From Podarcis erhardii (taxonomy: Eukaryota), in NCBI GenBank assembly GCA_964252035.1, contig OZ176207.1: DNA of 64,000 bases; one strand, written 5' to 3'. Numbering within the stretch: position 1 is the stretch's first letter; every line of letters begins with the position of its first letter. Shown piece after piece: positions 1 to 64,000 of the stretch. A program made the translations under genes and the position numbers. The notes under the pieces are model-generated. The model was not told where the DNA came from. It saw only the letters and a program-made list of their open reading frames with translations, and ran no database searches.

Positions 1-2083
1 GGAGGTCAGAATGATGCTCTGTGTCACTGGATTGTCTAGTCATTTCTGGAAGTGCCTCTTGGAAGTTCTCAGCAACCACGAGGTTGAGGACCACAGTAGT
101 AGAGAGAGGAGCCTTCCCATTGTCCTTCACCAAGATGACCAGCTTCTGTTTCACAGCATCTTTCTCCAGAAGGGCTCGTGACGTCCTGATCTCTCCCGTG
201 TGGGTCCCAATGGTGAAAAGGGCCGGCTCTGTGGCCTGCAGCACTTGATAGGAGAGCCAGGCATTGTGCCCAGAGTCTGCGTCCACAGCCACCACTTTGG
301 TCACTAGGTAGCCTGGCTCTGCCGAGTGAGGAACCATCTCAAACAAGGCAGAGCCCTCGGCGCCTGGGACAGGATACAGAACGCGGGGGCTGTTATCGTT
401 CTGATCCAAAATGTACACCCACACGGTGGCGTTGTTGCTGAGAGAGGGAGAACCGCCATCTTGGGCCTTCACTTGGATCTGAAACTCCCTGAATTGCTCA
501 TAGTCAAAGGAGCGCTGTGCATAGATAGTTCCCGTCTCAGAGTTGATGGAGACGTAAGAGGAGAGAGGCAGCTCCTCCATGTTGCTGTTGAGGATGGAGT
601 AAGTGATACGTGAGTTGCGGTCCAGATCTGGGTCCGAGGCTTTGAGGGCAAAAATGGAGGCACCTGAGGGATTGTTTTCAGGCACAAAGACACTGTAGGA
701 TGATTTTTCAAAGGCAGGGGGGTTGTCATTGATGTCTGAAATCTGCAGGGAGATGGTTTTGTTGGAGGAGAGAGGAGGGCTACCTTTGTCAGTGGCCGTG
801 ATTGTGATGTTGTATCCTGAGGCTTTTTCTCTGTCCAATGGACTATCTGTGAGAATTTTGTAATAATTGTTAGATGAGGATAAGATTTTAAATGGTACAT
901 TACCTTGTAGATGGCATGTAATTTTTCCATTTTCTCCAGAATCTTTATCCTTTACATTGATAACAGCAATTACTGTCCCAGGAACAGAATCTTCAGGAAT
1001 TGGACTAGATAAGGAGGCAAGAATGACCTCTGGAGCATTGTCATTCTCATCTATAATCTTTATTTCAATTTTACAGTGAGCCACTAATCCCCCTCCATCT
1101 CTTGCTTTTATTGCCATAGTGTACTTTTCTGTTTCCTCAAAATCAAGATTCTCTGTATTCATAATTATTCCATTTTGTGCATCTATCCTAAATTTCTTGT
1201 AGACTTTGTCTGGTACTTTACTGAAACTATAACTGATCTGACTATTTGAACCTTCATCCCTATCAGAGGCTGCAATCTGAAGTATGGGAGACCCAGCAGG
1301 GGAATTTTCCCTCACACTGACCTCATAGACCTCTTGAGTGAAGACTGGTGGGTTGTCATTGGCATCTGTGACATTAATCCATATCTGCGCAGTCCCAGTT
1401 TTTCTGGGTTCACCCCCATCCAGGGCCGTAAGGATCAACTGAAGGGAGTGTTCGCTTTCCCGATCCAAAGGTTTTTGCAGGACCAATTCTGCATATTTAT
1501 GGCCATCCAGACTATCTTGAACCTCCAACGTGAAAAAGTGATTTTGGCTTAACTGGTAGTCATGAAGGGAATTCTTCCCAATATCAGGATCTTCAGCTTT
1601 CCCAAGGAGAAATCTGGCACCTGGCAATGTGGATTCAATTATTTCAAGCCTTATATTGTCATCCAGGAAATGCGGTACATTGTCATTAATGTCCTGAATT
1701 GCTACACTTACATGGAAAACATTTAATGGATTTTCAACTAAGGCTTCAAGATTAATGAAGCACTGTGTGCTCTCTCTGCACATTCCCTCACGGTCTATCC
1801 TCTCATTCACATTCACATTTCCATTTTCTGCATTGATACTGAAATATGGTTTTTTACCTTCAGAAATGATATGCAGGTTTCTATTCCTCAGTTCTCTGGC
1901 ATTCAGTCCCAAATCCTTGGCAAGATTTCCCACAAAGGACCCCTTTGCCATCTCTTCAGGGATGGAATAGTGAATTGACTCTGAGATCTCCCAGCAGAGG
2001 AAAAACAATAATAGTAGAAGCAAAATGTGGCTTCTGAGTGCCCTGAAGCTTTCTCTAGGAATAACTTCCATCCTCATCTCCAT
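1..2083 (-). CDS. PCDHGB: Protocadherin gamma variable exon V1 (gammaB-like, B2 group), 3'-truncated by the window edge
   Basis: Hand translation of the minus strand from ATG 2083: [80 protein letters not shown]..., with cadherin DxNDN, LDRE and LDFE motifs and no stop seen through EC4-EC5. It is missing from the ORF track only because the stop lies outside the window. Bases 1-700 are near-identical to the 3' halves of V4, V6 and V8. Subfamily symbol only; no 1:1 orthology implied. Confidence 0.92.
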
Positions 2084-2297
2084 TCTCCTGCTAATGAGCA
2101 GGTGAGCTTTTTGTTGTTTTCAAAAAACAGGGATACAGAAGAATAAGTTGATTCCCTTGATTTCCCTCTCAGTTTGCTTGTATCCCATTTGTTTCCTCAT
2201 CTCAGTAACAGCAGGCAGGACTTTGTAGTCTGTTCTTTCTGTAGCTGGTAAGTAGCAATCTGACAGTGGATGCCTAATAGCTCTTTGCTTCCCAAAT

Positions 2298-2320
2298 TGG
2301 CCAACAGCGACACTGTGAGT
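2298..2320 (-). promoter_or_regulatory. CSE (CGCT box, CTCF site) of the V1 promoter, intact CGCT
   Basis: Minus strand ACTCACAGTGTCGCTGTTGGCCA, about 215 bp upstream of the ATG. Confidence 0.85.
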
Positions 2321-2794
2321 TCCAACTGAAGAACTGCAAGTGAATCAGCTCCAAGAATAAACCGGAAGAACTGAAATATATGTTTTCCCTCTCCATAAAA
2401 AACATTTTAATACTTTGAAAGCAACATTTAGTGACTAAAAGCAATTGTGTTATGTATTACAGTACTAAGTTCTTGACCATATTGATGGATGTGTGCAACC
2501 CCTTCAGACTTTTAATGTTTTCAACAAAATATCCCTCACAGGCCATTTGCAAGAAAATCACTTTATATACATAAAATATTATATTTTAATTAGATGAAAG
2601 TTCTGGATTTCATCCCTTATATTCCCTTCTTTTTTGAAATAACAATTGCTTTTAAAAAAATTATCCACATTTAACATTCCTTATTTTTTTTAAAAAAGTA
2701 TTTGTAAAAAAGTATTTTTAAAAAAAACAGGAAAGGGTCACTTTTTTGTAGATTCAGTCCAGTAAAGATGGTCTGTGTTCATAGGATTCTTGCA

Positions 2795-3036
2795 CAGTGG
2801 TACCTCGGGTTACATATGCTTCAGGTTACATACGCTTCAGGTTACAGACTCCGCTAACCCAGAAATAGTACCTCGGGTTGAGAACTTTGCTTCAGGATGA
2901 GAACAGAAATCGTGCTCCAGCAGCACGGCAGCAGCAGGAGGCCCCATTAGCTAAAGTGGTGCTTCAGGTTAAATACAGTTTCAGGTTATGAACGGACCTC
3001 CGAAACGAATTAAGTACTTAACCTGACGTACCACTG
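2795..3036. mobile_element. Tc1/mariner (Tigger/pogo-like) MITE
   Basis: Terminal inverted repeats CAGTGGTACCTCGGGTT and the reverse complement of AACCTGACGTACCACTG. TA follows the right end; the left flank reads CA. Internal short repeats gcttcaggtt. Confidence 0.75.
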
Positions 3037-3268
3037 TACCTGAAATGTTTGATGCCAATGGACAGTTTTCTGAAACTCTTCCCTCAAGACCAGTAGATTT
3101 TTTTTGACTTTGACTACTCACAACAATGTTTCAGTACATTTTCCAAATAAGGGAGGAAATGTGCCGCTAACAATTAGGCATGTAGATGTATATGCAGAGG
3201 ATACAACAGCTTGCCAATATGGCAAGGTTGAAAACATTTATACTACATCTATCACCAATGCAGATCTT

Positions 3269-3428
3269 CACAAACTGTGAGATGGGAGCACCACTGAAAT
3301 TCACACTCCAGCTGAGAATTTCTCCATCTGTGCAACCTGATGGCCAGTAACACAAGGAGGAAGATGAGGAACAAGCAGGAGACAAAAGCCACTGCAAGGA
3401 CCAGGTAGAAGGTGAGGTTAGACGGAGG
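3269..3428 (-). pseudogene. Relic fragment of a gammaA variable exon (TM plus juxtamembrane cytoplasmic part), frameshifted
   Basis: Aligns by eye to V10 at about 55813-55981 (cacaaactgtgagat...gaaggtgagg(t/c)cagacggagg region), encoding [14 protein letters not shown]...[12 protein letters not shown]. It lacks the 11 nt ccgactcaagc present in V10, which shifts the frame. The flanks are not Pcdh-like. Confidence 0.85.
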
Positions 3429-4426
3429 AGCAGATGATGGAAGTTTCTGTGCTAACTTAGAGAAACATAGACAGAGGAAACAAAGTCAAATTTCAAAACT
3501 ATGTTAGAAAAAAAAGAAGGTTCAGCACCAGAAGAGAGATTTATGGTGAACATTTCCAGTTTTAGGAGCAATTCAGACATTGTATAGAACATTGTGCTGT
3601 ATCATTCTTTGGATATTTTCATGAAAAAAGTTATAAAACAATCTATTAAGGAGTCTTTGAGTCTGGGGTACATTGCCTTAGATTAGTTTGCTTTCTCTTT
3701 CTCTTTCCAACAATATGATATTTTGATTCGATGGGGGAACACTGGTGGGAGCAACACTGAAATAAGAGTGGCCCAGATACATTGCATGGAATTCATTCTC
3801 TTGTTGATCAGGAGGGGTGGAATTGTGAGAGGAAAGAGACCCTCTCAGGCCACAATACTCCCTTATATACACATCTCCTAAAAACTCAGAAACCTATGCT
3901 TGCACCATATAACCTGCTGCTTCTGGTTAGTTAATCAGTTAATCCTACTTCATTACTCATAAGCACTGATAAATTAAGATCCTCACTACAAGTAACACAG
4001 AGAAGGAATGTATAAGAGAGCATTTTTAGATTACAACTCTGAAAGTGTGTTTAGGGGCAACATGTTTATGTTAAATGCTCTTAAGTATCTGCTATGAGAG
4101 AATGGCCAGGATTGGGATGAGATGGTGGTTTCATTGGTTTGATGTTGCCTCTGATTCCTGGAATAGGATGGGTGTAGTAATCATGTGATCTGATATTTTG
4201 CTGCCATAAAAATGCTAAGTTTTGTCATAGTGCATTCATGGTGTATGCAAAAATTACTACAGTAAGTCTGGAACGCATCTGGAGAACAACTGCAAATCCA
4301 ACCAAATGACCGGTTTGCGCAGGGTTTTAAAGACAGGCTTTAAAAGGAAACAGTTGTAGATGGTCTACACAGAAACCTAGGAGGATGCAACAAAGAAATA
4401 AAAGAAATAAAATTGAATCCATGTCA

Positions 4427-4580
4427 TAGGGTTGCCATATGTCCTCTTTTGACAGGACATGTACTCTTTTTCATGGGTATGTATAATGAGAGTCGTCATT
4501 TTACATACATTAAAACATTAGTTAAAAGTAGAGGTTGGCAAATGTGTCCTCTTTTTTCTATTCTAAATATGGCAACCCAG
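4427..4580. mobile_element. hAT-like MITE (GGGTTGCCATAT termini)
   Basis: Perfect 12-bp inverted termini GGGTTGCCATAT...ATATGGCAACCC and subterminal tgtcctctttt repeats. No 8-bp TSD found. Confidence 0.55.
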
Positions 4581-5404
4581 GAAGATAAAAAATGATAAGA
4601 GGACCACAAGAAACAAATGAATAGAACAGAGATGGATCAGGTGGACTGCGTATTTCAAGGAGAAGAATAGTTGACAAAGTGCAAATAGAAGAAGAATGGC
4701 AATAGAATGAAAAATTGTAAAACAAAATTATAATTTAATGGCAGTATGCCATAAATAGAACTTCCGGTATAGATGAGATGTGTCAGAAAATGGAATCACA
4801 ATGTGTAGTTTTTGTTCTCACTCTTACATTTAGCCCTATTTTGATTTACAGTATTTATAGCACACTCTTCATTGAATATTTTCAGTCCCAATGACTTGAG
4901 TCCACTAAAGTTTATACCATAACAAATATGTTTGGTTTGCATCCAATGCTTATGTTTCTTCTCCCCTCCCCTCCCTGCAGTCCTTCCTCTGCTCTGGAGG
5001 ATCCCCAAATTGTCCTAATAAACAGTATTTAAGAGATCAGCTTGGCCCTACAACACTGAAAAATGGCAAAGCCCAACCCCTACCCCAAATGAGGAAGCAA
5101 CTACAAATGAAGAAAGAAATTGTCAGTTTGCATCTAAAGCAGCATGCTGGCCATTACTTTTGATGGGAATCGCATAAAAACGTCCCCTATACTTTTCCAG
5201 CCCCCAGAGCTCCAGTTTACAACTAGCTGCTGTATAGAGCTTAGATAATTTGAAGGCTGGGTGATGGGAAAAGAGAGAGGGCAGGAGAAGGCCAAGCCAC
5301 ACATAAAATGATGGCCAGCACATTGCCATTTGTGTGCACCTGAGGATATGGCAGGAAAGAGGAGTGGAAGCAAAGCCTTTCCTCCTCCCAGGAAGGGAAG
5401 GGGT

Positions 5405-6171
5405 TGTGATCGGGAGACGATTCCTGCGTCATGCAGGGGGCGCTCCGCCCCCTGCTTCAACTCCAGGGCTGGCGTGCCACGCCCCTCCCCAGTTGGGCAC
5501 CCAATAGGGAAGCTCAGCGGGGGCGTGGCTTGCTGCTCAAACGCAGCCGCGGCAGCCATCCCCACCATTGCACACACATTTTATTTGAGTCACCCACCCT
5601 CCACTACCTTTAGATTAGCTGTTCCTGAGACTTTGCTATGGACCTCTGGTTGGTCGCCCTGTTTAACCAGGGGGCCTGGTAGGAGTTTTTTCCAATTGGC
5701 TAAATTGGCCCGGCCTCTTGGGTTTTTTCCCGCCTACCTCGTAGCAACCGTCCCAACTTTCCTGGTATTTGGTGGTTAGGCATTGGAATGTGTTGTTGGT
5801 GTTTCGGGGGGTAAGGTGTGGCCATCGCCTTCCCTGGCAATTTTGGGTATTCCGCTAAGGGAATCCGGCGGTCGTGGATCCTGTCCGATGCCCGTGTGGC
5901 GGGGGGCCATGGCACGACCCCCGGTGACATCAGGAAGAGAGCCTATAGTTGGATTAGCACCAACAGGCTTCCCCTATTGGTGGTTAACCCCTCCTCAGAC
6001 TCACCCCTCCAAGAGTGGGTGGAGTCTAATGTTCCGTCGTCCAATGCCTAAGCCAATACCTTCTCACATCCTGTAATCAATAAAGTTGTGGCCTTTACCT
6101 TACCCATTAACCTTATATTCTGTGTCCACATGTCTTTATTCCCCAAGCGGGGATTGGGTCCTCGAATCACA
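5405..6171 (+). mobile_element. Solo LTR-like element (boundaries uncertain; alternative 5' end at 5620)
   Basis: A GC/CpG-rich block in an AT-rich spacer with TGTGAT...ATCACA inverted termini, several CCAAT boxes, and AATAAA near 6078 followed by a U5-like gtctttatt tract. No TSD confirmed. Confidence 0.45.
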
Positions 6172-6694
6172 AGCAAGAAGCTTGCATACAGATGCATCCT
6201 AAATATAATTATTCTTAAATCGTTCAGCACTTCTGCACACTACTTCTGGAAACCTCAATAAAGCTACTCCTTACGGACATCATTACTTTGAAAGTCCAAG
6301 ACACTGAGACTGCAGTCTTATACATGTTCACTTCACCTGGAGTTCCTTTTGAGTAGACATGCATGGGATCCTACTGTTAACTTCCAACGTCATAAATACC
6401 ACAGAACTGGTTTAGTAGTCCAACTGAGTAAAGCAAAGCTACTTGGATCCAATGCTTAGATATTTTTGCCTTGACACTATAAACCTTACTCTTTTATCAT
6501 GCATAAATGAGTAGATGGTTCATGAGGGGCCCAATAAATAAGGCTGAGCTACTGCTTTCCAGATTTAAATAACTCATTTTTCAGTAAACATATATGTCAG
6601 AGAAAATGAATTCTCCTCCATATAATGTTTCAGTGTCAGTTATGGTAAAAGATCATGCAGCATGCAATGAAAAATATTCTGGAATAAACCCTAC

Positions 6695-9115
6695 CTTATC
6701 ACCACTTGCCATCTCAGAAATTAAATTGCTTCCTCCGTTGCCTGTAAAAGGCACAGCAGGATTTTCACCAACAATAATATTGTCTGCAATCTGAACATTG
6801 GGTGTCAGGAAGGCAAACTCATTCTTCCTGGTCTCAGAAGACAGACACAGCTGGTAGGAATAGGGCAAAGTCCCATCTTCAAAGTTGGGTGGGAAGATGG
6901 CACCATTTTTGGAATGGGGAACCGGACCAAAGCACTGTAGGAACCTGGGATGCCCTGATTGACGGAGCTTCATTGTAACGGCCAGAATGACAGTCAAGAG
7001 GAACAAGAAGGAGATCACAGCTAAGGCCAGCACCAAGTAGAACTGCAGGTCAGACTGATACTCCGAGCTGCTGGGTTGGCTCTTCATTTCCGGAAGGGCC
7101 TCCTGAAAGTTCTCAGCAAACACCAGGTTCAGAGTAATGGTGGCCGAGAGAGACGGCTGCCCGTTATCCTTCACCATAATGACCAGTCTCTGTTTCACAG
7201 CGTCTCTCTCCACAAAGGCCCTGGCTGTCCTGATCTCTCCAGTATGAAAACCAACTGTGAAGAGTGCTGGCTCAGTGGCCTGAGTGAGGTGGTAGGAGAG
7301 CCAGGCATTATGTCCAGAATCTGCATCCACGGCCACCACCTTGGTGACAAGATAATCTGCCTCGGCCGAACGAGGCACCATCTCAAACAAGGCTGAGCCC
7401 TTGGCTTCTTGTGAGGGGGACAGGATACGAGGGCTGTTATCATTCCTGTCAAGAACAAACACCCTGACGCTCACATTGCTGCTGAGAGGGGGAGAACCCC
7501 CATCTTGGGCCTTCACTTGCAGCCGGAACTCTCTGAATTGTTCATAGTCAAAGGATCTCTGGGCATAGATGGTGCCGGTCTCTGAATTAATGGAGATATA
7601 GGAGGAGATGGGAAGCTCCTCGATGTTGCTGTTGAGGATGGAGTATGTGATCCGTGAGTTCTGGTCCATATCGGGATCAGAGGCTTTGATAGTGAAAATG
7701 GAGGCACCTGAAGGATTGTTTTCTGGCACGTAGATGTTGTAGAATGGCTTCTGAAAGGAAGGGGCATTATCATTGATATCTGAGATCTGTAGTGAGATTG
7801 TTTTGTGTGTGGAAAGAGGTGGGGTTCCTCTATCAGTGGCTGTGATTGTAATATTATATGCAGGAGCTATTTCTCTGTCCAAAGGACTGTCTGTCTGGAG
7901 TTTGAAGTAATTGTTAGATGAGGGAAGAATTTTGAAGGGTAAATCATTGTTTAAGTAGCAAGTAACCTTTCCATTATCACCACTATCTCTGTCATTCACA
8001 TTAATCAGAGCAATAACAGTTCCTGGCAGAGAATCTTCAGGAACAGGACTGAACATGGAGGCTAACGTCACCTCTGGGGCATTATCATTCTCATCAAGCA
8101 CAGTTATTTCAATATTGCAATGTGTCAACAGTCCGCCACCATCTTTTGCTGTAACCATCATTGTATATTTTTCAGTTTCCTCAAAGTCCAACGGATCTAT
8201 AAGAGTGATTGTGCCGTTGATTGGATCCAGTCTGAATTTCAATTGGACATTTGCTGGTATGTTGCTGAAATGATACCTGATTTGGGCATTTGTACCTTCA
8301 TCCTCATCAGAGGCTGAAACCTGAAGCACAGGAGATCCAAGGGGAGTATTCTCCCTCAAACTGACCTTGTACACCTCTTGAGTGAAAACAGGTGGGTTGT
8401 CATTCACATCAGTGACATTAATCCGTATCTGGGCTGTTCCAGTTTTCCTAGGCTGACCGCCATCCAAGGCTGTAAGGATTAAGTGGAGCGTCTGTTCATT
8501 TTCCCGATCCAGTGGTTTATTTAGCACTAATTCTGCATAACTATTTCCATCTTTTCTCTCTCTAACTTCCAAAGTGAAGTACTGATTGGAGCTCAGCTGG
8601 TAATCCTGGAGAGAGTTCATCCCAATGTCAGGATCTTCCGCCTTCCCAAGGAGAAACTGTGTACCTAGCAGAGTGGATTCAAGGATCTCTAAATTGATAT
8701 TGCTATTCAGGAATTGGGGTGCATTATCATTAACATCCTGGATTTCTACTGTGACATGGAAAACATTCAGCGGGTTTTCCACCACAACTTCAAACTGAAC
8801 AAAGCAAAGTGGATTTTTGCCACATATCCCCTCCCTATCAATTCTATCATTTACATAGAGGTTTCCATTCTCTGCATTGATAGTGAAATGCTGCATTTTA
8901 GCCACAGACACAGTGTGCAGATTGCGATGTTTTAGCTCTTTGGTGCTCAGTCCCAGGTCCTTGGCGAGGTTCCCCACAATGGAACCCTTTGCCATCTCCT
9001 CAGGGGTTGAATAATGAATCTGCTCTGATGCAGCCCAACAGGTAAAAGACAATAGAGAGAGAAGCAGTACTTGCCTTGTGAGTGCCCTGTCATTCCCTGG
9101 GTGCCTTCTCTCCAT
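6695..9115 (-). CDS. PCDHGB: Protocadherin gamma variable exon V2 (gammaB-like, B1 group)
   Basis: 820-aa ORF 6653..9115 with signal peptide, six cadherin repeats, TM ([24 protein letters not shown]) and the gammaB-type [12 protein letters not shown] and EGTLPYSY motifs. Phase-0 donor AAG|GTAGGG at 6695/6694. Confidence 0.95.
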
Positions 9116-9379
9116 CTGGCTGGTTCTCTCAAAAACAGGCTGCTTCCTTTTCTCAGTTTCCTATGCTCAAGCTCTCACAGTGATGCAGGAAACAACATGA
9201 GGTATCATTGAGGAAGAATAAACTGCCCTTGTTTTGTGCAAAGCAAAAGAGATTTTCCCTTCTCTGCAAGAGTTCCCTGTCTCTTGCTCTTCAGTTGGCC
9301 TGCTCTGAATAGCAGTGATGGGAGTTACTGCAGTCTAGGAAGCATCAATGGATCTCTATCCTCTCTCTGGCTCTCATAC

Positions 9380-9402
9380 TGGCCAACACTGACACTTGGA
9401 GG
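9380..9402 (-). promoter_or_regulatory. CSE of the V2 promoter, variant core CAGT
   Basis: Minus strand CCTCCAAGTGTCAGTGTTGGCCA, about 265 bp upstream of the ATG. Confidence 0.75.
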
Positions 9403-9676
9403 ACCACTGAAGGAACTGCAAGGAAAACCATGTTCACCATAACATAGAAAGATGGAACTGAAAGAATGTACATGTTTCTACAATGTGAACTTTCTCTTTA
9501 GCCAACTGCAAGTGGGGCATTTGAAAAAGCTTTTCCTTGTTTCACCTTTGTTTAGCATATTTATTACTTATTACTTTTATTGTCCACACCTTCAGCAACA
9601 AAGGCTTCCAGGGTGGGGTACAGGTCCAAAACAGCAACATAAATAAAACAAAAATAAAATAAACTACACTCATAAT

Positions 9677-9851
9677 AGAGACCAACTAAGTTTGTTATTG
9701 ATATTAGCTTTCATGTGCATGCACACTTCTTTGTGCATGCCCATGAAAGCTCATACCAATAACAAACTTAGTTGGTCTCTAAGGTGCTACTGGAAGGAAA
9801 TTTTTTATTTTGTTTCAACTACGGCAGACCAATACACCTACCTACCTGTAG
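9677..9851. mobile_element. Penelope-like element remnant with an inverted terminal segment
   Basis: 13-bp TSD CTACACTCATAAT at 9664-9676 and 9852-9864. The interior is a 49-bp inverted repeat (3 mismatches, 6-nt loop). It resembles, from recall, reptile Penelope termini of the type GCACCTTAGAGAC(C/T)AAC...AGCTTTC...CACTTC. Confidence 0.7.
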
Positions 9852-10444
9852 CTACACTCATAATGTTTGGTTATGAATAGATTTCATTTATTTTCTAACT
9901 GGCCTCAATCCAGCTCCCTTTCAAAATGGGATTGGTGGCTCTGGCAGATTTTTATTATTCCCCTTACGCATACATGCAAAAGAAGCACAAACTATCCCTT
10001 TTTAAATGCAGTGGAAGGCCCTTTGAGATACTAGGTGTGGATAAACCTCTGGATAATCCCCCCCCCCCCGCTTCACTCAGTTCCCTTCAGCAACAAAGTG
10101 AAGTATGGGCGCTCTTTTCCCTGCTACTCTTCTCAGTAACCTCAGTTCTTGGTAGATGTGGGCAGAGATGGCAGTTAGGAGTTTTGCAGACATATTCAAA
10201 GGAAGAGTCCTCTTTTGCCCTCCTTGTCAATAATGGGTGTAGCTTCTTCATGCACTAGGACTTTGACTGAGGAGGCTGCAGCTCCCAGAGGAGGCCAGTG
10301 GCTCTCTCCAAGGTCTTCAGCAAAGGGGTCAGAAGACAGCAGTGGAACACAGAGGCTAGAGCTACTTTCAGTGGCTTTTTAGATAGTACTGTGAAAATTG
10401 AGATTGCATCTGGGACTGTAGTTTCGCTTACATGAAGATGAAAC

Positions 10445-10786
10445 GGCCTCGGTCCAGTATACCTGAAGGAGCATCTCCACCCCCATCATACTGCGCGGAC
10501 GCTGAGGTCCAGCGCCGAGGGCCGTCTGGCGGTTCCCTCATTGCGAGAAGCAAAGCTACAGGGAACCAGGCAGTGGGCCTTCTCGGTAGTGGCGCCCACC
10601 CTGTGGAACGCCCTCCCACCAGATGTCAAAGAGAACAACAACTACCTGACATTCAGAAGACATCTTAAGGCAGCCCTGTTCAGGGAAGTTTTTAACGTGT
10701 GATATTTTACTGTATTTTTGGTTTCTATGGAAGCCGCCCAGAGTGGCTGGGGAGGCCCAGCCAGATGGGCGGGGTATAAATAATAA

Positions 10787-10830
<44 letters not shown>
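10445..10830 (+). mobile_element. L2/CR1-clade LINE 3' end with (ATT)n tail
   Basis: The plus strand encodes an RT C-terminus-like peptide (LGPVYLKEHL...AFSVVAPTLWNALPP...FRRHLKAALF), followed by a 3' UTR and an (ATT)n tail at 10787-10830. Confidence 0.75.
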
Positions 10831-10831
<1 letters not shown>

Positions 10832-12115
10832 CTCATGTCCACTTTTTATTGGTAATATGGTGACATTGTTAATATATATACTTGTGTACAGTTATAACCA
10901 GTATATTTAACATTTCCCCACCATATTACATATCTGTGTTGCACAAATAAACTGTGCCATTAATTTGAAGCAGAGAATTGAATCCTGTCATGGTAAACAG
11001 TGTGGGGTGGTTCATGGTTTGAGAGTTTCTTTATCACCAGTAGTTGCTGATCCTTGGTGATACTTCCAAGTGAAGAGCCTTCCTCCATGTCCTCAGGGAA
11101 AAAGTGGCGAATCTTCAAGGAGTGGTAATGACTTGCCAATGTTAACAGATAAAAGAGACAGAGTGATAAAAGATTTGTCAGTCTAAGGTGTTAGAAGGGG
11201 GATCTTCTGATTCTGAGGTATAAATAGGACCAATGTGAGCAATTTTGTTAGCAGGTTTTATTGAAAATATGCCACCGTGGTCTTTAGGAGGTAGCTTGCT
11301 TTGGGTGGTGGGGATAGATTTGAGTTGTAACTTCCTGTCAACAGCTAAAACAATCCTGCGTGGCACCCCCATGCAATTTCAGCGAACAAGGAAACTCTCT
11401 TTGCTGCTCCTAAGACAAATCATAGAAATGCAAACGGGCCTTGTGCCATGTTCAGACATATTTAACAAAAGCCTGGCATTCTTTATAAAGTTATCTAACT
11501 CCATCCAGAACTGAAAGATTTTCATTGCTCTCATAGCTTCTCTTATTCATATTGCAGAAAGTTTTTTTAAAAATCATACAAAATATAAGGATGATAAATA
11601 TACAATTACATATGGCTTGAGCTAACCGGAGGCAACTATAGCAGGACACACATCAAAACTACCCCCCTCCCACCATTGGGACTTTGCAGAGTTATGTGGC
11701 CACTGCCAGATCCACAGCCCTGCTGTTCACATTAGCCATGGCAGAATATGGGGATCCAGAATGACCTGGTCCAAGTCTGTTGCATGACTGCAGCAAGACT
11801 GGCTCAGGATACAGCAGTTACTGGGCCAGCTCAGCCATGTCGCTGCCCTCAGAATGCCCCATTTGGGGCTCTCCATTGGCTCCTGTACATCCAGCAGGTA
11901 GAAGGTGATGTCAGCTGAGCTGAGAGAGCCAGGCAGGGGGACCTCTCTGCCTAATCCAACTCCATTCCCTGGCTCAGTGGAAATGGGGATTGGATTGCTT
12001 TGTGTATCATCACTGGCTTATTAAAATACCTGTCTGACCTCTTTAGACTCTCAGATGATGCCAAATATTATTGCTCAAAATGTGAAATAAATTTGCCTTG
12101 TTATAATATCCTACT

Positions 12116-12447
12116 TGAGAGTCCCATGGACTGCAAGAAGATCAAACCTCTCCATTCTGAAGGAAATCAGCCGTGAGTGATCACCGGAAGGACAGATTAT
12201 GAAGCTGAGGCTCCAGTACTTTGGCCACCTCATGAGAAGAGAAGACTCCCTGGAAAAGACCCTGATGTTGGGAAAGATGGAGGGCACAAGGAGAAGGGGA
12301 CGACAGAGGACGAGATGGTTGGACAGTGTTCGCGAAGCTACCAGCATGAGTTTGACCAAACTGCGGGAGGCAGTGGAAGACAGGAGTGCCTGGCGTGCTC
12401 TGGTCCAGGGGGTCACGACTAAACGACCAAACAACAACAGCAACAAC
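12116..12447 (+). mobile_element. Bov-B (RTE) LINE, 5'-truncated
   Basis: gagagtcccatggactgcaagaagatcaaacc... and the peptide KLRLQYFGHLMRREDSLEKTLMLGKMEG, with a (CAA)n tail. 11-bp TSD AATATCCTACT at 12105-12115 and 12448-12458. Confidence 0.92.
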
Positions 12448-13675
12448 AATATCCTACTACACTAATATTTAACACACCATTGTTTTCTATATGATGAAAT
12501 TCTGGGAGACTGAACCCAGGGAAAGGAAAGGGCAGGAAGCCATTCCCCACTGGCAAAGACAATACTTGGCCATTATATGGCACTTCTGAGTGTTAGGCCA
12601 GTGTTATTTATTGCACTGGTATTACAGATTTGCAGCTCAGAATGAGAAAAAGTGACATGCCTAATGAGGGCAAAAGTATATGTGGCTTTAAATGTTTTAT
12701 TACATTGAATGAGAATGCATTCTTAATGGAAATAGATGTCACTGGGGGAGCAGGATCATGACCATGGGTGCAGAGACAGTATCAATGGGACCATTCTTCT
12801 TCTCAGTGCAAATAACGAAGTGGGTTAGGATTTTTCTTGCAACCCTGCTCTTGCTGCCCCATCCAAGGGATCTATTTCCATTTTTAAATGCAATAAATCA
12901 TTTAATGTCACCCAAAAGAGCCAAAATTCAAATTACAAATTTCATGCCTTTCAGCTCATATACTTGGCCAATAAACTAGATTAGTTCTTACTTAGTATAC
13001 AGGTTTAATTCCTGATATCTCAAGTTTTTTTAAAACATCTAACAAAACTAGGCTGAGAAACACCTGAGCTGTTACCTACTGCTCATAAGGCTGGATAATA
13101 CTAATTAGATAGATTATTGACCCTGTTTAGTAAACACACAACTGATTTATGCAATGAGTAAAGACATATACTATTTCAGACACAGAATTAGAGGGCAGTA
13201 AATCAAAGTTCAAATATTTTGGGAAGGCTGGATTTCCCACAGATACTATTCTTTGAGAACTAAATAACCTTTCTAAGAGGCAAGAAGGTCAAGAAAGAAG
13301 CTCCGAAAGAAGCATTCAATTAAAACAAGATAACCAGCACAATCATGCAAAAATTGCTGAACAAGAAAATATATGAATATCTCAAATATTTGTCTCATGG
13401 TTGCTCTTTAAGCGCTTAAGCTCTTGTGGGACAAGCTGTTTACAATTCTCCTATTTCTACATGCATTTGCTTGTGACAGAAACAACCACATATACAAAAA
13501 GTGAAGTATGTGAACTCCCAAACCTCATTTTATCTGAAGAGAACAAGTATAAATGAGAGAATATGTCTCCAGTTCCATTTCTTCAGAACAAGTGCAAAAC
13601 AAATAATATCAATGGCATTAACGTCTAACTGAAAATATAAAGCGAAAAACCTTTGATTTGATAGCAAGACTTCAC

Positions 13676-16087
13676 CTGTATATTGGCTGAATCCCCATTA
13701 CTGTTTGCAATCTCTTCAGCAATGAGAAAGGGATCCCTTATCTCACAGGGCTGGTGACTGGTCATAGTATTGGAAATATTTCCCTTTGGAAATCCAAAAT
13801 TGCTCTTCCTGGAGTCTGTAGTGAGAGAAACCTCCTGGCAGTAGGAGTGCAGAAATGCTCGGACTCCGTCAATCCCCACAAACTGGGAAACTGGAACTCC
13901 ACTAAACTTCTCAGTTCCAGACTGTGAATATCTCCACCTATAAAGTTTAACTGCCAGTAACACAAGGAGGAAGATGAAGAACAAGCAGGAGACAAAAGCC
14001 ACTGCAAGGACCAGGTAGAAGGTGAGGTCAGACGGAGGCTCTACAGGAGCTGAGATGCTGCTCAGGTCTGAGAGGATTGCAGGGATGGTGTCAGCCAGCA
14101 CCACAGTCAGAGTGGCTGAAGCAGAGAGAGGTGGCTGCCCATTGTCCTTGACTAAAACCACCAGGCTTTGCTTGAGGGCATCTTTCTCCAGGAAGAATCG
14201 GGCTGTCCTGATCTCTCCCGTGTGGAGCCCCAGAGTGAAGAGCCCTGGCTCGGTGGCCTTGATCAGCTGGTAGGAGAGCCAGGCATTCTGGCCAGAGTCC
14301 GCATCCACGGCCACCACCTTAGTGACCAGGTAGCCTGGCTCAGAGGAGCGAGGGGCCAGCTCTATCCCTGTGGAACCATCAGTGGGAGGGGAAGGGTAAA
14401 GGATTTGGGGAGCATTGTCATTCTGGTCCAGGATGAGGAGAGTCACTGAGACGCTGGAGCTAAGTGGTGGAGAGCCCTCGTCCTGGGCCTTGACCAGGAA
14501 CTTAATCTCCCTCATCTCCTCATAATCAAAAGAGATCAGGCCATAGACAACCCCAGTCTCAGAGTTAATGGAGAGGAAGGAAGATACTGGGGAGACACTG
14601 ATGTTGTGCTCAATGATGGAATAAGTGACTCTGGAGTTCTCTCCACAGTCTGGATCATCGGCATTCAGGGAAAATATGGAGGCCCCTCTTGGGTTGTTCT
14701 CCATTAAATAAGAAGTATAAATGGATTGCAGGAAGTGTGGAGGGTTGTCGTTTGTGTCTAAAATCTCAAGTGGAATAACAATTGATGTGGAAAGTGGAGG
14801 GGCTCCATGATCCGTGACTGTGACAGTGATGTTGTAGGCTGCCACCTGCTCTCTGTCCAGGGCTCTTGCTGTCACCAAACTGTAGTAGTTGCCATAGGCT
14901 TTTGTCAGTAGAAAGGGGAGGTTGCTGGGGATAGAACATGTGACTTCTGCATTTTCTGCCGAATCCTCATCTTGCACATTCAAAAGGGCTATTGCAGTCG
15001 CTGGTGGAGAGTTCTCAGGGATGGAGCTGATAAGTGAAGCTATTTCCAGTTTGGGTGCATTGTCATTTACATCAGTAACAAATACTATGACAGTTGAAGT
15101 GTCAAATAGACCTCCACTATCATGGACTTGGACCTCCATTTCATAAAGAGCAGAGTCTTCGTAGTCTAAGCTTCCTATGAGAGTTATCTCACCTGTGTGT
15201 GTATCTAAGTGAAATATCTGGGAAATCTTTTCCGTCATTTTTGCAAATGAAAATGTCATTTCTTTGTTGGTCCCTTCATCCAAATCAGTAGCTTTTAATG
15301 TAACCACAATGGTTCCTATAGGCAAATCCTCCCTTCCGCTCACTTCATAAATGCGTTGGCTAAAAATTGGTGCATTGTCATTCACATCCAGGACTGTAAT
15401 GTGCAGCTGTGCAGTGCCACTCCTGACTGGATCACCACCATCATATGCGGTGATGATAAGATTATGAACTGCTTCTTTTTCATGGTCCAGAGGTCTTTCC
15501 AACACAATTTTTCCATATTGTTTGCCCTTAACTGATGTTTGGAGAATCAAAGAAAAATGGCTATTGTTGCTGAGTTTGTACCCCTGTAGAGAATTGTTTC
15601 CTAAGTCAGGATCTTGAGCTTCCAAGAGGGGAAACTGGGACCCCAAAGCTGCATTCTCGCTGATATTTATCACTAGTTTCTCTGACGGGAAGGTGGGCGC
15701 ATGGTCATTGATATCTGTGACTTCCACTTCAACTCCATAAATTTTCATTGAATCTTCAACTATAATCTCAAAATTCAAAATACATTTCTCTTCCTGACCA
15801 CAGATCTCCTCTCTGTCTATTCTCTTTGTGGTGTGCAAATGGCCACTCTTATAATTCAAAGCAAAATACTGAGTCCTACCTGGGGAAACAATGCGAATTC
15901 CACGATCTGAGAGCTCCTTTGCATCCAGTCCAAGATCCCTCGCAATATCCCCCACCAAAAAGCCTCTCTCAGTTTCTTCAGGAATGGAGTACTGGATCTG
16001 TCTGGTGATGGCTTGGCAGATGTTAGCAAACAGAAATAAAAAGAAAACTCTCCTTTTGCAAGCTTGAGGATACTTTGCTGTTGCCAT
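13676..16087 (-). CDS. PCDHGA: Protocadherin gamma variable exon V3 (gammaA-like)
   Basis: ORF 13625..16180 opens at a TTG; the first ATG is at 16087 (MATAKYPQ). GammaA hallmarks: [45 protein letters not shown]...[11 protein letters not shown]. Phase-0 donor CAG|GTGAAG at 13676/13675. Confidence 0.95.
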
Positions 16088-16268
16088 TCCTGGTCTGATA
16101 TGAAGCTGTTGAGGAGATCTGTGTTTCAGGATGACTGAGTGTTGCCAGAAAGGGACTTGCAGCTGAGATTCCCAACGCAAAAATGTTCACTCTGATCTCT
16201 CAGCATTTTCTGAGCTGAGCTGCTCATCTGGGAAGGCTGAATTTCTCAGTGTATTTCTTAGCCTTGGT

Positions 16269-16291
16269 TGGTCAACAGCGACACTCAGAGT
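16269..16291 (-). promoter_or_regulatory. CSE of the V3 promoter, intact CGCT
   Basis: Minus strand ACTCTGAGTGTCGCTGTTGACCA, about 180 bp upstream of ATG 16087. Confidence 0.85.
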
Positions 16292-16353
16292 CACAGCCAG
16301 GAACTGCACACACTACATTTTTTTGTTTCGATTCTCATTGTATATCCAACTCC

Positions 16354-16358
<5 letters not shown>

Positions 16359-16436
<78 letters not shown>
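16359..16436. repeat. Compound (TA)n(CA)n microsatellite
   Basis: Direct reading; it lies about 70 bp upstream of the V3 CSE. Confidence 0.95.
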
Positions 16437-17603
16437 ATGAGAAATATTTAAATACAATGCACAAATTAATTACTAACCCGTTTTATCACTAAATGTCATG
16501 CTTGTGTTTCCTTGCTCTATCAATTTAATGCATTTATTTGAGTCAATACACAAGACATATAATAGGATCACAGATTTTGAAGGTGATCTAGTCCAATCCC
16601 CTGCAATTCAGGAATCTTTCTGTCCCACATGGGGCTCAAACCCACATTAAGAGTCTCATACTCTACTGACTGAGGTATCCCACATAAGCGGGAATGCTGC
16701 TGATGTGCACACTGTTTCACAGATAAACAGAACCAAGTGAGTATTTATTTTAATTTATCATGAAACACCAAGTTATCCTTTGTAAGCGTAGAAGTGGATT
16801 CTTATTTGCTAGAAAAGGAGAGAACCCCAAAAACCAACAAGTCAGTTAAACCTCCCTTGGTAAGATTAAGTTTTCTACATAGGTATGTAATGGGCAACTC
16901 CACAGTTATCGCATAAACAAGTAAGGAAATTTGTACATAGGAATCCTAATGTTAGATGAAAGTCATGAAAATCTTATGTTTCCATGCATTTTCCCTAGCT
17001 CTTGGAACATTGACTCCTAAATATATATAGTATTTTAAAAACATTTTTACTGGAAATATGTGTGTCTTTTCAAGGCTCAATACATCACAGCATCTACTAG
17101 GAATTCCTCACAAAACATTATGAGGGGAGGGAACTTGTAAAATAATTTCAAAGTAAAACATTCTAAAACTTTTTTATATGAAAAAGGCAAACTAAGGGAT
17201 GCTTAATTAAACATTTTCTGAAAATTTATTTATTATAATTATTTTCTGCAGCAGAAGGGCTGGAATAATTCTTTTTTGAATCTTTCCTAAGTTGTTAGAT
17301 GTCTGTCAATCAGCATTTACGGAATGCATGTATCCAGAACAGTTCTTCTCGGTCCCTAGTAGGAATCTGGCTACTCCAAGAGTTCTCCTGTAAATGCAAA
17401 CTACACATGGTCCAGCTCTTTTGCGCCACAGCATCACAATGCTGACTCATATAACAGTATTCATCTAGGGTCTGCTCCCTCTGTCTTTCAGAAGTGCTAT
17501 TTTCTGTGCTTTTGATTATAGTTTCCTTACAAGTCCTTACAGTTGAATCTTTACAATCTGCCAAATTCTGGAGGTAAGGAACATTTTCAGAGAATCCCAT
17601 GCA

Positions 17604-17661
17604 CCTTCCTTCCTTCCTTCCTTCCTTCCTTCCTTCCTTCCTTCCTTCCTTCCTTCCTTCC
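17604..17661. repeat. (CCTT)n microsatellite
   Basis: Direct reading. Confidence 0.95.
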
Positions 17662-18034
17662 TTTTTTTCTTTCTTTCTGTTTACTGAGAGTACAATAAGC
17701 AGCAATGTTAAGATCTCTCCCGCTTCTACTTAGGCAGTGGTGGGTCATAAAAATCTGTTCACTGGTATTAGTTCCATAGCAGACCCTGCCTCCTGCCTTC
17801 TACTTGCTGGTGCCATGCAGAGCTCCTTCTGCAGCATTTGCTCCCCTGTGGCCAGAGCAGGATCTAACCACCAATGCAGGAACAATTACAGTAATTGCTC
17901 TACCAGCGCTTGGCATGGTATTGGATCCAACAGCGTGAAAGAGGTTTGTTGGACACCATAGGCTGTGTACACACGTAGCCTCTAAAATGCACAGGGGAAA
18001 TCCCCCCCTTCACTTTGTACGTGGTTGTTTGCAG

Positions 18035-18078
18035 TTCTTCTTCTTCTTCTTCTTCTTCTTCTTCTTCTTCTTCTTCTT
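18035..18078. repeat. (TTC)n microsatellite
   Basis: Direct reading. Confidence 0.95.
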
Positions 18079-19248
18079 TACAAAGAGAGGTGAAGGAACT
18101 CCCAAAGTTGTTGAGCTTCTTTTTGGGAGCCGTCAAAAACACACACCACACCAACTACCTTAAAAAGAGCCCCAAACACACACCACGCCAAGTCCCAATC
18201 CATCCCAGGTCTGCCGGAATGCTCAGGAGAGGTGCTACTGAAAACAAGACCTGGTTGTTTGCAATTTCACACACCTTTGTGCAATAACATCATCCAAAGT
18301 AGCAGCTACTCTCTGTATTGTCTGTACACAGGTGGGCATGTTTTCAAACTAGTGTGTAATGAAGTTCTGTGCTCCCCTCCCCATCAGTACTTCCTATTTT
18401 CACATACCTTTTAAAAAGCACATATTTTTCAGTCTTTTGAGAGGGGGTTGGAAACTGATGTGTTGATATACATATACATATACATATGTTTATGGAGAGA
18501 GCTAAGTTGCTGTACTGCTCCGTTTTTGTTTTTGCCTCTTTCATTCACAGACAGGTTAAACAAGGTGAGGAGCAGTGGCACAGCCATGCAACATCAGTAG
18601 ATCTGCTCCAATAGGAGGTGACCTAAGAAAGCATTCTTGGTCTACACATGCATGCAACAAGTGCTTGAGAAGTACAATCTTGGCACAAAACAGATTATAA
18701 TCATTCCAGAAGGATACACCTAAAATGACAAATAGTGTGGGACAGGGCTGACATCGGGATGACGTGTGCACAGCACCCCCAAAAGGTGTATCTGAATCCG
18801 GCACTGAATGCACATTATCATGCAGTTTGTACACACCATTACTGGTATATTTGAACTCATATGCTCTAGATGAAGGAGGATGTCAAAGGATTGCTAGATT
18901 AGAGACTTTGGCAATTAAGTAGTATATGAAAATACATTAAATGAAAAGATTGTGATAATTACATTATGACGGCCAGGAACTGAGAGCAATAGAAAGACAA
19001 AGTAAGAGAATGATACAAGAAATCAAGATATCTAATTCAGAAGGATTTTATGATACTGTAGAGGTTTCCTTGGAAAATAACAGAAGTAGTTTGGTTTTGA
19101 TTTGTCCACATTAATGGTAATAGCCCCTATTATTGTTCTGTATAATAGCCCACAAGATGCAATTTCCCCCCATTAATTAAATTTTCATCTTACGGTCTGT
19201 CTCACAACACCACACAGCATACCCATGCACAGAATTCCATTCCATGAA

Positions 19249-19870
19249 AACATAAGAACAGTCCTACTGAATCAGACCAATGACCTATCCAGTCAAGCAT
19301 CCTGTCTCCCACAGTGGCTGGCCAGATTCCTCTCAGAAGCTCCATTCTTGGACCACAGCAACTAAAATCAGGGGCACAATGCCTCTGGGACTAGAGGTAA
19401 TATTGCCACCATGACTACAAACCAGTGATGGCTTTATCCACCATAAATTTCTTTATTAAATTTACATCTTGCCATTTTTCCTGTAGGAGCCCTCATATGA
19501 TCTAATTCTCCTTAAAGCCACCAAGTAGGGGGTGATCACTGCATCTTGTAGTAGCAAATTCCATAGCTGAACCATAAGGTGAACTATAACTTACATTGTT
19601 ATAAAGAACAAAGAAACATAACATAAGAAGAAGCCTGCAATATTGGTCCAAAGGTGGAGCTTGTCCAGCACTCATGGAGGCCACCGGAAGCCCATGAGAA
19701 GCCCCCAAGCAGAACATGAGCACAACAGCACTGCCACCACCTGTGATTCCATGAACCTCAGACTCACAGGCATATAGCCTCTGGCAGTGGAGGCAGAACC
19801 TAGACATCATGGTTAGTAGCCATGGAATTTGTGTAAATCGCTTTTAAAGCCATTCAGGCTGTGGGCTATC
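19249..19870 (-). mobile_element. Two adjacent degraded CR1-like 3' fragments
   Basis: Each begins on the plus strand with aacataagaa (reverse of a TTCTTATGTT-type CR1 tail), followed by ...gaatcagacc...ccagt/ccagca...catcctgtctcccacagtggc. Confidence 0.55.
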
Positions 19871-20375
19871 ACAGCCTCTTGTTAAGTTATGAGAGAGAGA
19901 AAACTTTTCTATTTCTGCATTTTCCACACTATGCTGAAATCTATGCCTCTCAATTATGTCCTTCCTTATTTGCCTTTTCTCCCCTAAACTTAAAAATAAA
20001 AAATGTCATAACCTTTTTTCATAGGGGAATTACTCCACCCACCTGTCATTGTGCTTGCTCTTTCCTGAACATTCTTCAGTTTTATTTTTAATTCCTTTCT
20101 TAACAATTTCTACCATGGTTTTCACCTTTTCCACATCTGTTTTACACTGTGTCAATATCTTCATCAAGCTATCCACTATGACTCCAGGATCTTGTTCCTA
20201 GTCAGTCACCGCTGATGACAAAATATGTGAAAAAAAATTTATTTGCACTTTCTTACATGGGGTCTTACATTGAATTGCTGTTACCTTATTATTGATATCT
20301 ACATTAGTACGGAAAACTCAAATTCACCGCACTCTTCCATTTCATTCATAATTACTAGAAGTTAAACCATAACAA

Positions 20376-20732
20376 CAGGGACGCGGGTGGCACTGTGGGT
20401 TAAACCACAGAGCCTAGGACTTGCCGATCAGAAGGTCGGTGGTTTGAATCCCCGTGACGGGGTGAGTTCCTGTTGCTCGGTCTCAGCTCCTGCCAACCTA
20501 GCAGTTCGAAAGCACGTCAAAGTGTAAGTAGATAAATAGGTACCGCTCCTGCGGGAAGGTAAACAGTGTTTCCGTGTGCTGCTATGGTTCGCCAGAAGTG
20601 GCTTGGTCCTGCTGGCCACATGACCCGGAAGCTTTACGCTAGCTCCCTTGGCCAGTAAAGTGAGATGAGCGCCGCAACCCCAGAGTCGGCCACGACTGGA
20701 CCTAATGGTCAGGGGTCCCTTTACCTTTACCT
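20376..20732 (+). mobile_element. Sauria SINE, full length
   Basis: tRNA-like head gggacgcgggtggcactgtgggttaaacc with a B-box-like ggtttgaatccc and an (acctttt)-type tail. 14-bp TSD TTAAACCATAACAA at 20362-20375 and 20733-20746. Confidence 0.92.
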
Positions 20733-21120
20733 TTAAACCATAACAAGATCAAGACTCACCTGAACATAATTTTCAGCTACATTGAAAATGCCCCTGCCAT
20801 TGCAACTTGAAGGCTTGTAAAAAAAATTCTCTACATTCTGAACAGCAGGTTCTAGTAATATAATTTCATGTTTTTCTCGTTCTCTCATGTACTAAATCAG
20901 GTAGGTAAGAGGAAGACAAGCTAAAAATATTAGTTTTACTCAGTGCAATTTGTTTAGGCAAAGAGGTGCCTACTTTGTTCTCTTATAATGGCAAAAGAGC
21001 CTACCTGAGAGGCGCCAGAACTGAGTGCTGGTGCATTCTGACAGAAAGAAAGGATTGATTTTATTCCTACAAGGATCAAGCCTGTGCTGCCAACATCACA
21101 GTTCCGAAAGCAAAGCTTAC

Positions 21121-23550
21121 CTGCTCACCAACCTCCTCTTTGGCATTGGTATCCCCACAGTTGCCATCCACAAGAACCACCTGAGAGCTATCATTGCATA
21201 GCAAGTTTTCTGCCACCTGGATATGGGGTTTCGGGAAAGAGATCTGCTCTTTCCTCATCTCTGACGATAGGCAGAGTTGGTAGGGATAAGGTAACGTTCC
21301 TTCTTCATAGTTTGGTGGAAATATGACCTGCGCCTTAGAAAAAGCATTAGGTTCAAAGCATTGGAATAATTTGGGATTTCCTGATTGTCGAAGTTTCATG
21401 ACAATGACCAGTATCACCGTCAGGAGGAATAAAAATGAGATCAATGCCAAAGCCAGCACCAAGTAAAACTGGAGGTCAGAATGATGCTCTGTGTCACTGG
21501 ATTGCCTAGTCATTTCTGGAAGTGCCTCTTGGAAGTTCTCGGCAATCACAAGGTTGAGGACCACAGTAGCTGAGAGAGGAGGCTTCCCATTGTCCTTCAC
21601 CAAGATGACCAGCTTCTGTTTCACAGCATCTTTCTCCAGAAGGGCTCGTGACGTCCTGATCTCTCCCGTGTGGGTCCCAATGGTGAAGAGGGCTGGCTCT
21701 GTGGCCTGCAGCACTTGGTAGGAGAGCCAGGCATTGTGCCCAGAGTCCGCGTCCACAGCCACCACTTTGGTCACTAAGTAGCCTGGCTCTGCCGAGTGAG
21801 GAACCATCTCAAACAAGGCAGAGCCCTCAACACCCGGGACAGGATACAGAACGCGAGGGCTGTTATCGTTCTGATCCAAAATGTACACCCACATGGTGGC
21901 ATTGTTGCTGAGAGAGGGAGAACCGCCATCTTGGGCCTTCACTTGGATCTGAAACTCCCTGAATTGCTCATAGTCAAAGGAGCGCTGTGCATAGATAGTT
22001 CCCGTCTCAGAGTTGATGGAGACGTAAGAGGAGAGAGGCAGCTCCTCCATGTTGCTGTTGAGGATGGAGTAAGTGATACGTGAGTTGCGGTCCAGATCTG
22101 GGTCCGAGGCTTTGATGGAGAAAATGGAGGCACCTGAGGGATTGTTTTCTGGCACAAAGACACTGTAGGTTGATTTTTCAAAGGCAGGGGGGTTGTCATT
22201 GATATCTGAAATCTGCATGGAGATGGTTTTGTTGGAGGAGAGAGGGGGGCTACCTTTGTCGGTGGCTGTGATTGTGATGTTGTATCCTGAGGCTTTTTCT
22301 CTGTCCAAAGGACTGTCTGTAAGGATTTTGTAGTAGTTCTTAGATACAGACTCTATTTTAAATGGTACGTTACCTTGTAGATGGCATGTAATTTTTCCAT
22401 TTTCACCAGAATCTTTATCCTTTACGTTGATGAGAGCTATTACTGTTCCAGAAACAGAGTCTTCAGGAATTGGACTAGATAAGGAGGCCAGAATGATCTC
22501 TGGGGCATTGTCATTCTCATCTATAATCTTTATATCAACATTACAGTGAGCCACTAATCCGCCTCCATCTCTTGCTTCAACTGCCATAGTGTACTTCTCT
22601 GTTTCCTCAAAGTCTAGAGCTTCCTTAATTGTAATTGTTCCACTTTGTGGATCTAGTTCAAATATTTGGTGGGCTGTCTCTGGGATGTTATTAAAAATAT
22701 AACTAATATGTGCATTTAGACCTTCATCCCTATCAGAGGCTTTTACTTGGAGTATTGGGGACCCCACAGGAGAATTTTCCCTCAGGCTAACTGTATAAAC
22801 TTTTTGAGTGAAGACTGGTGGGTTGTCATTGGCATCTGTGACATTAATCCATATCTGGGCAGTCCCAGTTTTTCTGGGTTCACCCCCATCCAAGGCCGTA
22901 AGGATCAACTGAAGCGAGTGCTCACTTTCCCGATCCAAAGATTTTTGCAACACCAATTCTGCATATTTATGGCCATCTTCTCTCTGTAGTATGTCTAGAA
23001 TGAAATAGTGATTTGGACTTAGCTGGTAATTCTGGAGAGAATTAATACCAATATCAGGATCTTCAGCTTTCCCAAGGAGAAATCTGGCACCTGGTAATGT
23101 GGATTCAATTATTTGAAGCCCAATATTGCCATTTATGAATTGTGGGGCATTATCATTAATGTCCTGAATTGCTACACTTACATGGAAAACATTCAATGGC
23201 TTTTCCACCACAGCTTCAAAATCAATAATGCAGTGTGTGCTCTCTCTACACATTCCCTCACGATCTATCCTCTCATTCACATACAGGTTTCCATTTTCAG
23301 CATTGATAGTGAAATATGGCTTTTTACCTTCAGAAATGATATGCAGCTTTCTGCTCTTCAGTTCTCTGGCATTCAGTCCTAGATCCTTGGCAAGATTTCC
23401 CACCAAAGACCCCTTTGCCATCTCCTCAGGGATGGAATAGTGAACCTCTTCCAAAACTGCTCCACAAAACAAAGATGAAAATATCAGAAGTGTTATATAC
23501 CTCCCTGGTGTTTGAAAGCTCTCTCCATGAAGGATTCCTCTCATCTTCAT
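21121..23550 (-). CDS. PCDHGB: Protocadherin gamma variable exon V4 (gammaB-like, B2 group)
   Basis: ORF 21076..23574 opens at a GTG; the first ATG is at 23550 (MKMRGILH). Six cadherin repeats, TM and EGTLPYPY. Phase-0 donor CAG|GTAAGC at 21121/21120. Confidence 0.95.
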
Positions 23551-23793
23551 TTTCCTCTTCTCTTTGATGAGCACAGGATTTCAGATTTCCACCAAGACAG
23601 GAGATTTTCCCCAGTAAAAAAAAGAACTGGATCTTTTGGCTTAATTTGTATATGCTGCAGTGTTTTCTTTTTTCTTTCTCAGCTGAAACGTTTTTTCCAG
23701 CGTCTGCTGGTATTCCCGATGTGCAGTTTGGGACAAAGAGATCTCTCTGCAGAAAGCATCAGTGGAACTTCAGCTGCTCTTGGATTGCCGCCT

Positions 23794-23816
23794 TGTCCAA
23801 CAGTGACACTGTGAGT
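23794..23816 (-). promoter_or_regulatory. CSE of the V4 promoter, variant core CACT
   Basis: Minus strand ACTCACAGTGTCACTGTTGGACA, about 245 bp upstream of the ATG. Confidence 0.8.
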
Positions 23817-24260
23817 CTGAAGCAGAGAACTGCAATCTTTTCCCAGTGATTTTTCTTCCCTAATTCATGACATGGCATGGTGGTATTTATATTTAATGAC
23901 TCAAACTATATTCTGATACAGGATATGTGAACCCTCTTCTGTTATAAAGCAGAAATATTTGTGTTTTGTTTGTGTTATCTTTTCACTAGTATTACAGGTA
24001 AAAAAAAATAAACTTCAAAGGAGTATTTGCAGTAAAGAACAAGCAATAAAAACATAGTATAGATTCACTTCCTCCATTTAAAGCACTTACAATTTTTACA
24101 AAGAATATCAATCTGTAAACCTCTCTAAGAGAAAAATTGAATTTCTCTAGTGGATTTCTCTATGAAGTGTTACGGTGTATAAAGAAAAAGACGATGGGAG
24201 AATTGAGGAAATTATTTTATTCAAGGTTTTAAAAACCTCCAAGGAAGGAGAGAGAGAATG

Positions 24261-24370
24261 ATGGAATCTTAGAGTTGGAAGGGACCCCAGGGGTCATCTA
24301 GTCCAACCCCCGGCAACGCAGGAATCTCAGTTAAAGCATCCATGGCAGATGGCCATCCAACCTCTGTTTA
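24261..24370 (-). mobile_element. CR1-like 3' fragment
   Basis: gaatcttagagttggaagggacccc...ggtcatctagtccaaccc...gatggccatccaacctctgttta, typical of amniote CR1 3' ends in reverse orientation. Confidence 0.6.
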
Positions 24371-25662
24371 TAAATTGAATTAAGTGCAATTCAAGTGTTC
24401 AATGTGCTTTAAGTGTCTTCAGCTGGTGTAGTGTAAGAAACAGAATAGTAATGCAGTTTATGTCCTGCATTTGGCATGAACTCAGCAGGTTCCTTTAAGT
24501 AAGCCACACTTCCCTCAAGGCTCTTCCTGCAGTATGGGAATAATTGCACTAATACTATATAATATTATACATTATAAGTATAACCCGGGAGGTCATGTAG
24601 CTGTTCTGACAAATCCTGGATATTTGAGGAACTTTACTCAGCTTTAGCTCCAGACCTTGCCTGCAATCTTTTGCACTGCGCTGGTGGTGGTGATAGGGTT
24701 TGGATTGGTTGAAGCTGTTCCTCAGCCAAGCCCTACCAGCCTCTACTGGCCTCTACCCACAGGGGGTCACTCTGCTGGGGCAGAATTGCCTGTTCCCTCT
24801 GCCAAATGTATGCTTGGTTAGAAGTCATGCCAGTGGGATCTCCACTCATGGCAGCTGATGAAAAATTCTGAAAGGGGCCAAGGACAGGGAGAGACAGGAG
24901 CCAGTCCCACTACTGTCCTGGGATGGCAATGGGCCTGATGTGGGTCTAAGTGAGGTGCCCCTGCACCTTCTGCCCAGACCAGCAGCAATGCTGCCGATGT
25001 GACAGTGGTCTCTTTGCTCTGTTATGCCTCACGACACCCAAGCCAGGATTTGGATAGAAGCCTTAGTCATGGTTATAGCTGATCCACGAAAATCAATGTG
25101 GTTTAACTCAGTAATAGCTAACTTGTCAAGTTGATTTCAATGCTTCGGCTCTATGTATGGCCAAGTCTGGATCCAGCCCACTATATACATAACCCTAAAT
25201 AATACATATAGCTTCCAAGATAGCCACAATTCACATTTCTTCAGCAAAAGCAGCCTCTAAGCAGTTTACAACTATAAAATAAATATGATCAACTAGTTGT
25301 GCATAAAGGGCTTTAATGTATCCCCAGCTAAATAATCAATATCCACGCCCTACTCTAGAAGACCACTGCCAATTAGTTTTGACCTGGTGGTGGATTTTAT
25401 ATCACACATACTGAAACATGATTGATCTACACAATACAGGTAAAAAGAAAAAAAAGTGTGGTCTATGTTTGCCTCCACACTCCAGCATGAAGCCAGACAC
25501 AGTTAATGGTTTTGTCTATGTGCCACAACTTATTTACTTACAAGTCTGATCTACATATGATTAAATAATACTACTTCTACAACCTCAGTGATGACATACT
25601 TAATGCCAAGATGGAGGCTAGGAACTGTCTTTTCTGCCAGACACATTAAACAGTTGTCGCCA

Positions 25663-25720
25663 TTCAATATTGATCCAATACTTGGACATTGTTGGGTCCA
25701 AGTATTGGATCAATATTGAA
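25663..25720. repeat. Perfect 25-bp inverted repeat with an 8-nt spacer
   Basis: TTCAATATTGATCCAATACTTGGAC attgttgg GTCCAAGTATTGGATCAATATTGAA. Confidence 0.95.
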
Positions 25721-26722
25721 ACTGGTCTTTTCTCTTCAGTACCCTCCCCCCCAGCTCCACTGAGTGCAAATGAGGACCTTTAGGTATCATCAGCTCTGAG
25801 CCAGTAAGTGCTACAGTCAATGAGATCATCCGTACAGACGAATAATTGCCATCACCAGATTCTCCCAAATTAGTAAGAATACCATGGAGGTTGGTTTGGA
25901 TAACTCTCCTTTCAGGACTTGGGCTGCTCACTATAGGATCCTTATGTTTTCTAACCTACTTAGCACTTGCCAATTGTGGCACATTTAAAAAGAATGGCTG
26001 GGGTCCAAATACAGCCAGTCTTTAATTATTGACTGCCTAGCAGATGAGAAAGCTCCTGTCATTCATCCTCTCATTCAGCCAATTTAGCAACAAGAACAAA
26101 ATACTACCATTCAGCCCCAATTGGGAACTGATAGATCCTGCCTTGTTTGAAGCTAGAAGGAGAAGGCCAGATACTGCCATGCCAAACAGAGGCATAGAGA
26201 ATGGTACCATCATGCCCACGCCAACTGTCCACAGAGGCAGCGTTGAGAACATGCTGCACAATTTACACCTCCAAAAGATTAAAATAAAAGCGTCTTCTGT
26301 GGAGTTCAAAGATACACATAAAAAGGTTGCATCCACATTACACATGACCTCCTACATTAAAACAATGGGTTAAGCATTGCATCCAGTGCTCAATTAAATA
26401 GCAACAATTTGATCAGTGAAATCCAATCTGCACTGTTAAATGAAACAGGGAAACTCTAGATGCGAACCATGATGTCAAAGTACTTTGTACAATGTTCTTC
26501 AACATGAACCACAAGTAGCCTATTCAGACTTTTGTAAGGACTCTAGTATATCTGAAATTAACATCATTTTAGACCTAGTGAAGCCATATCATATTATTTT
26601 AAATCCAGGTAGCTACAATGCACTACTGGTGAAAAATGATACATTGTACTCCAATAATTCAATGTTGTAGTTGACCATTCTTGATTCAAAAGGAAAGAAA
26701 GAAGGGGGCTATGATTATAAAG

Positions 26723-27092
26723 AGGGACGCGGGTGGCGCTGTGGGTAAAAGCCTCAGCGCCTAGGGTTTGCCGATCGAAAGGTCGGCGGTTCGAATCCCC
26801 GCAGCGGGGTGCGCTCCCATTGCTCGGTCCCAGCGCCTGCCAACCTAGCAGTTCGAAAGCACCCTCGGGTGCAAGTAGATAAATAGGGACCGCTTTCTAG
26901 CGGGAAGGTAAACGGCGTTTCCGTGTGCAGCTCTGGCTCGCCAGAGCAGCGATGTCACGCTGGCCACGTGACCCGGAAGTGTCTTCGGACAGCGCTGGCC
27001 CCTGGCCTCTTGAGTGAGATGGGCGCACAACCCCAGAGTCTGGCAAGACTGGCCCGTATGGGCAGGGGTACCTTTACCTTTACCTTTACCTT
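26723..27092 (+). mobile_element. Sauria SINE, full length (second subfamily)
   Basis: Head gggacgcgggtggcgctgtgggtaaaagcc, B box ggttcgaatccc and tail (acctt t)x4. 13-bp TSD TATGATTATAAAG at 26710-26722 and 27093-27105. Confidence 0.92.
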
Positions 27093-27221
27093 TATGATTA
27101 TAAAGTAGAAGCATCAGCACATTGCTCCCACCCCATGTCATGAAACGATCAGAAAATAATTATCTTCCTCATTTACTATATTATTTAATGTTCAAGCTAC
27201 TTATGCTGGAAAGCTGGAATA

Positions 27222-27472
27222 CGATCGTACTTTGGATCCCAAACACCCTGGAACTCGGACGTTTTGGCTCCCGAATGCCGCAAACCCGGAAGTGATTGTT
27301 CTGGTTTGCAAACATTCTTTTGGAACCCAAATGTCCAATGGGGGTTCCGAGACCTCTGATTGGCTGCAGGAGCTTCCTGCATCCAATCAGAGGCAACAAT
27401 TTGGTTTTCAAACGTTTTGGAAGTCAAACAAACTTCTGGAACGGATTCTGTTCGACTTCCAAGGTATGACTG
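27222..27472. mobile_element. Tc1/mariner (Tigger-like) MITE with an internal hairpin
   Basis: TA at both flanks. The right TIR reverse-complements to CAGTCATACCTTGGAAGTC and the left is a degenerate CGATCGTACTTTGGATCC. Internal 18-bp inverted repeat at 27354-27392. Confidence 0.65.
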
Positions 27473-27985
27473 TACAACCTGGGAGTAAGCACTATTAAAC
27501 TCAATAGCACACAACTCTGCCATACAGAAAGAAGTGCACCTCCTCAATGACATAATAAAAACGTCGGCACATTCCACACCCATTCATAAGATTAAATGAG
27601 CAATATATATATCCATCTAACTTCATTTAATTTCATGTTCCCACTATTCAAATTCCAAAGCTTAAATCCTAATCACTCTTACTTGAGAGAAAGTCACACT
27701 GAATTCAACAGGACTCACATCTGGGTAGATATGGTTAGGACTGAACTGGAAATCTCAAAATGCAATGGAGAAAATAGACTACACCTGCAACAGATAGTTT
27801 AGCCTCAGCTGTTTACTATATATAAATAAGATGATGATTCATGAATCTAGATAGAAAATGAACTAAAGACTGAAAAATTAAAAGGCAGGTACACATGCTG
27901 TATAAAAAGGTTGTATGGCAATGTCACCTAATGGTAAAGAACTGCAGAGTGTACCACACATGTAAATACAGAGAACAAACCTTAC

Positions 27986-30406
27986 CTCTTCACCATTAGC
28001 CATCTCAGAATGAAAATTGTTTCCTTCATTGCCTGTAAAAGGCACAGCAGGTTTCTCACTGCCAAGAATATTGTCTACCATCTGAACACTGGGTGTCAGG
28101 AAGGCAAACTCATTCTTCCTGGTCTCAGAAGACAGACACAGCTGGTAGGAATAGGGCAAAGTCCCATCTTCAAAGTTGGGTGGGAAGATGGCACCATTCT
28201 TGGAATGGGGAACAGGACCAAAGCACTGTAGGAACCTGGGATGCCCTGATTGACGGAGCTTCATTGTAACGGCCAGAATGACAGTCAAGAGGAACAAGAA
28301 GGAGATCACAGCTAAGGCCAGCACCAAGTAGAACTGCAGGTCAGACTGATACTCCGAGCTGCTGGGTTGGCTCTTCATTTCCGGAAGGGCCTCCTGAAAG
28401 TTCTCAGCAAACACCAGGTTCAGAGTAATGGTGGCCGAGAGAGATGGCTGCCCGTTATCCTTCACCATAATGACCAGTCTCTGTTTCACAGCGTCTCTCT
28501 CCACAAAGGCTCTGGCTGTCCAGATCTCTCCAGTATGAGAACCAACCGTGAAGAGTGCCGGCTCAGTGGCCTGAGTGAGGTGGTAGGAGAGCCAGGCGTT
28601 GTGTCCAGAATCTGCATCCACGGCCACCACCTTGGTGACAAGATAATCTGCCTCGGCCGAACGAGGCACCATCTCAAACAAGGCTGAGCCCTTGGCTTCT
28701 TGTGAGGGGGACAGGATACGAGGGCTGTTATCATTCCTGTCAAGAACAAACACCCTGACTGTCACATGGCTGCTGAGAGGGGGAGAACCCCCGTCTTGGG
28801 CCTTCACTTGCAGCCGGAACTCTCTGAATTGTTCATAGTCAAAGGATCTCTGGGCATAGATGGTGCCGGTCTCTGAATTTATGGAGATATAGGAGGAGAT
28901 GGGAAGCTCCTCAATGTTGCTGTTGAGGATGGAGTATGTGATCCGTGAGTTCTGGTCCACGTCGGGATCAGAGGCTTTGATGGTGAAAATGGAGGCACCT
29001 GAAGGATTGTTTTCTGGCACATAGATAGCATACAAAGATTTCTCAAAGGAAGGGGCATTATCATTGATATCAGATATCTGTAGTAAGATTACTTTATGGG
29101 TTTTCAGTGGGGGAGTTCCATTGTCAGTGGCTGTGATTGTAATATTATATGCAGGAGTTTTTTCTCTGTCCAAAGGGCTGACTGCCAGAAGTTTGTAGAA
29201 ATTGTTAGATGAGGAAATAATCTTGAAGGGCAAATCACTGTTTAAATAGCAGGTAACTTTTCCATTATCACCGGCATCTTTGTCATTTACATTGATCAGA
29301 GCAATTAAGGTTTCAGATGGTGAATCTTCAGGAACTGGGCTGAACATGGAGGTTAAGGTCACATCCGGGGCATTATCATTCTCATCAAGAACCCTTATCT
29401 CAATATTGGAATGAGTCACCAATCCCCCACCATCTTTTGCAGCAACCGTCATAGTATATTCATCATTGTCCTCAAAATCCAGTTGCTCCAAGAGGGTGAT
29501 TATGCCACCAATGGGATCTAGACTGAATTTCTCTTGGGAAGTTGCTGGTATGTTGCTGAAATAATACCTGATTTGGGCATATGAACCTTCATCATCATCA
29601 GAGGCTATGACCTGGAGCACCGTGGATCCAATAGGAGCATTTTCACTCAAACTGACCTTGTACACCTCTTGAGTGAAAATGGGAGGGTTGTCATTGGCAT
29701 CAGTGATATTAATCCGTATCTGGGCTGTTCCACTTTTCCTAGGCTCACCCCCATCCATTGCGGTAAGTATTAAGTGAAGGGTTTGTTCTTTTTCCCGATC
29801 CAAAGATTTCTGCAACACCAATTCTGCATATTTATTTCCATCTTTTCTCTCTCTAACTTCCAAAATGAAGTACTGATTGGAACTCAGCTGGTAATCCTGG
29901 AGAGAGTTCATTCCAGCATCAGGATCTTCCGCTTTCCCAAGGAGAAATCGAGTGCCTAGCAAAGTGGATTCAAGCATCTCTAAATTGATATTGCTATTCA
30001 GGAATTGGGGTGCATTATCATTAACATCCTGGATTTCTACTGTGACATGGAAAACATTCAGAGGGTTTTCTACCACAACTTCAAAATTAACAAAGCAATG
30101 TGGATTTTTGCCACATATCCCCTCCCTATCAATCCTGTCATTTACATAGAGGTTTCCATTCTCTGCATTGATACTGAAATGCTGCATTTTAGCCACAGAC
30201 ACAGTGTGCAGATTGCGATGTTTTAGTTCTTTGGTGCTCAGTCCCAGGTCCTTGGCGAGGTTCCCCACAACGGAACCCTTTGCCATCTCCTCAGGGGTTG
30301 AATAATGAATCTGCTCTGATGCAGCCCAACAGGTAAAAGACAATAGAGAGAGAAGCAGTACTTGCCTTGTGAGTGCCCTGCCATTCCCTGGGTGCCTTCT
30401 CTCCAT
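27986..30406 (-). CDS. PCDHGB: Protocadherin gamma variable exon V5 (gammaB-like, B1 group)
   Basis: 842-aa ORF 27878..30406 (MERRHPG...). Phase-0 donor GAG|GTAAGG at 27986/27985. Confidence 0.95.
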
Positions 30407-30678
30407 CTGGCTGGTTCTCTCAAAAACAGGCTGCTTCCTTTTCTCAGTTTCCTATGCTCAAGCTCTCACAGTGATGAAGGAAACAACACGAGGTATCACT
30501 GAGGAAGAATAAACTGCCCTTGTTCTCATATGTGTGCAAAGCAAAAGAGATTTTTCCTTCTCTGCAAGAGTTCCCTGTCTCTGTGCTCTTCAGTTGGCCT
30601 GATCTGAATAGCAGGGATGGGAGTTACTGCAGTCTAGGAAGCATCAATGGATCTCTATCCTCTCTCTGGCTCTCATAC

Positions 30679-30701
30679 TGGCCAACACTGACACTTAGAG
30701 G
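30679..30701 (-). promoter_or_regulatory. CSE of the V5 promoter, variant core CAGT
   Basis: Minus strand CCTCTAAGTGTCAGTGTTGGCCA, about 273 bp upstream of the ATG. Confidence 0.75.
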
Positions 30702-31037
30702 ACCACTCAAGGAACTGCAAGGAAAACCATGTTGTTCAATGTACAGTACCTTCCCTTTAGCAAATTTCAAGTTATTTGCTTTCAGTTTGTACACATTAAA
30801 GCAACAGCTCCTCTGATTGCTGCGCATAACAGCTCACAAGACTCAAAACCCAGTCTGGAGATATACAGCCTATTGAAAACATGTTTTGCCTTGATGTCTA
30901 TCCCACTGAAATTGAACCCCATTGAATGGACCCAAGGGATCTCCAGCAGAGCATTGCCTCACTTTAACATGCTTATAGTCCTTTGTCAGTCTATCATACA
31001 ACATCAGGGCACACAATTCCTTTCATTAAAATGTAGC

Positions 31038-31235
31038 AACATAAGAAGAGCCTTGCTGGATCAGACCTAAGGCCTTTCTTATTAAGCAGCTTGTCTCCCA
31101 CTGTGGCATCTGGAGGCATCCTGCTTCTAGTACCTGACGGGATATAGTCAGCACGACTTGCGACCACCATGAAGTTGTCTATAAGGCATCCAAGTTAGTG
31201 GCCATCACAGCTTTTTGTGGGAGCAATTCCCATAA
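31038..31235 (-). mobile_element. CR1-like 3' fragment
   Basis: aacataagaagagccttgctggatcagacc...; a homologous copy lies at about 42712-42950. Confidence 0.55.
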
Positions 31236-32498
31236 GTTATTTATTTATTAAAATGTGTAAAGTATGTGTGATTGTTCTGTATAAATAAAAATAATGTCTG
31301 GATACAAGTTTCAATAGTTTTATATTATACACTCTAAGAAAACATACCGATTTATAAAGTTTCTAACAGTGTGTGTGCGTCTGTATTATCTTGAACCTTA
31401 TTGCACAAATTAAGTATGAAAATGGTCTATTTTTCCACAACGTTATCAGTCTCCCCACTCTGACTCTTACCATATTCATTAGTTTAACGATAGATAAAAT
31501 ATCCCATACCCTAATAATCCACTCCTGTAAAGCTGGTGTTCTTAACCACACACTCCACTCAACTTATACCAAATAGTTGTTCTTGCTATAGTTAATAAGT
31601 CTTGGACTAATACTCTGCTAGTATTAAACCCTTAATACAACTGAATAAAACAATCAGAATAACCATTGATAAAATGTGTCCTGTTATTATTTCAAATTCC
31701 CTTATTATATCCACTCGGAACCTTTCATTTCAGGACATGCCCCACAAAAATGTTGCATCCTAGCATTGGTTGCCTTGCACCTCCCACTTAAATTACTTGC
31801 TGTCCTGTAGATGTGGTTGAAATGTGGCACTGGAAGGACCATATCGCTTCTCCCTTGTCTTTGATCTAAACTAAATATTGTTAAGCGTTGCATTTTTTCC
31901 GAATAAAGAAGTTGTTCCACCCACTTGACCATCTTAGTTGCACTTTTCTGAGCATTCTGCATTTCATACAAGTTCTTTCTACATGAATCTTCCAGAGAAG
32001 TTCAAAACACTCCAAAAGATCTACTATGAACAAATAGGAAGCATTCATGTTTTATACATTTTTCAGTTAACTCGAATCACAACAGGATGAATAAACTATG
32101 TGAGTGAACGAAGTAAAAATCCACATATTTAACCTCTAGGAGGAACTAAAAAATAACTACTGTATATAATGATAGTGATATTTTAATAATCTACAGGAAA
32201 AAAATTACTAGAAAGTAGAAGAGGATATAAATTCCATAATTCATGAAGACTCACCTGAACGCCATTTTCAGACTCAACATTGAATTTGCCTCTGTCATTG
32301 CAATTTGAAGACTACTTGTAAAAAAAGTTTTCTACAGTCTGAACAGCTGGTTCCAGTAATATAATTTGATTTTTTTTTTTTTTTTAGTTCTCTCATAAAT
32401 CAGGCAGTTAAGAGGAAGACAACTAAAAATACTAGTTTTGCTCATACAAGGAGCAAGGTCGTGGTGCCAGCACCTCAGTTTCTGAAAGCAAAGCTTAC

Positions 32499-34928
32499 CT
32501 GCTCACCAACTTCCTCTTTGGCATTGGTATCCCCACCGTTGCCATCCACAAGAACCACCTGAGAGCTATCATTGCATAGCAAGTTTTCTGCCACCTGGAT
32601 ATGGGGTTTCGGGAAAGAGATCTGCTCTTTCCTCATCTCTGACGATAGGCAGAGTTGGTAGGAATAAGGTAAAGTTCCTTCTTCATAGTTTGGTGGAAAT
32701 ATGACCTGCGCCTTAGAAAAAGCATTAGGTTCGAAGCACTGGAATAATTTGGGATTTCCTGATTGTCGAAGTTTCATGACAATGACCAGTATCACCGTCA
32801 GGAGGAACAAAAATGAGATCAATGCCAAAGCCAGCACCAAGTAAAACTGGAGGTCAGAATGATGCTCTGTGTCACTGGATTGCCTAGTCATTTCTGGAAG
32901 TGCCTCTTGGAAGTTCTCAGCAACCACGAGGTTGAGGACCACAGTAGTAGAGAGAGGAGCCTTCCCATTGTCCTTCACCAAGATGACCAGCTTCTGTTTC
33001 ACAGCATCTTTCTCCAGAAGGGCTCGTGACGTCCTGATCTCTCCCGTATGGGTCCCAATAGTGAAAAGGGCCGGCTCTGTGGCCTGCAGCACTTGGTAGG
33101 AGAGCCAGGCATTGTGCCCAGAGTCTGCGTCCACAGCCACCACTTTGGTCACTAGGTAGCCTGGCTCTGCTGAGTGAGGAACCATCTCAAACAAGGCAGA
33201 GCCCTCAGCGCCCGGGAGAGGATACAGAACGCGGGGGCTGTTATCATTCTGATCCAAAATGTACACCCACACGGTGGCGTTGTTGCTGAGAGAGGGAGAG
33301 CCGCCATCTTGGGCCTTCACTTGGATCTGAAACTCCCTGAATTGCTCATAGTCAAAGGAGCGCTGTGCATAGATAGTTCCTGTCTCAGAGTTGATGGAGA
33401 CGTAAGAGGAGAGAGGCAGCTCCTCCATGTTGCTGTTGAGGATGGAGTAAGTGATACGTGAGTTGCGGTCCAGATCTGGGTCTGAGGCTTTGATGGAGAA
33501 AATGGAGGCACCTGAGGGATTGTTTTCAGGCACAAAGACGCTGTAGGTTGATTTTTCAAAGGCAGGGGAGTTGTCATTGATGTCTGAAATCTGCAGGGAG
33601 ATGGTTTTATTGGAGGAGAGAGGGGGGCTACCTTTGTCGGTGGCCGTGATTGTGATGTTGTATCCTGAGGCTTTTTCTCTGTCCAATGGACTGTCTGTGT
33701 GGATTTTGTAGTTGTTCTTAGATATTGATGATATTTTAAATGGTACATTACTTAGTAGATGGCATGTAATTTTTCCATTTTCTCCAGAATCCCTATCCTT
33801 TACATTGATGAGAGCAATTATTGTTCCAGAAACAGAGTCTTCTGATACTGGGGTGGATAAGGAGGCCACGATGATCTCTGGAGCATTGTCATTCTCATCT
33901 AGAATCTTTATATCAACATTACAGTGAGCCACTAATCCACCTCCATCTCTTGCTTCAACTGCCACTGTGTACTTTTCTGTTTCCTCAAAGTCAAGAGCTT
34001 TCTTAATTGTAATGGTTCCACTTTGTGGATCTAGTCTAAATTTCTCATAGACTTTTTCTGGGCCTTTACTGAATGTGTAACTGATCTGACTATTTGAACC
34101 TTCATCCCTATCAGAGGCTTTTACCTGGAGTATGAAGGACCCCACAGGGGAATTTTCCCTCAGGCTAACTGTATAAACCTCTTGAGTGAAGACTGGTGGG
34201 TTATCATTGGCATCTGTGACGTTAATCCATATCTGGGCAGTCCCAGTTTTTCTGGGTTCACCCCCATCCAAGGCCGTAAGGATCAACTGAAAGGAGTGTT
34301 CGCTTTCCCGATCCAAAGGTTTCTGCAGCACCAATTCTGCAGATTTATGGCCATCCAGATTATGCTTAATTTCTAATATAAAGAACTGATTTAGGCTTAA
34401 CTGATAATTCTGGAGAGAATTAATCCCAATATCAGGATCTTCAGCTTTCCCAAGGAGAAATCTGGCACCTGGCAATGTGGATTCAATTATTTCAAGTCTA
34501 ATATTGGCTTCTAAGAATTGTGGCGCATTATCATTAATGTCTTGGATTGCTAGACTAACATGGAAAACATTCAATGGATTTTCAACCACAGCTTCAAAAT
34601 CAATAATGCAGTGTTTGCTCTCTCTACACATTCCCTCACGATCTATCCTCTCATTCACATACAAGTTTCCATTTTCAGCATTGATAGTGAAATATGGCTT
34701 TTTACCTTCAGAAAGGATATGCAGGTTTCTGTTCTTCAGGTCTCTGGCATTGAGTCCTAGATCCTTGGCAAGATTTCCCACCAAAGACCCCTTTGCCATC
34801 TCCTCAGGGATGGAATAGTGAACCTCTTCCAAAACTGCTCCACAGAACAAAGATGAAAATATCAGAAGTGTTATATACCTCCCTGATGTTTGAAAGCTCT
34901 TTCCTTGAAGGATTCCTCTCATATTCAT
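32499..34928 (-). CDS. PCDHGB: Protocadherin gamma variable exon V6 (gammaB-like, B2 group)
   Basis: ORF 32475..34952; first ATG at 34928 (MNMRGILQ). Phase-0 donor CAG|GTAAGC at 32499/32498. Confidence 0.95.
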
Positions 34929-35169
34929 TTTCCTCTTCTCTTTGATGAGCACAGGATTTCAGATTTCCACCAAGACAGGAGATTTCCCCCCAGTAAAAAA
35001 AAGAACTGGATCCTTTGGCTTAATTTGTATATGCTGCAGTGTTTTCTTTTTTCCAGCTGAAACGTTTTTCCCCCAGCGTCTGCTGGTATTCCCGATGTGC
35101 AGTTTGGGACAAAGAGATCTCTCTGCAGAAAGCATCAGTGAAACTTCAGCTGCCCTTGGATTGCCGCCT

Positions 35170-35192
35170 TGTCCAACAGTGACACTGTGAGT
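35170..35192 (-). promoter_or_regulatory. CSE of the V6 promoter, variant core CACT
   Basis: Minus strand ACTCACAGTGTCACTGTTGGACA, identical to V4 and V8. Confidence 0.8.
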
Positions 35193-36573
35193 CTGAAACC
35201 GAGAACTGCAATCTTTTCCCAGTGATTTTTCTTCCCTAATTCATGACATGACATAGTAGTATTTTTAAGTATTGACTCAGACCATATTCTCATACAGGTT
35301 TTCTGAATATGCCTGTTAGAAAGTATTATCTGTTCACCATTGCAATGGTTTAAAAGAAATCAGCTTCAAATAAATATTTACAGCAAAGAAAAAGCGGTAA
35401 TGAATTTATAGCACTATTTCCACCCCCTAATCTTAATCCAAGCAAAGTAATGTATTTATACATTGCTTCTTTAGAAAACTAAATCAGAATAGCAGACTGC
35501 AGTATGAGAATGAATTTTTTTTATATAATAAAAGATTTTAAACAAATTTTAAAAATATTGTATTAGGTATTTACAGGCATCTTAGACTGTGTGTGGAAAG
35601 CCTAAGGCCGTGTCTGAAAATTGTGTTTATCTTTACATAATTTCACTGAAAATAGTGCCACATCTCAAGTCCTATTTTGTCACCTTATGTCCACACGATT
35701 TCTGGTCTGTTTGTGTAGCTTTCTCCTTCAACAGTTGTACTGTGTCAGTATTTACATTTGCCATTTTCCCCACCTGCCCATTTGTTCAGTTACGATAGAC
35801 ACTTTGCTGATTTCATTTACTTTGTGGTGTGTGCTTTTGACCTTACACAACACCCCAGCTACTTCACAATATCACAGATATGGGTCATCCCCTCTACATA
35901 TGCAAGCAATATGGAGACCCCTATTTTGCCGGTGGGGGGTGGGGGTGGGACAGGACAACCAGAAAGCTACTAGAACTCTCTACAGTCCTTTCAGTATTTT
36001 AGGAAGTTACATGTGGTCTCCAGCTGTCAATGCAACTTCATTTTAATCAAGGAACAAAACTGCATACATAAGCCCTGGGTGTTTTATGTTGGACCTCAAA
36101 AGTTCTGAGCCTTCCCCTTCATTTTTAAACTTCTTTTTCTTTGTTTACATGGTAGCTGAGCACACTGCAATTGTCAGTCATGATCCTGTGCCCTAATTCC
36201 TTACAGCAGCTAGCAACAACCCTGGCAAGAACATTCCTCCATCATCACATCTACTGGCCATGAGCCCAGCAGGGATGTGGTTCATTGCAGGCTTACGTAA
36301 CTCAAGAACCTGCTAAGATATCCCACAATGCTATGATCAGAAATACAGTTATCCATCTATTCATGCATTCATGTCATGTAAGCAACATAGCTAACATGTT
36401 AGTAGAGCAGTTCAAGAATTCAACATGCTTCATGTATATTGAGCTGGTCTCATGTAAAAAACAAAACTGTGAACCAGGAATTCCATGGTATGAATTTTGC
36501 CTCTGACAGGAACTCTCTTATATAAGAATTATAAGATAATGTGTCAAATCCAGACTTCATCATACTTAGAGTA

Positions 36574-36931
36574 AGGTAAAGGTAAATGGACCCCTAACCA
36601 TTAGGTCCAGTCGTGGCCGACTCCTGGGTTGCGGCGCTCATCTCGCTTTATTGGCCAAGGGAGCCGGCATACAGCTTCTGGGTCATGTGGCCAGCATGAC
36701 TAAGCTGCTTCTGGTGAGCCAGAGCAGTGCACGGAAACGCCGTTTACCTTCCTGCCGGAGCGCTATCTATTTATCTACTTGCACTTTGACGTTCTTTCAA
36801 ACTGCTAGGTGGGCAAGAGCTGGGACTGAGCAACGGGAGCTCACCCCGTCGCAGGGATTCGAACCGACGACCTTCTGATTGGCAAGCCCTAGGCTCTGTG
36901 GTTTAACTCACAGCGCCACCCGCATCCCGCT
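36574..36931 (-). mobile_element. Sauria SINE, full length, reverse orientation
   Basis: aggtaaaggtaaa tail at the left and cagcgccacccgcatccc head at the right. 14-bp TSD TCATACTTAGAGTA at 36560-36573 and 36932-36945; empty paralogous site at 48602-48615. Confidence 0.93.
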
Positions 36932-38590
36932 TCATACTTAGAGTAGCCTGACTTAAATAAAATTGACTTAAATTAGTCTTGCTTGACTAACTTGGTCCAA
37001 GGATAACTAATTCTGAATCTGACCCATTATATGCAATGCCCTTTGAAACATATAAATATAATACACACTGTAAGTATCATTATTATTGTCTAAATCATGA
37101 GGCAGAAATACATGACGCAGGCAGTGCAATCTGGCAGGTACTCTAGAAGGCCAGGCAGTCAGTCAGTCAGTCAGTCAATCAGTCTTGACTTGACTTTTTT
37201 TACATCACTCATGCAGAAACACACATGCCTTTATTGAACCCCACCTTACAGAAAACAAAACACGACTGATTTATGTTTTCCCACCCAAAAATTCCAGTAT
37301 GCAGAGATATGGTGAATGGACTTGACCATGGACCACCATCTCATTTATTTACAAGTCTGATCTGATTTCTACCAAGTTGAGGGCCTTCCTTGCTAGTCAC
37401 ATTTAATTGGTGACCCCACTCTGGACCTAAGATTGGGATCAGTACTGAAACTGGTATTTGCTCTTCACTCAATTTTGTGTAGAGGAGGACATTTAAACAC
37501 CAGGAGCTGGTAAATCTTAGGTATGAGGTAATTAGTTCTCCTTTCCAGATGCACCCAAGGTAGTAAGGACCTATGAGGCTAAGCATCCTTTTATGCCATG
37601 TTGCGCCCACTTTAGGTTCCTTAGGTTTCTAATCTACATAGAACATGTGCATTGTGGACTATTTAAATGGAATACTGGTATCTGTATGTAGCTAGGCTTT
37701 AAATCTCCACACTCTGAATTTTAATACTGAATTCCAGTATTAAAATTAGAAAAATGTGTGGACTAAACTAATGTAGATGTCATTAGTTTGATAAGGCAAT
37801 TCAATCTGATGTTTCTTGAACTTTCCTCTTCACTAAGTGAAACAGGGAATCTCTAGATCTGAACTATGTATAAATACTTTATACAGTGATGTTTAATGTG
37901 AATTGTAGGCAGAAATTCATTGTATAATTTGTAAGTGAAATTATATAAACAGCATAATTCACACTCATAACCTAGATTCATACAATCTACTGAAGTTCAT
38001 GGTAGCTGCAGTTCATTAAACTGAAAACTCATACAGTATAAATGAACAAATTTATAATTAATTTGATTTTATGGAGAAGAAAGTAAAGCATAATTTACAG
38101 ACACCTCTCAAAACTATGTCTTTAAAATCTATTGCTTAAAAAAATTGCTAGTAATACTAATAACAGTGATAGTATTTTCTGCTATATAGCAAGGTGCCCT
38201 CCTTTGATTCTACAGCCAAAATTGCTGCACAATAGCCCCTGCAAAGCCAAGTAACGTGAAAAACAAAGTTCTTTTCCTCACTTTATTTAATTTAATGAAA
38301 GTAGTTGAAGGTCAACTCCTCAAAATACTAGTTGTTCAAATGACAACAAGATAAGTTCTACCAGATGGTTTCAAGGGTATGGCTCAAAGCTGCAATGTGT
38401 AGCTTCCCCATGGAGCGAAAAGGATGCATCCTGATTCATGAAAGCCAAATGATGTAAGAGCCAAACTATTCATTTATATGATGAAAAACAAAAAGGCAGT
38501 CACATTAGCTGGATAAAAAGCACTGTGACAATGTCACTGATGGCAAAAAATGATGGATAATGGCATTTAATTTCAGAAAACAAACCTTAC

Positions 38591-41011
38591 CTGTTCTCCA
38601 TTATCTACTGCAGAATCAAAATTGTTTCCTACATTGCCTGTAAAAGGCACAGCAGGTTTCTCACCGCTAAGAACATTGTCTGCCATCTGAACACTGGGTG
38701 TCAGGAAGGCAAACTCATTCTTCCTGGTCTCAGAAGACAGACACAGCTGGTAGGAATAGGGCAAAGTCCCATCTTCAAAGTTGGGTGGGAAGATGGCACC
38801 ATTCTTGGAATGGGGAACAGGACCAAAGCACTGTAGGAACCTGGGATGCCCTGATTGACGGAGCTTCACTGTAACGGCCAGAATCACAGTCAAGAGGAAC
38901 AAGAAGGAGATCACAGCTAAGGCCAGCACCAAGTAGAACTGCAGGTCAGACTGATACTCTGAGTTGCTGGGTTGGCTCTTCATTTCTGGAAGGGCCTCCT
39001 GAAAGTTCTCAGCAAACACCAGGTTCAGAGTCATGGTGGCCGAGAGAGACGGCTGCCCGTTATCCTTCACCATAATGACCAGTCTCTGTTTCACAGCGTC
39101 TCTCTCCACAAAGGCCCTGGCTGTCCTGATCTCTCCAGTATGAGAACCAACCGTGAAGAGTGCCGGCTCAGTGGCCTGAGTGAGGTGGTAGGAGAGCCAG
39201 GCGTTGTGTCCAGAATCTGCATCCACGGCCACCACCTTGGTGACAAGGTAATCTGCCTCGGCCGAACGAGGCACCATCTCAAACAAGGCTGAGCCCTTGG
39301 CTTCTTGTGAGGGGGACAGGATACGAGGGCTGTTATCATTCCTGTCAAGAACAAACACCCTGACGCTCACATTGCTGCTGAGAGGGGGAGAACCCCCATC
39401 TTGGGCCTTCACTTGCAGCTGGAACTCTCTGAATTGTTCATAGTCAAAGGATCTCTGGGCATAAATGGTGCCGGTCTCTGAATTAATGGAGATATAGGAG
39501 GAGATGGGAAGCTCCTCGATGTTGCTGTTGAGGATGGAGTATGTGATCCGTGAGTTCTGATCCATATCGGGATCAGAGGCTTTGATGGTGAGAATGGAGG
39601 CACCTGAAGGATTGTTTTCTGGCACATAGATGTTGTAGGTTGATCTCTGAAATGTAGGGGCATTATCATTGATGTCTGAGATCTGTAGAGAGATTGTATT
39701 GTGTGTGGAAAGAGGTGGATTTCCTCTGTCAGTGGCTGTGATTGTAATATTATAAGCAGGAGCTATTTCTCTGTCCAAAGGACTGTCGGTCTGGAGTTTG
39801 AAGTAATTGTTAGATGAGGGAAGAACTTTGAAGGGTAAATCATCGTTTAAGTAGCAAGTAACCTTTCCATTATCTCCACTATCTCTATCATTCACATTGA
39901 TCAGTGCAATGATTGTTCCTGGCAGAGAATCTTCAGGAACAGGACTGAACATGGAGGCTAATGTCACATCCGGGGCATTATCATTCTCATCACGAACCCG
40001 TATCTCAATATTAGAATGTGTCACCAATCCACCTCCATCTTTTGCAGCAACTGTCATAGTATATTCATCATCGTCCTCAAAATCCAGTTGCTCCAGAAGA
40101 GTGATTCTACCACTGATGGGATCCAGCCTGAATTTCTGTTCAGCAGTGGCCGGTATGTTGCTAAAATGATACCTGATTTGGGCATTTGTACCTTCATCCT
40201 CATCAGAGGCTGCAACCTGGAGCACAAGTGACCCAACAGGAACATTTTCAGATAAGCTGAGCTTGTATACCTCTTGAGTGAAAACAGGTGGGTTGTCATT
40301 GGCATCTGTGACATTAATCTGTATCTGTGCTGTCCCAGTCTTCCTAGGCTCACCCCCATCCATAGCTGTAAGAACCAAGTGAAGGGTCTGTTCACGTTCT
40401 CGATCAAGAGGGTTCTGTAGCACCAGTTCTGCATATTTATTTCCATCTTTCCTTTCTCTAACTTCCAAAGAGAAATACTGATTGGAGCTCAGCTGGTAAT
40501 CCTGGAGAGAGTTCATCCCAATGTCAGGATCTTCCGCTTTCCCAAGGAGAAAGCGGGCCCCAGGCAAGGTTTGTTCTCCTGTCTCCAAGTTGATGTTGCC
40601 ATTGAGGAATTGGGGTGCATTATCATTAACATCCTGGATTTCCACTAGTACATGAAAAATATTCAAAGGGTTTTCTACTACAACTTCAAAATTAACAAAG
40701 CAATTTGGATTTCTGCCACATATCCCCTCCCTATCAATCCTGTCATTTACATAGAGGTTTCCATTCTCTGCATTGATACTGAAATGCTGCATTTTAGCCA
40801 CAGACACAGTGTGCAGATTGCGATGTTTTAGCTCTTTGGTGCTCAGTCCCAGGTCCTTGGCGAGGTTCCCCACAATGGAACCCTTTGCCATCTCCTCAGG
40901 GGTTGAATAATGAATCTGCTCTGATGCAGCCCAACAGGTAAAAGACAATAGAGAGAGAAGCAGTACTTGCCTTGTGAGTGCCCTGCCATTCCCTGGGTGC
41001 CTTCTCTCCAT
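38591..41011 (-). CDS. PCDHGB: Protocadherin gamma variable exon V7 (gammaB-like, B1 group, apparently chimeric)
   Basis: 812-aa ORF 38573..41011 (MERRHPG...AVDNGEQ). Phase-0 donor CAG|GTAAGG at 38591/38590. Confidence 0.95.
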
Positions 41012-41279
41012 CTGGCTGGTTCTCTCAAAAACAGGCTGCTTCCTTTTCTCAGTTTCCTATGCTTAAGCTCTCACAATGAAGAAGGAAACATGAGGTATCA
41101 CTGAGGAAGAATAAACTGCCTTATTCTTATATTTGTGCAAAGCAAAAGAGATTTTTCCTTCTCTGCAAGAGTTCCCTGTCACTGTACTCTTCAGTTGATC
41201 TGATCTGAACAACAGTGATGGGAGTTACTGCAGTCTAGGAAGCATCACTGGATCTCTATCCTCTCTCTGGCTCTCATAC

Positions 41280-41302
41280 TGGCCAACACTGACACTTAGA
41301 GG
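41280..41302 (-). promoter_or_regulatory. CSE of the V7 promoter, variant core CAGT
   Basis: Minus strand CCTCTAAGTGTCAGTGTTGGCCA, identical to V5. Confidence 0.75.
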
Positions 41303-42072
41303 ACCACTCAAGGAACTGCATTTTGTTCTATGAAAATAGAAGTGAATAAAAGCAGATATTTCTCCAGCACATACTGATACCTTCCTTTCTGCTCACTTAG
41401 TGGAGCATTTGAGAAAGCTTTTCCTTGGTGTTCTTTCTTAGTGTACAGCTACCCTCATTTATGTTCGTGGCTTTTCAGTACTGTGATAATTGGGGTCGTA
41501 TCTAATACTGCAATTACATGAAGGTTATGCACATCTTCATTTTTTATTGGAAATATGGAAACATTATTATTAATATATAAAAATCCAGTTACAGAGTAAA
41601 ACTTTATCTTAAAATTAATGTTTTACGATAATAATTATGCTATAGTAGCACAGGAGCTGTACGTCTACTGTATTTTTGTTGTTGTTGCTTAAATAGAATA
41701 TAAACACCCTCTTGAAATTATTCTCTTTTTTTATCTCTCCTAAGTTGTTGGATGCCTGTTCATCAACATTTATAGAACACAGCACAAGTTCTTCTCAGGG
41801 TTGGGTAGGAATTCCAAGAGTAACTTACTATTCCAAGAGTTCTCTCTCTGTCTGTTGAGGGTAAGATAAGATGCAACACATGTAGCTTCTGTCTAGACAG
41901 CACTAGGTGATAAAAGTGTGTTCGCTGGTATTGGTTCTACATCAGACTCTGCCCCCTGCCTCCTACCTGCTGGTGCCACACAAATGTCCTTGCTTAGCAG
42001 TTGCTCCCCTGTGATCAAAGCAGGAACCCAGCACAAGTGCAGGACCAATGGCTGTAGTTGCTCTACCAGCAG

Positions 42073-42250
42073 TAAAAAAGGGTAAAGGACCCCTGGATAG
42101 TTATGTTCAGTCAAAGGTGACTATGGGGTGGCAGCGCTCATCTCTCTTTCAGGCCGAGGGAGTCGGCATTGGTCCACAGACAGCTTTCCAGGTCATGTGG
42201 CCAGCATAACTAAACAGCTTTTGGCACAACAGAACACCTTGACGGAAGCT
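42073..42250 (-). mobile_element. Sauria SINE 3' fragment
   Basis: ggtaaaggacccctgga...gcgctcatctc...ggtcatgtggccagcat; it interrupts sequence that is contiguous in the paralogous spacer near 17900. Confidence 0.7.
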
Positions 42251-42711
42251 AGGCATGATCCAACAGGATAAAATGTTTGTTGGCACTTTACACATGATTT
42301 CATATTATGATAATAGCATCATGAAGTTTGGGAACTGAGAACAGTGGAGAGACAAGAGGTGTTAGAAGAAATAAATAGTGTCTAATTGAAAGAGTATATG
42401 ATAGAGGTTTTATTAGAAAATAAGTAATTTACTTTCAGTTTGTATGCATTAAAGGGAATAGCTCCTCTTAATGCTCCATATAACAGCCTACAGGACCATA
42501 AACCCAATCTGGAGATGTGTATGCTATTCAAATATTTTTGCCTGCCATATATCCCCTTGAAACTGGACCCCCACTGAACAGAATTTACATTTCCAAGTGA
42601 TCACAACCAGAGTGCTGCCTAATTTTCAACATGCTTCTAGTTTTTCATCTGCTAGTCTATCACACAGAAACATTGCACACAATTCTATTTCATAAAAACA
42701 CAAAAGCATAA

Positions 42712-42950
42712 AAGCATAAGAAGAGCCCTGCTGGATCAGGCCAGAGCTCTATTGAGTCCAGCATCCTTTCTCCCACTGTGGCCAGGCCAACCAGATGCCC
42801 CTCAAAAGCTCTGCCCTTGGTCCACAGTCAGAGGTGTCTGGTACTAGACATAATATAGCCAACATGACAATGAATTTTTTTCTAATACCCCTTTAAAATC
42901 ACCCAAGTAGGTGACCATCATTTCTTCTTGTGGTAGTGATTTCCATTGTT
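42712..42950 (-). mobile_element. CR1-like 3' fragment
   Basis: agcataagaagagccctgctggatcaggcc...gagtccagcatcctttctcccactgtggcc. Confidence 0.55.
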
Positions 42951-43523
42951 TGTTTGTTTGTTTAAATAAGTAAATTATTTAGAAATGGGTTATATAAAAA
43001 GAAAATGGTTGGGTATACAATTACCATTAAATTTCTATTATGAACTCAAATAAAGCATATAGCCTTCATAAAGATCCGAATAAAGTATGTGGGTCTGCGT
43101 TATCTTGAACTTCATTGCACCAATAAAATATGAAAATAAACACAGAAAGTTATCAGACTGCTTCCCCTCTCTGACTCTTACTGTATTAATTAGTTGAACC
43201 ATTGATAAAATATTCCATGCTGTAGTAATCCATTCCCCTAAAGCTGGTGTTCTTAGCCCCTGCCCTCAGTTATAACAAATAGTTGCTCTGGCCACAGACA
43301 GTTACTGTTGGAGTAATTATCTGTCTTCTGTTGTACTAAATCCTTAAAGTAACTAGAGAAATCAATGAGAGGATCCATTGGCAAAGTGCATCCTGTCATT
43401 ATTTCATTTTCTCTTATTATATCCACCCACAAATTCTTAATTTAGGGACATGCCTCCCAAATCTGTTGCATCCTAGCATTGGTTGAATTGTACTTCCAAC
43501 GTAATTATTTGCTGTACTATAAA

Positions 43524-43628
43524 TTTGACCAAACTGTGGGAGGCAGTGGAAGACTGGAGTGCCTGGCGTGCTCTGGTCCATGGGGTCATGACGAGTCGGG
43601 CACGACTAAACAACTAAACAACAACAAC
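43524..43628 (+). mobile_element. Bov-B 3' terminal fragment
   Basis: tttgaccaaactgtgggaggcagtggaagactggagtgcctggcgtgctctggtccatggggtc...cgactaaacaactaaacaacaac matches the 3' end of the 12.1-kb Bov-B copy. Confidence 0.85.
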
Positions 43629-43769
43629 TAAAATGTGACGAAGCCACAGTAGTGTCATGTACCATCAAAAAATAAACGTATACAAGTGTTTCTTAAGATT
43701 CACACTAATTGTTTGCTGCCATATCCATTTTCACTGATCTGATGTCCCAGACTTCTCTGGCAATTACTT

Positions 43770-44060
43770 TGTTGCATTTAGTTGTCAACAAGGAATTCGA
43801 TAGTTTAACAATGCATTGTATGAAGAAGGTCTTCCTTAAATCTGTTCTGAATCTCCCAATGTTCAGCTTCACCCAATGGCCACAGGCTCCAGTAATATGG
43901 GGGAGGGGAATCTCTCTATTCATTTTCTCTACCTCGTTCATAATTCTATACAGCTGTTTCACTTCCCTTCTTGCATTTTATCTAAACTAAATATCCCTAC
44001 AGAAGTTGTTGTACCCATTGATCATTTGGGATGCCTTTTTCTGTGCTTGCTGTATTTCAC
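43770..44060 (-). mobile_element. Degraded CR1 ORF2 C-terminal fragment
   Basis: The minus-strand peptide GHWVKLNIGRFRTDLRKTFFIQCIVKL resembles the CR1 RT C-terminus. A related remnant lies at about 31800-31960. Confidence 0.6.
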
Positions 44061-44543
44061 ACAACTTCGTTTTATGAATCCTCCAGAGAAGCCACACACA
44101 GCCCAAAATAATACTACAAATAAATAGGAAGCATTCACGTTTTATGCATTCTTCAGTTAAGCTGATCATAACAGGGCAAATAAACTGTGCTTTGTGTGAG
44201 TGAAAAAGTACAAATCCTTATATTTAATTGATGAGGGATGTATAAATAAATATATATTTATGGTGACATGCTAATAACCCACAGGAAGATTGAACACTCA
44301 AGCTCTATGCATGCTTACATTTCTTTTAATTCCTGAGATGAAGACTCACTCTGCCATTATTGCATGCCTCAGAATTTATGCTTCGTCTAGCATTTCTATG
44401 TGTAGGGAAAGTTCTTCACAATCAGAACAACTGCTGTTAACACTGTAATTTTATTTTCCTGACCCCTTTATATAGTAAAATGAAATAAAAATATTAGTTT
44501 TATTCTTATAAGGAGCAATGCTGTTTCTGAAAGCAAAGCTTAC

Positions 44544-46973
44544 CTGCTCACCAACCTCCTCTTTGGCATTGGTATCCCCACAGTTGCCATCCACAAGAAC
44601 CACCTGAGAGCTATCATTGCATAGCAAGTTTTCTGCCACCTGGATATGGGGTTTCGGGAAAGAGATCTGCTCTTTCCTCATCTCTGACGATAGACAGAGT
44701 TGGTAGGAATAAGGTAAAGTTCCTTCTTCATAGTTTGGTGGAAATATGACCTGCGCCTTAGAAAAAGCATTAGGTTCAAAGCATTGGAATAATTTGGGAT
44801 TTCCTGATTGTCGAAGTTTCATGACAATGACCAGTATCACCGTCAGGAGGAATAAAAATGAGATCAATGCCAAAGCCAGCACCAAGTAAAATTGGAGGTC
44901 AGAATGATGCTCTGTGTCACTGGATTGCCTAGTCATTTCTGGAAGTGCCTCTTGGAAGGTCTCAGCAACCACGAGGTTGAGGACCACAGTAGCTGAGAGA
45001 GGAGGCTTCCCATTGTCCTTCACCAAGATGACCAGCTTCTGTTTCACAGCATCTTTCTCCAGAAGGGCTCGTGACGTCCTGATCTCTCCTGTGTGGGTAC
45101 CAATGGTGAAGAGGGTCGGCTCCGTGGCCTGCAGTACTTGGTAGGAGAGCCAGGCATTGTGCCCAGAGTCTGCGTCCACAGCCACCACTTTGGTCACTAG
45201 GTAGCCTGGCTCTGCCAAGTGAGGAACCATCTCAAACAAGGCAGAGCCCTCAACACCTGGGACAGGATAGAGAACGCGGGGGCTGTTATCATTCTGATCC
45301 AAAATGTACACCCACACGGTGGCATTGTTGCTGAGAGAGGGAGAGCCGCCATCTTGGGCCTTCACTTGGATCTGAAACTCCCTGAATTGCTCATAGTCAA
45401 AGGAGCGCTGTGCATAGATAGTTCCTGTCTCAGAGTTGATGGAGACGTAAGAGGAGAGAGGCAGATCCTCCATGTTGCTGTTGAGGATGGAGTAAGTGAT
45501 ACGTGAGTTGCGGTCCAGATCTGGGTCCGAGGCTTTGAGGGCAAAAATGGAGGCACCTGAGGGATTGTTTTCAGGAACAAAGACACTGTAGGTTGATTTT
45601 TCAAAGGCAGGGGGGTTGTCATTGATGTCTGAAATCTGCAGGGAAATGGTTTTGTTGGAGGAGAGAGGGGGGCTACCTTTGTCGGTGGCCGTGATTGTGA
45701 TGTTGTATTCTGAGGCTTTTTCTCTGTCCAATGGACTGTGTGTGAGGATTTTATAGTAGTTCTTTGAAGTTGACACTATTTGAAATGGTACATTACCTTG
45801 TAGATGGCATGTAATTTTTCCATTTTCTCCAGAATCTTTATCCTTTACGTTGATGAGAGCAATTAGTGTTCCAGAAGCAGAGTCTTCAGGAACTGGACTA
45901 GATAAGGAGGCCAGAATGATCTCTGGGGCATTGTCATTCTCATCTATAATCTTTATATCAACATTACAGTGAGCCACTAATCCACCTCCATCTCTTGCTT
46001 CAACGGTCATAGTGTACTTCTCTGTTTCCTCAAAGTCAAGAGCTTCCTTAATTGTAATTGTTCCACTTTGTGGATCTAGTCTAAATTTCTCATAGACTTT
46101 TTCTGGGACTTTACTGAATGTGTAACTGATCTGACTATTTGAACCTTCATCCCTATCAGAGGCTTTTACTTGGAGTATGGAGGACCCCAGAGGGGAATTT
46201 TCCCTCAGGCTAACTGTATAAACCTCTTGAGTGAAGACTGGTGGGTTATCATTGGCATCTGTGATGTTAATCCATATCTGGGCAGTACCAGTTTTTCTGG
46301 GTTCACCCCCATCCAGGGCCGTAAGGATCAACTGAAGCGAGTGCTCACTTTCCCGATCCAAAGGTTTCTGCAGCACCAATTCTGCAGATTTATGGCCATC
46401 CAGACTATGCTTAATTTCTAATATAAAGAACTGATTTAGGCTTAACTGATAATTCTGGAGAGAATTAATCCCAATATCGGGATCTTCAGCTTTCCCAATA
46501 TGAAATCTGGCACCCGGCAATGTGGATTCAATTATATCTAGTCTAATACTGGATTCTAGGAATTGTGGGGCATTATCATTAATGTCTTGAATTGCTACAC
46601 TTACATGGAAAACATTCAATGGCTTTTCAACCATCGCTTCAAAATCAATAATGCAGTGTGTGCTCTCTCTACACATCCCCTCACGATCTATCCTCTCATT
46701 CACATACAGGTTTCCATTTTCAGCATTGATAGTGAAATATGGCTTTTTACCTTCAGAAATGATATGCAGGTTTCTGCTCTTCAGTTCTCTGGCATTTAGT
46801 CCCAGATCCTTGGCAAGATTTCCCACCAAAGACCCCTTTGCCATCTCCTCAGGGATGGAATAGTTAACCTCTTCCAAAACTGCTCCACAGAACAAAGATG
46901 AAAATATCAGAAGTGTTATATGCCTTCCTGGTGTTTGAAAGCTCTTTCCATGGAGGATTCCTCTCACCTTCAT
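44544..46973 (-). CDS. PCDHGB: Protocadherin gamma variable exon V8 (gammaB-like, B2 group)
   Basis: ORF 44451..46997; first ATG at 46973 (MKVRGILH). Phase-0 donor CAG|GTAAGC at 44544/44543. Confidence 0.95.
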
Positions 46974-47212
46974 TTTCCTCTTCTCTTTGATGAGCACAGG
47001 ATTTCAGATTTCCACGAAAACAGGAGATTTTCCCCAGTAAAAAAAGAACTGGATCCTTTGGCTTAATTTGTATATGCTGCAGTGTTTTCTGTTTTCCAGC
47101 TGAAACGTTTTTCCCCCTGCGTCTGCTGGTATTCCCGATGTGCAGTTCAGGACAAAGAGATCTCTCTGCAGAAAGCATCAGTGGAACTTCAGCTGCCCTT
47201 GGATTGCCGCCT

Positions 47213-47235
47213 TGTCCAACAGTGACACTGTGAGT
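47213..47235 (-). promoter_or_regulatory. CSE of the V8 promoter, variant core CACT
   Basis: Minus strand ACTCACAGTGTCACTGTTGGACA. Confidence 0.8.
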
Positions 47236-47789
47236 CTGAAACCGAGAACTGCAATCTTTTCCCAGTGATTTTTCTTCCCTAATTCATGACATTACATAGT
47301 CATTTTTAAGTAATGGCTCAGACCATATTCTCATACAGGTTATTTGAATATGCCTGTTGGAAAGTGTTATCTGTTCACCATTACAATAGGTTAAAAGAAA
47401 TCAGCTTCAAATGAATATTTACAGCAAAGAAAAAGCAGTAATGAATATATAGCACTATTTCCACTATTTCTGTAGAAAAAATCAGAATAGCAGACAGCAG
47501 TATGAGAATGATATTGTTGTTTATAATAAAAGACTTTTAAACAAATTAGAAAAATATTGTATTAGGTATTTCCAGGCATCTTAGACTGCGTGTGGAAAGC
47601 CTAAGGACGTGTCTGAAAATTGTGTTTATCTTTACATAATTTCACTGAAACAATATGGAGACCCCTATTTTGCCAGCGGGGAGTGGGGTTGGGACAGGAC
47701 AACCAGAAAGCTCCTCAGAAATCACTATGGTCCTTTCAGTATTTTAGGAAGCTACATATCGTCTCCAGCTGTCAATGCAACTTCATTTA

Positions 47790-48048
47790 CCGTATTTTTC
47801 GCGCTATAAGACGCACCAGACCACTAGATGCACCTAGTTTTTGGAGGAGGAAAACAAGGAAAAAAATATTCTGAATCTCAGAAGCCAGAACAGCAAGAGG
47901 GATCGCTGCGCAGTTAAAGCAGTAATCCCTCTTGATGTTCTGGCTTCTGGGATAGCTGCACAGCCTGCATTCGCTCCATAAGACGCACACACATTTCCCC
48001 TTACTTTTTAGGAGGGAAAAAGTGAGTCTTATAGAGCAAAAAATACGG
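47790..48048. mobile_element. Tc1/mariner-type (Tc2-like) MITE
   Basis: 23-bp TIRs CCGTATTTTTCGCGCTATAAGAC and GTCTTATAGAGCAAAAAATACGG (2 mismatches), with TA at both flanks. Empty site at about 36044 in the paralogous spacer. Internal 25-bp inverted repeat at 47879-47903 / 47925-47949. Confidence 0.88.
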
Positions 48049-48803
48049 TAATCAAGGAACAAAACTTGCATAAATAAGCCCTGGGTGTTATATGCTGGAC
48101 CTCAAATGTTCTGAGCTTTCCCTTCCATTTTTAAACTTATTTTTCTTTGTTTACATGGTAGCTAAGCACACTGCAATTGCCAGTCATGGTCCTGTCCCCT
48201 AATTCCTTCCAACAGCTAGCACCAACCCTGGCAAGAACACTCCTCCACCCTCACATCTGCCCTACTGGCCATGAGCCCAGAAGTGAGTTGGAGGGGGTGG
48301 TTCATTGCAGGCTTAAGTAACTCAAGTACCTGCTGAGATATCCCACAATACTATGATCAGAAATACAATTGTCCATCTATTCATGCATTCATGTCCATCT
48401 ATTCATGCATTCATGTCATGTAAGCAGCATAGCTAACATGTTGGTAGAGCAGTTCAAGAATTCAACATGCTTCATGTATATTGAGCTGGTCTCATGTAAA
48501 GAACAAAACTGTGAACCAGGAATTCCATAGTATGAATTTTGCCTCTGACAGGAACTCACTTATATAAGAATTATAAGATAAGGTGTCAAATCCAGACTTC
48601 ATCATACTTAAAGTAGCCCGACTTAAATAAAATTGACTTAAATTAGTCTTGCTTGACTAACTTGGTCTAAGGATAACTAATTCTGAATCTGACCCATTAT
48701 ATGCAATGCCCTTTGAAACATATAAATATCATGTAACTATCATTATTATTGTCTAAATCATGAGGCAGAAATACATGATGCAGGCAGTGCAATCTGGCAG
48801 GTA

Positions 48804-49225
48804 GCATTATTGAAAAAACTGACATGGAAATTGAAGATAGCAAGAGGCCAGGGGAAATATGATAACTTTTATGCAGTCTTGGATGATTTTATAGATTATA
48901 CAAACAATGAGGCATGTGGCAGAACGGTGCCTTGGCCTACAGCACAGTTTGGTGTGCATGAAGCACATATTTTATTTTATTTTTCCTCCTTGCCTTTGTA
49001 TAATCCCTGCAGACCAGCACTGCTGCTGATACAATATATATTTGTAGTTGTGGACAACAGTCAAAGAGATGGAGGTTATTACATACCATTTTGTTTTTGT
49101 TAAAATTAAAATGATTTTAGAATATACACTTTAGCAAAGCTCTGTGGAGTATTCGAAGATAACTCTCTGTCTGTATGTAATTGTTTTCTTTTTGTTTTAA
49201 ATAAATTTAATAAATAAATAAATGC
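48804..49225 (+). mobile_element. Possible L1-clade LINE 3' end
   Basis: The peptide EKLTWKLKIARGQGKYDNFYAVLDDFIDY is reminiscent of non-mammalian L1 ORF2 C-termini, followed by a T-rich UTR and an (AATA)n A-rich tail. Family assignment is from recall only. Confidence 0.35.
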
Positions 49226-49979
49226 ACAATTCATGTCTTTAACAAAATATCCCACATTATCTGTCCGTCTGTCCACCTTTCAGACAGTTGTTTAGAAAGA
49301 GCTTTAATGCAATGTGGTTTCACTTAAAGGAATATGGGGGCTGGAAATATCCACAATCTACTCTAGAAGGCCAGTCAGTCAGTCAGTCAATCAGTCTTGA
49401 CTTGACTTTTTTTTTACATCACTCATGCAGGAACACACATGCCTATTAATTTGATTTTATGGAGAAGGAAATAAAGCATAATTTACAGAAACCTCTCAAA
49501 AGTGTATGTCTTTAAAATCTATTGCTTAATTTTTTTTGCTAGTAATACTAATAACAGTGATAGTATTTTCTGCTATATAGCAAGGTGCCCTCCTTTGATT
49601 CTACAGCCAAAATTGCTGCCCCCCCAAAGCCAAGTAATGTGAAAAACAAAGTTCTTTCCCTCACTTTATTTAAGTTAATGAAAGTAGTTGAAGGTCAACT
49701 CCTCAAAATACTAGCTATTCAAATGACAACAAGATAAGTTCTACCAGATGGTTTCAAGGGCATGGCTCGAAGCTTCCGTATGGATGTGTAGCTTCCCCAT
49801 GGAGTGAAAAGGACGCATCCTGATTCATGAAAGCCAAATGATGTAAGAGCCAAACTATTCATTTATATGATGAAAAACAAAAAGGCAGTCACTTTAGCTG
49901 GATAAAAAGCACTGTGACAATGTCATTAATGGCAAAGAATGATGGATAATGGCATTTAATTTCAGAAAACAAACCTTAC

Positions 49980-52400
49980 CTGTTCTCCATTATCTACTGC
50001 AGAATCAAAATTGTTTCCTATGTTGCCTGTAAAAGGCACAGCAGGTTTCTCACCGCTAAGAATATTGTCTGCCATCTGAACATTGGGTGTCAGGAAGGCA
50101 AACTCATTCTTCCTGGTCTCAGAAGACAGACACAGCTGGTAGGAATAGGGCAAAGTCCCATCTTCAAAGTTGGGTGGGAAGATGGCACCATTCTTGGAAT
50201 GGGGAACAGGACCAAAGCACTGTAGGAACCTGGGATGCCCTGATTGACGGAGCTTCATTGTAACGGCCAGAATCACGGTCAAGAGGAACAAGAAGGAGAT
50301 CACAGCTAAGGCCAGCACCAAGTAGAACTGCAGGTCAGACTGATACTCCGAGCTGCTGGGTTGGCTCTTCATTTCCGGAAGGGCCTCCTGAAAGTTCTCA
50401 GCAAACACCAGGTTCAGAGTCATGGTGGCCGAGAGAGACGGCTGCCCGTTATCCTTCACCATAATGACCAGTCTCTGTTTCACAGCGTCTCTCTCTACAA
50501 AGGCCCTGGCGGTCCTAATCTCTCCAGTATGAGAGCCAACCGTGAAGAGTGCCGGCTCAGTGGCCTGAGTGAGGTGGTAGGAGAGCCAGGCGTTGTGTCC
50601 AGAATCTGCATCCACGGCCACCACCTTGGTGACAAGATAATCTGCCTCGGCCGAACGAGGCACCATCTCAAACAAGGCTGAGCCCTTGGCTTCTTGTGAG
50701 GGGGACAGGATACGAGGGCTGTTATCATTCCTGTCAAGAACAAACACCCTGACGCTCACATTGCTGCTGAGAGGGGGAGAACCCCCATCTTGGGCCTTTA
50801 CCTGCACCCTAAACTCTCTGAATTGCTCATAGTCAAAGGATCTCTGGGCATAGATGGTGCCGGTTTCAGAATTAATGGAGATATAGGAGGAGATGGGAAG
50901 CTCCTCGATGTTGCTGTTGAGGATGGAGTATGTGATCCGTGAGTTCTGGTCCACATCGGAATCAGAGGCTTTGATGGTGAAAATGGAGGCACCTGAAGGA
51001 TTGTTTTCTGGCACATAGATGCTGTAGGTTGATCTCTGAAATGTAGGGGAATTATCATTGATATCTGAGATCTGTAGTGAGATTGTTTTGTGTGTGGAAA
51101 GAGGTGGGGTTCCTCTATCAGTGGCTGTGATTGTAATATTATACGCAGGAGCTCTTTCTCTGTCCAGGAGACTGTCTGTCTGGAGCTTGAAGTAATTGTT
51201 AGATGAGGGAAGAATTTTGAAGGGTAAATCATCTTGTAAGTAGCAAGTAACCTTTCCATTATCACCACTATCTTTGTCATTCACATTGATCAGAGCAATT
51301 ACAGTTCCCGGCAGAGAATCTTCAGGAACAGGGCTGAACATGGAGGCTAAAGTAACCTCTGGGGCATTATCATTCTCATCAAGCACAGTTATTTCAATGT
51401 TGGATTGTGCCACCAATCCACCACCATCTTTGGCTTCTACTGTCATAGTATATTCTTTAGTTTCCTCAAAGTTGAGAAGTCCCATAAGAGTGACTATGCC
51501 ATTAATTGGATCCAAACTGAATTTCTTGTGGGTGTTTGCTGCTATGTTGCTGAACTGATACCTGATCTGAGCATAAGAGCTTTCGTCTTTATCTGAGGCT
51601 ACAACCTGGAGCACAAGTGACCCAACAGGAACATTTTCAGGTAAATTGACTTTGTACACCTCCTGAGTGAAAACAGGTGGGTTGTCATTGGCATCCGTGA
51701 CATTAATCCGTATCTGGACAGTCCCAGTTTTTCTTGGTTCACCCCCATCCAAGGCTGTAAGGATCAAGTGAATTGTCTGTTCACTTTCTCGATCCATAAC
51801 TTTACTTAGCACTAATTCTGCATATTTATTTCCATCTTTTCTCTCCCTTACTTCCAAGGTGAAGTAGTGGTTGGAGCTCAGCTGGTAATTCTGGAGAGAG
51901 TTCAACCCAATATCAGGATCTTCTGCTTTCCCAAGGAGAAATCTGGTTCCTAGAACAGTTGATTCTACGATCTCCAAGTTGGTTATATCACTGAGGAACT
52001 GTGGTGCATTATCATTAATATCCTGTATAACTATTGTTATATGGAAAACATTTAAAGGATTTTCCATCACCACTTCAAAATTAATAAGGCAGAGTGGAGT
52101 TGTGCCACATATTTCCTCCCTATCAATTCTGTCATTCACATAAAGGTTTCCATTGTCTGCACTTATACTGAAATACTGCATTTTGTTCACAGAGGCAGCA
52201 TGCAGATTGCGCCTTCCTAGATCTCTGGCATTCAGTCCCAAATCTTTGGCGAGATTCCCCACAATCGAACCCTTTGCCATCTCCTCAGGGATAGAATAGC
52301 GTATCTGCTCTGAGGCAGCCCAGCAGGAGAAAGGCAAAAATAAGAGAAGCAGTACTTGCCTTCTGAGTGTTCTGCCATCCTCTTCCTGCCTTTTGTCCAT
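49980..52400 (-). CDS. PCDHGB: Protocadherin gamma variable exon V9 (gammaB-like, B1 group)
   Basis: 812-aa ORF 49962..52400 (MDKRQEE...AVDNGEQ). Phase-0 donor CAG|GTAAGG at 49980/49979. Confidence 0.95.
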
Positions 52401-52665
52401 CCAGATTACTGAGAAATTTTCTGCCTCCTTTTCTGCAGCTTGTAGTGACCAGATCAGTTTCTCAACAGCACAGAGGAAATCTCTGTAAGTAAATATAAAC
52501 TGCCTTCCTTCTTAGATTGTGAGGACTGGGAGCCTTTTCCTTTTTTTCAGCCAGACTGCAATGCCTTTGTGTTTTTCTCTTTGCCCAGTCTGTACAGAAC
52601 TGATGAAACACTCACTCTGTAGGAGAAGCATAACTAGAGATCCATCCTTTTTTCTGGCACCACAC

Positions 52666-52688
52666 TGGCCAACAGTGACACTCTGAGG
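52666..52688 (-). promoter_or_regulatory. CSE of the V9 promoter, variant core CACT
   Basis: Minus strand CCTCAGAGTGTCACTGTTGGCCA, about 266 bp upstream of the ATG. Confidence 0.8.
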
Positions 52689-53871
52689 CTCAGAGAGAGA
52701 ATTGCAAATGTTGTTTTGTTATGAAAATAAAAAGCAGAAATACTACCAGTATGATCATATCTTTGTGTTCCAGTAAAAAGGACAACTGAAAGAGTCAGAT
52801 ATTTGAGAATGCCCTCCTTTGGTTCTGTTGGAATGAATACTTCACTGCTTTTTAGGCTCAGTTTTTAGATTCTTTCATGCTGGCCAGTGACTTTTAATGT
52901 TTTGGAACTGCTACTGTGACTATGAAGAGAACTTTCAAACTCCATGGTCAGGCAATACCTTCATTATTGCCATCAAAAATGGCACAAATTCTAGCTCCTG
53001 AAATTGTCATATCAGAAATTTCCAGAGATGCAGTATTTTTACAATTCCATTTGCATAAGTATTTACATTTTCTCAATCAGAAACTCATACCTTATTGGAC
53101 ACTTCTGCCTGACCAGAGATCTCTCTATGTAACCTTTTTGGGGAAAATGAATAGCGTTAAGGCTGGAACTAGATGTTCTTTCAAAGGATGTGTGGCTGGC
53201 ATCCAAAGTAGCAGTTCTGTGTCTCCCCCTCTCACCAAAAGAACTCAAAGTAAAACAAAAGGTGTAACATGATGCCATTGCTTTCAAAGCTTCACCACCC
53301 ATGCATGTGGCAACCAATGAAGTGAGGAAAATTGCAACAAGATTCATTATAGATGTTACAGATTAGAGAAAAAGAGAAGATGTGGGGTTGCTGCTTTTGG
53401 CATTGGCATAGTATCCTTCTGCACGGGACTGTCTCAGATGGGCACTGAGGGCAAGGCGGGTTCTAATGCTAGTGGGACAAGCAGCCAACAAACCCAACCA
53501 CCCATGTATGTACTTCTCTTACTTTGTGACCTTACCAAATACTTGTGTCAATGACATTGTCTGCATATCATACATACAGGCTGCATGTTCCCCTGGCTTT
53601 GCCACCTTAGCATTATGGAGGATCATGAGCAATCCAGACATCCTAAAACTATGCTGCTGTACAGTTCTAAGATGAGACACCAGAGAAGACCACATTTTCC
53701 ATCAAGTGACTCTTCTCGGTCTCATGGAGAGATCCTTCCCAGCTATGTTCCTGGAGATCCTTTAACTGGAGAGGGTAAAAATTGAATCTGGGACCTTCTG
53801 AGTACAACAAACTATAGAATTCCACTACTCAGCTATAGAATTCCAAATGTGGGGGAGTAGAGATTATTATT

Positions 53872-54215
53872 AAGGTAAAGGTACCCCTGCCCGTTCGGGC
53901 CAGTCTTGCCAGACTCTAGGGTTGTGCGCTCATCTCACTCTATAGGCTGGGAGCCAGCGCTGTCCGCAGACACTTCCAGGTCACGTGGCCAGCGTGACAA
54001 GCTGCATCTGGCGAGCCAGCGCAGCACACGGAACACCGTTTACCTTCCCGCTGGTAAGCGGTCCCTATTTATCTACTTGCCCCCAGAGGTGCTTTCAAAC
54101 TGCTAGGTTGGCAGGCGCTGGGACCGAACGACGGGAGCGCACCCCGCCGCGGGGATTCGAACCGCCGACCATGTGATTGGCAAGTCCTAGGCGCTGAGGT
54201 TTTACCCACAGTGCC
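53872..54215 (-). mobile_element. Sauria SINE, reverse orientation, slightly 5'-truncated (same subfamily as the 26.7-kb copy)
   Basis: aaggtaaaggtacccctgcccg...ggggattcgaaccgccgacc...gcgctgaggttttacccacag. Confidence 0.9.
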
Positions 54216-54224
54216 TCACCTGTT

Positions 54225-54420
54225 TATCCCACTTTTCCTCCAAGAGGTTTAGGGCAGCTTAGAGGTATGTGAGTGTGGGATCATTCCATTTTATCTTCTC
54301 AACAACCCTGGAGAAAGGCCAGGCTGAGAGAGATGTGACCAACGCTGCCCAGTGAGCTTCTTTTTGGATGAGTAATTATTTGAACTCAAGATTCCATGGT
54401 TCAACATTCTGTCCATTGCA
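54225..54420. mobile_element. Old MIR-like/tRNA-derived SINE fragment
   Basis: cattttatcttctcaacaaccctg...aggctgagagagatgtgacc...cccagtgagcttc...atttgaactc; a similar fragment lies at about 59590-59660. Confidence 0.4.
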
Positions 54421-55610
54421 CCTCAGGCTTCAAATATAGAACCTCTCAAAGCTGCCATACTTAAGCATTGCCACAATACACTTATTATTAATATGTCTAC
54501 TTATGTGAAACATATTCTGATCATACTTGAGATACTTTTTCTAGATATTTCTCATTCTTTGCTTTCTCCTAAACTGGTAAAAACATAAGCTGAAATCACT
54601 ATGCATAGACTGCTGGTTAAAGATAATATACTCTGTCACATAAAGCCAAATTCCTATAACTAAATATTTAATATTATGGAGAATCAAAGACTGCAATGAA
54701 ATTGGTTTACAAACAGATGACAGTAGGTCCTGGTCCACATGTTCATATTTATCATTTGATGACTGCAGCATCTAGTGTGAACACAGATGTCACACCACAA
54801 ATAAAATGGTTGAATGTTCTGAAACAAATCCAACATATCAGTTCAGCTGCCAAGTGATCAAACTGTGTTCACACAGTTAACAAGTGATGTAGTTGTTCAC
54901 ATGAACTAGCCCTAGATTTTATACTCAAGGTGTGAAAGCACATAATTAACTCCAAAGGTTTGCATACTTCTTAATAAGATTTGATTAATGCAGTTGTTGT
55001 ATAATGACTGTAATGTTTTAATTTAGCATGTTCTAAAGCTTCCCATTCATCTCAAACTCCTGAACTGTCTCAGGCTTCCATTGGGAAAATACAGCTGATG
55101 AGTTTTGATCATATTATGGGTCTGTCACCATATGTGGGGTTAGAAATGAATTTCCCCATCCACAAGAATGGTGAGTGATAAAACCTGGGTATCGTCCTCC
55201 CTTAGAAGTGTGTGTCATCTAAGAACTAGGCATACATTACACTTCAAACAAGGCAAATAAATGCATAATACTGTTTTGATCCCAAATCTACTTATATAAC
55301 AACTATGAAATAGTTTTTCTTGTCAAAGAGAGTAAGCAAACATTCACTCTGATTCTTTCTTTCCTGGGGGACTCTGACAAATATTTCTTTTGACAAAGAG
55401 AAGTCTAGTTTTTATGGGGAAAAGTGGTGTGCTTGTTGTATGTGTGGCGTAGGTATTTTCAAATACCAAAAACTATACGATTCTGGTAAAGATAAAATAA
55501 TATGAGTGGAAGAATGTTCTTCCAACCCCCTCTTCATAAAAGCACATAACAATTAATAGCAGGCATTATATTTAAAACCTCAGACCCCAGATCTGAAAGC
55601 GATAGCTCAC

Positions 55611-58025
55611 CTGTATATTGGCTGAATCTCCATTACTGCTATTAATATCTTCAGCAGTGAGGAAGGGATCCTTTATTTCACGTGTATCTTTATTGCTCAG
55701 AGTATTGGAATAATTTGCCTTAGAAATATTAAACTGACTTTTCCTTGAGTCTGTGGTGAGAGAAACCTCCTGGCAGTAGGAGTGCAGAAATGCTCGGACT
55801 CCGTCAATCCCCACAAACTGTGAGATAGGAGCGCCACTGAAATTCACACTCCCCGACTCAAGCAGCTGAGAATTTCTCCATCTGTGCAACTTGATGGCCA
55901 GTAACACGAGGAGGAAAGTAAAGAACAAGCAGGAGACAAAAGCCACTGCAAGGACCAGGTAGAAGGTGAGGTCAGACGGAGGCTCTACAGGAGCTGAGAT
56001 GCTGCTCAGGTCTGAGAGGATTGCAGGGATGGTGTCAGCCAGCACCACAGTCAGAGTGGCCGAAGCAGAGAGAGGTGGCTGCCCATTGTCCTTGACTAAA
56101 ACCACCAGGCTTTGCTTGAGGGCATCTTTCTCCAGAAAGAAGCGGGCTGTCCTGATCTCTCCCGTGTGGAGCCCCAGAGTGAAGAGACCTGGCTCGGTGG
56201 CCTTGATCAGCTGGTAGGAGAGCCAGGCATTCTGGCCAGAGTCCGCATCCACGGCCACCACCTTAGTGACCAGGTAGCCTGGCTCAGAGGAGCGAGGGGC
56301 CAGCTCTATCCCTGTGGAGCCATCAGTGGGAGGGGAAGGGTAAAGGATTTGGGGAGCATTGTCATTCTGGTCCAGGATGAAGAGAGTGACTGAGACGCTG
56401 GAGTTGAGTGGTGGAGAACCTCCGTCCTGGGCCTTGACCAGGAACTTAATCTCCCTCATCTCTTCATAATCAAAAGAGATCAGGCCATAGACAATCCCAG
56501 TCTCAGAGTTAATGGAGAGGAAGGAAGATACTGGGGAGTCACTGATGTTGTGCTCAATGATGGAATAAGTGACTCTGGAGTTCTCTCCACAGTCTGGATC
56601 ATCGGCCTTCAGGGAAAATATGGAGGCCCCTCTTGGGTTGTTCTCCATTAAATACGAAGTATAAATGGATTGCAGGAAGTGTGGAGGGTTGTCATTTGTG
56701 TCTAAAATCTCAAGTGGAATAACAATTGATGTGGAAATTGGAGGGGCTCCATGATCCGTGACTGTGACAGTGATGTTGTAGGCTGCTACCTGCTCTCTGT
56801 CCAGGCCTCTTGCTGTCACCAAACTGTAGTAGTTGCCATAGGCTTTTGTCAGTAGAAAGGGGAGGTTGCTGGGGATAGAGCATGTGACTTCTGCATTCTC
56901 TGCCGAATCCTCATCTTGCACATTCAAAAGGGCTATTGCAGTTGCTGGTGGAGAGTTCTCAGGGATGGAGCTGATAAGTGAAGTTATTTCCAGTTTGGGT
57001 GCATTGTCATTTACATCAGTAACAAATATCAAAAGTTTAGATTTGTCAAAGAGTTCACCACCATCATGAACCTGGACCTCAATTTCATGAAGTGTAGACT
57101 CCTCGTAGTCTAAGCCTCTTGCAAGCGTAATTTCCCCAGTTTGTGAATTCAAATGAAATATTTGTGAAGCCCTTTCTGTGATCTTTCTGAATGAATATTT
57201 CAGTTCCTTGTTGACACCTTCATCCAGGTCAATGGCTTTTAATATAACCACTGTGGTACCAACAGGAATATCTTCCCTAACGCTTACTTCATAGCTATGA
57301 TGGCTAAAAACTGGTGCATTGTCATTAGCATCTAAAACTGTCACTTGAATCTGTACAGTTCCTGTCCTGACTGGATCTCCCCCATCATATGCTGTGAGGA
57401 CCAGATTATGAATAGCTTCCTCTTCACGGTCCAAAGGCCTTTCCAGTACCAGTTCAGTGTATTGTCTACCATCAACTGCCTCTTGCACATTTAGGGAGAA
57501 ATGGCTACTGTTGCTGAGTTTGTATCCTTGAAGGGTATTGGTGCCCAAATCTAGATCCTGAGCTTCATCGAGGGGAAAGTGAGTTCCGGGTGCTGTGACT
57601 TCACTCATTTTGAGCTCCAGTTTCTGTGAATGGAAGGTGGGAGCGTTGTCATTAATATCTGTGATTTCCACTTCAGCACCATATACTTTCATTGAATCCC
57701 CCACTATGGTATCAAAATTCAAGACACACTTGTCCACTTGTCCACAGAGCACCTCTCTGTCTATTCTCTCTGTGACGTACAAATGACCACTCTTATAATT
57801 CAAAGCAAAATACTGTGTCCTACCTCGAGAAACAATGCGGACTCCACGGCGTGAGAGCTCTTTTAATTCCAGCTTCAGGTCTTTTGCGATGGGCCCCACG
57901 AAAGAACCTTTTTCTGCTTCTTCAGGGATGGAATAATGAATCTGCCCTGTAACAGCTTGCCAAACATGAACCAGAATGAAACAAAAGACAGCTCTCCTTC
58001 TGCAATCCTGGAAAAAGGTTTCCAT
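55611..58025 (-). CDS. PCDHGA: Protocadherin gamma variable exon V10 (gammaA-like)
   Basis: 817-aa ORF 55572..58025 with gammaA motifs ([31 protein letters not shown]). Phase-0 donor CAG|GTGAGC at 55611/55610. Confidence 0.95.
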
Positions 58026-58297
58026 TGCCAGTTGTACTTCTGTGCCAAGGTGAAAATCCTACTTCTTTGACAGAGTGGCTATATTTTAGATTTGTCTGTA
58101 TGTGACTGAAACTCTTAATATATACACACAGACAACACAGATATCTCTATTGCCTGTATTTTAAAATACAGATTTGATTTAATATAAGATCCTCCAGTTG
58201 TTCAGATTCCGTACGTGTGATCTCTCTTTCTGCATTTTCTGTAATGAAGCGATTGGAGGGGAAAGTTGAATCTCTTACTAAATTGTTCAGCCTTGGT

Positions 58298-58320
58298 TGG
58301 TAAACAGCGACACCCAGAGT
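58298..58320 (-). promoter_or_regulatory. CSE of the V10 promoter, intact CGCT
   Basis: Minus strand ACTCTGGGTGTCGCTGTTTACCA, about 272 bp upstream of the ATG. Confidence 0.85.
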
Positions 58321-59285
58321 CCTAAAACAATAACTTCATCTTCTTGGTGCTTTCTGAAATGCCATTTTCCTTAGTACGGTATATTTCTCATCAGCTGCAA
58401 GTACAGTAGATGACCAGATAAAAACTCCCACTCCATTTGTGTGACATTTTGTAGCAATCCAGGTTCATGATTGAATCGCATTTCTGATCATGGAAACTGA
58501 TTGTTCTCTGCTTATAATCATTATACTGCTATTGTAGGCTGTTACTCTCCACACAGTCTCTTGGAAGTTGGTAGACACTGTGACGATCTTGTCTGAAATA
58601 TCATGAAATATATTCCCCTGATATTTTCTGGTACTTTAATAAGCATTTTTTTCTGTTCAGATTTTAAATAATGTGGAATCCAGCTAGAAACTCACATGTA
58701 TATATGCATGCACGCATGTGATCATAAATCTTTTCTGTGCTATCTAGAATTTAAACCAACTCTCTTATAAAAATAGATAACTCTTAAATTATGGGAATAA
58801 AATAATGATAAAATATGTTTCCAAAATATTTATTTTTAAAATGTTTATCCCACCCATGCCCCCAAATTTGCTCAGAGCAACTTTATCTCAAGAAATATAA
58901 GGATAAGGTAACAGGAAGGGTTGTGCCCATAACATACACATTCATATGCACATTTACTCAAGGCCAAATACATGGTACATTAAAATAGCATGTGTGGACC
59001 CTGTGACTTGGATCAGTGCCGTGATGCAGGGGGTACCTAATTGGGCCTCATTTCCCCCCAACATGTTGCTTTGGGTGATCTGCACTGAGGTTATGGCACA
59101 GAGAAAAACATTAGACCCGCCCATTCTCATGTTGTGGCCCTGATCAAAATTAGAAAACCTTCACGACTCCTTCTACAAAGAAGAAAATTATATCAGGATC
59201 ACCAAATGCAGAGCTCCTATGTAACAAGTAGTTTATCTCTCAGAAGATCCACTGCGTTCAAGCATAGGAGTGTGTGTATGTGTAG

Positions 59286-59287
<2 letters not shown>

Positions 59288-59354
<67 letters not shown>
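59288..59354. repeat. Compound (CA)n(GA)n microsatellite
   Basis: Direct reading. Confidence 0.95.
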
Positions 59355-59356
<2 letters not shown>

Positions 59357-61311
59357 CCTGAAGCCTAAGAATTGCTGAATCCTATTTTAAACAATAGTGT
59401 TTTTCTGATTGAAATGTTTACATGCAGTCTCAAACAGGGCAGAGCACTACAAATAAATACAAAAATAGATTTTAAAGGACTCCTAATATTTTTTGTATTA
59501 TAGTTATATTTTGCCTTTCCTCCAATGAGCTTACATGGCCCCCACCCCTCTTTTCTCTTCACAATAGAAATGATGTTGGTTAGGTTGATAGGTCAGTGAC
59601 AGGCTCAAGTTCACCCGGTGAGCTTCATGGCTGAGTGAGGATTTTAACCTGTCTCTCCCCAATCCTTTCATCTCCAAACTTTTAGAATTTTGTTGGAGGG
59701 ATTCAAGCACACAATTAAACTGTACTGAAGTGCTCTGCTGCCATTGCACAACAAATCTGTTTGTAAAAAATGGGACTTTTTGTGATTAGGCAAGTGCTAG
59801 GGAAATGTACTAGAAAGAGTGAGGTGAATGAATGACTCATGGGAAGATGTATAAATGCTGCAGAAACAAATCAGGATCCATGCTCATTGTCACAGAACCT
59901 CCCTGCAAACAAATCAGAACAAGCGTGCAAGAAAGATATAGTCTAACCTCCCCAGTAAGCTTTGCGCAAGCAAATCAGGACGACTTCTCAAGGGGCCCCT
60001 AGTTCAACAGTCAAACAGCTACACCACAAGAACGTTCTTTCTATAAGCACTACATTTCTAGGAGCTTCATGTGACATCAAGCATGTCTGTAGGAATGTGA
60101 TTCTGTCAAGTGTTTAGGGGAAAAAACATTTTATCTTATACTGTGTTGTGATGCTAAGTATTACATGAATTGTATTATCCAATTCTGATTTTGTCACCTA
60201 AAACTACATCAGGTATTCTCAAATTCTCTGCTTCTCTCAAATCTTTATCATCTCTTTCTTTCTAAACTGGTTTGAAAACTAATTCTTTTTTTCTTTTCTT
60301 TTTTAAAGAATCATAAAAGTGTAGAGTTATAGCAAATGATTTGAAATGAGTGACCAAAATGATTAAAATATATGGAGAAAATTACCACCACCCTATCTCT
60401 GAAATAAGTTATAGCAAAAAAGCTTTGCAGAATGTTTGGAATATGCATCCACCCTCATCCAGAAACAAAGTATCCACACACAGATAACTGGATCTGAACC
60501 ATCCTAGCTTGTCAGTGCTAAGTTAGTTTTTGCCTCTTTCCTCACCTGATAATTTTGTTTGGGTAGGAAGTTATTTGGTTAAGGTGTGGAATCTTCAAAT
60601 ATTAGATTCCTCTATCCAAAATCTTTAAGAGCACAGCCCAACATCACAGAAGGGTCTGATTGTTTCAATTCTAAGTTGAGGATTGGGAATTTGAGCAGGT
60701 AGTGACAAGCTATAAGGACAAATTAAAACTGAAGAGATTGCTAATTATCTGACTATTAGGTGTATAAATAATTCCTCTAGCATTCACTGCAATTAAAGGT
60801 GAAAGAATATTGCAGTATCAAATAGCAGACTTTGTAAAGCACCCCAATTTTCATTGCACACAGGGGTGCTATGAAATGATATCATAAGATGTGAACTAAG
60901 TGGGTGTGATCCAAAATTATTTATTGCTTCCTCTTCCTTCCTCCTTCTCCACTCCCGTCACTTCCAGACTATGACATATATGCACATTTATCCGCCTTAT
61001 TAAGTATCCATATAGATGGCAATATGTAGATCTGTAAATAAGTAACTACAGAGCACGTCTAGAACTACAGTAGGATTAGTCAGAATTAATATAGATAAAA
61101 TGTTTGCTTCATTAAAGTTGAAGTAACTAGAAAAACAAGGACTATTTAGCATCTGTTATAAAAGAAATTATATCTCTTTTCCTCAGACTGTACATCATTA
61201 TGAATCTATTGGAAGATACATCCACTATCTACAATATAGTTCTTCATATATAGACACAGTTTAAAAGTAGTGCAGGAGATAATGTGAATAATATCTAGTA
61301 CGAAAACTCAC

Positions 61312-63771
61312 CATGTTTGTATTATCCATCTCAGAATTAAAATGGTTTTCTCTGCTGCCTGTAGAAGGTGGAGCAGTTTTGTCATCACAGATAACATTGT
61401 CTGCAATCTGAACGTTAGGTGTCAGGAATGCAAACTCATTTTTCCTGGTCTCTGAGGATAGACAGAGCTGGTAGGTGTAGGGCAAAGTCCCTTCTTCAAA
61501 ATTCGGTGGGAATACGGTACCAGACTTTGAAAAAGGACTAGGACCAAAACACTGAAGGAACTGAGGACTGCTTGATGTGCGAAGCTTCGTAACAACTGCC
61601 AGAATCACCGTAAGGAGAAATAAGAATGAAATCACAGCTAAAGTCAATACTAAATAAAACTGTAGGTCAGATTGATTATGTGAATCAATACTTTCACTGC
61701 TCACTTCTGGGAGCGCTTCTTGGAAGTTCTCAGCAAACACCAGGTTGAGACTCACGGTAGCGGATAGTGGTGGCTGCCCATTATCCTTGACTAAGATGAT
61801 GAGCTTCTGCTTCACAGCATCTTTTTCCAGAAAAGCCCGTGAGGTCCTGATCTCTCCAGTGTGGGACCCAATTCTGAACAATGCTGGCTCTGTAGCCTGA
61901 AGCAGGTGGTAAGAGAGCCAGGCGTTATGTCCAGAATCAGCATCTACTGCCACTACCTTGGTCACCAGATAATCTTCTTCTGCTGAGCGAGGCACCATCT
62001 CAAACAAGGATGAACCCTTGACTTCCTGTGAAGGGTAGAGGATTTGAGGATTGTTATCATTCTGATCCACAATGAACACTTTCACTGTGGTGTTTCTGCT
62101 GAGTGGTGGGGAGCCACCATCTTGTGCTTTCACTTGGAACTGAAACTCCCTGGTTTGCTCATAGTCAAAGGAGCGTTGGGCATAGATCATGCCATTTTCT
62201 GAGTTAATGGAGATATAAGAGGACAGAGGCAGGTTCTCCATATTACTATTGAGCAGAGAATAAGTGATTTGCGAGTTGTACTCTAGATCTGCATCTGTAG
62301 CCTTTACACGGAAAATGGAAGTTCCAGCTGGATTGTTCTCTGACAAGTAGGTGACATAGGAAGACTTTTCAAAAGCTGGGGGGTTATCATTGATATCTGA
62401 AATCTGCAGGGAGATGGTTCTGTGGGTGGAAAGAGGTGGTGCACCTTTGTCTGTGGCTATAATTGTGATATTGTATTCTGGAGTGCTTTCTCTGTCCAAG
62501 GGGGCATCTGTAACCAACTTATAGAAGTTATTGGATGTAGCAATTATTCTAAATTGCCAATGACTTTGTAAATGACAAGTAATGTTCCCATTGTCTCCAG
62601 AATCTTTATCGTTTACATTGATAAGGGCTACCAGGGTTCCTATTGCAGAATCTTCAGGAATTGGGCTGGATAAAGAGGCAAGAATCACTTCTGGCGCATT
62701 GTCATTCTCATCTAATAGCTTTATTTCAACACTGCAATGAGTCACTAATCCACCTCCGTCTCTTGCTTCTACTGTCATTGCATATTTCTCTGCTTCTTCG
62801 TAGTCCAACAACTCCTTAACTGTAATTGTCCCATTCTGGGGATTTAGGAAGAATTTTTTGTGAGTGTTTTCAGGGATGTTGCTAAAACTATACGTGATAT
62901 GACCATTTGAGCCTTCATCTCTGTCTGTGGCTTTCACTTGTATTACTGAAGATCCTTTTGGGGTATTCTCTTTAAGACAGACCTTGTACACTTCTTGTGT
63001 GAAGATTGGTGAATTATCATTTACATCAATGACACTGATCCATATTTTGGCTGTACCAGTTTTGGCAGGCTTCCCTCCATCCAGAGCCATAAGAATTAAA
63101 TGGAAACTGCTTTCACTTTCTCGATCCAACTGTTTATTCAGTACTAATTCTGCATATTTCTTCCCATCTTCTCTCTCTCTAGCTTCTACTATGAAATACT
63201 GATTGGGCATAAGGTGGTAATTCTGGAGAGAATTTATGCCAACATCTGGATCTTCAGCAAACCCAAGCACAAATCGGGCTCCTGGCAAAGTGAATTCACT
63301 TGTCTCCAGTTTGATATTCTCATTTACAAAATGTGGTGCATTATCATTGATATCCTGGATCTGTACAGTAACATGAAAAATATTCATAGGATTTTCAACC
63401 ATCACTTCAAAACTAATGAGGCAATATGCATTGCTCCCACATATTCCTTCTCTGTCTATCCTGTCATTTACATATAGATTCCCATTTTCTGCACTGAGAG
63501 AGAAATATTGCTTTTTACCTAGAGAAAGGATATGCAGATTGCGATTTGCTATTTCTCCAGCATTCAGCTCCAAATCTTTGGCAAGATTTCCTACAATGGA
63601 GCCTTTTTCCATTTCCTCAGCGATAGAATACTGAACGTGCTCTGAGTCAGTCTGGCACAACAAGGACAATAACAAGAGGAGTGGTACTTGCCTTTTTACC
63701 GACCCATTTTTCTCTTTGTGCCTGTTGTCCATCTGATTTGGTGAGACAATTCCTTTATTCTTTTCTTGCAT
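61312..63771 (-). CDS. PCDHGB: Protocadherin gamma variable exon V11 (gammaB-like, divergent)
   Basis: 836-aa ORF 61261..63771; a second ATG at 63732 (MDNRHK) is positionally homologous to the other starts. GammaB motifs [10 protein letters not shown] and EEGTLPYTY. Phase-0 donor ATG|GTGAGT at 61312/61311. Confidence 0.93.
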
Positions 63772-63940
63772 ATTTTCATTAGATGGAGATTCTCAAATTC
63801 CCATCAAGACCCACAAATCCACAACAAGGAAGTATAAAAGCAGTCACTGTCCCTTTCTATATGTGGCAGTGGGTTTTATTTCCTTAGCAAAAGTGTTTTA
63901 ACGTCCCTGTGTTCTACTATCTCCCAGTTCTGCAGTCTGT

Positions 63941-63963
63941 GGCTGAACAATGGCACTGCAGGA
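63941..63963 (-). promoter_or_regulatory. Degenerate CSE candidate of the V11 promoter (core CATT)
   Basis: Minus strand TCCTGCAGTGCCATTGTTCAGCC at the expected distance (about 170-210 bp upstream of the ATGs). It is the best positional match in the window, but a better site could lie beyond 64000. Confidence 0.5.
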
Positions 63964-64000
63964 AGCATCGCTTAGCAGATTCCATGCAGATGCAGCACAT

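What the first reader, a model, noticed from the sequence alone, without database searches (positions are those of the whole stretch)
21121..46973. Sister gammaB exons diverged in matched interface pairs: V4 in EC2+EC3, V6 in EC1+EC4
Seen in the translations, with V1 as a rough outgroup: V8 mostly keeps the shared states. V4 differs in EC2 (INGNIGLQ; [15 protein letters not shown]; QKS) and early EC3 ([21 protein letters not shown] versus [21 protein letters not shown]), but agrees with V8 in EC1 and EC4. V6 agrees with V8 in EC2 and early EC3, but differs in EC1 (RDLKN, HILS, ESK, ENP, SLA; two of these states are shared with V1) and in EC4 (IVASLST, SED, DRD, LLSN, KNNYKIH). Established: EC1 contacts EC4 and EC2 contacts EC3 in the trans-dimer. 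Inference: two independent routes to new self-recognition specificity, each changing both partners of one interface half. The V4 EC2 patch (PNxYF...REDG) resembles V11 and may be imported. Caveat: the B1 group does not show this pairing.
Basis: partly seen in the sequence, partly recalled or inferred. Interest (0 to 1): 0.7.

Follow-up and report, generated by a model that had tools for sequence, protein, structure and literature searches.

The report
Gene-conversion mosaics in lizard protocadherin exons

Summary
The window holds 11 tandem clustered-protocadherin (gammaB-like) variable exons of a lacertid lizard, all on the minus strand.

**Observation: confirmed.** Unique residues over EC1-EC4 are:
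- V4: 1, 12, 13, 2
- V6: 6, 1, 3, 8

**Interpretation: only partly holds.**
- Synonymous sites follow the same pattern, and dN/dS is 0.2-0.35 in every domain.
- V4's differences lie in three dense patches (EC2a, EC2b, EC3c). The V4 positional orthologues of Podarcis lilfordi, P. raffonei and Lacerta agilis carry the same patches, so they are old isoform-specific cassettes, not recent V4 change.
- The V6 orthologues of all three species carry a different late EC1-EC3. The window's V6 matches V8 there at 64 of 79 informative sites, and the cassettes differ by 1/90 and 1/81 nt. This is a recent V8-like conversion.
- Most of V6's "unique" EC1 and EC4 states are ancestral V6 states left on either side of that tract.
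- Cassettes recombine freely across lacertids; P. raffonei's V1 took the V4-type EC3 cassette alone.
- At the three variable gammaB contact pairs named in the literature, only one partner varies.

The patches do sit on known interface loops. This is a new instance of a known process, of moderate interest. The scan had not reported it on other DNA.

The parts
21121..23550 (-). V4 variable exon (ATG at 23550, splice donor CAG|GTAAGC after 21121): signal peptide, EC1-EC6, transmembrane segment and short cytoplasmic part.
   Evidence: ORF. Pfam finds Cadherin_2, five Cadherin domains and Cadherin_C_2. The best solved relatives are mouse gammaB4, gammaB2 and gammaB7. Donor shown.
23110..23139 (-). 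V4 cassette EC2a ([10 protein letters not shown]). Its Q aligns to gammaB7 residue 111.
   Evidence: Dense V4-unique changes. Kept as FIKGNIGLQI in the V4 orthologues Pl4, Pr4 and La4. Mapping.
22939..23028 (-). V4 cassette EC2b (beta4, the beta4-beta5 loop and beta5 of EC2; [19 protein letters not shown]...QKS).
   Evidence: 24-25 of 90 nt differ from V6 and V8, but only 3-8 of 90 from the V4 orthologues and 4-6 of 90 from the V6 orthologues of other species. Closest in the window is V5, at 73/90 identical.
22657..22719 (-). [quoted passage not shown] Aligns to gammaB7 243-261, which includes residue 253.
   Evidence: 24-25 of 81 nt differ from V6 and V8, against 1, 1 and 2 from the V4 orthologues of P. 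lilfordi, P. raffonei and L. agilis. No donor in the window: every other exon is 56-65% identical.
32499..34928 (-). V6 variable exon (ATG at 34928, donor after 32499).
   Evidence: Its positional orthologues are P0057 (P. lilfordi), P0202 (P. raffonei) and P0201 (L. agilis), judged by synteny.
33939..34679 (-). V8-like conversion region inside V6 (late EC1 to the end of EC3). It is patchy, with at least two cores: EC2b at 34317-34406 and EC3c at 34035-34097.
   Evidence: At sites where the three V6 orthologues agree and differ from V8, V6 matches V8 at 64 of 79 inside the region and 7 of 23 outside (Fisher p = 1e-5). V6 and V8 differ by 1/90 nt in EC2b and 1/81 in EC3c. The cassette tree groups V6 with V8 at 100/99.
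33687..33884 (-). V6 EC4a and EC4b ([20 protein letters not shown]; [14 protein letters not shown]): retained V6-type EC4. The N in KNNYK aligns to gammaB7 residue 369.
   Evidence: In EC4, V6 groups with the L. agilis V6 orthologue at 99/96, while V8 groups with the Podarcis V6 orthologues. Shared states are listed. A unitig from run X1 covers 33663-33948 with 3 differences.
34527..34826 (-). V6 EC1. Of its six 'unique' states, four (D, N, L in HILS, N in ENP) are shared with V6 orthologues.
   Evidence: Alignment. Unitigs from runs X1 and X2 cover 34495-34645 and 34467-34645 with 0 differences.
44544..46973 (-). V8 variable exon, the likely donor of V6's EC2b (46362-46451) and EC3c (46080-46142) cassettes.
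   Evidence: The whole V8 unit (41012-49961) is homologous to the V6 unit (30407-38572), intergenic DNA included.
1..2083 (-).
   Evidence: It resembles V4, V6 and V8 only from about codon 37 onward. Its P. raffonei orthologue carries the V4-type EC3c cassette.

Best explanation
V4, V6 and V8 are members of one subgroup (with V1) of gammaB-like clustered-protocadherin variable exons in a lacertid lizard. Their pattern of differences is a mosaic made by gene conversion between paralogues, not by substitutions on the V4 and V6 lineages.

**Shown**
1. The subgroup is homogenised from late EC4 to the splice donor (1-5% nt) and largely in EC1.
2. Strong differences survive only as short, dense cassettes.
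3. V4's EC2a, EC2b and EC3c cassettes are old and are kept in its positional orthologues in two other Podarcis species and in Lacerta.
4. The ancestral V6, as seen in three species, had its own late EC1-EC3. In the window's lineage this was overwritten by V8-like sequence in at least two tracts that include both EC2b and EC3c.
5. V6 kept V6-type states on both sides of the tract. That is why it looks 'diverged in EC1 and EC4'.

**Inferred**
- The cassettes persist because they lie on loops of the trans-dimer interface that set homophilic specificity, so selection resists their loss.
- Because EC2 and EC3 are adjacent, one central conversion event moves both partners of the EC2:EC3 half together and leaves the matched EC1/EC4 pair on the flanks. 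The 'matched pairs' may therefore be largely a matter of geometry.
For: - **Synonymous sites and dN/dS.** dS rises together with dN and omega is flat at 0.2-0.35. The synonymous-only contrast has p = 0.006.
- **Clustering.** V4's differences sit in three patches of 27-40% nt divergence, flanked by about 5%.
- **Ancestral-looking states.** 28 of 54 V4 patch states match more distant paralogues, against 7 of 29 for V8's singletons.
- **Flanks.** The V6 and V8 units are homologous throughout. V4 shares only the exon and about 400 bp of promoter with them.
- **Synteny.** The order V7-V6-V5-V4 is the same in P. lilfordi, P. raffonei and L. agilis.
- **V4 orthologues.** They keep the cassettes: EC3c differs by 1, 1 and 2 nt.
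- **V6 orthologues.** They share a different late EC1-EC3. V6 matches V8 at 64 of 79 informative sites in the centre and 7 of 23 outside.
- **Segment trees.** Cassettes: V6+V8 at 100/99, with the V6 orthologues in a separate clade at 93/98. EC4: V6 with L. agilis V6 at 99/96. EC5-6: concerted.
- **A second, independent transfer.** P. raffonei's V1 orthologue took the V4-type EC3c, 3/81 nt from V4.
- **Other subgroups are mosaics too**.
Against: - The positional orthologue of V8 could not be fetched. V8 as the donor is therefore inferred from its being the only exon in the window with those cassettes, plus one V8-like protein from another lacertid (P0206).
- Public reads were available only as unitigs of 330 nt or less. 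They confirm each V6 segment but not the long-range linkage.
- A neutral mosaic alone does not explain why V6 and V8 have no synonymous difference in the two cassettes when about 4.4 are expected from the surrounding sequence (p = 0.012).
- It also does not explain why V6 was never fully converted in any lineage.
Confidence: 0.78

Rival explanations
1. Selection-filtered cassette exchange. Conversion supplies the variation, but only mosaics that keep contacting elements matched survive: EC2b with EC3c, and EC1 with EC4. Each surviving mosaic still binds itself and differs from its donor. Conversion would then be a way of making new isoforms, not only of erasing them.
For: - The cassettes map to interface loops (PMC5001838, PMC5106212).
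- V6 took both EC2b and EC3c from V8, while 3 of the 4 informative sites between them stayed V6-type.
- The cassettes are more alike than their surroundings: 0 synonymous differences against 4.4 expected, p = 0.012.
- V6 was converted in EC1b-EC3 in this lineage and in EC4 in P. raffonei and P. lilfordi, but never over its whole length.
Against: - Cassette combinations are promiscuous. The V4-type EC3c occurs with V4-type, V1-type and V8-like EC2b, and P. raffonei's V1 took EC3c alone.
- At the gammaB pairs 86:369, 111:294 and 125:253 only one partner varies.
- Patchy mismatch repair within one long heteroduplex would give the same two-core picture.
- The argument rests on very few events.
Confidence: 0.2
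2. After a recent duplication from a V8-like ancestor, V4 gained new point substitutions in EC2 and EC3, and V6 gained them in EC1 and EC4. These would be two independent adaptive routes to new self-recognition.
For: - The domain-level contrast is highly non-random (p = 6e-6).
- V4's N:S ratio is higher in EC2+3 than elsewhere (34:31 against 6:19, p = 0.019).
- A few V6 states have no counterpart in any sequence seen: K in ESK, L in SLA, V in IIVAS, L in HLLS and H in KIHT.
Against: - The synonymous pattern is the same, and omega is below 0.4 everywhere.
- V4's states are present in its orthologues in three species.
- Most V6 states are shared with V6 orthologues.
- V4 is not a recent sister of V8: its flanks are not homologous to theirs.
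- There are no paired changes at the named contact pairs.
Confidence: 0.04
3. Assembly artefact. V6 is a chimera produced by mis-assembly or polishing across the repeated V6 and V8 units.
For: The V6 and V8 units are long repeats 89-94% identical. The cassettes are almost identical between the two exons.
Against: - V6 and V8 differ by 5-9% immediately beside the cassettes, which is unlike a collapsed repeat.
- Unitigs from two studies carry the V6-specific EC1b-EC2a stretch with 0 differences, and the V6-type EC4a stretch.
- No joints or indels were seen.
Confidence: 0.03

Closest known systems
Regional gene conversion in clustered protocadherin arrays (Noonan et al. 2004 Genome Res, as cited in PMC2764143 and PMC4978886; fugu, PMC1852091)
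   Same: - Tandem variable exons of one subgroup are homogenised in EC5-EC6, the transmembrane segment and the cytoplasmic part.
- Diversity survives in the N-terminal ectodomains.
- dS is the diagnostic measure.
   Different: - Here conversion also reaches EC1, EC4 and the EC2/EC3 specificity region itself (V8 into V6; V4-type EC3c into P. raffonei V1).
- Xenopus EC2/EC3 were described as apparently not subject to conversion (PMC4978886).
- Anole gamma-b exons were described as showing little conversion (PMC2764143).
Matched EC1:EC4 and EC2:EC3 trans-dimer logic of clustered protocadherins (Rubinstein 2015, as described in 10.1101/493106; Goodman 2016, PMC5106212; Nicoludis 2016, PMC5001838; Goodman 2022, PMC8901172)
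   Same: - The domain architecture is the same.
- The closest solved structures are mouse gammaB4, gammaB2 and gammaB7.
- E41 and a basic residue at position 340 are conserved.
- Variable residues fall at gammaB7 positions 111, 253 and 369.
- V6 and V8 are 90.9% identical over EC1-4, close to mouse beta6/beta8 (92%), which do not cross-bind.
   Different: - Nothing was tested for binding here.
- The partner positions 86, 294 and 125 are invariant among V4, V6 and V8.
- Position 338 is N, not K.
Laboratory domain-swap chimeras of closely related isoforms (alpha7/alpha8, beta6/beta8, gammaA8/gammaA9; described in 10.1101/493106)
   Same: The window's V6 is in effect a natural chimera: EC2/EC3 cassettes of one isoform in the EC1/EC4 frame of another.
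   Different: It arose by natural conversion, is patchy rather than bounded by domains, and its binding specificity is unknown.

Membership tests
Clustered protocadherin gamma (gammaB-like) variable exon | One large exon encoding a signal peptide, six EC repeats, a transmembrane segment and a short cytoplasmic stretch. | tested here: met
   ORFs of 812-851 aa. Pfam finds Cadherin_2, five Cadherin domains and Cadherin_C_2.
Clustered protocadherin gamma (gammaB-like) variable exon | A tandem array in one orientation, each exon ending at a splice donor that joins shared gamma constant exons. | tested here: met
   Eleven exons lie on the minus strand. The donor CAG|GTAAGC is identical in V4, V6 and V8. 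Orthologue models P0204-P0206 and P0061 continue after ...GEQ into one shared constant tail. The constant exons lie outside the window.
Clustered protocadherin gamma (gammaB-like) variable exon | The gammaB-specific EC1:EC4 salt bridge: E41 with K338/R340 in gammaB7 (PMC5106212). | tested here: inconclusive
   E41 is conserved in V1, V4, V6 and V8, and position 340 is K, but 338 is N. The closest solved chains are gammaB4, gammaB2 and gammaB7.
Interlocus (paralogue) gene conversion mosaic | Different segments of one exon give conflicting, well-supported trees. | tested here: met
   in the cassettes V6 groups with V8 at 100/99; in EC4 V6 groups with L. agilis V6 at 99/96; EC5-6 is concerted.
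Interlocus (paralogue) gene conversion mosaic | Synonymous divergence changes in step with non-synonymous divergence along the exon. | tested here: met
Interlocus (paralogue) gene conversion mosaic | A segment resembles a paralogue of the same genome more than it resembles the positional orthologues, while the flanks remain orthologous. | tested here: met
Compensatory co-evolution of contacting interface residues | Both residues of a contacting pair differ between the isoforms. | tested here: not met
   gammaB7 pairs 86:369, 111:294 and 125:253: only one side varies. Pair 41:338/340: neither side varies. Only pairs named in the text of PMC5106212 could be tested.
Compensatory co-evolution of contacting interface residues | Lineage-specific excess of non-synonymous change (dN/dS above 1) in the paired domains. 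| tested here: not met
   Omega is 0.12-0.37 in all EC domains. V6's N:S ratio in hot against cold domains gives p = 0.43.
Compensatory co-evolution of contacting interface residues | The changed residues lie in the trans interface. | tested here: inconclusive
   The mapping to gammaB7 is by sequence alignment only. No dimer model or full interface list was available.

The most novel reading that the evidence does not exclude
In lacertid lizards, short-tract gene conversion shuffles a small set of old interface-loop cassettes among gammaB-like exons: the EC2 beta4-beta5 region, the EC3 Phe-X10-Phe loop and the start of EC4. Conversion would then create new homophilic specificities by recombination as well as erasing them. 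Selection would keep each exon from being fully overwritten and would favour joint transfer of contacting cassettes.
Probability: 0.25. Interest if true: 0.6.

Novelty: new member of a known kind. Interest (0 to 1): 0.35.

Why it matters
Clustered protocadherins give neurons their self/non-self barcodes. How new isoform specificities arise, and how they survive constant homogenisation, is still argued.

- **A worked example with positional orthologues in four lacertids.** It shows which parts of closely related exons are overwritten and which are kept.
- **The specificity region can be transferred.** The EC2/EC3 region can itself move between paralogues.
- **A caution on method.** A trio comparison with a paralogue as outgroup can turn conversion into apparent 'paired divergence'.
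- **Ready-made test material.** It supplies natural chimeras for binding assays: the window's V6, and P. raffonei's V1.

Tried and rejected
- **Donor for V4's EC3c within the window.** None found. Every other exon is 56-65% identical there. For EC2b the closest is V5, at 73/90.
- **Full gammaB interface residue list.** The supplements of PMC5106212 hold only statistics and species lists. Only the residue pairs named in the text could be tested.
- **Fetching the Zootoca protein P0052 and the V8-like protein P0206.** Neither is on record, so V8's positional orthologue was not obtained.
- **Podarcis muralis Ensembl-type models P0039, P0048 and P0042.** These join parts of different variable exons, so I did not use them as evidence of linkage.
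- **Public reads.** Only short unitigs were available. They are good for showing that segments exist, not for linkage.
- **V8 as a recombinant child of V4 and V6.** Considered and rejected, because the V6 orthologues of three species show that V6 is the exon that changed.
- **Human sequence.** No human contig was met or used.


Full report
**What is in the window.** Ten complete ORFs of 812-851 aa and one ORF cut by the window start all lie on the minus strand. V4 has the clustered-protocadherin architecture: Cadherin_2, five Cadherin domains and Cadherin_C_2. Its closest solved relatives are mouse gammaB4, gammaB2 and gammaB7. The exons fall into sequence groups:
- V1, V4, V6 and V8 form one subgroup.
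- V2, V5, V7 and V9 form a second.
- V3 and V10 form a third.
- V11 stands alone.

V4, V6 and V8 end at identical donors, CAG|GTAAGC, at 21121, 32499 and 44544. Homologues and syntenic loci place the window in a lacertid lizard. It is 93-96% identical to Podarcis lilfordi and P. raffonei and about 90-92% identical to Lacerta agilis in aligned blocks, and identical to none of them.

All quoted strings are present. Residues that are singletons within the trio number 1, 12, 13, 2 for V4 over EC1-EC4, 6, 1, 3, 8 for V6 and 2, 4, 2, 4 for V8. The V4 against V6 contrast gives p = 6e-6. Three qualifications apply:
- 'Agreement' is loose. V6 and V8 still differ at 8 residues in EC2 and 7 in EC3 (site-pattern counts).
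- V8 has changes of its own in EC2.
- V4's differences are not spread out. 54 of its 98 unique nucleotide changes fall within 61 codons, in three patches: EC2a, EC2b and EC3c.

**Synonymous sites tell the same story.** Per-domain dS rises with dN. For V4 against V6 or V8, dS is 0.37-0.41 in EC2 and 0.24-0.30 in EC3, against 0.17 and 0.08 for V6 against V8. Omega stays at 0.12-0.37 everywhere. Counting synonymous singletons only, V4 has 31 in EC2+3 against 10 in EC1+4, and V6 has 8 against 13 (p = 0.006). The patches reach 27-40% nucleotide divergence and are flanked by about 5%. These segments therefore have a different history. They are not hotspots of amino-acid change.

**V4 is not a recent sister of V8.** The V6 and V8 units are homologous across their whole intergenic DNA. 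V4 shares only the exon and about 400 bp of promoter with them, and V1 shares only coding sequence from about codon 37. Within V4's patches, 28 of 54 V4 states are the ones favoured among more distant paralogues, against 7 of 29 for V8's singletons. Polarising with V1 therefore misleads.

**Positional orthologues decide the matter.** Loci from P. lilfordi (L001), L. agilis (L002) and P. raffonei (L003, L004) keep the order V7-V6-V5-V4.

*V4.* The V4 orthologues of all three species carry V4's cassettes. EC3c differs by 1, 1 and 2 nucleotides, and EC2b by 3, 8 and 5. These are old, isoform-specific sequences.

*V6, centre.* The V6 orthologues of all three species share a quite different late EC1-EC3. 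At sites where they agree and differ from V8, the window's V6 matches V8 at 64 of 79 sites between aa columns 95 and 341, and at 7 of 23 outside (p = 1e-5). V6 and V8 differ by 1/90 nt in EC2b and 1/81 in EC3c.

*Segment trees*:
- On the cassettes, V6 groups with V8 (100/99), apart from its own orthologues (93/98).
- On EC4, V6 groups with the L. agilis V6 orthologue (99/96), while V8 groups with the Podarcis V6 orthologues.

*V6, flanks.* Four of V6's six 'unique' EC1 states and most of its EC4 states recur in V6 orthologues.

The window's V6 is thus an ancestral V6 whose centre was overwritten by V8-like sequence after the split from the other Podarcis species. Its EC1 and EC4 'divergence' is what remained on the two flanks.

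**The cassettes move independently.**
- P. raffonei's V1 orthologue carries the V4-type EC3c, 3/81 nt from V4, in an otherwise V1-type exon with a V1-type EC2b.
- Across lacertid proteins, the V4-type EC3c occurs with V4-type, V1-type and V8-like EC2b. The 6-type EC3c occurs with V4-like and V8-like EC2b.
- The other subgroups are mosaics as well. V7 is V5-like in EC1 and V2/V9-like in EC4. V3 and V10 are 1.6-3.6% apart in EC4-EC6 but 21-28% apart in EC1-EC3.

**Relation to the interface.** I mapped positions by alignment to gammaB7.
- EC2a contains residue 111.
- EC3c is the Phe-X10-Phe loop with residue 253.
- V6's K-to-N change lies in the EC1 beta6-beta7 loop.
- V6's Y-to-N change is residue 369.

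These are elements the structural papers name as contacts or specificity sites (PMC5001838, PMC5106212), so the differences are plausibly functional. At the named pairs, however, only one side varies among V4, V6 and V8:

| gammaB7 pair | What varies |
|---|---|
| 86:369 | 369 only |
| 111:294 | 111 only |
| 125:253 | 253 only |
| 41:338/340 | neither |

V6 and V8 are 90.9% identical over EC1-4. That is close to mouse beta6/beta8, which do not cross-bind (PMC8901172), so V6 and V8 may well be distinct isoforms. Nothing here tests that.

**What remains open.**
- V6 and V8 have no synonymous difference in the two cassettes where about 4.4 are expected (p = 0.012).
- Three of the four informative sites between the cassettes stayed V6-type.
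- V6 was converted in different parts in different lineages, but never as a whole.

These points fit selection that favours joint transfer of contacting cassettes and resists full homogenisation. They also fit patchy repair of a single heteroduplex, and the events are few.

**Checks on the assembly.** Public runs gave only short unitigs. They carry V6-specific EC1b-EC2a with no differences in two studies, and V6-type EC4a, with no joints or indels. They cannot prove linkage. No human contig was met.

**Verdict.** It is not supported in its evolutionary claim. This is a new, well-resolved instance of the known gene-conversion mosaicism of protocadherin clusters. The less usual feature is that the EC2/EC3 specificity cassettes themselves are exchanged.

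Noticed in passing
window 38573-41011 (V7), compared with V5, V2 and V9: V7 is itself a mosaic. It differs from V5 by 12/300 nt in EC1 but 61/315 in EC4, and from V2 and V9 by 20 and 29/315 in EC4.
   Followed up: partly
window 13625-16087 (V3) and 55572-58025 (V10): V3 and V10 are 21-28% apart in EC1-EC3 but only 1.6-3.6% apart in EC4-EC6, and 18% apart again in the transmembrane and cytoplasmic part (52/282). A homogenised block is thus bounded on both sides.
   Followed up: no
window 30407-38572 and 41012-49961: The V6 unit and the V8 unit are homologous along their whole length, intergenic DNA included, at about 70-94% identity depending on the block. This indicates tandem duplication of a pair made of one exon of the V2/V5/V7/V9 group and one of the V1/V4/V6/V8 group. 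V4's flanks are not alignable with them beyond about 400 bp of promoter.
   Followed up: partly
L004:9587-12208 (P. raffonei V1 orthologue): A tract of roughly 240 nt in EC3 carries V4-type sequence, the Phe-X10-Phe loop included, in an otherwise V1-type exon. The window's V1 and P. lilfordi's V1 (P0097) lack it.
   Followed up: partly
L001 and L003, V6 orthologues, EC4: In P. raffonei and P. lilfordi the V6 orthologue has a V8-type EC4 (2/123 and 2/90 nt from the window's V8 for P. raffonei). L. agilis and the window keep the other EC4 type. A different part of V6 was therefore converted in each lineage.
   Followed up: partly
proteins P0039, P0048, P0042 (Podarcis muralis models): These database gene models join pieces of different variable exons: two EC1 starts, or a switch into V3-type sequence part-way through. 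They are annotation chimeras and unsafe for linkage arguments.
   Followed up: no
window 34476-34587 and 33972-34027: Run X5 (organism C) has no unitig at 96% likeness or better in these two V6 bins, while X1, X2 and X6 do. V6 may differ there between closely related taxa.
   Followed up: no
window 1974-2083: V1's signal-peptide region and promoter show no nucleotide similarity to those of V4, V6 and V8. Similarity starts about 109 nt after the ATG, which looks like a conversion boundary near the start of EC1.
   Followed up: no
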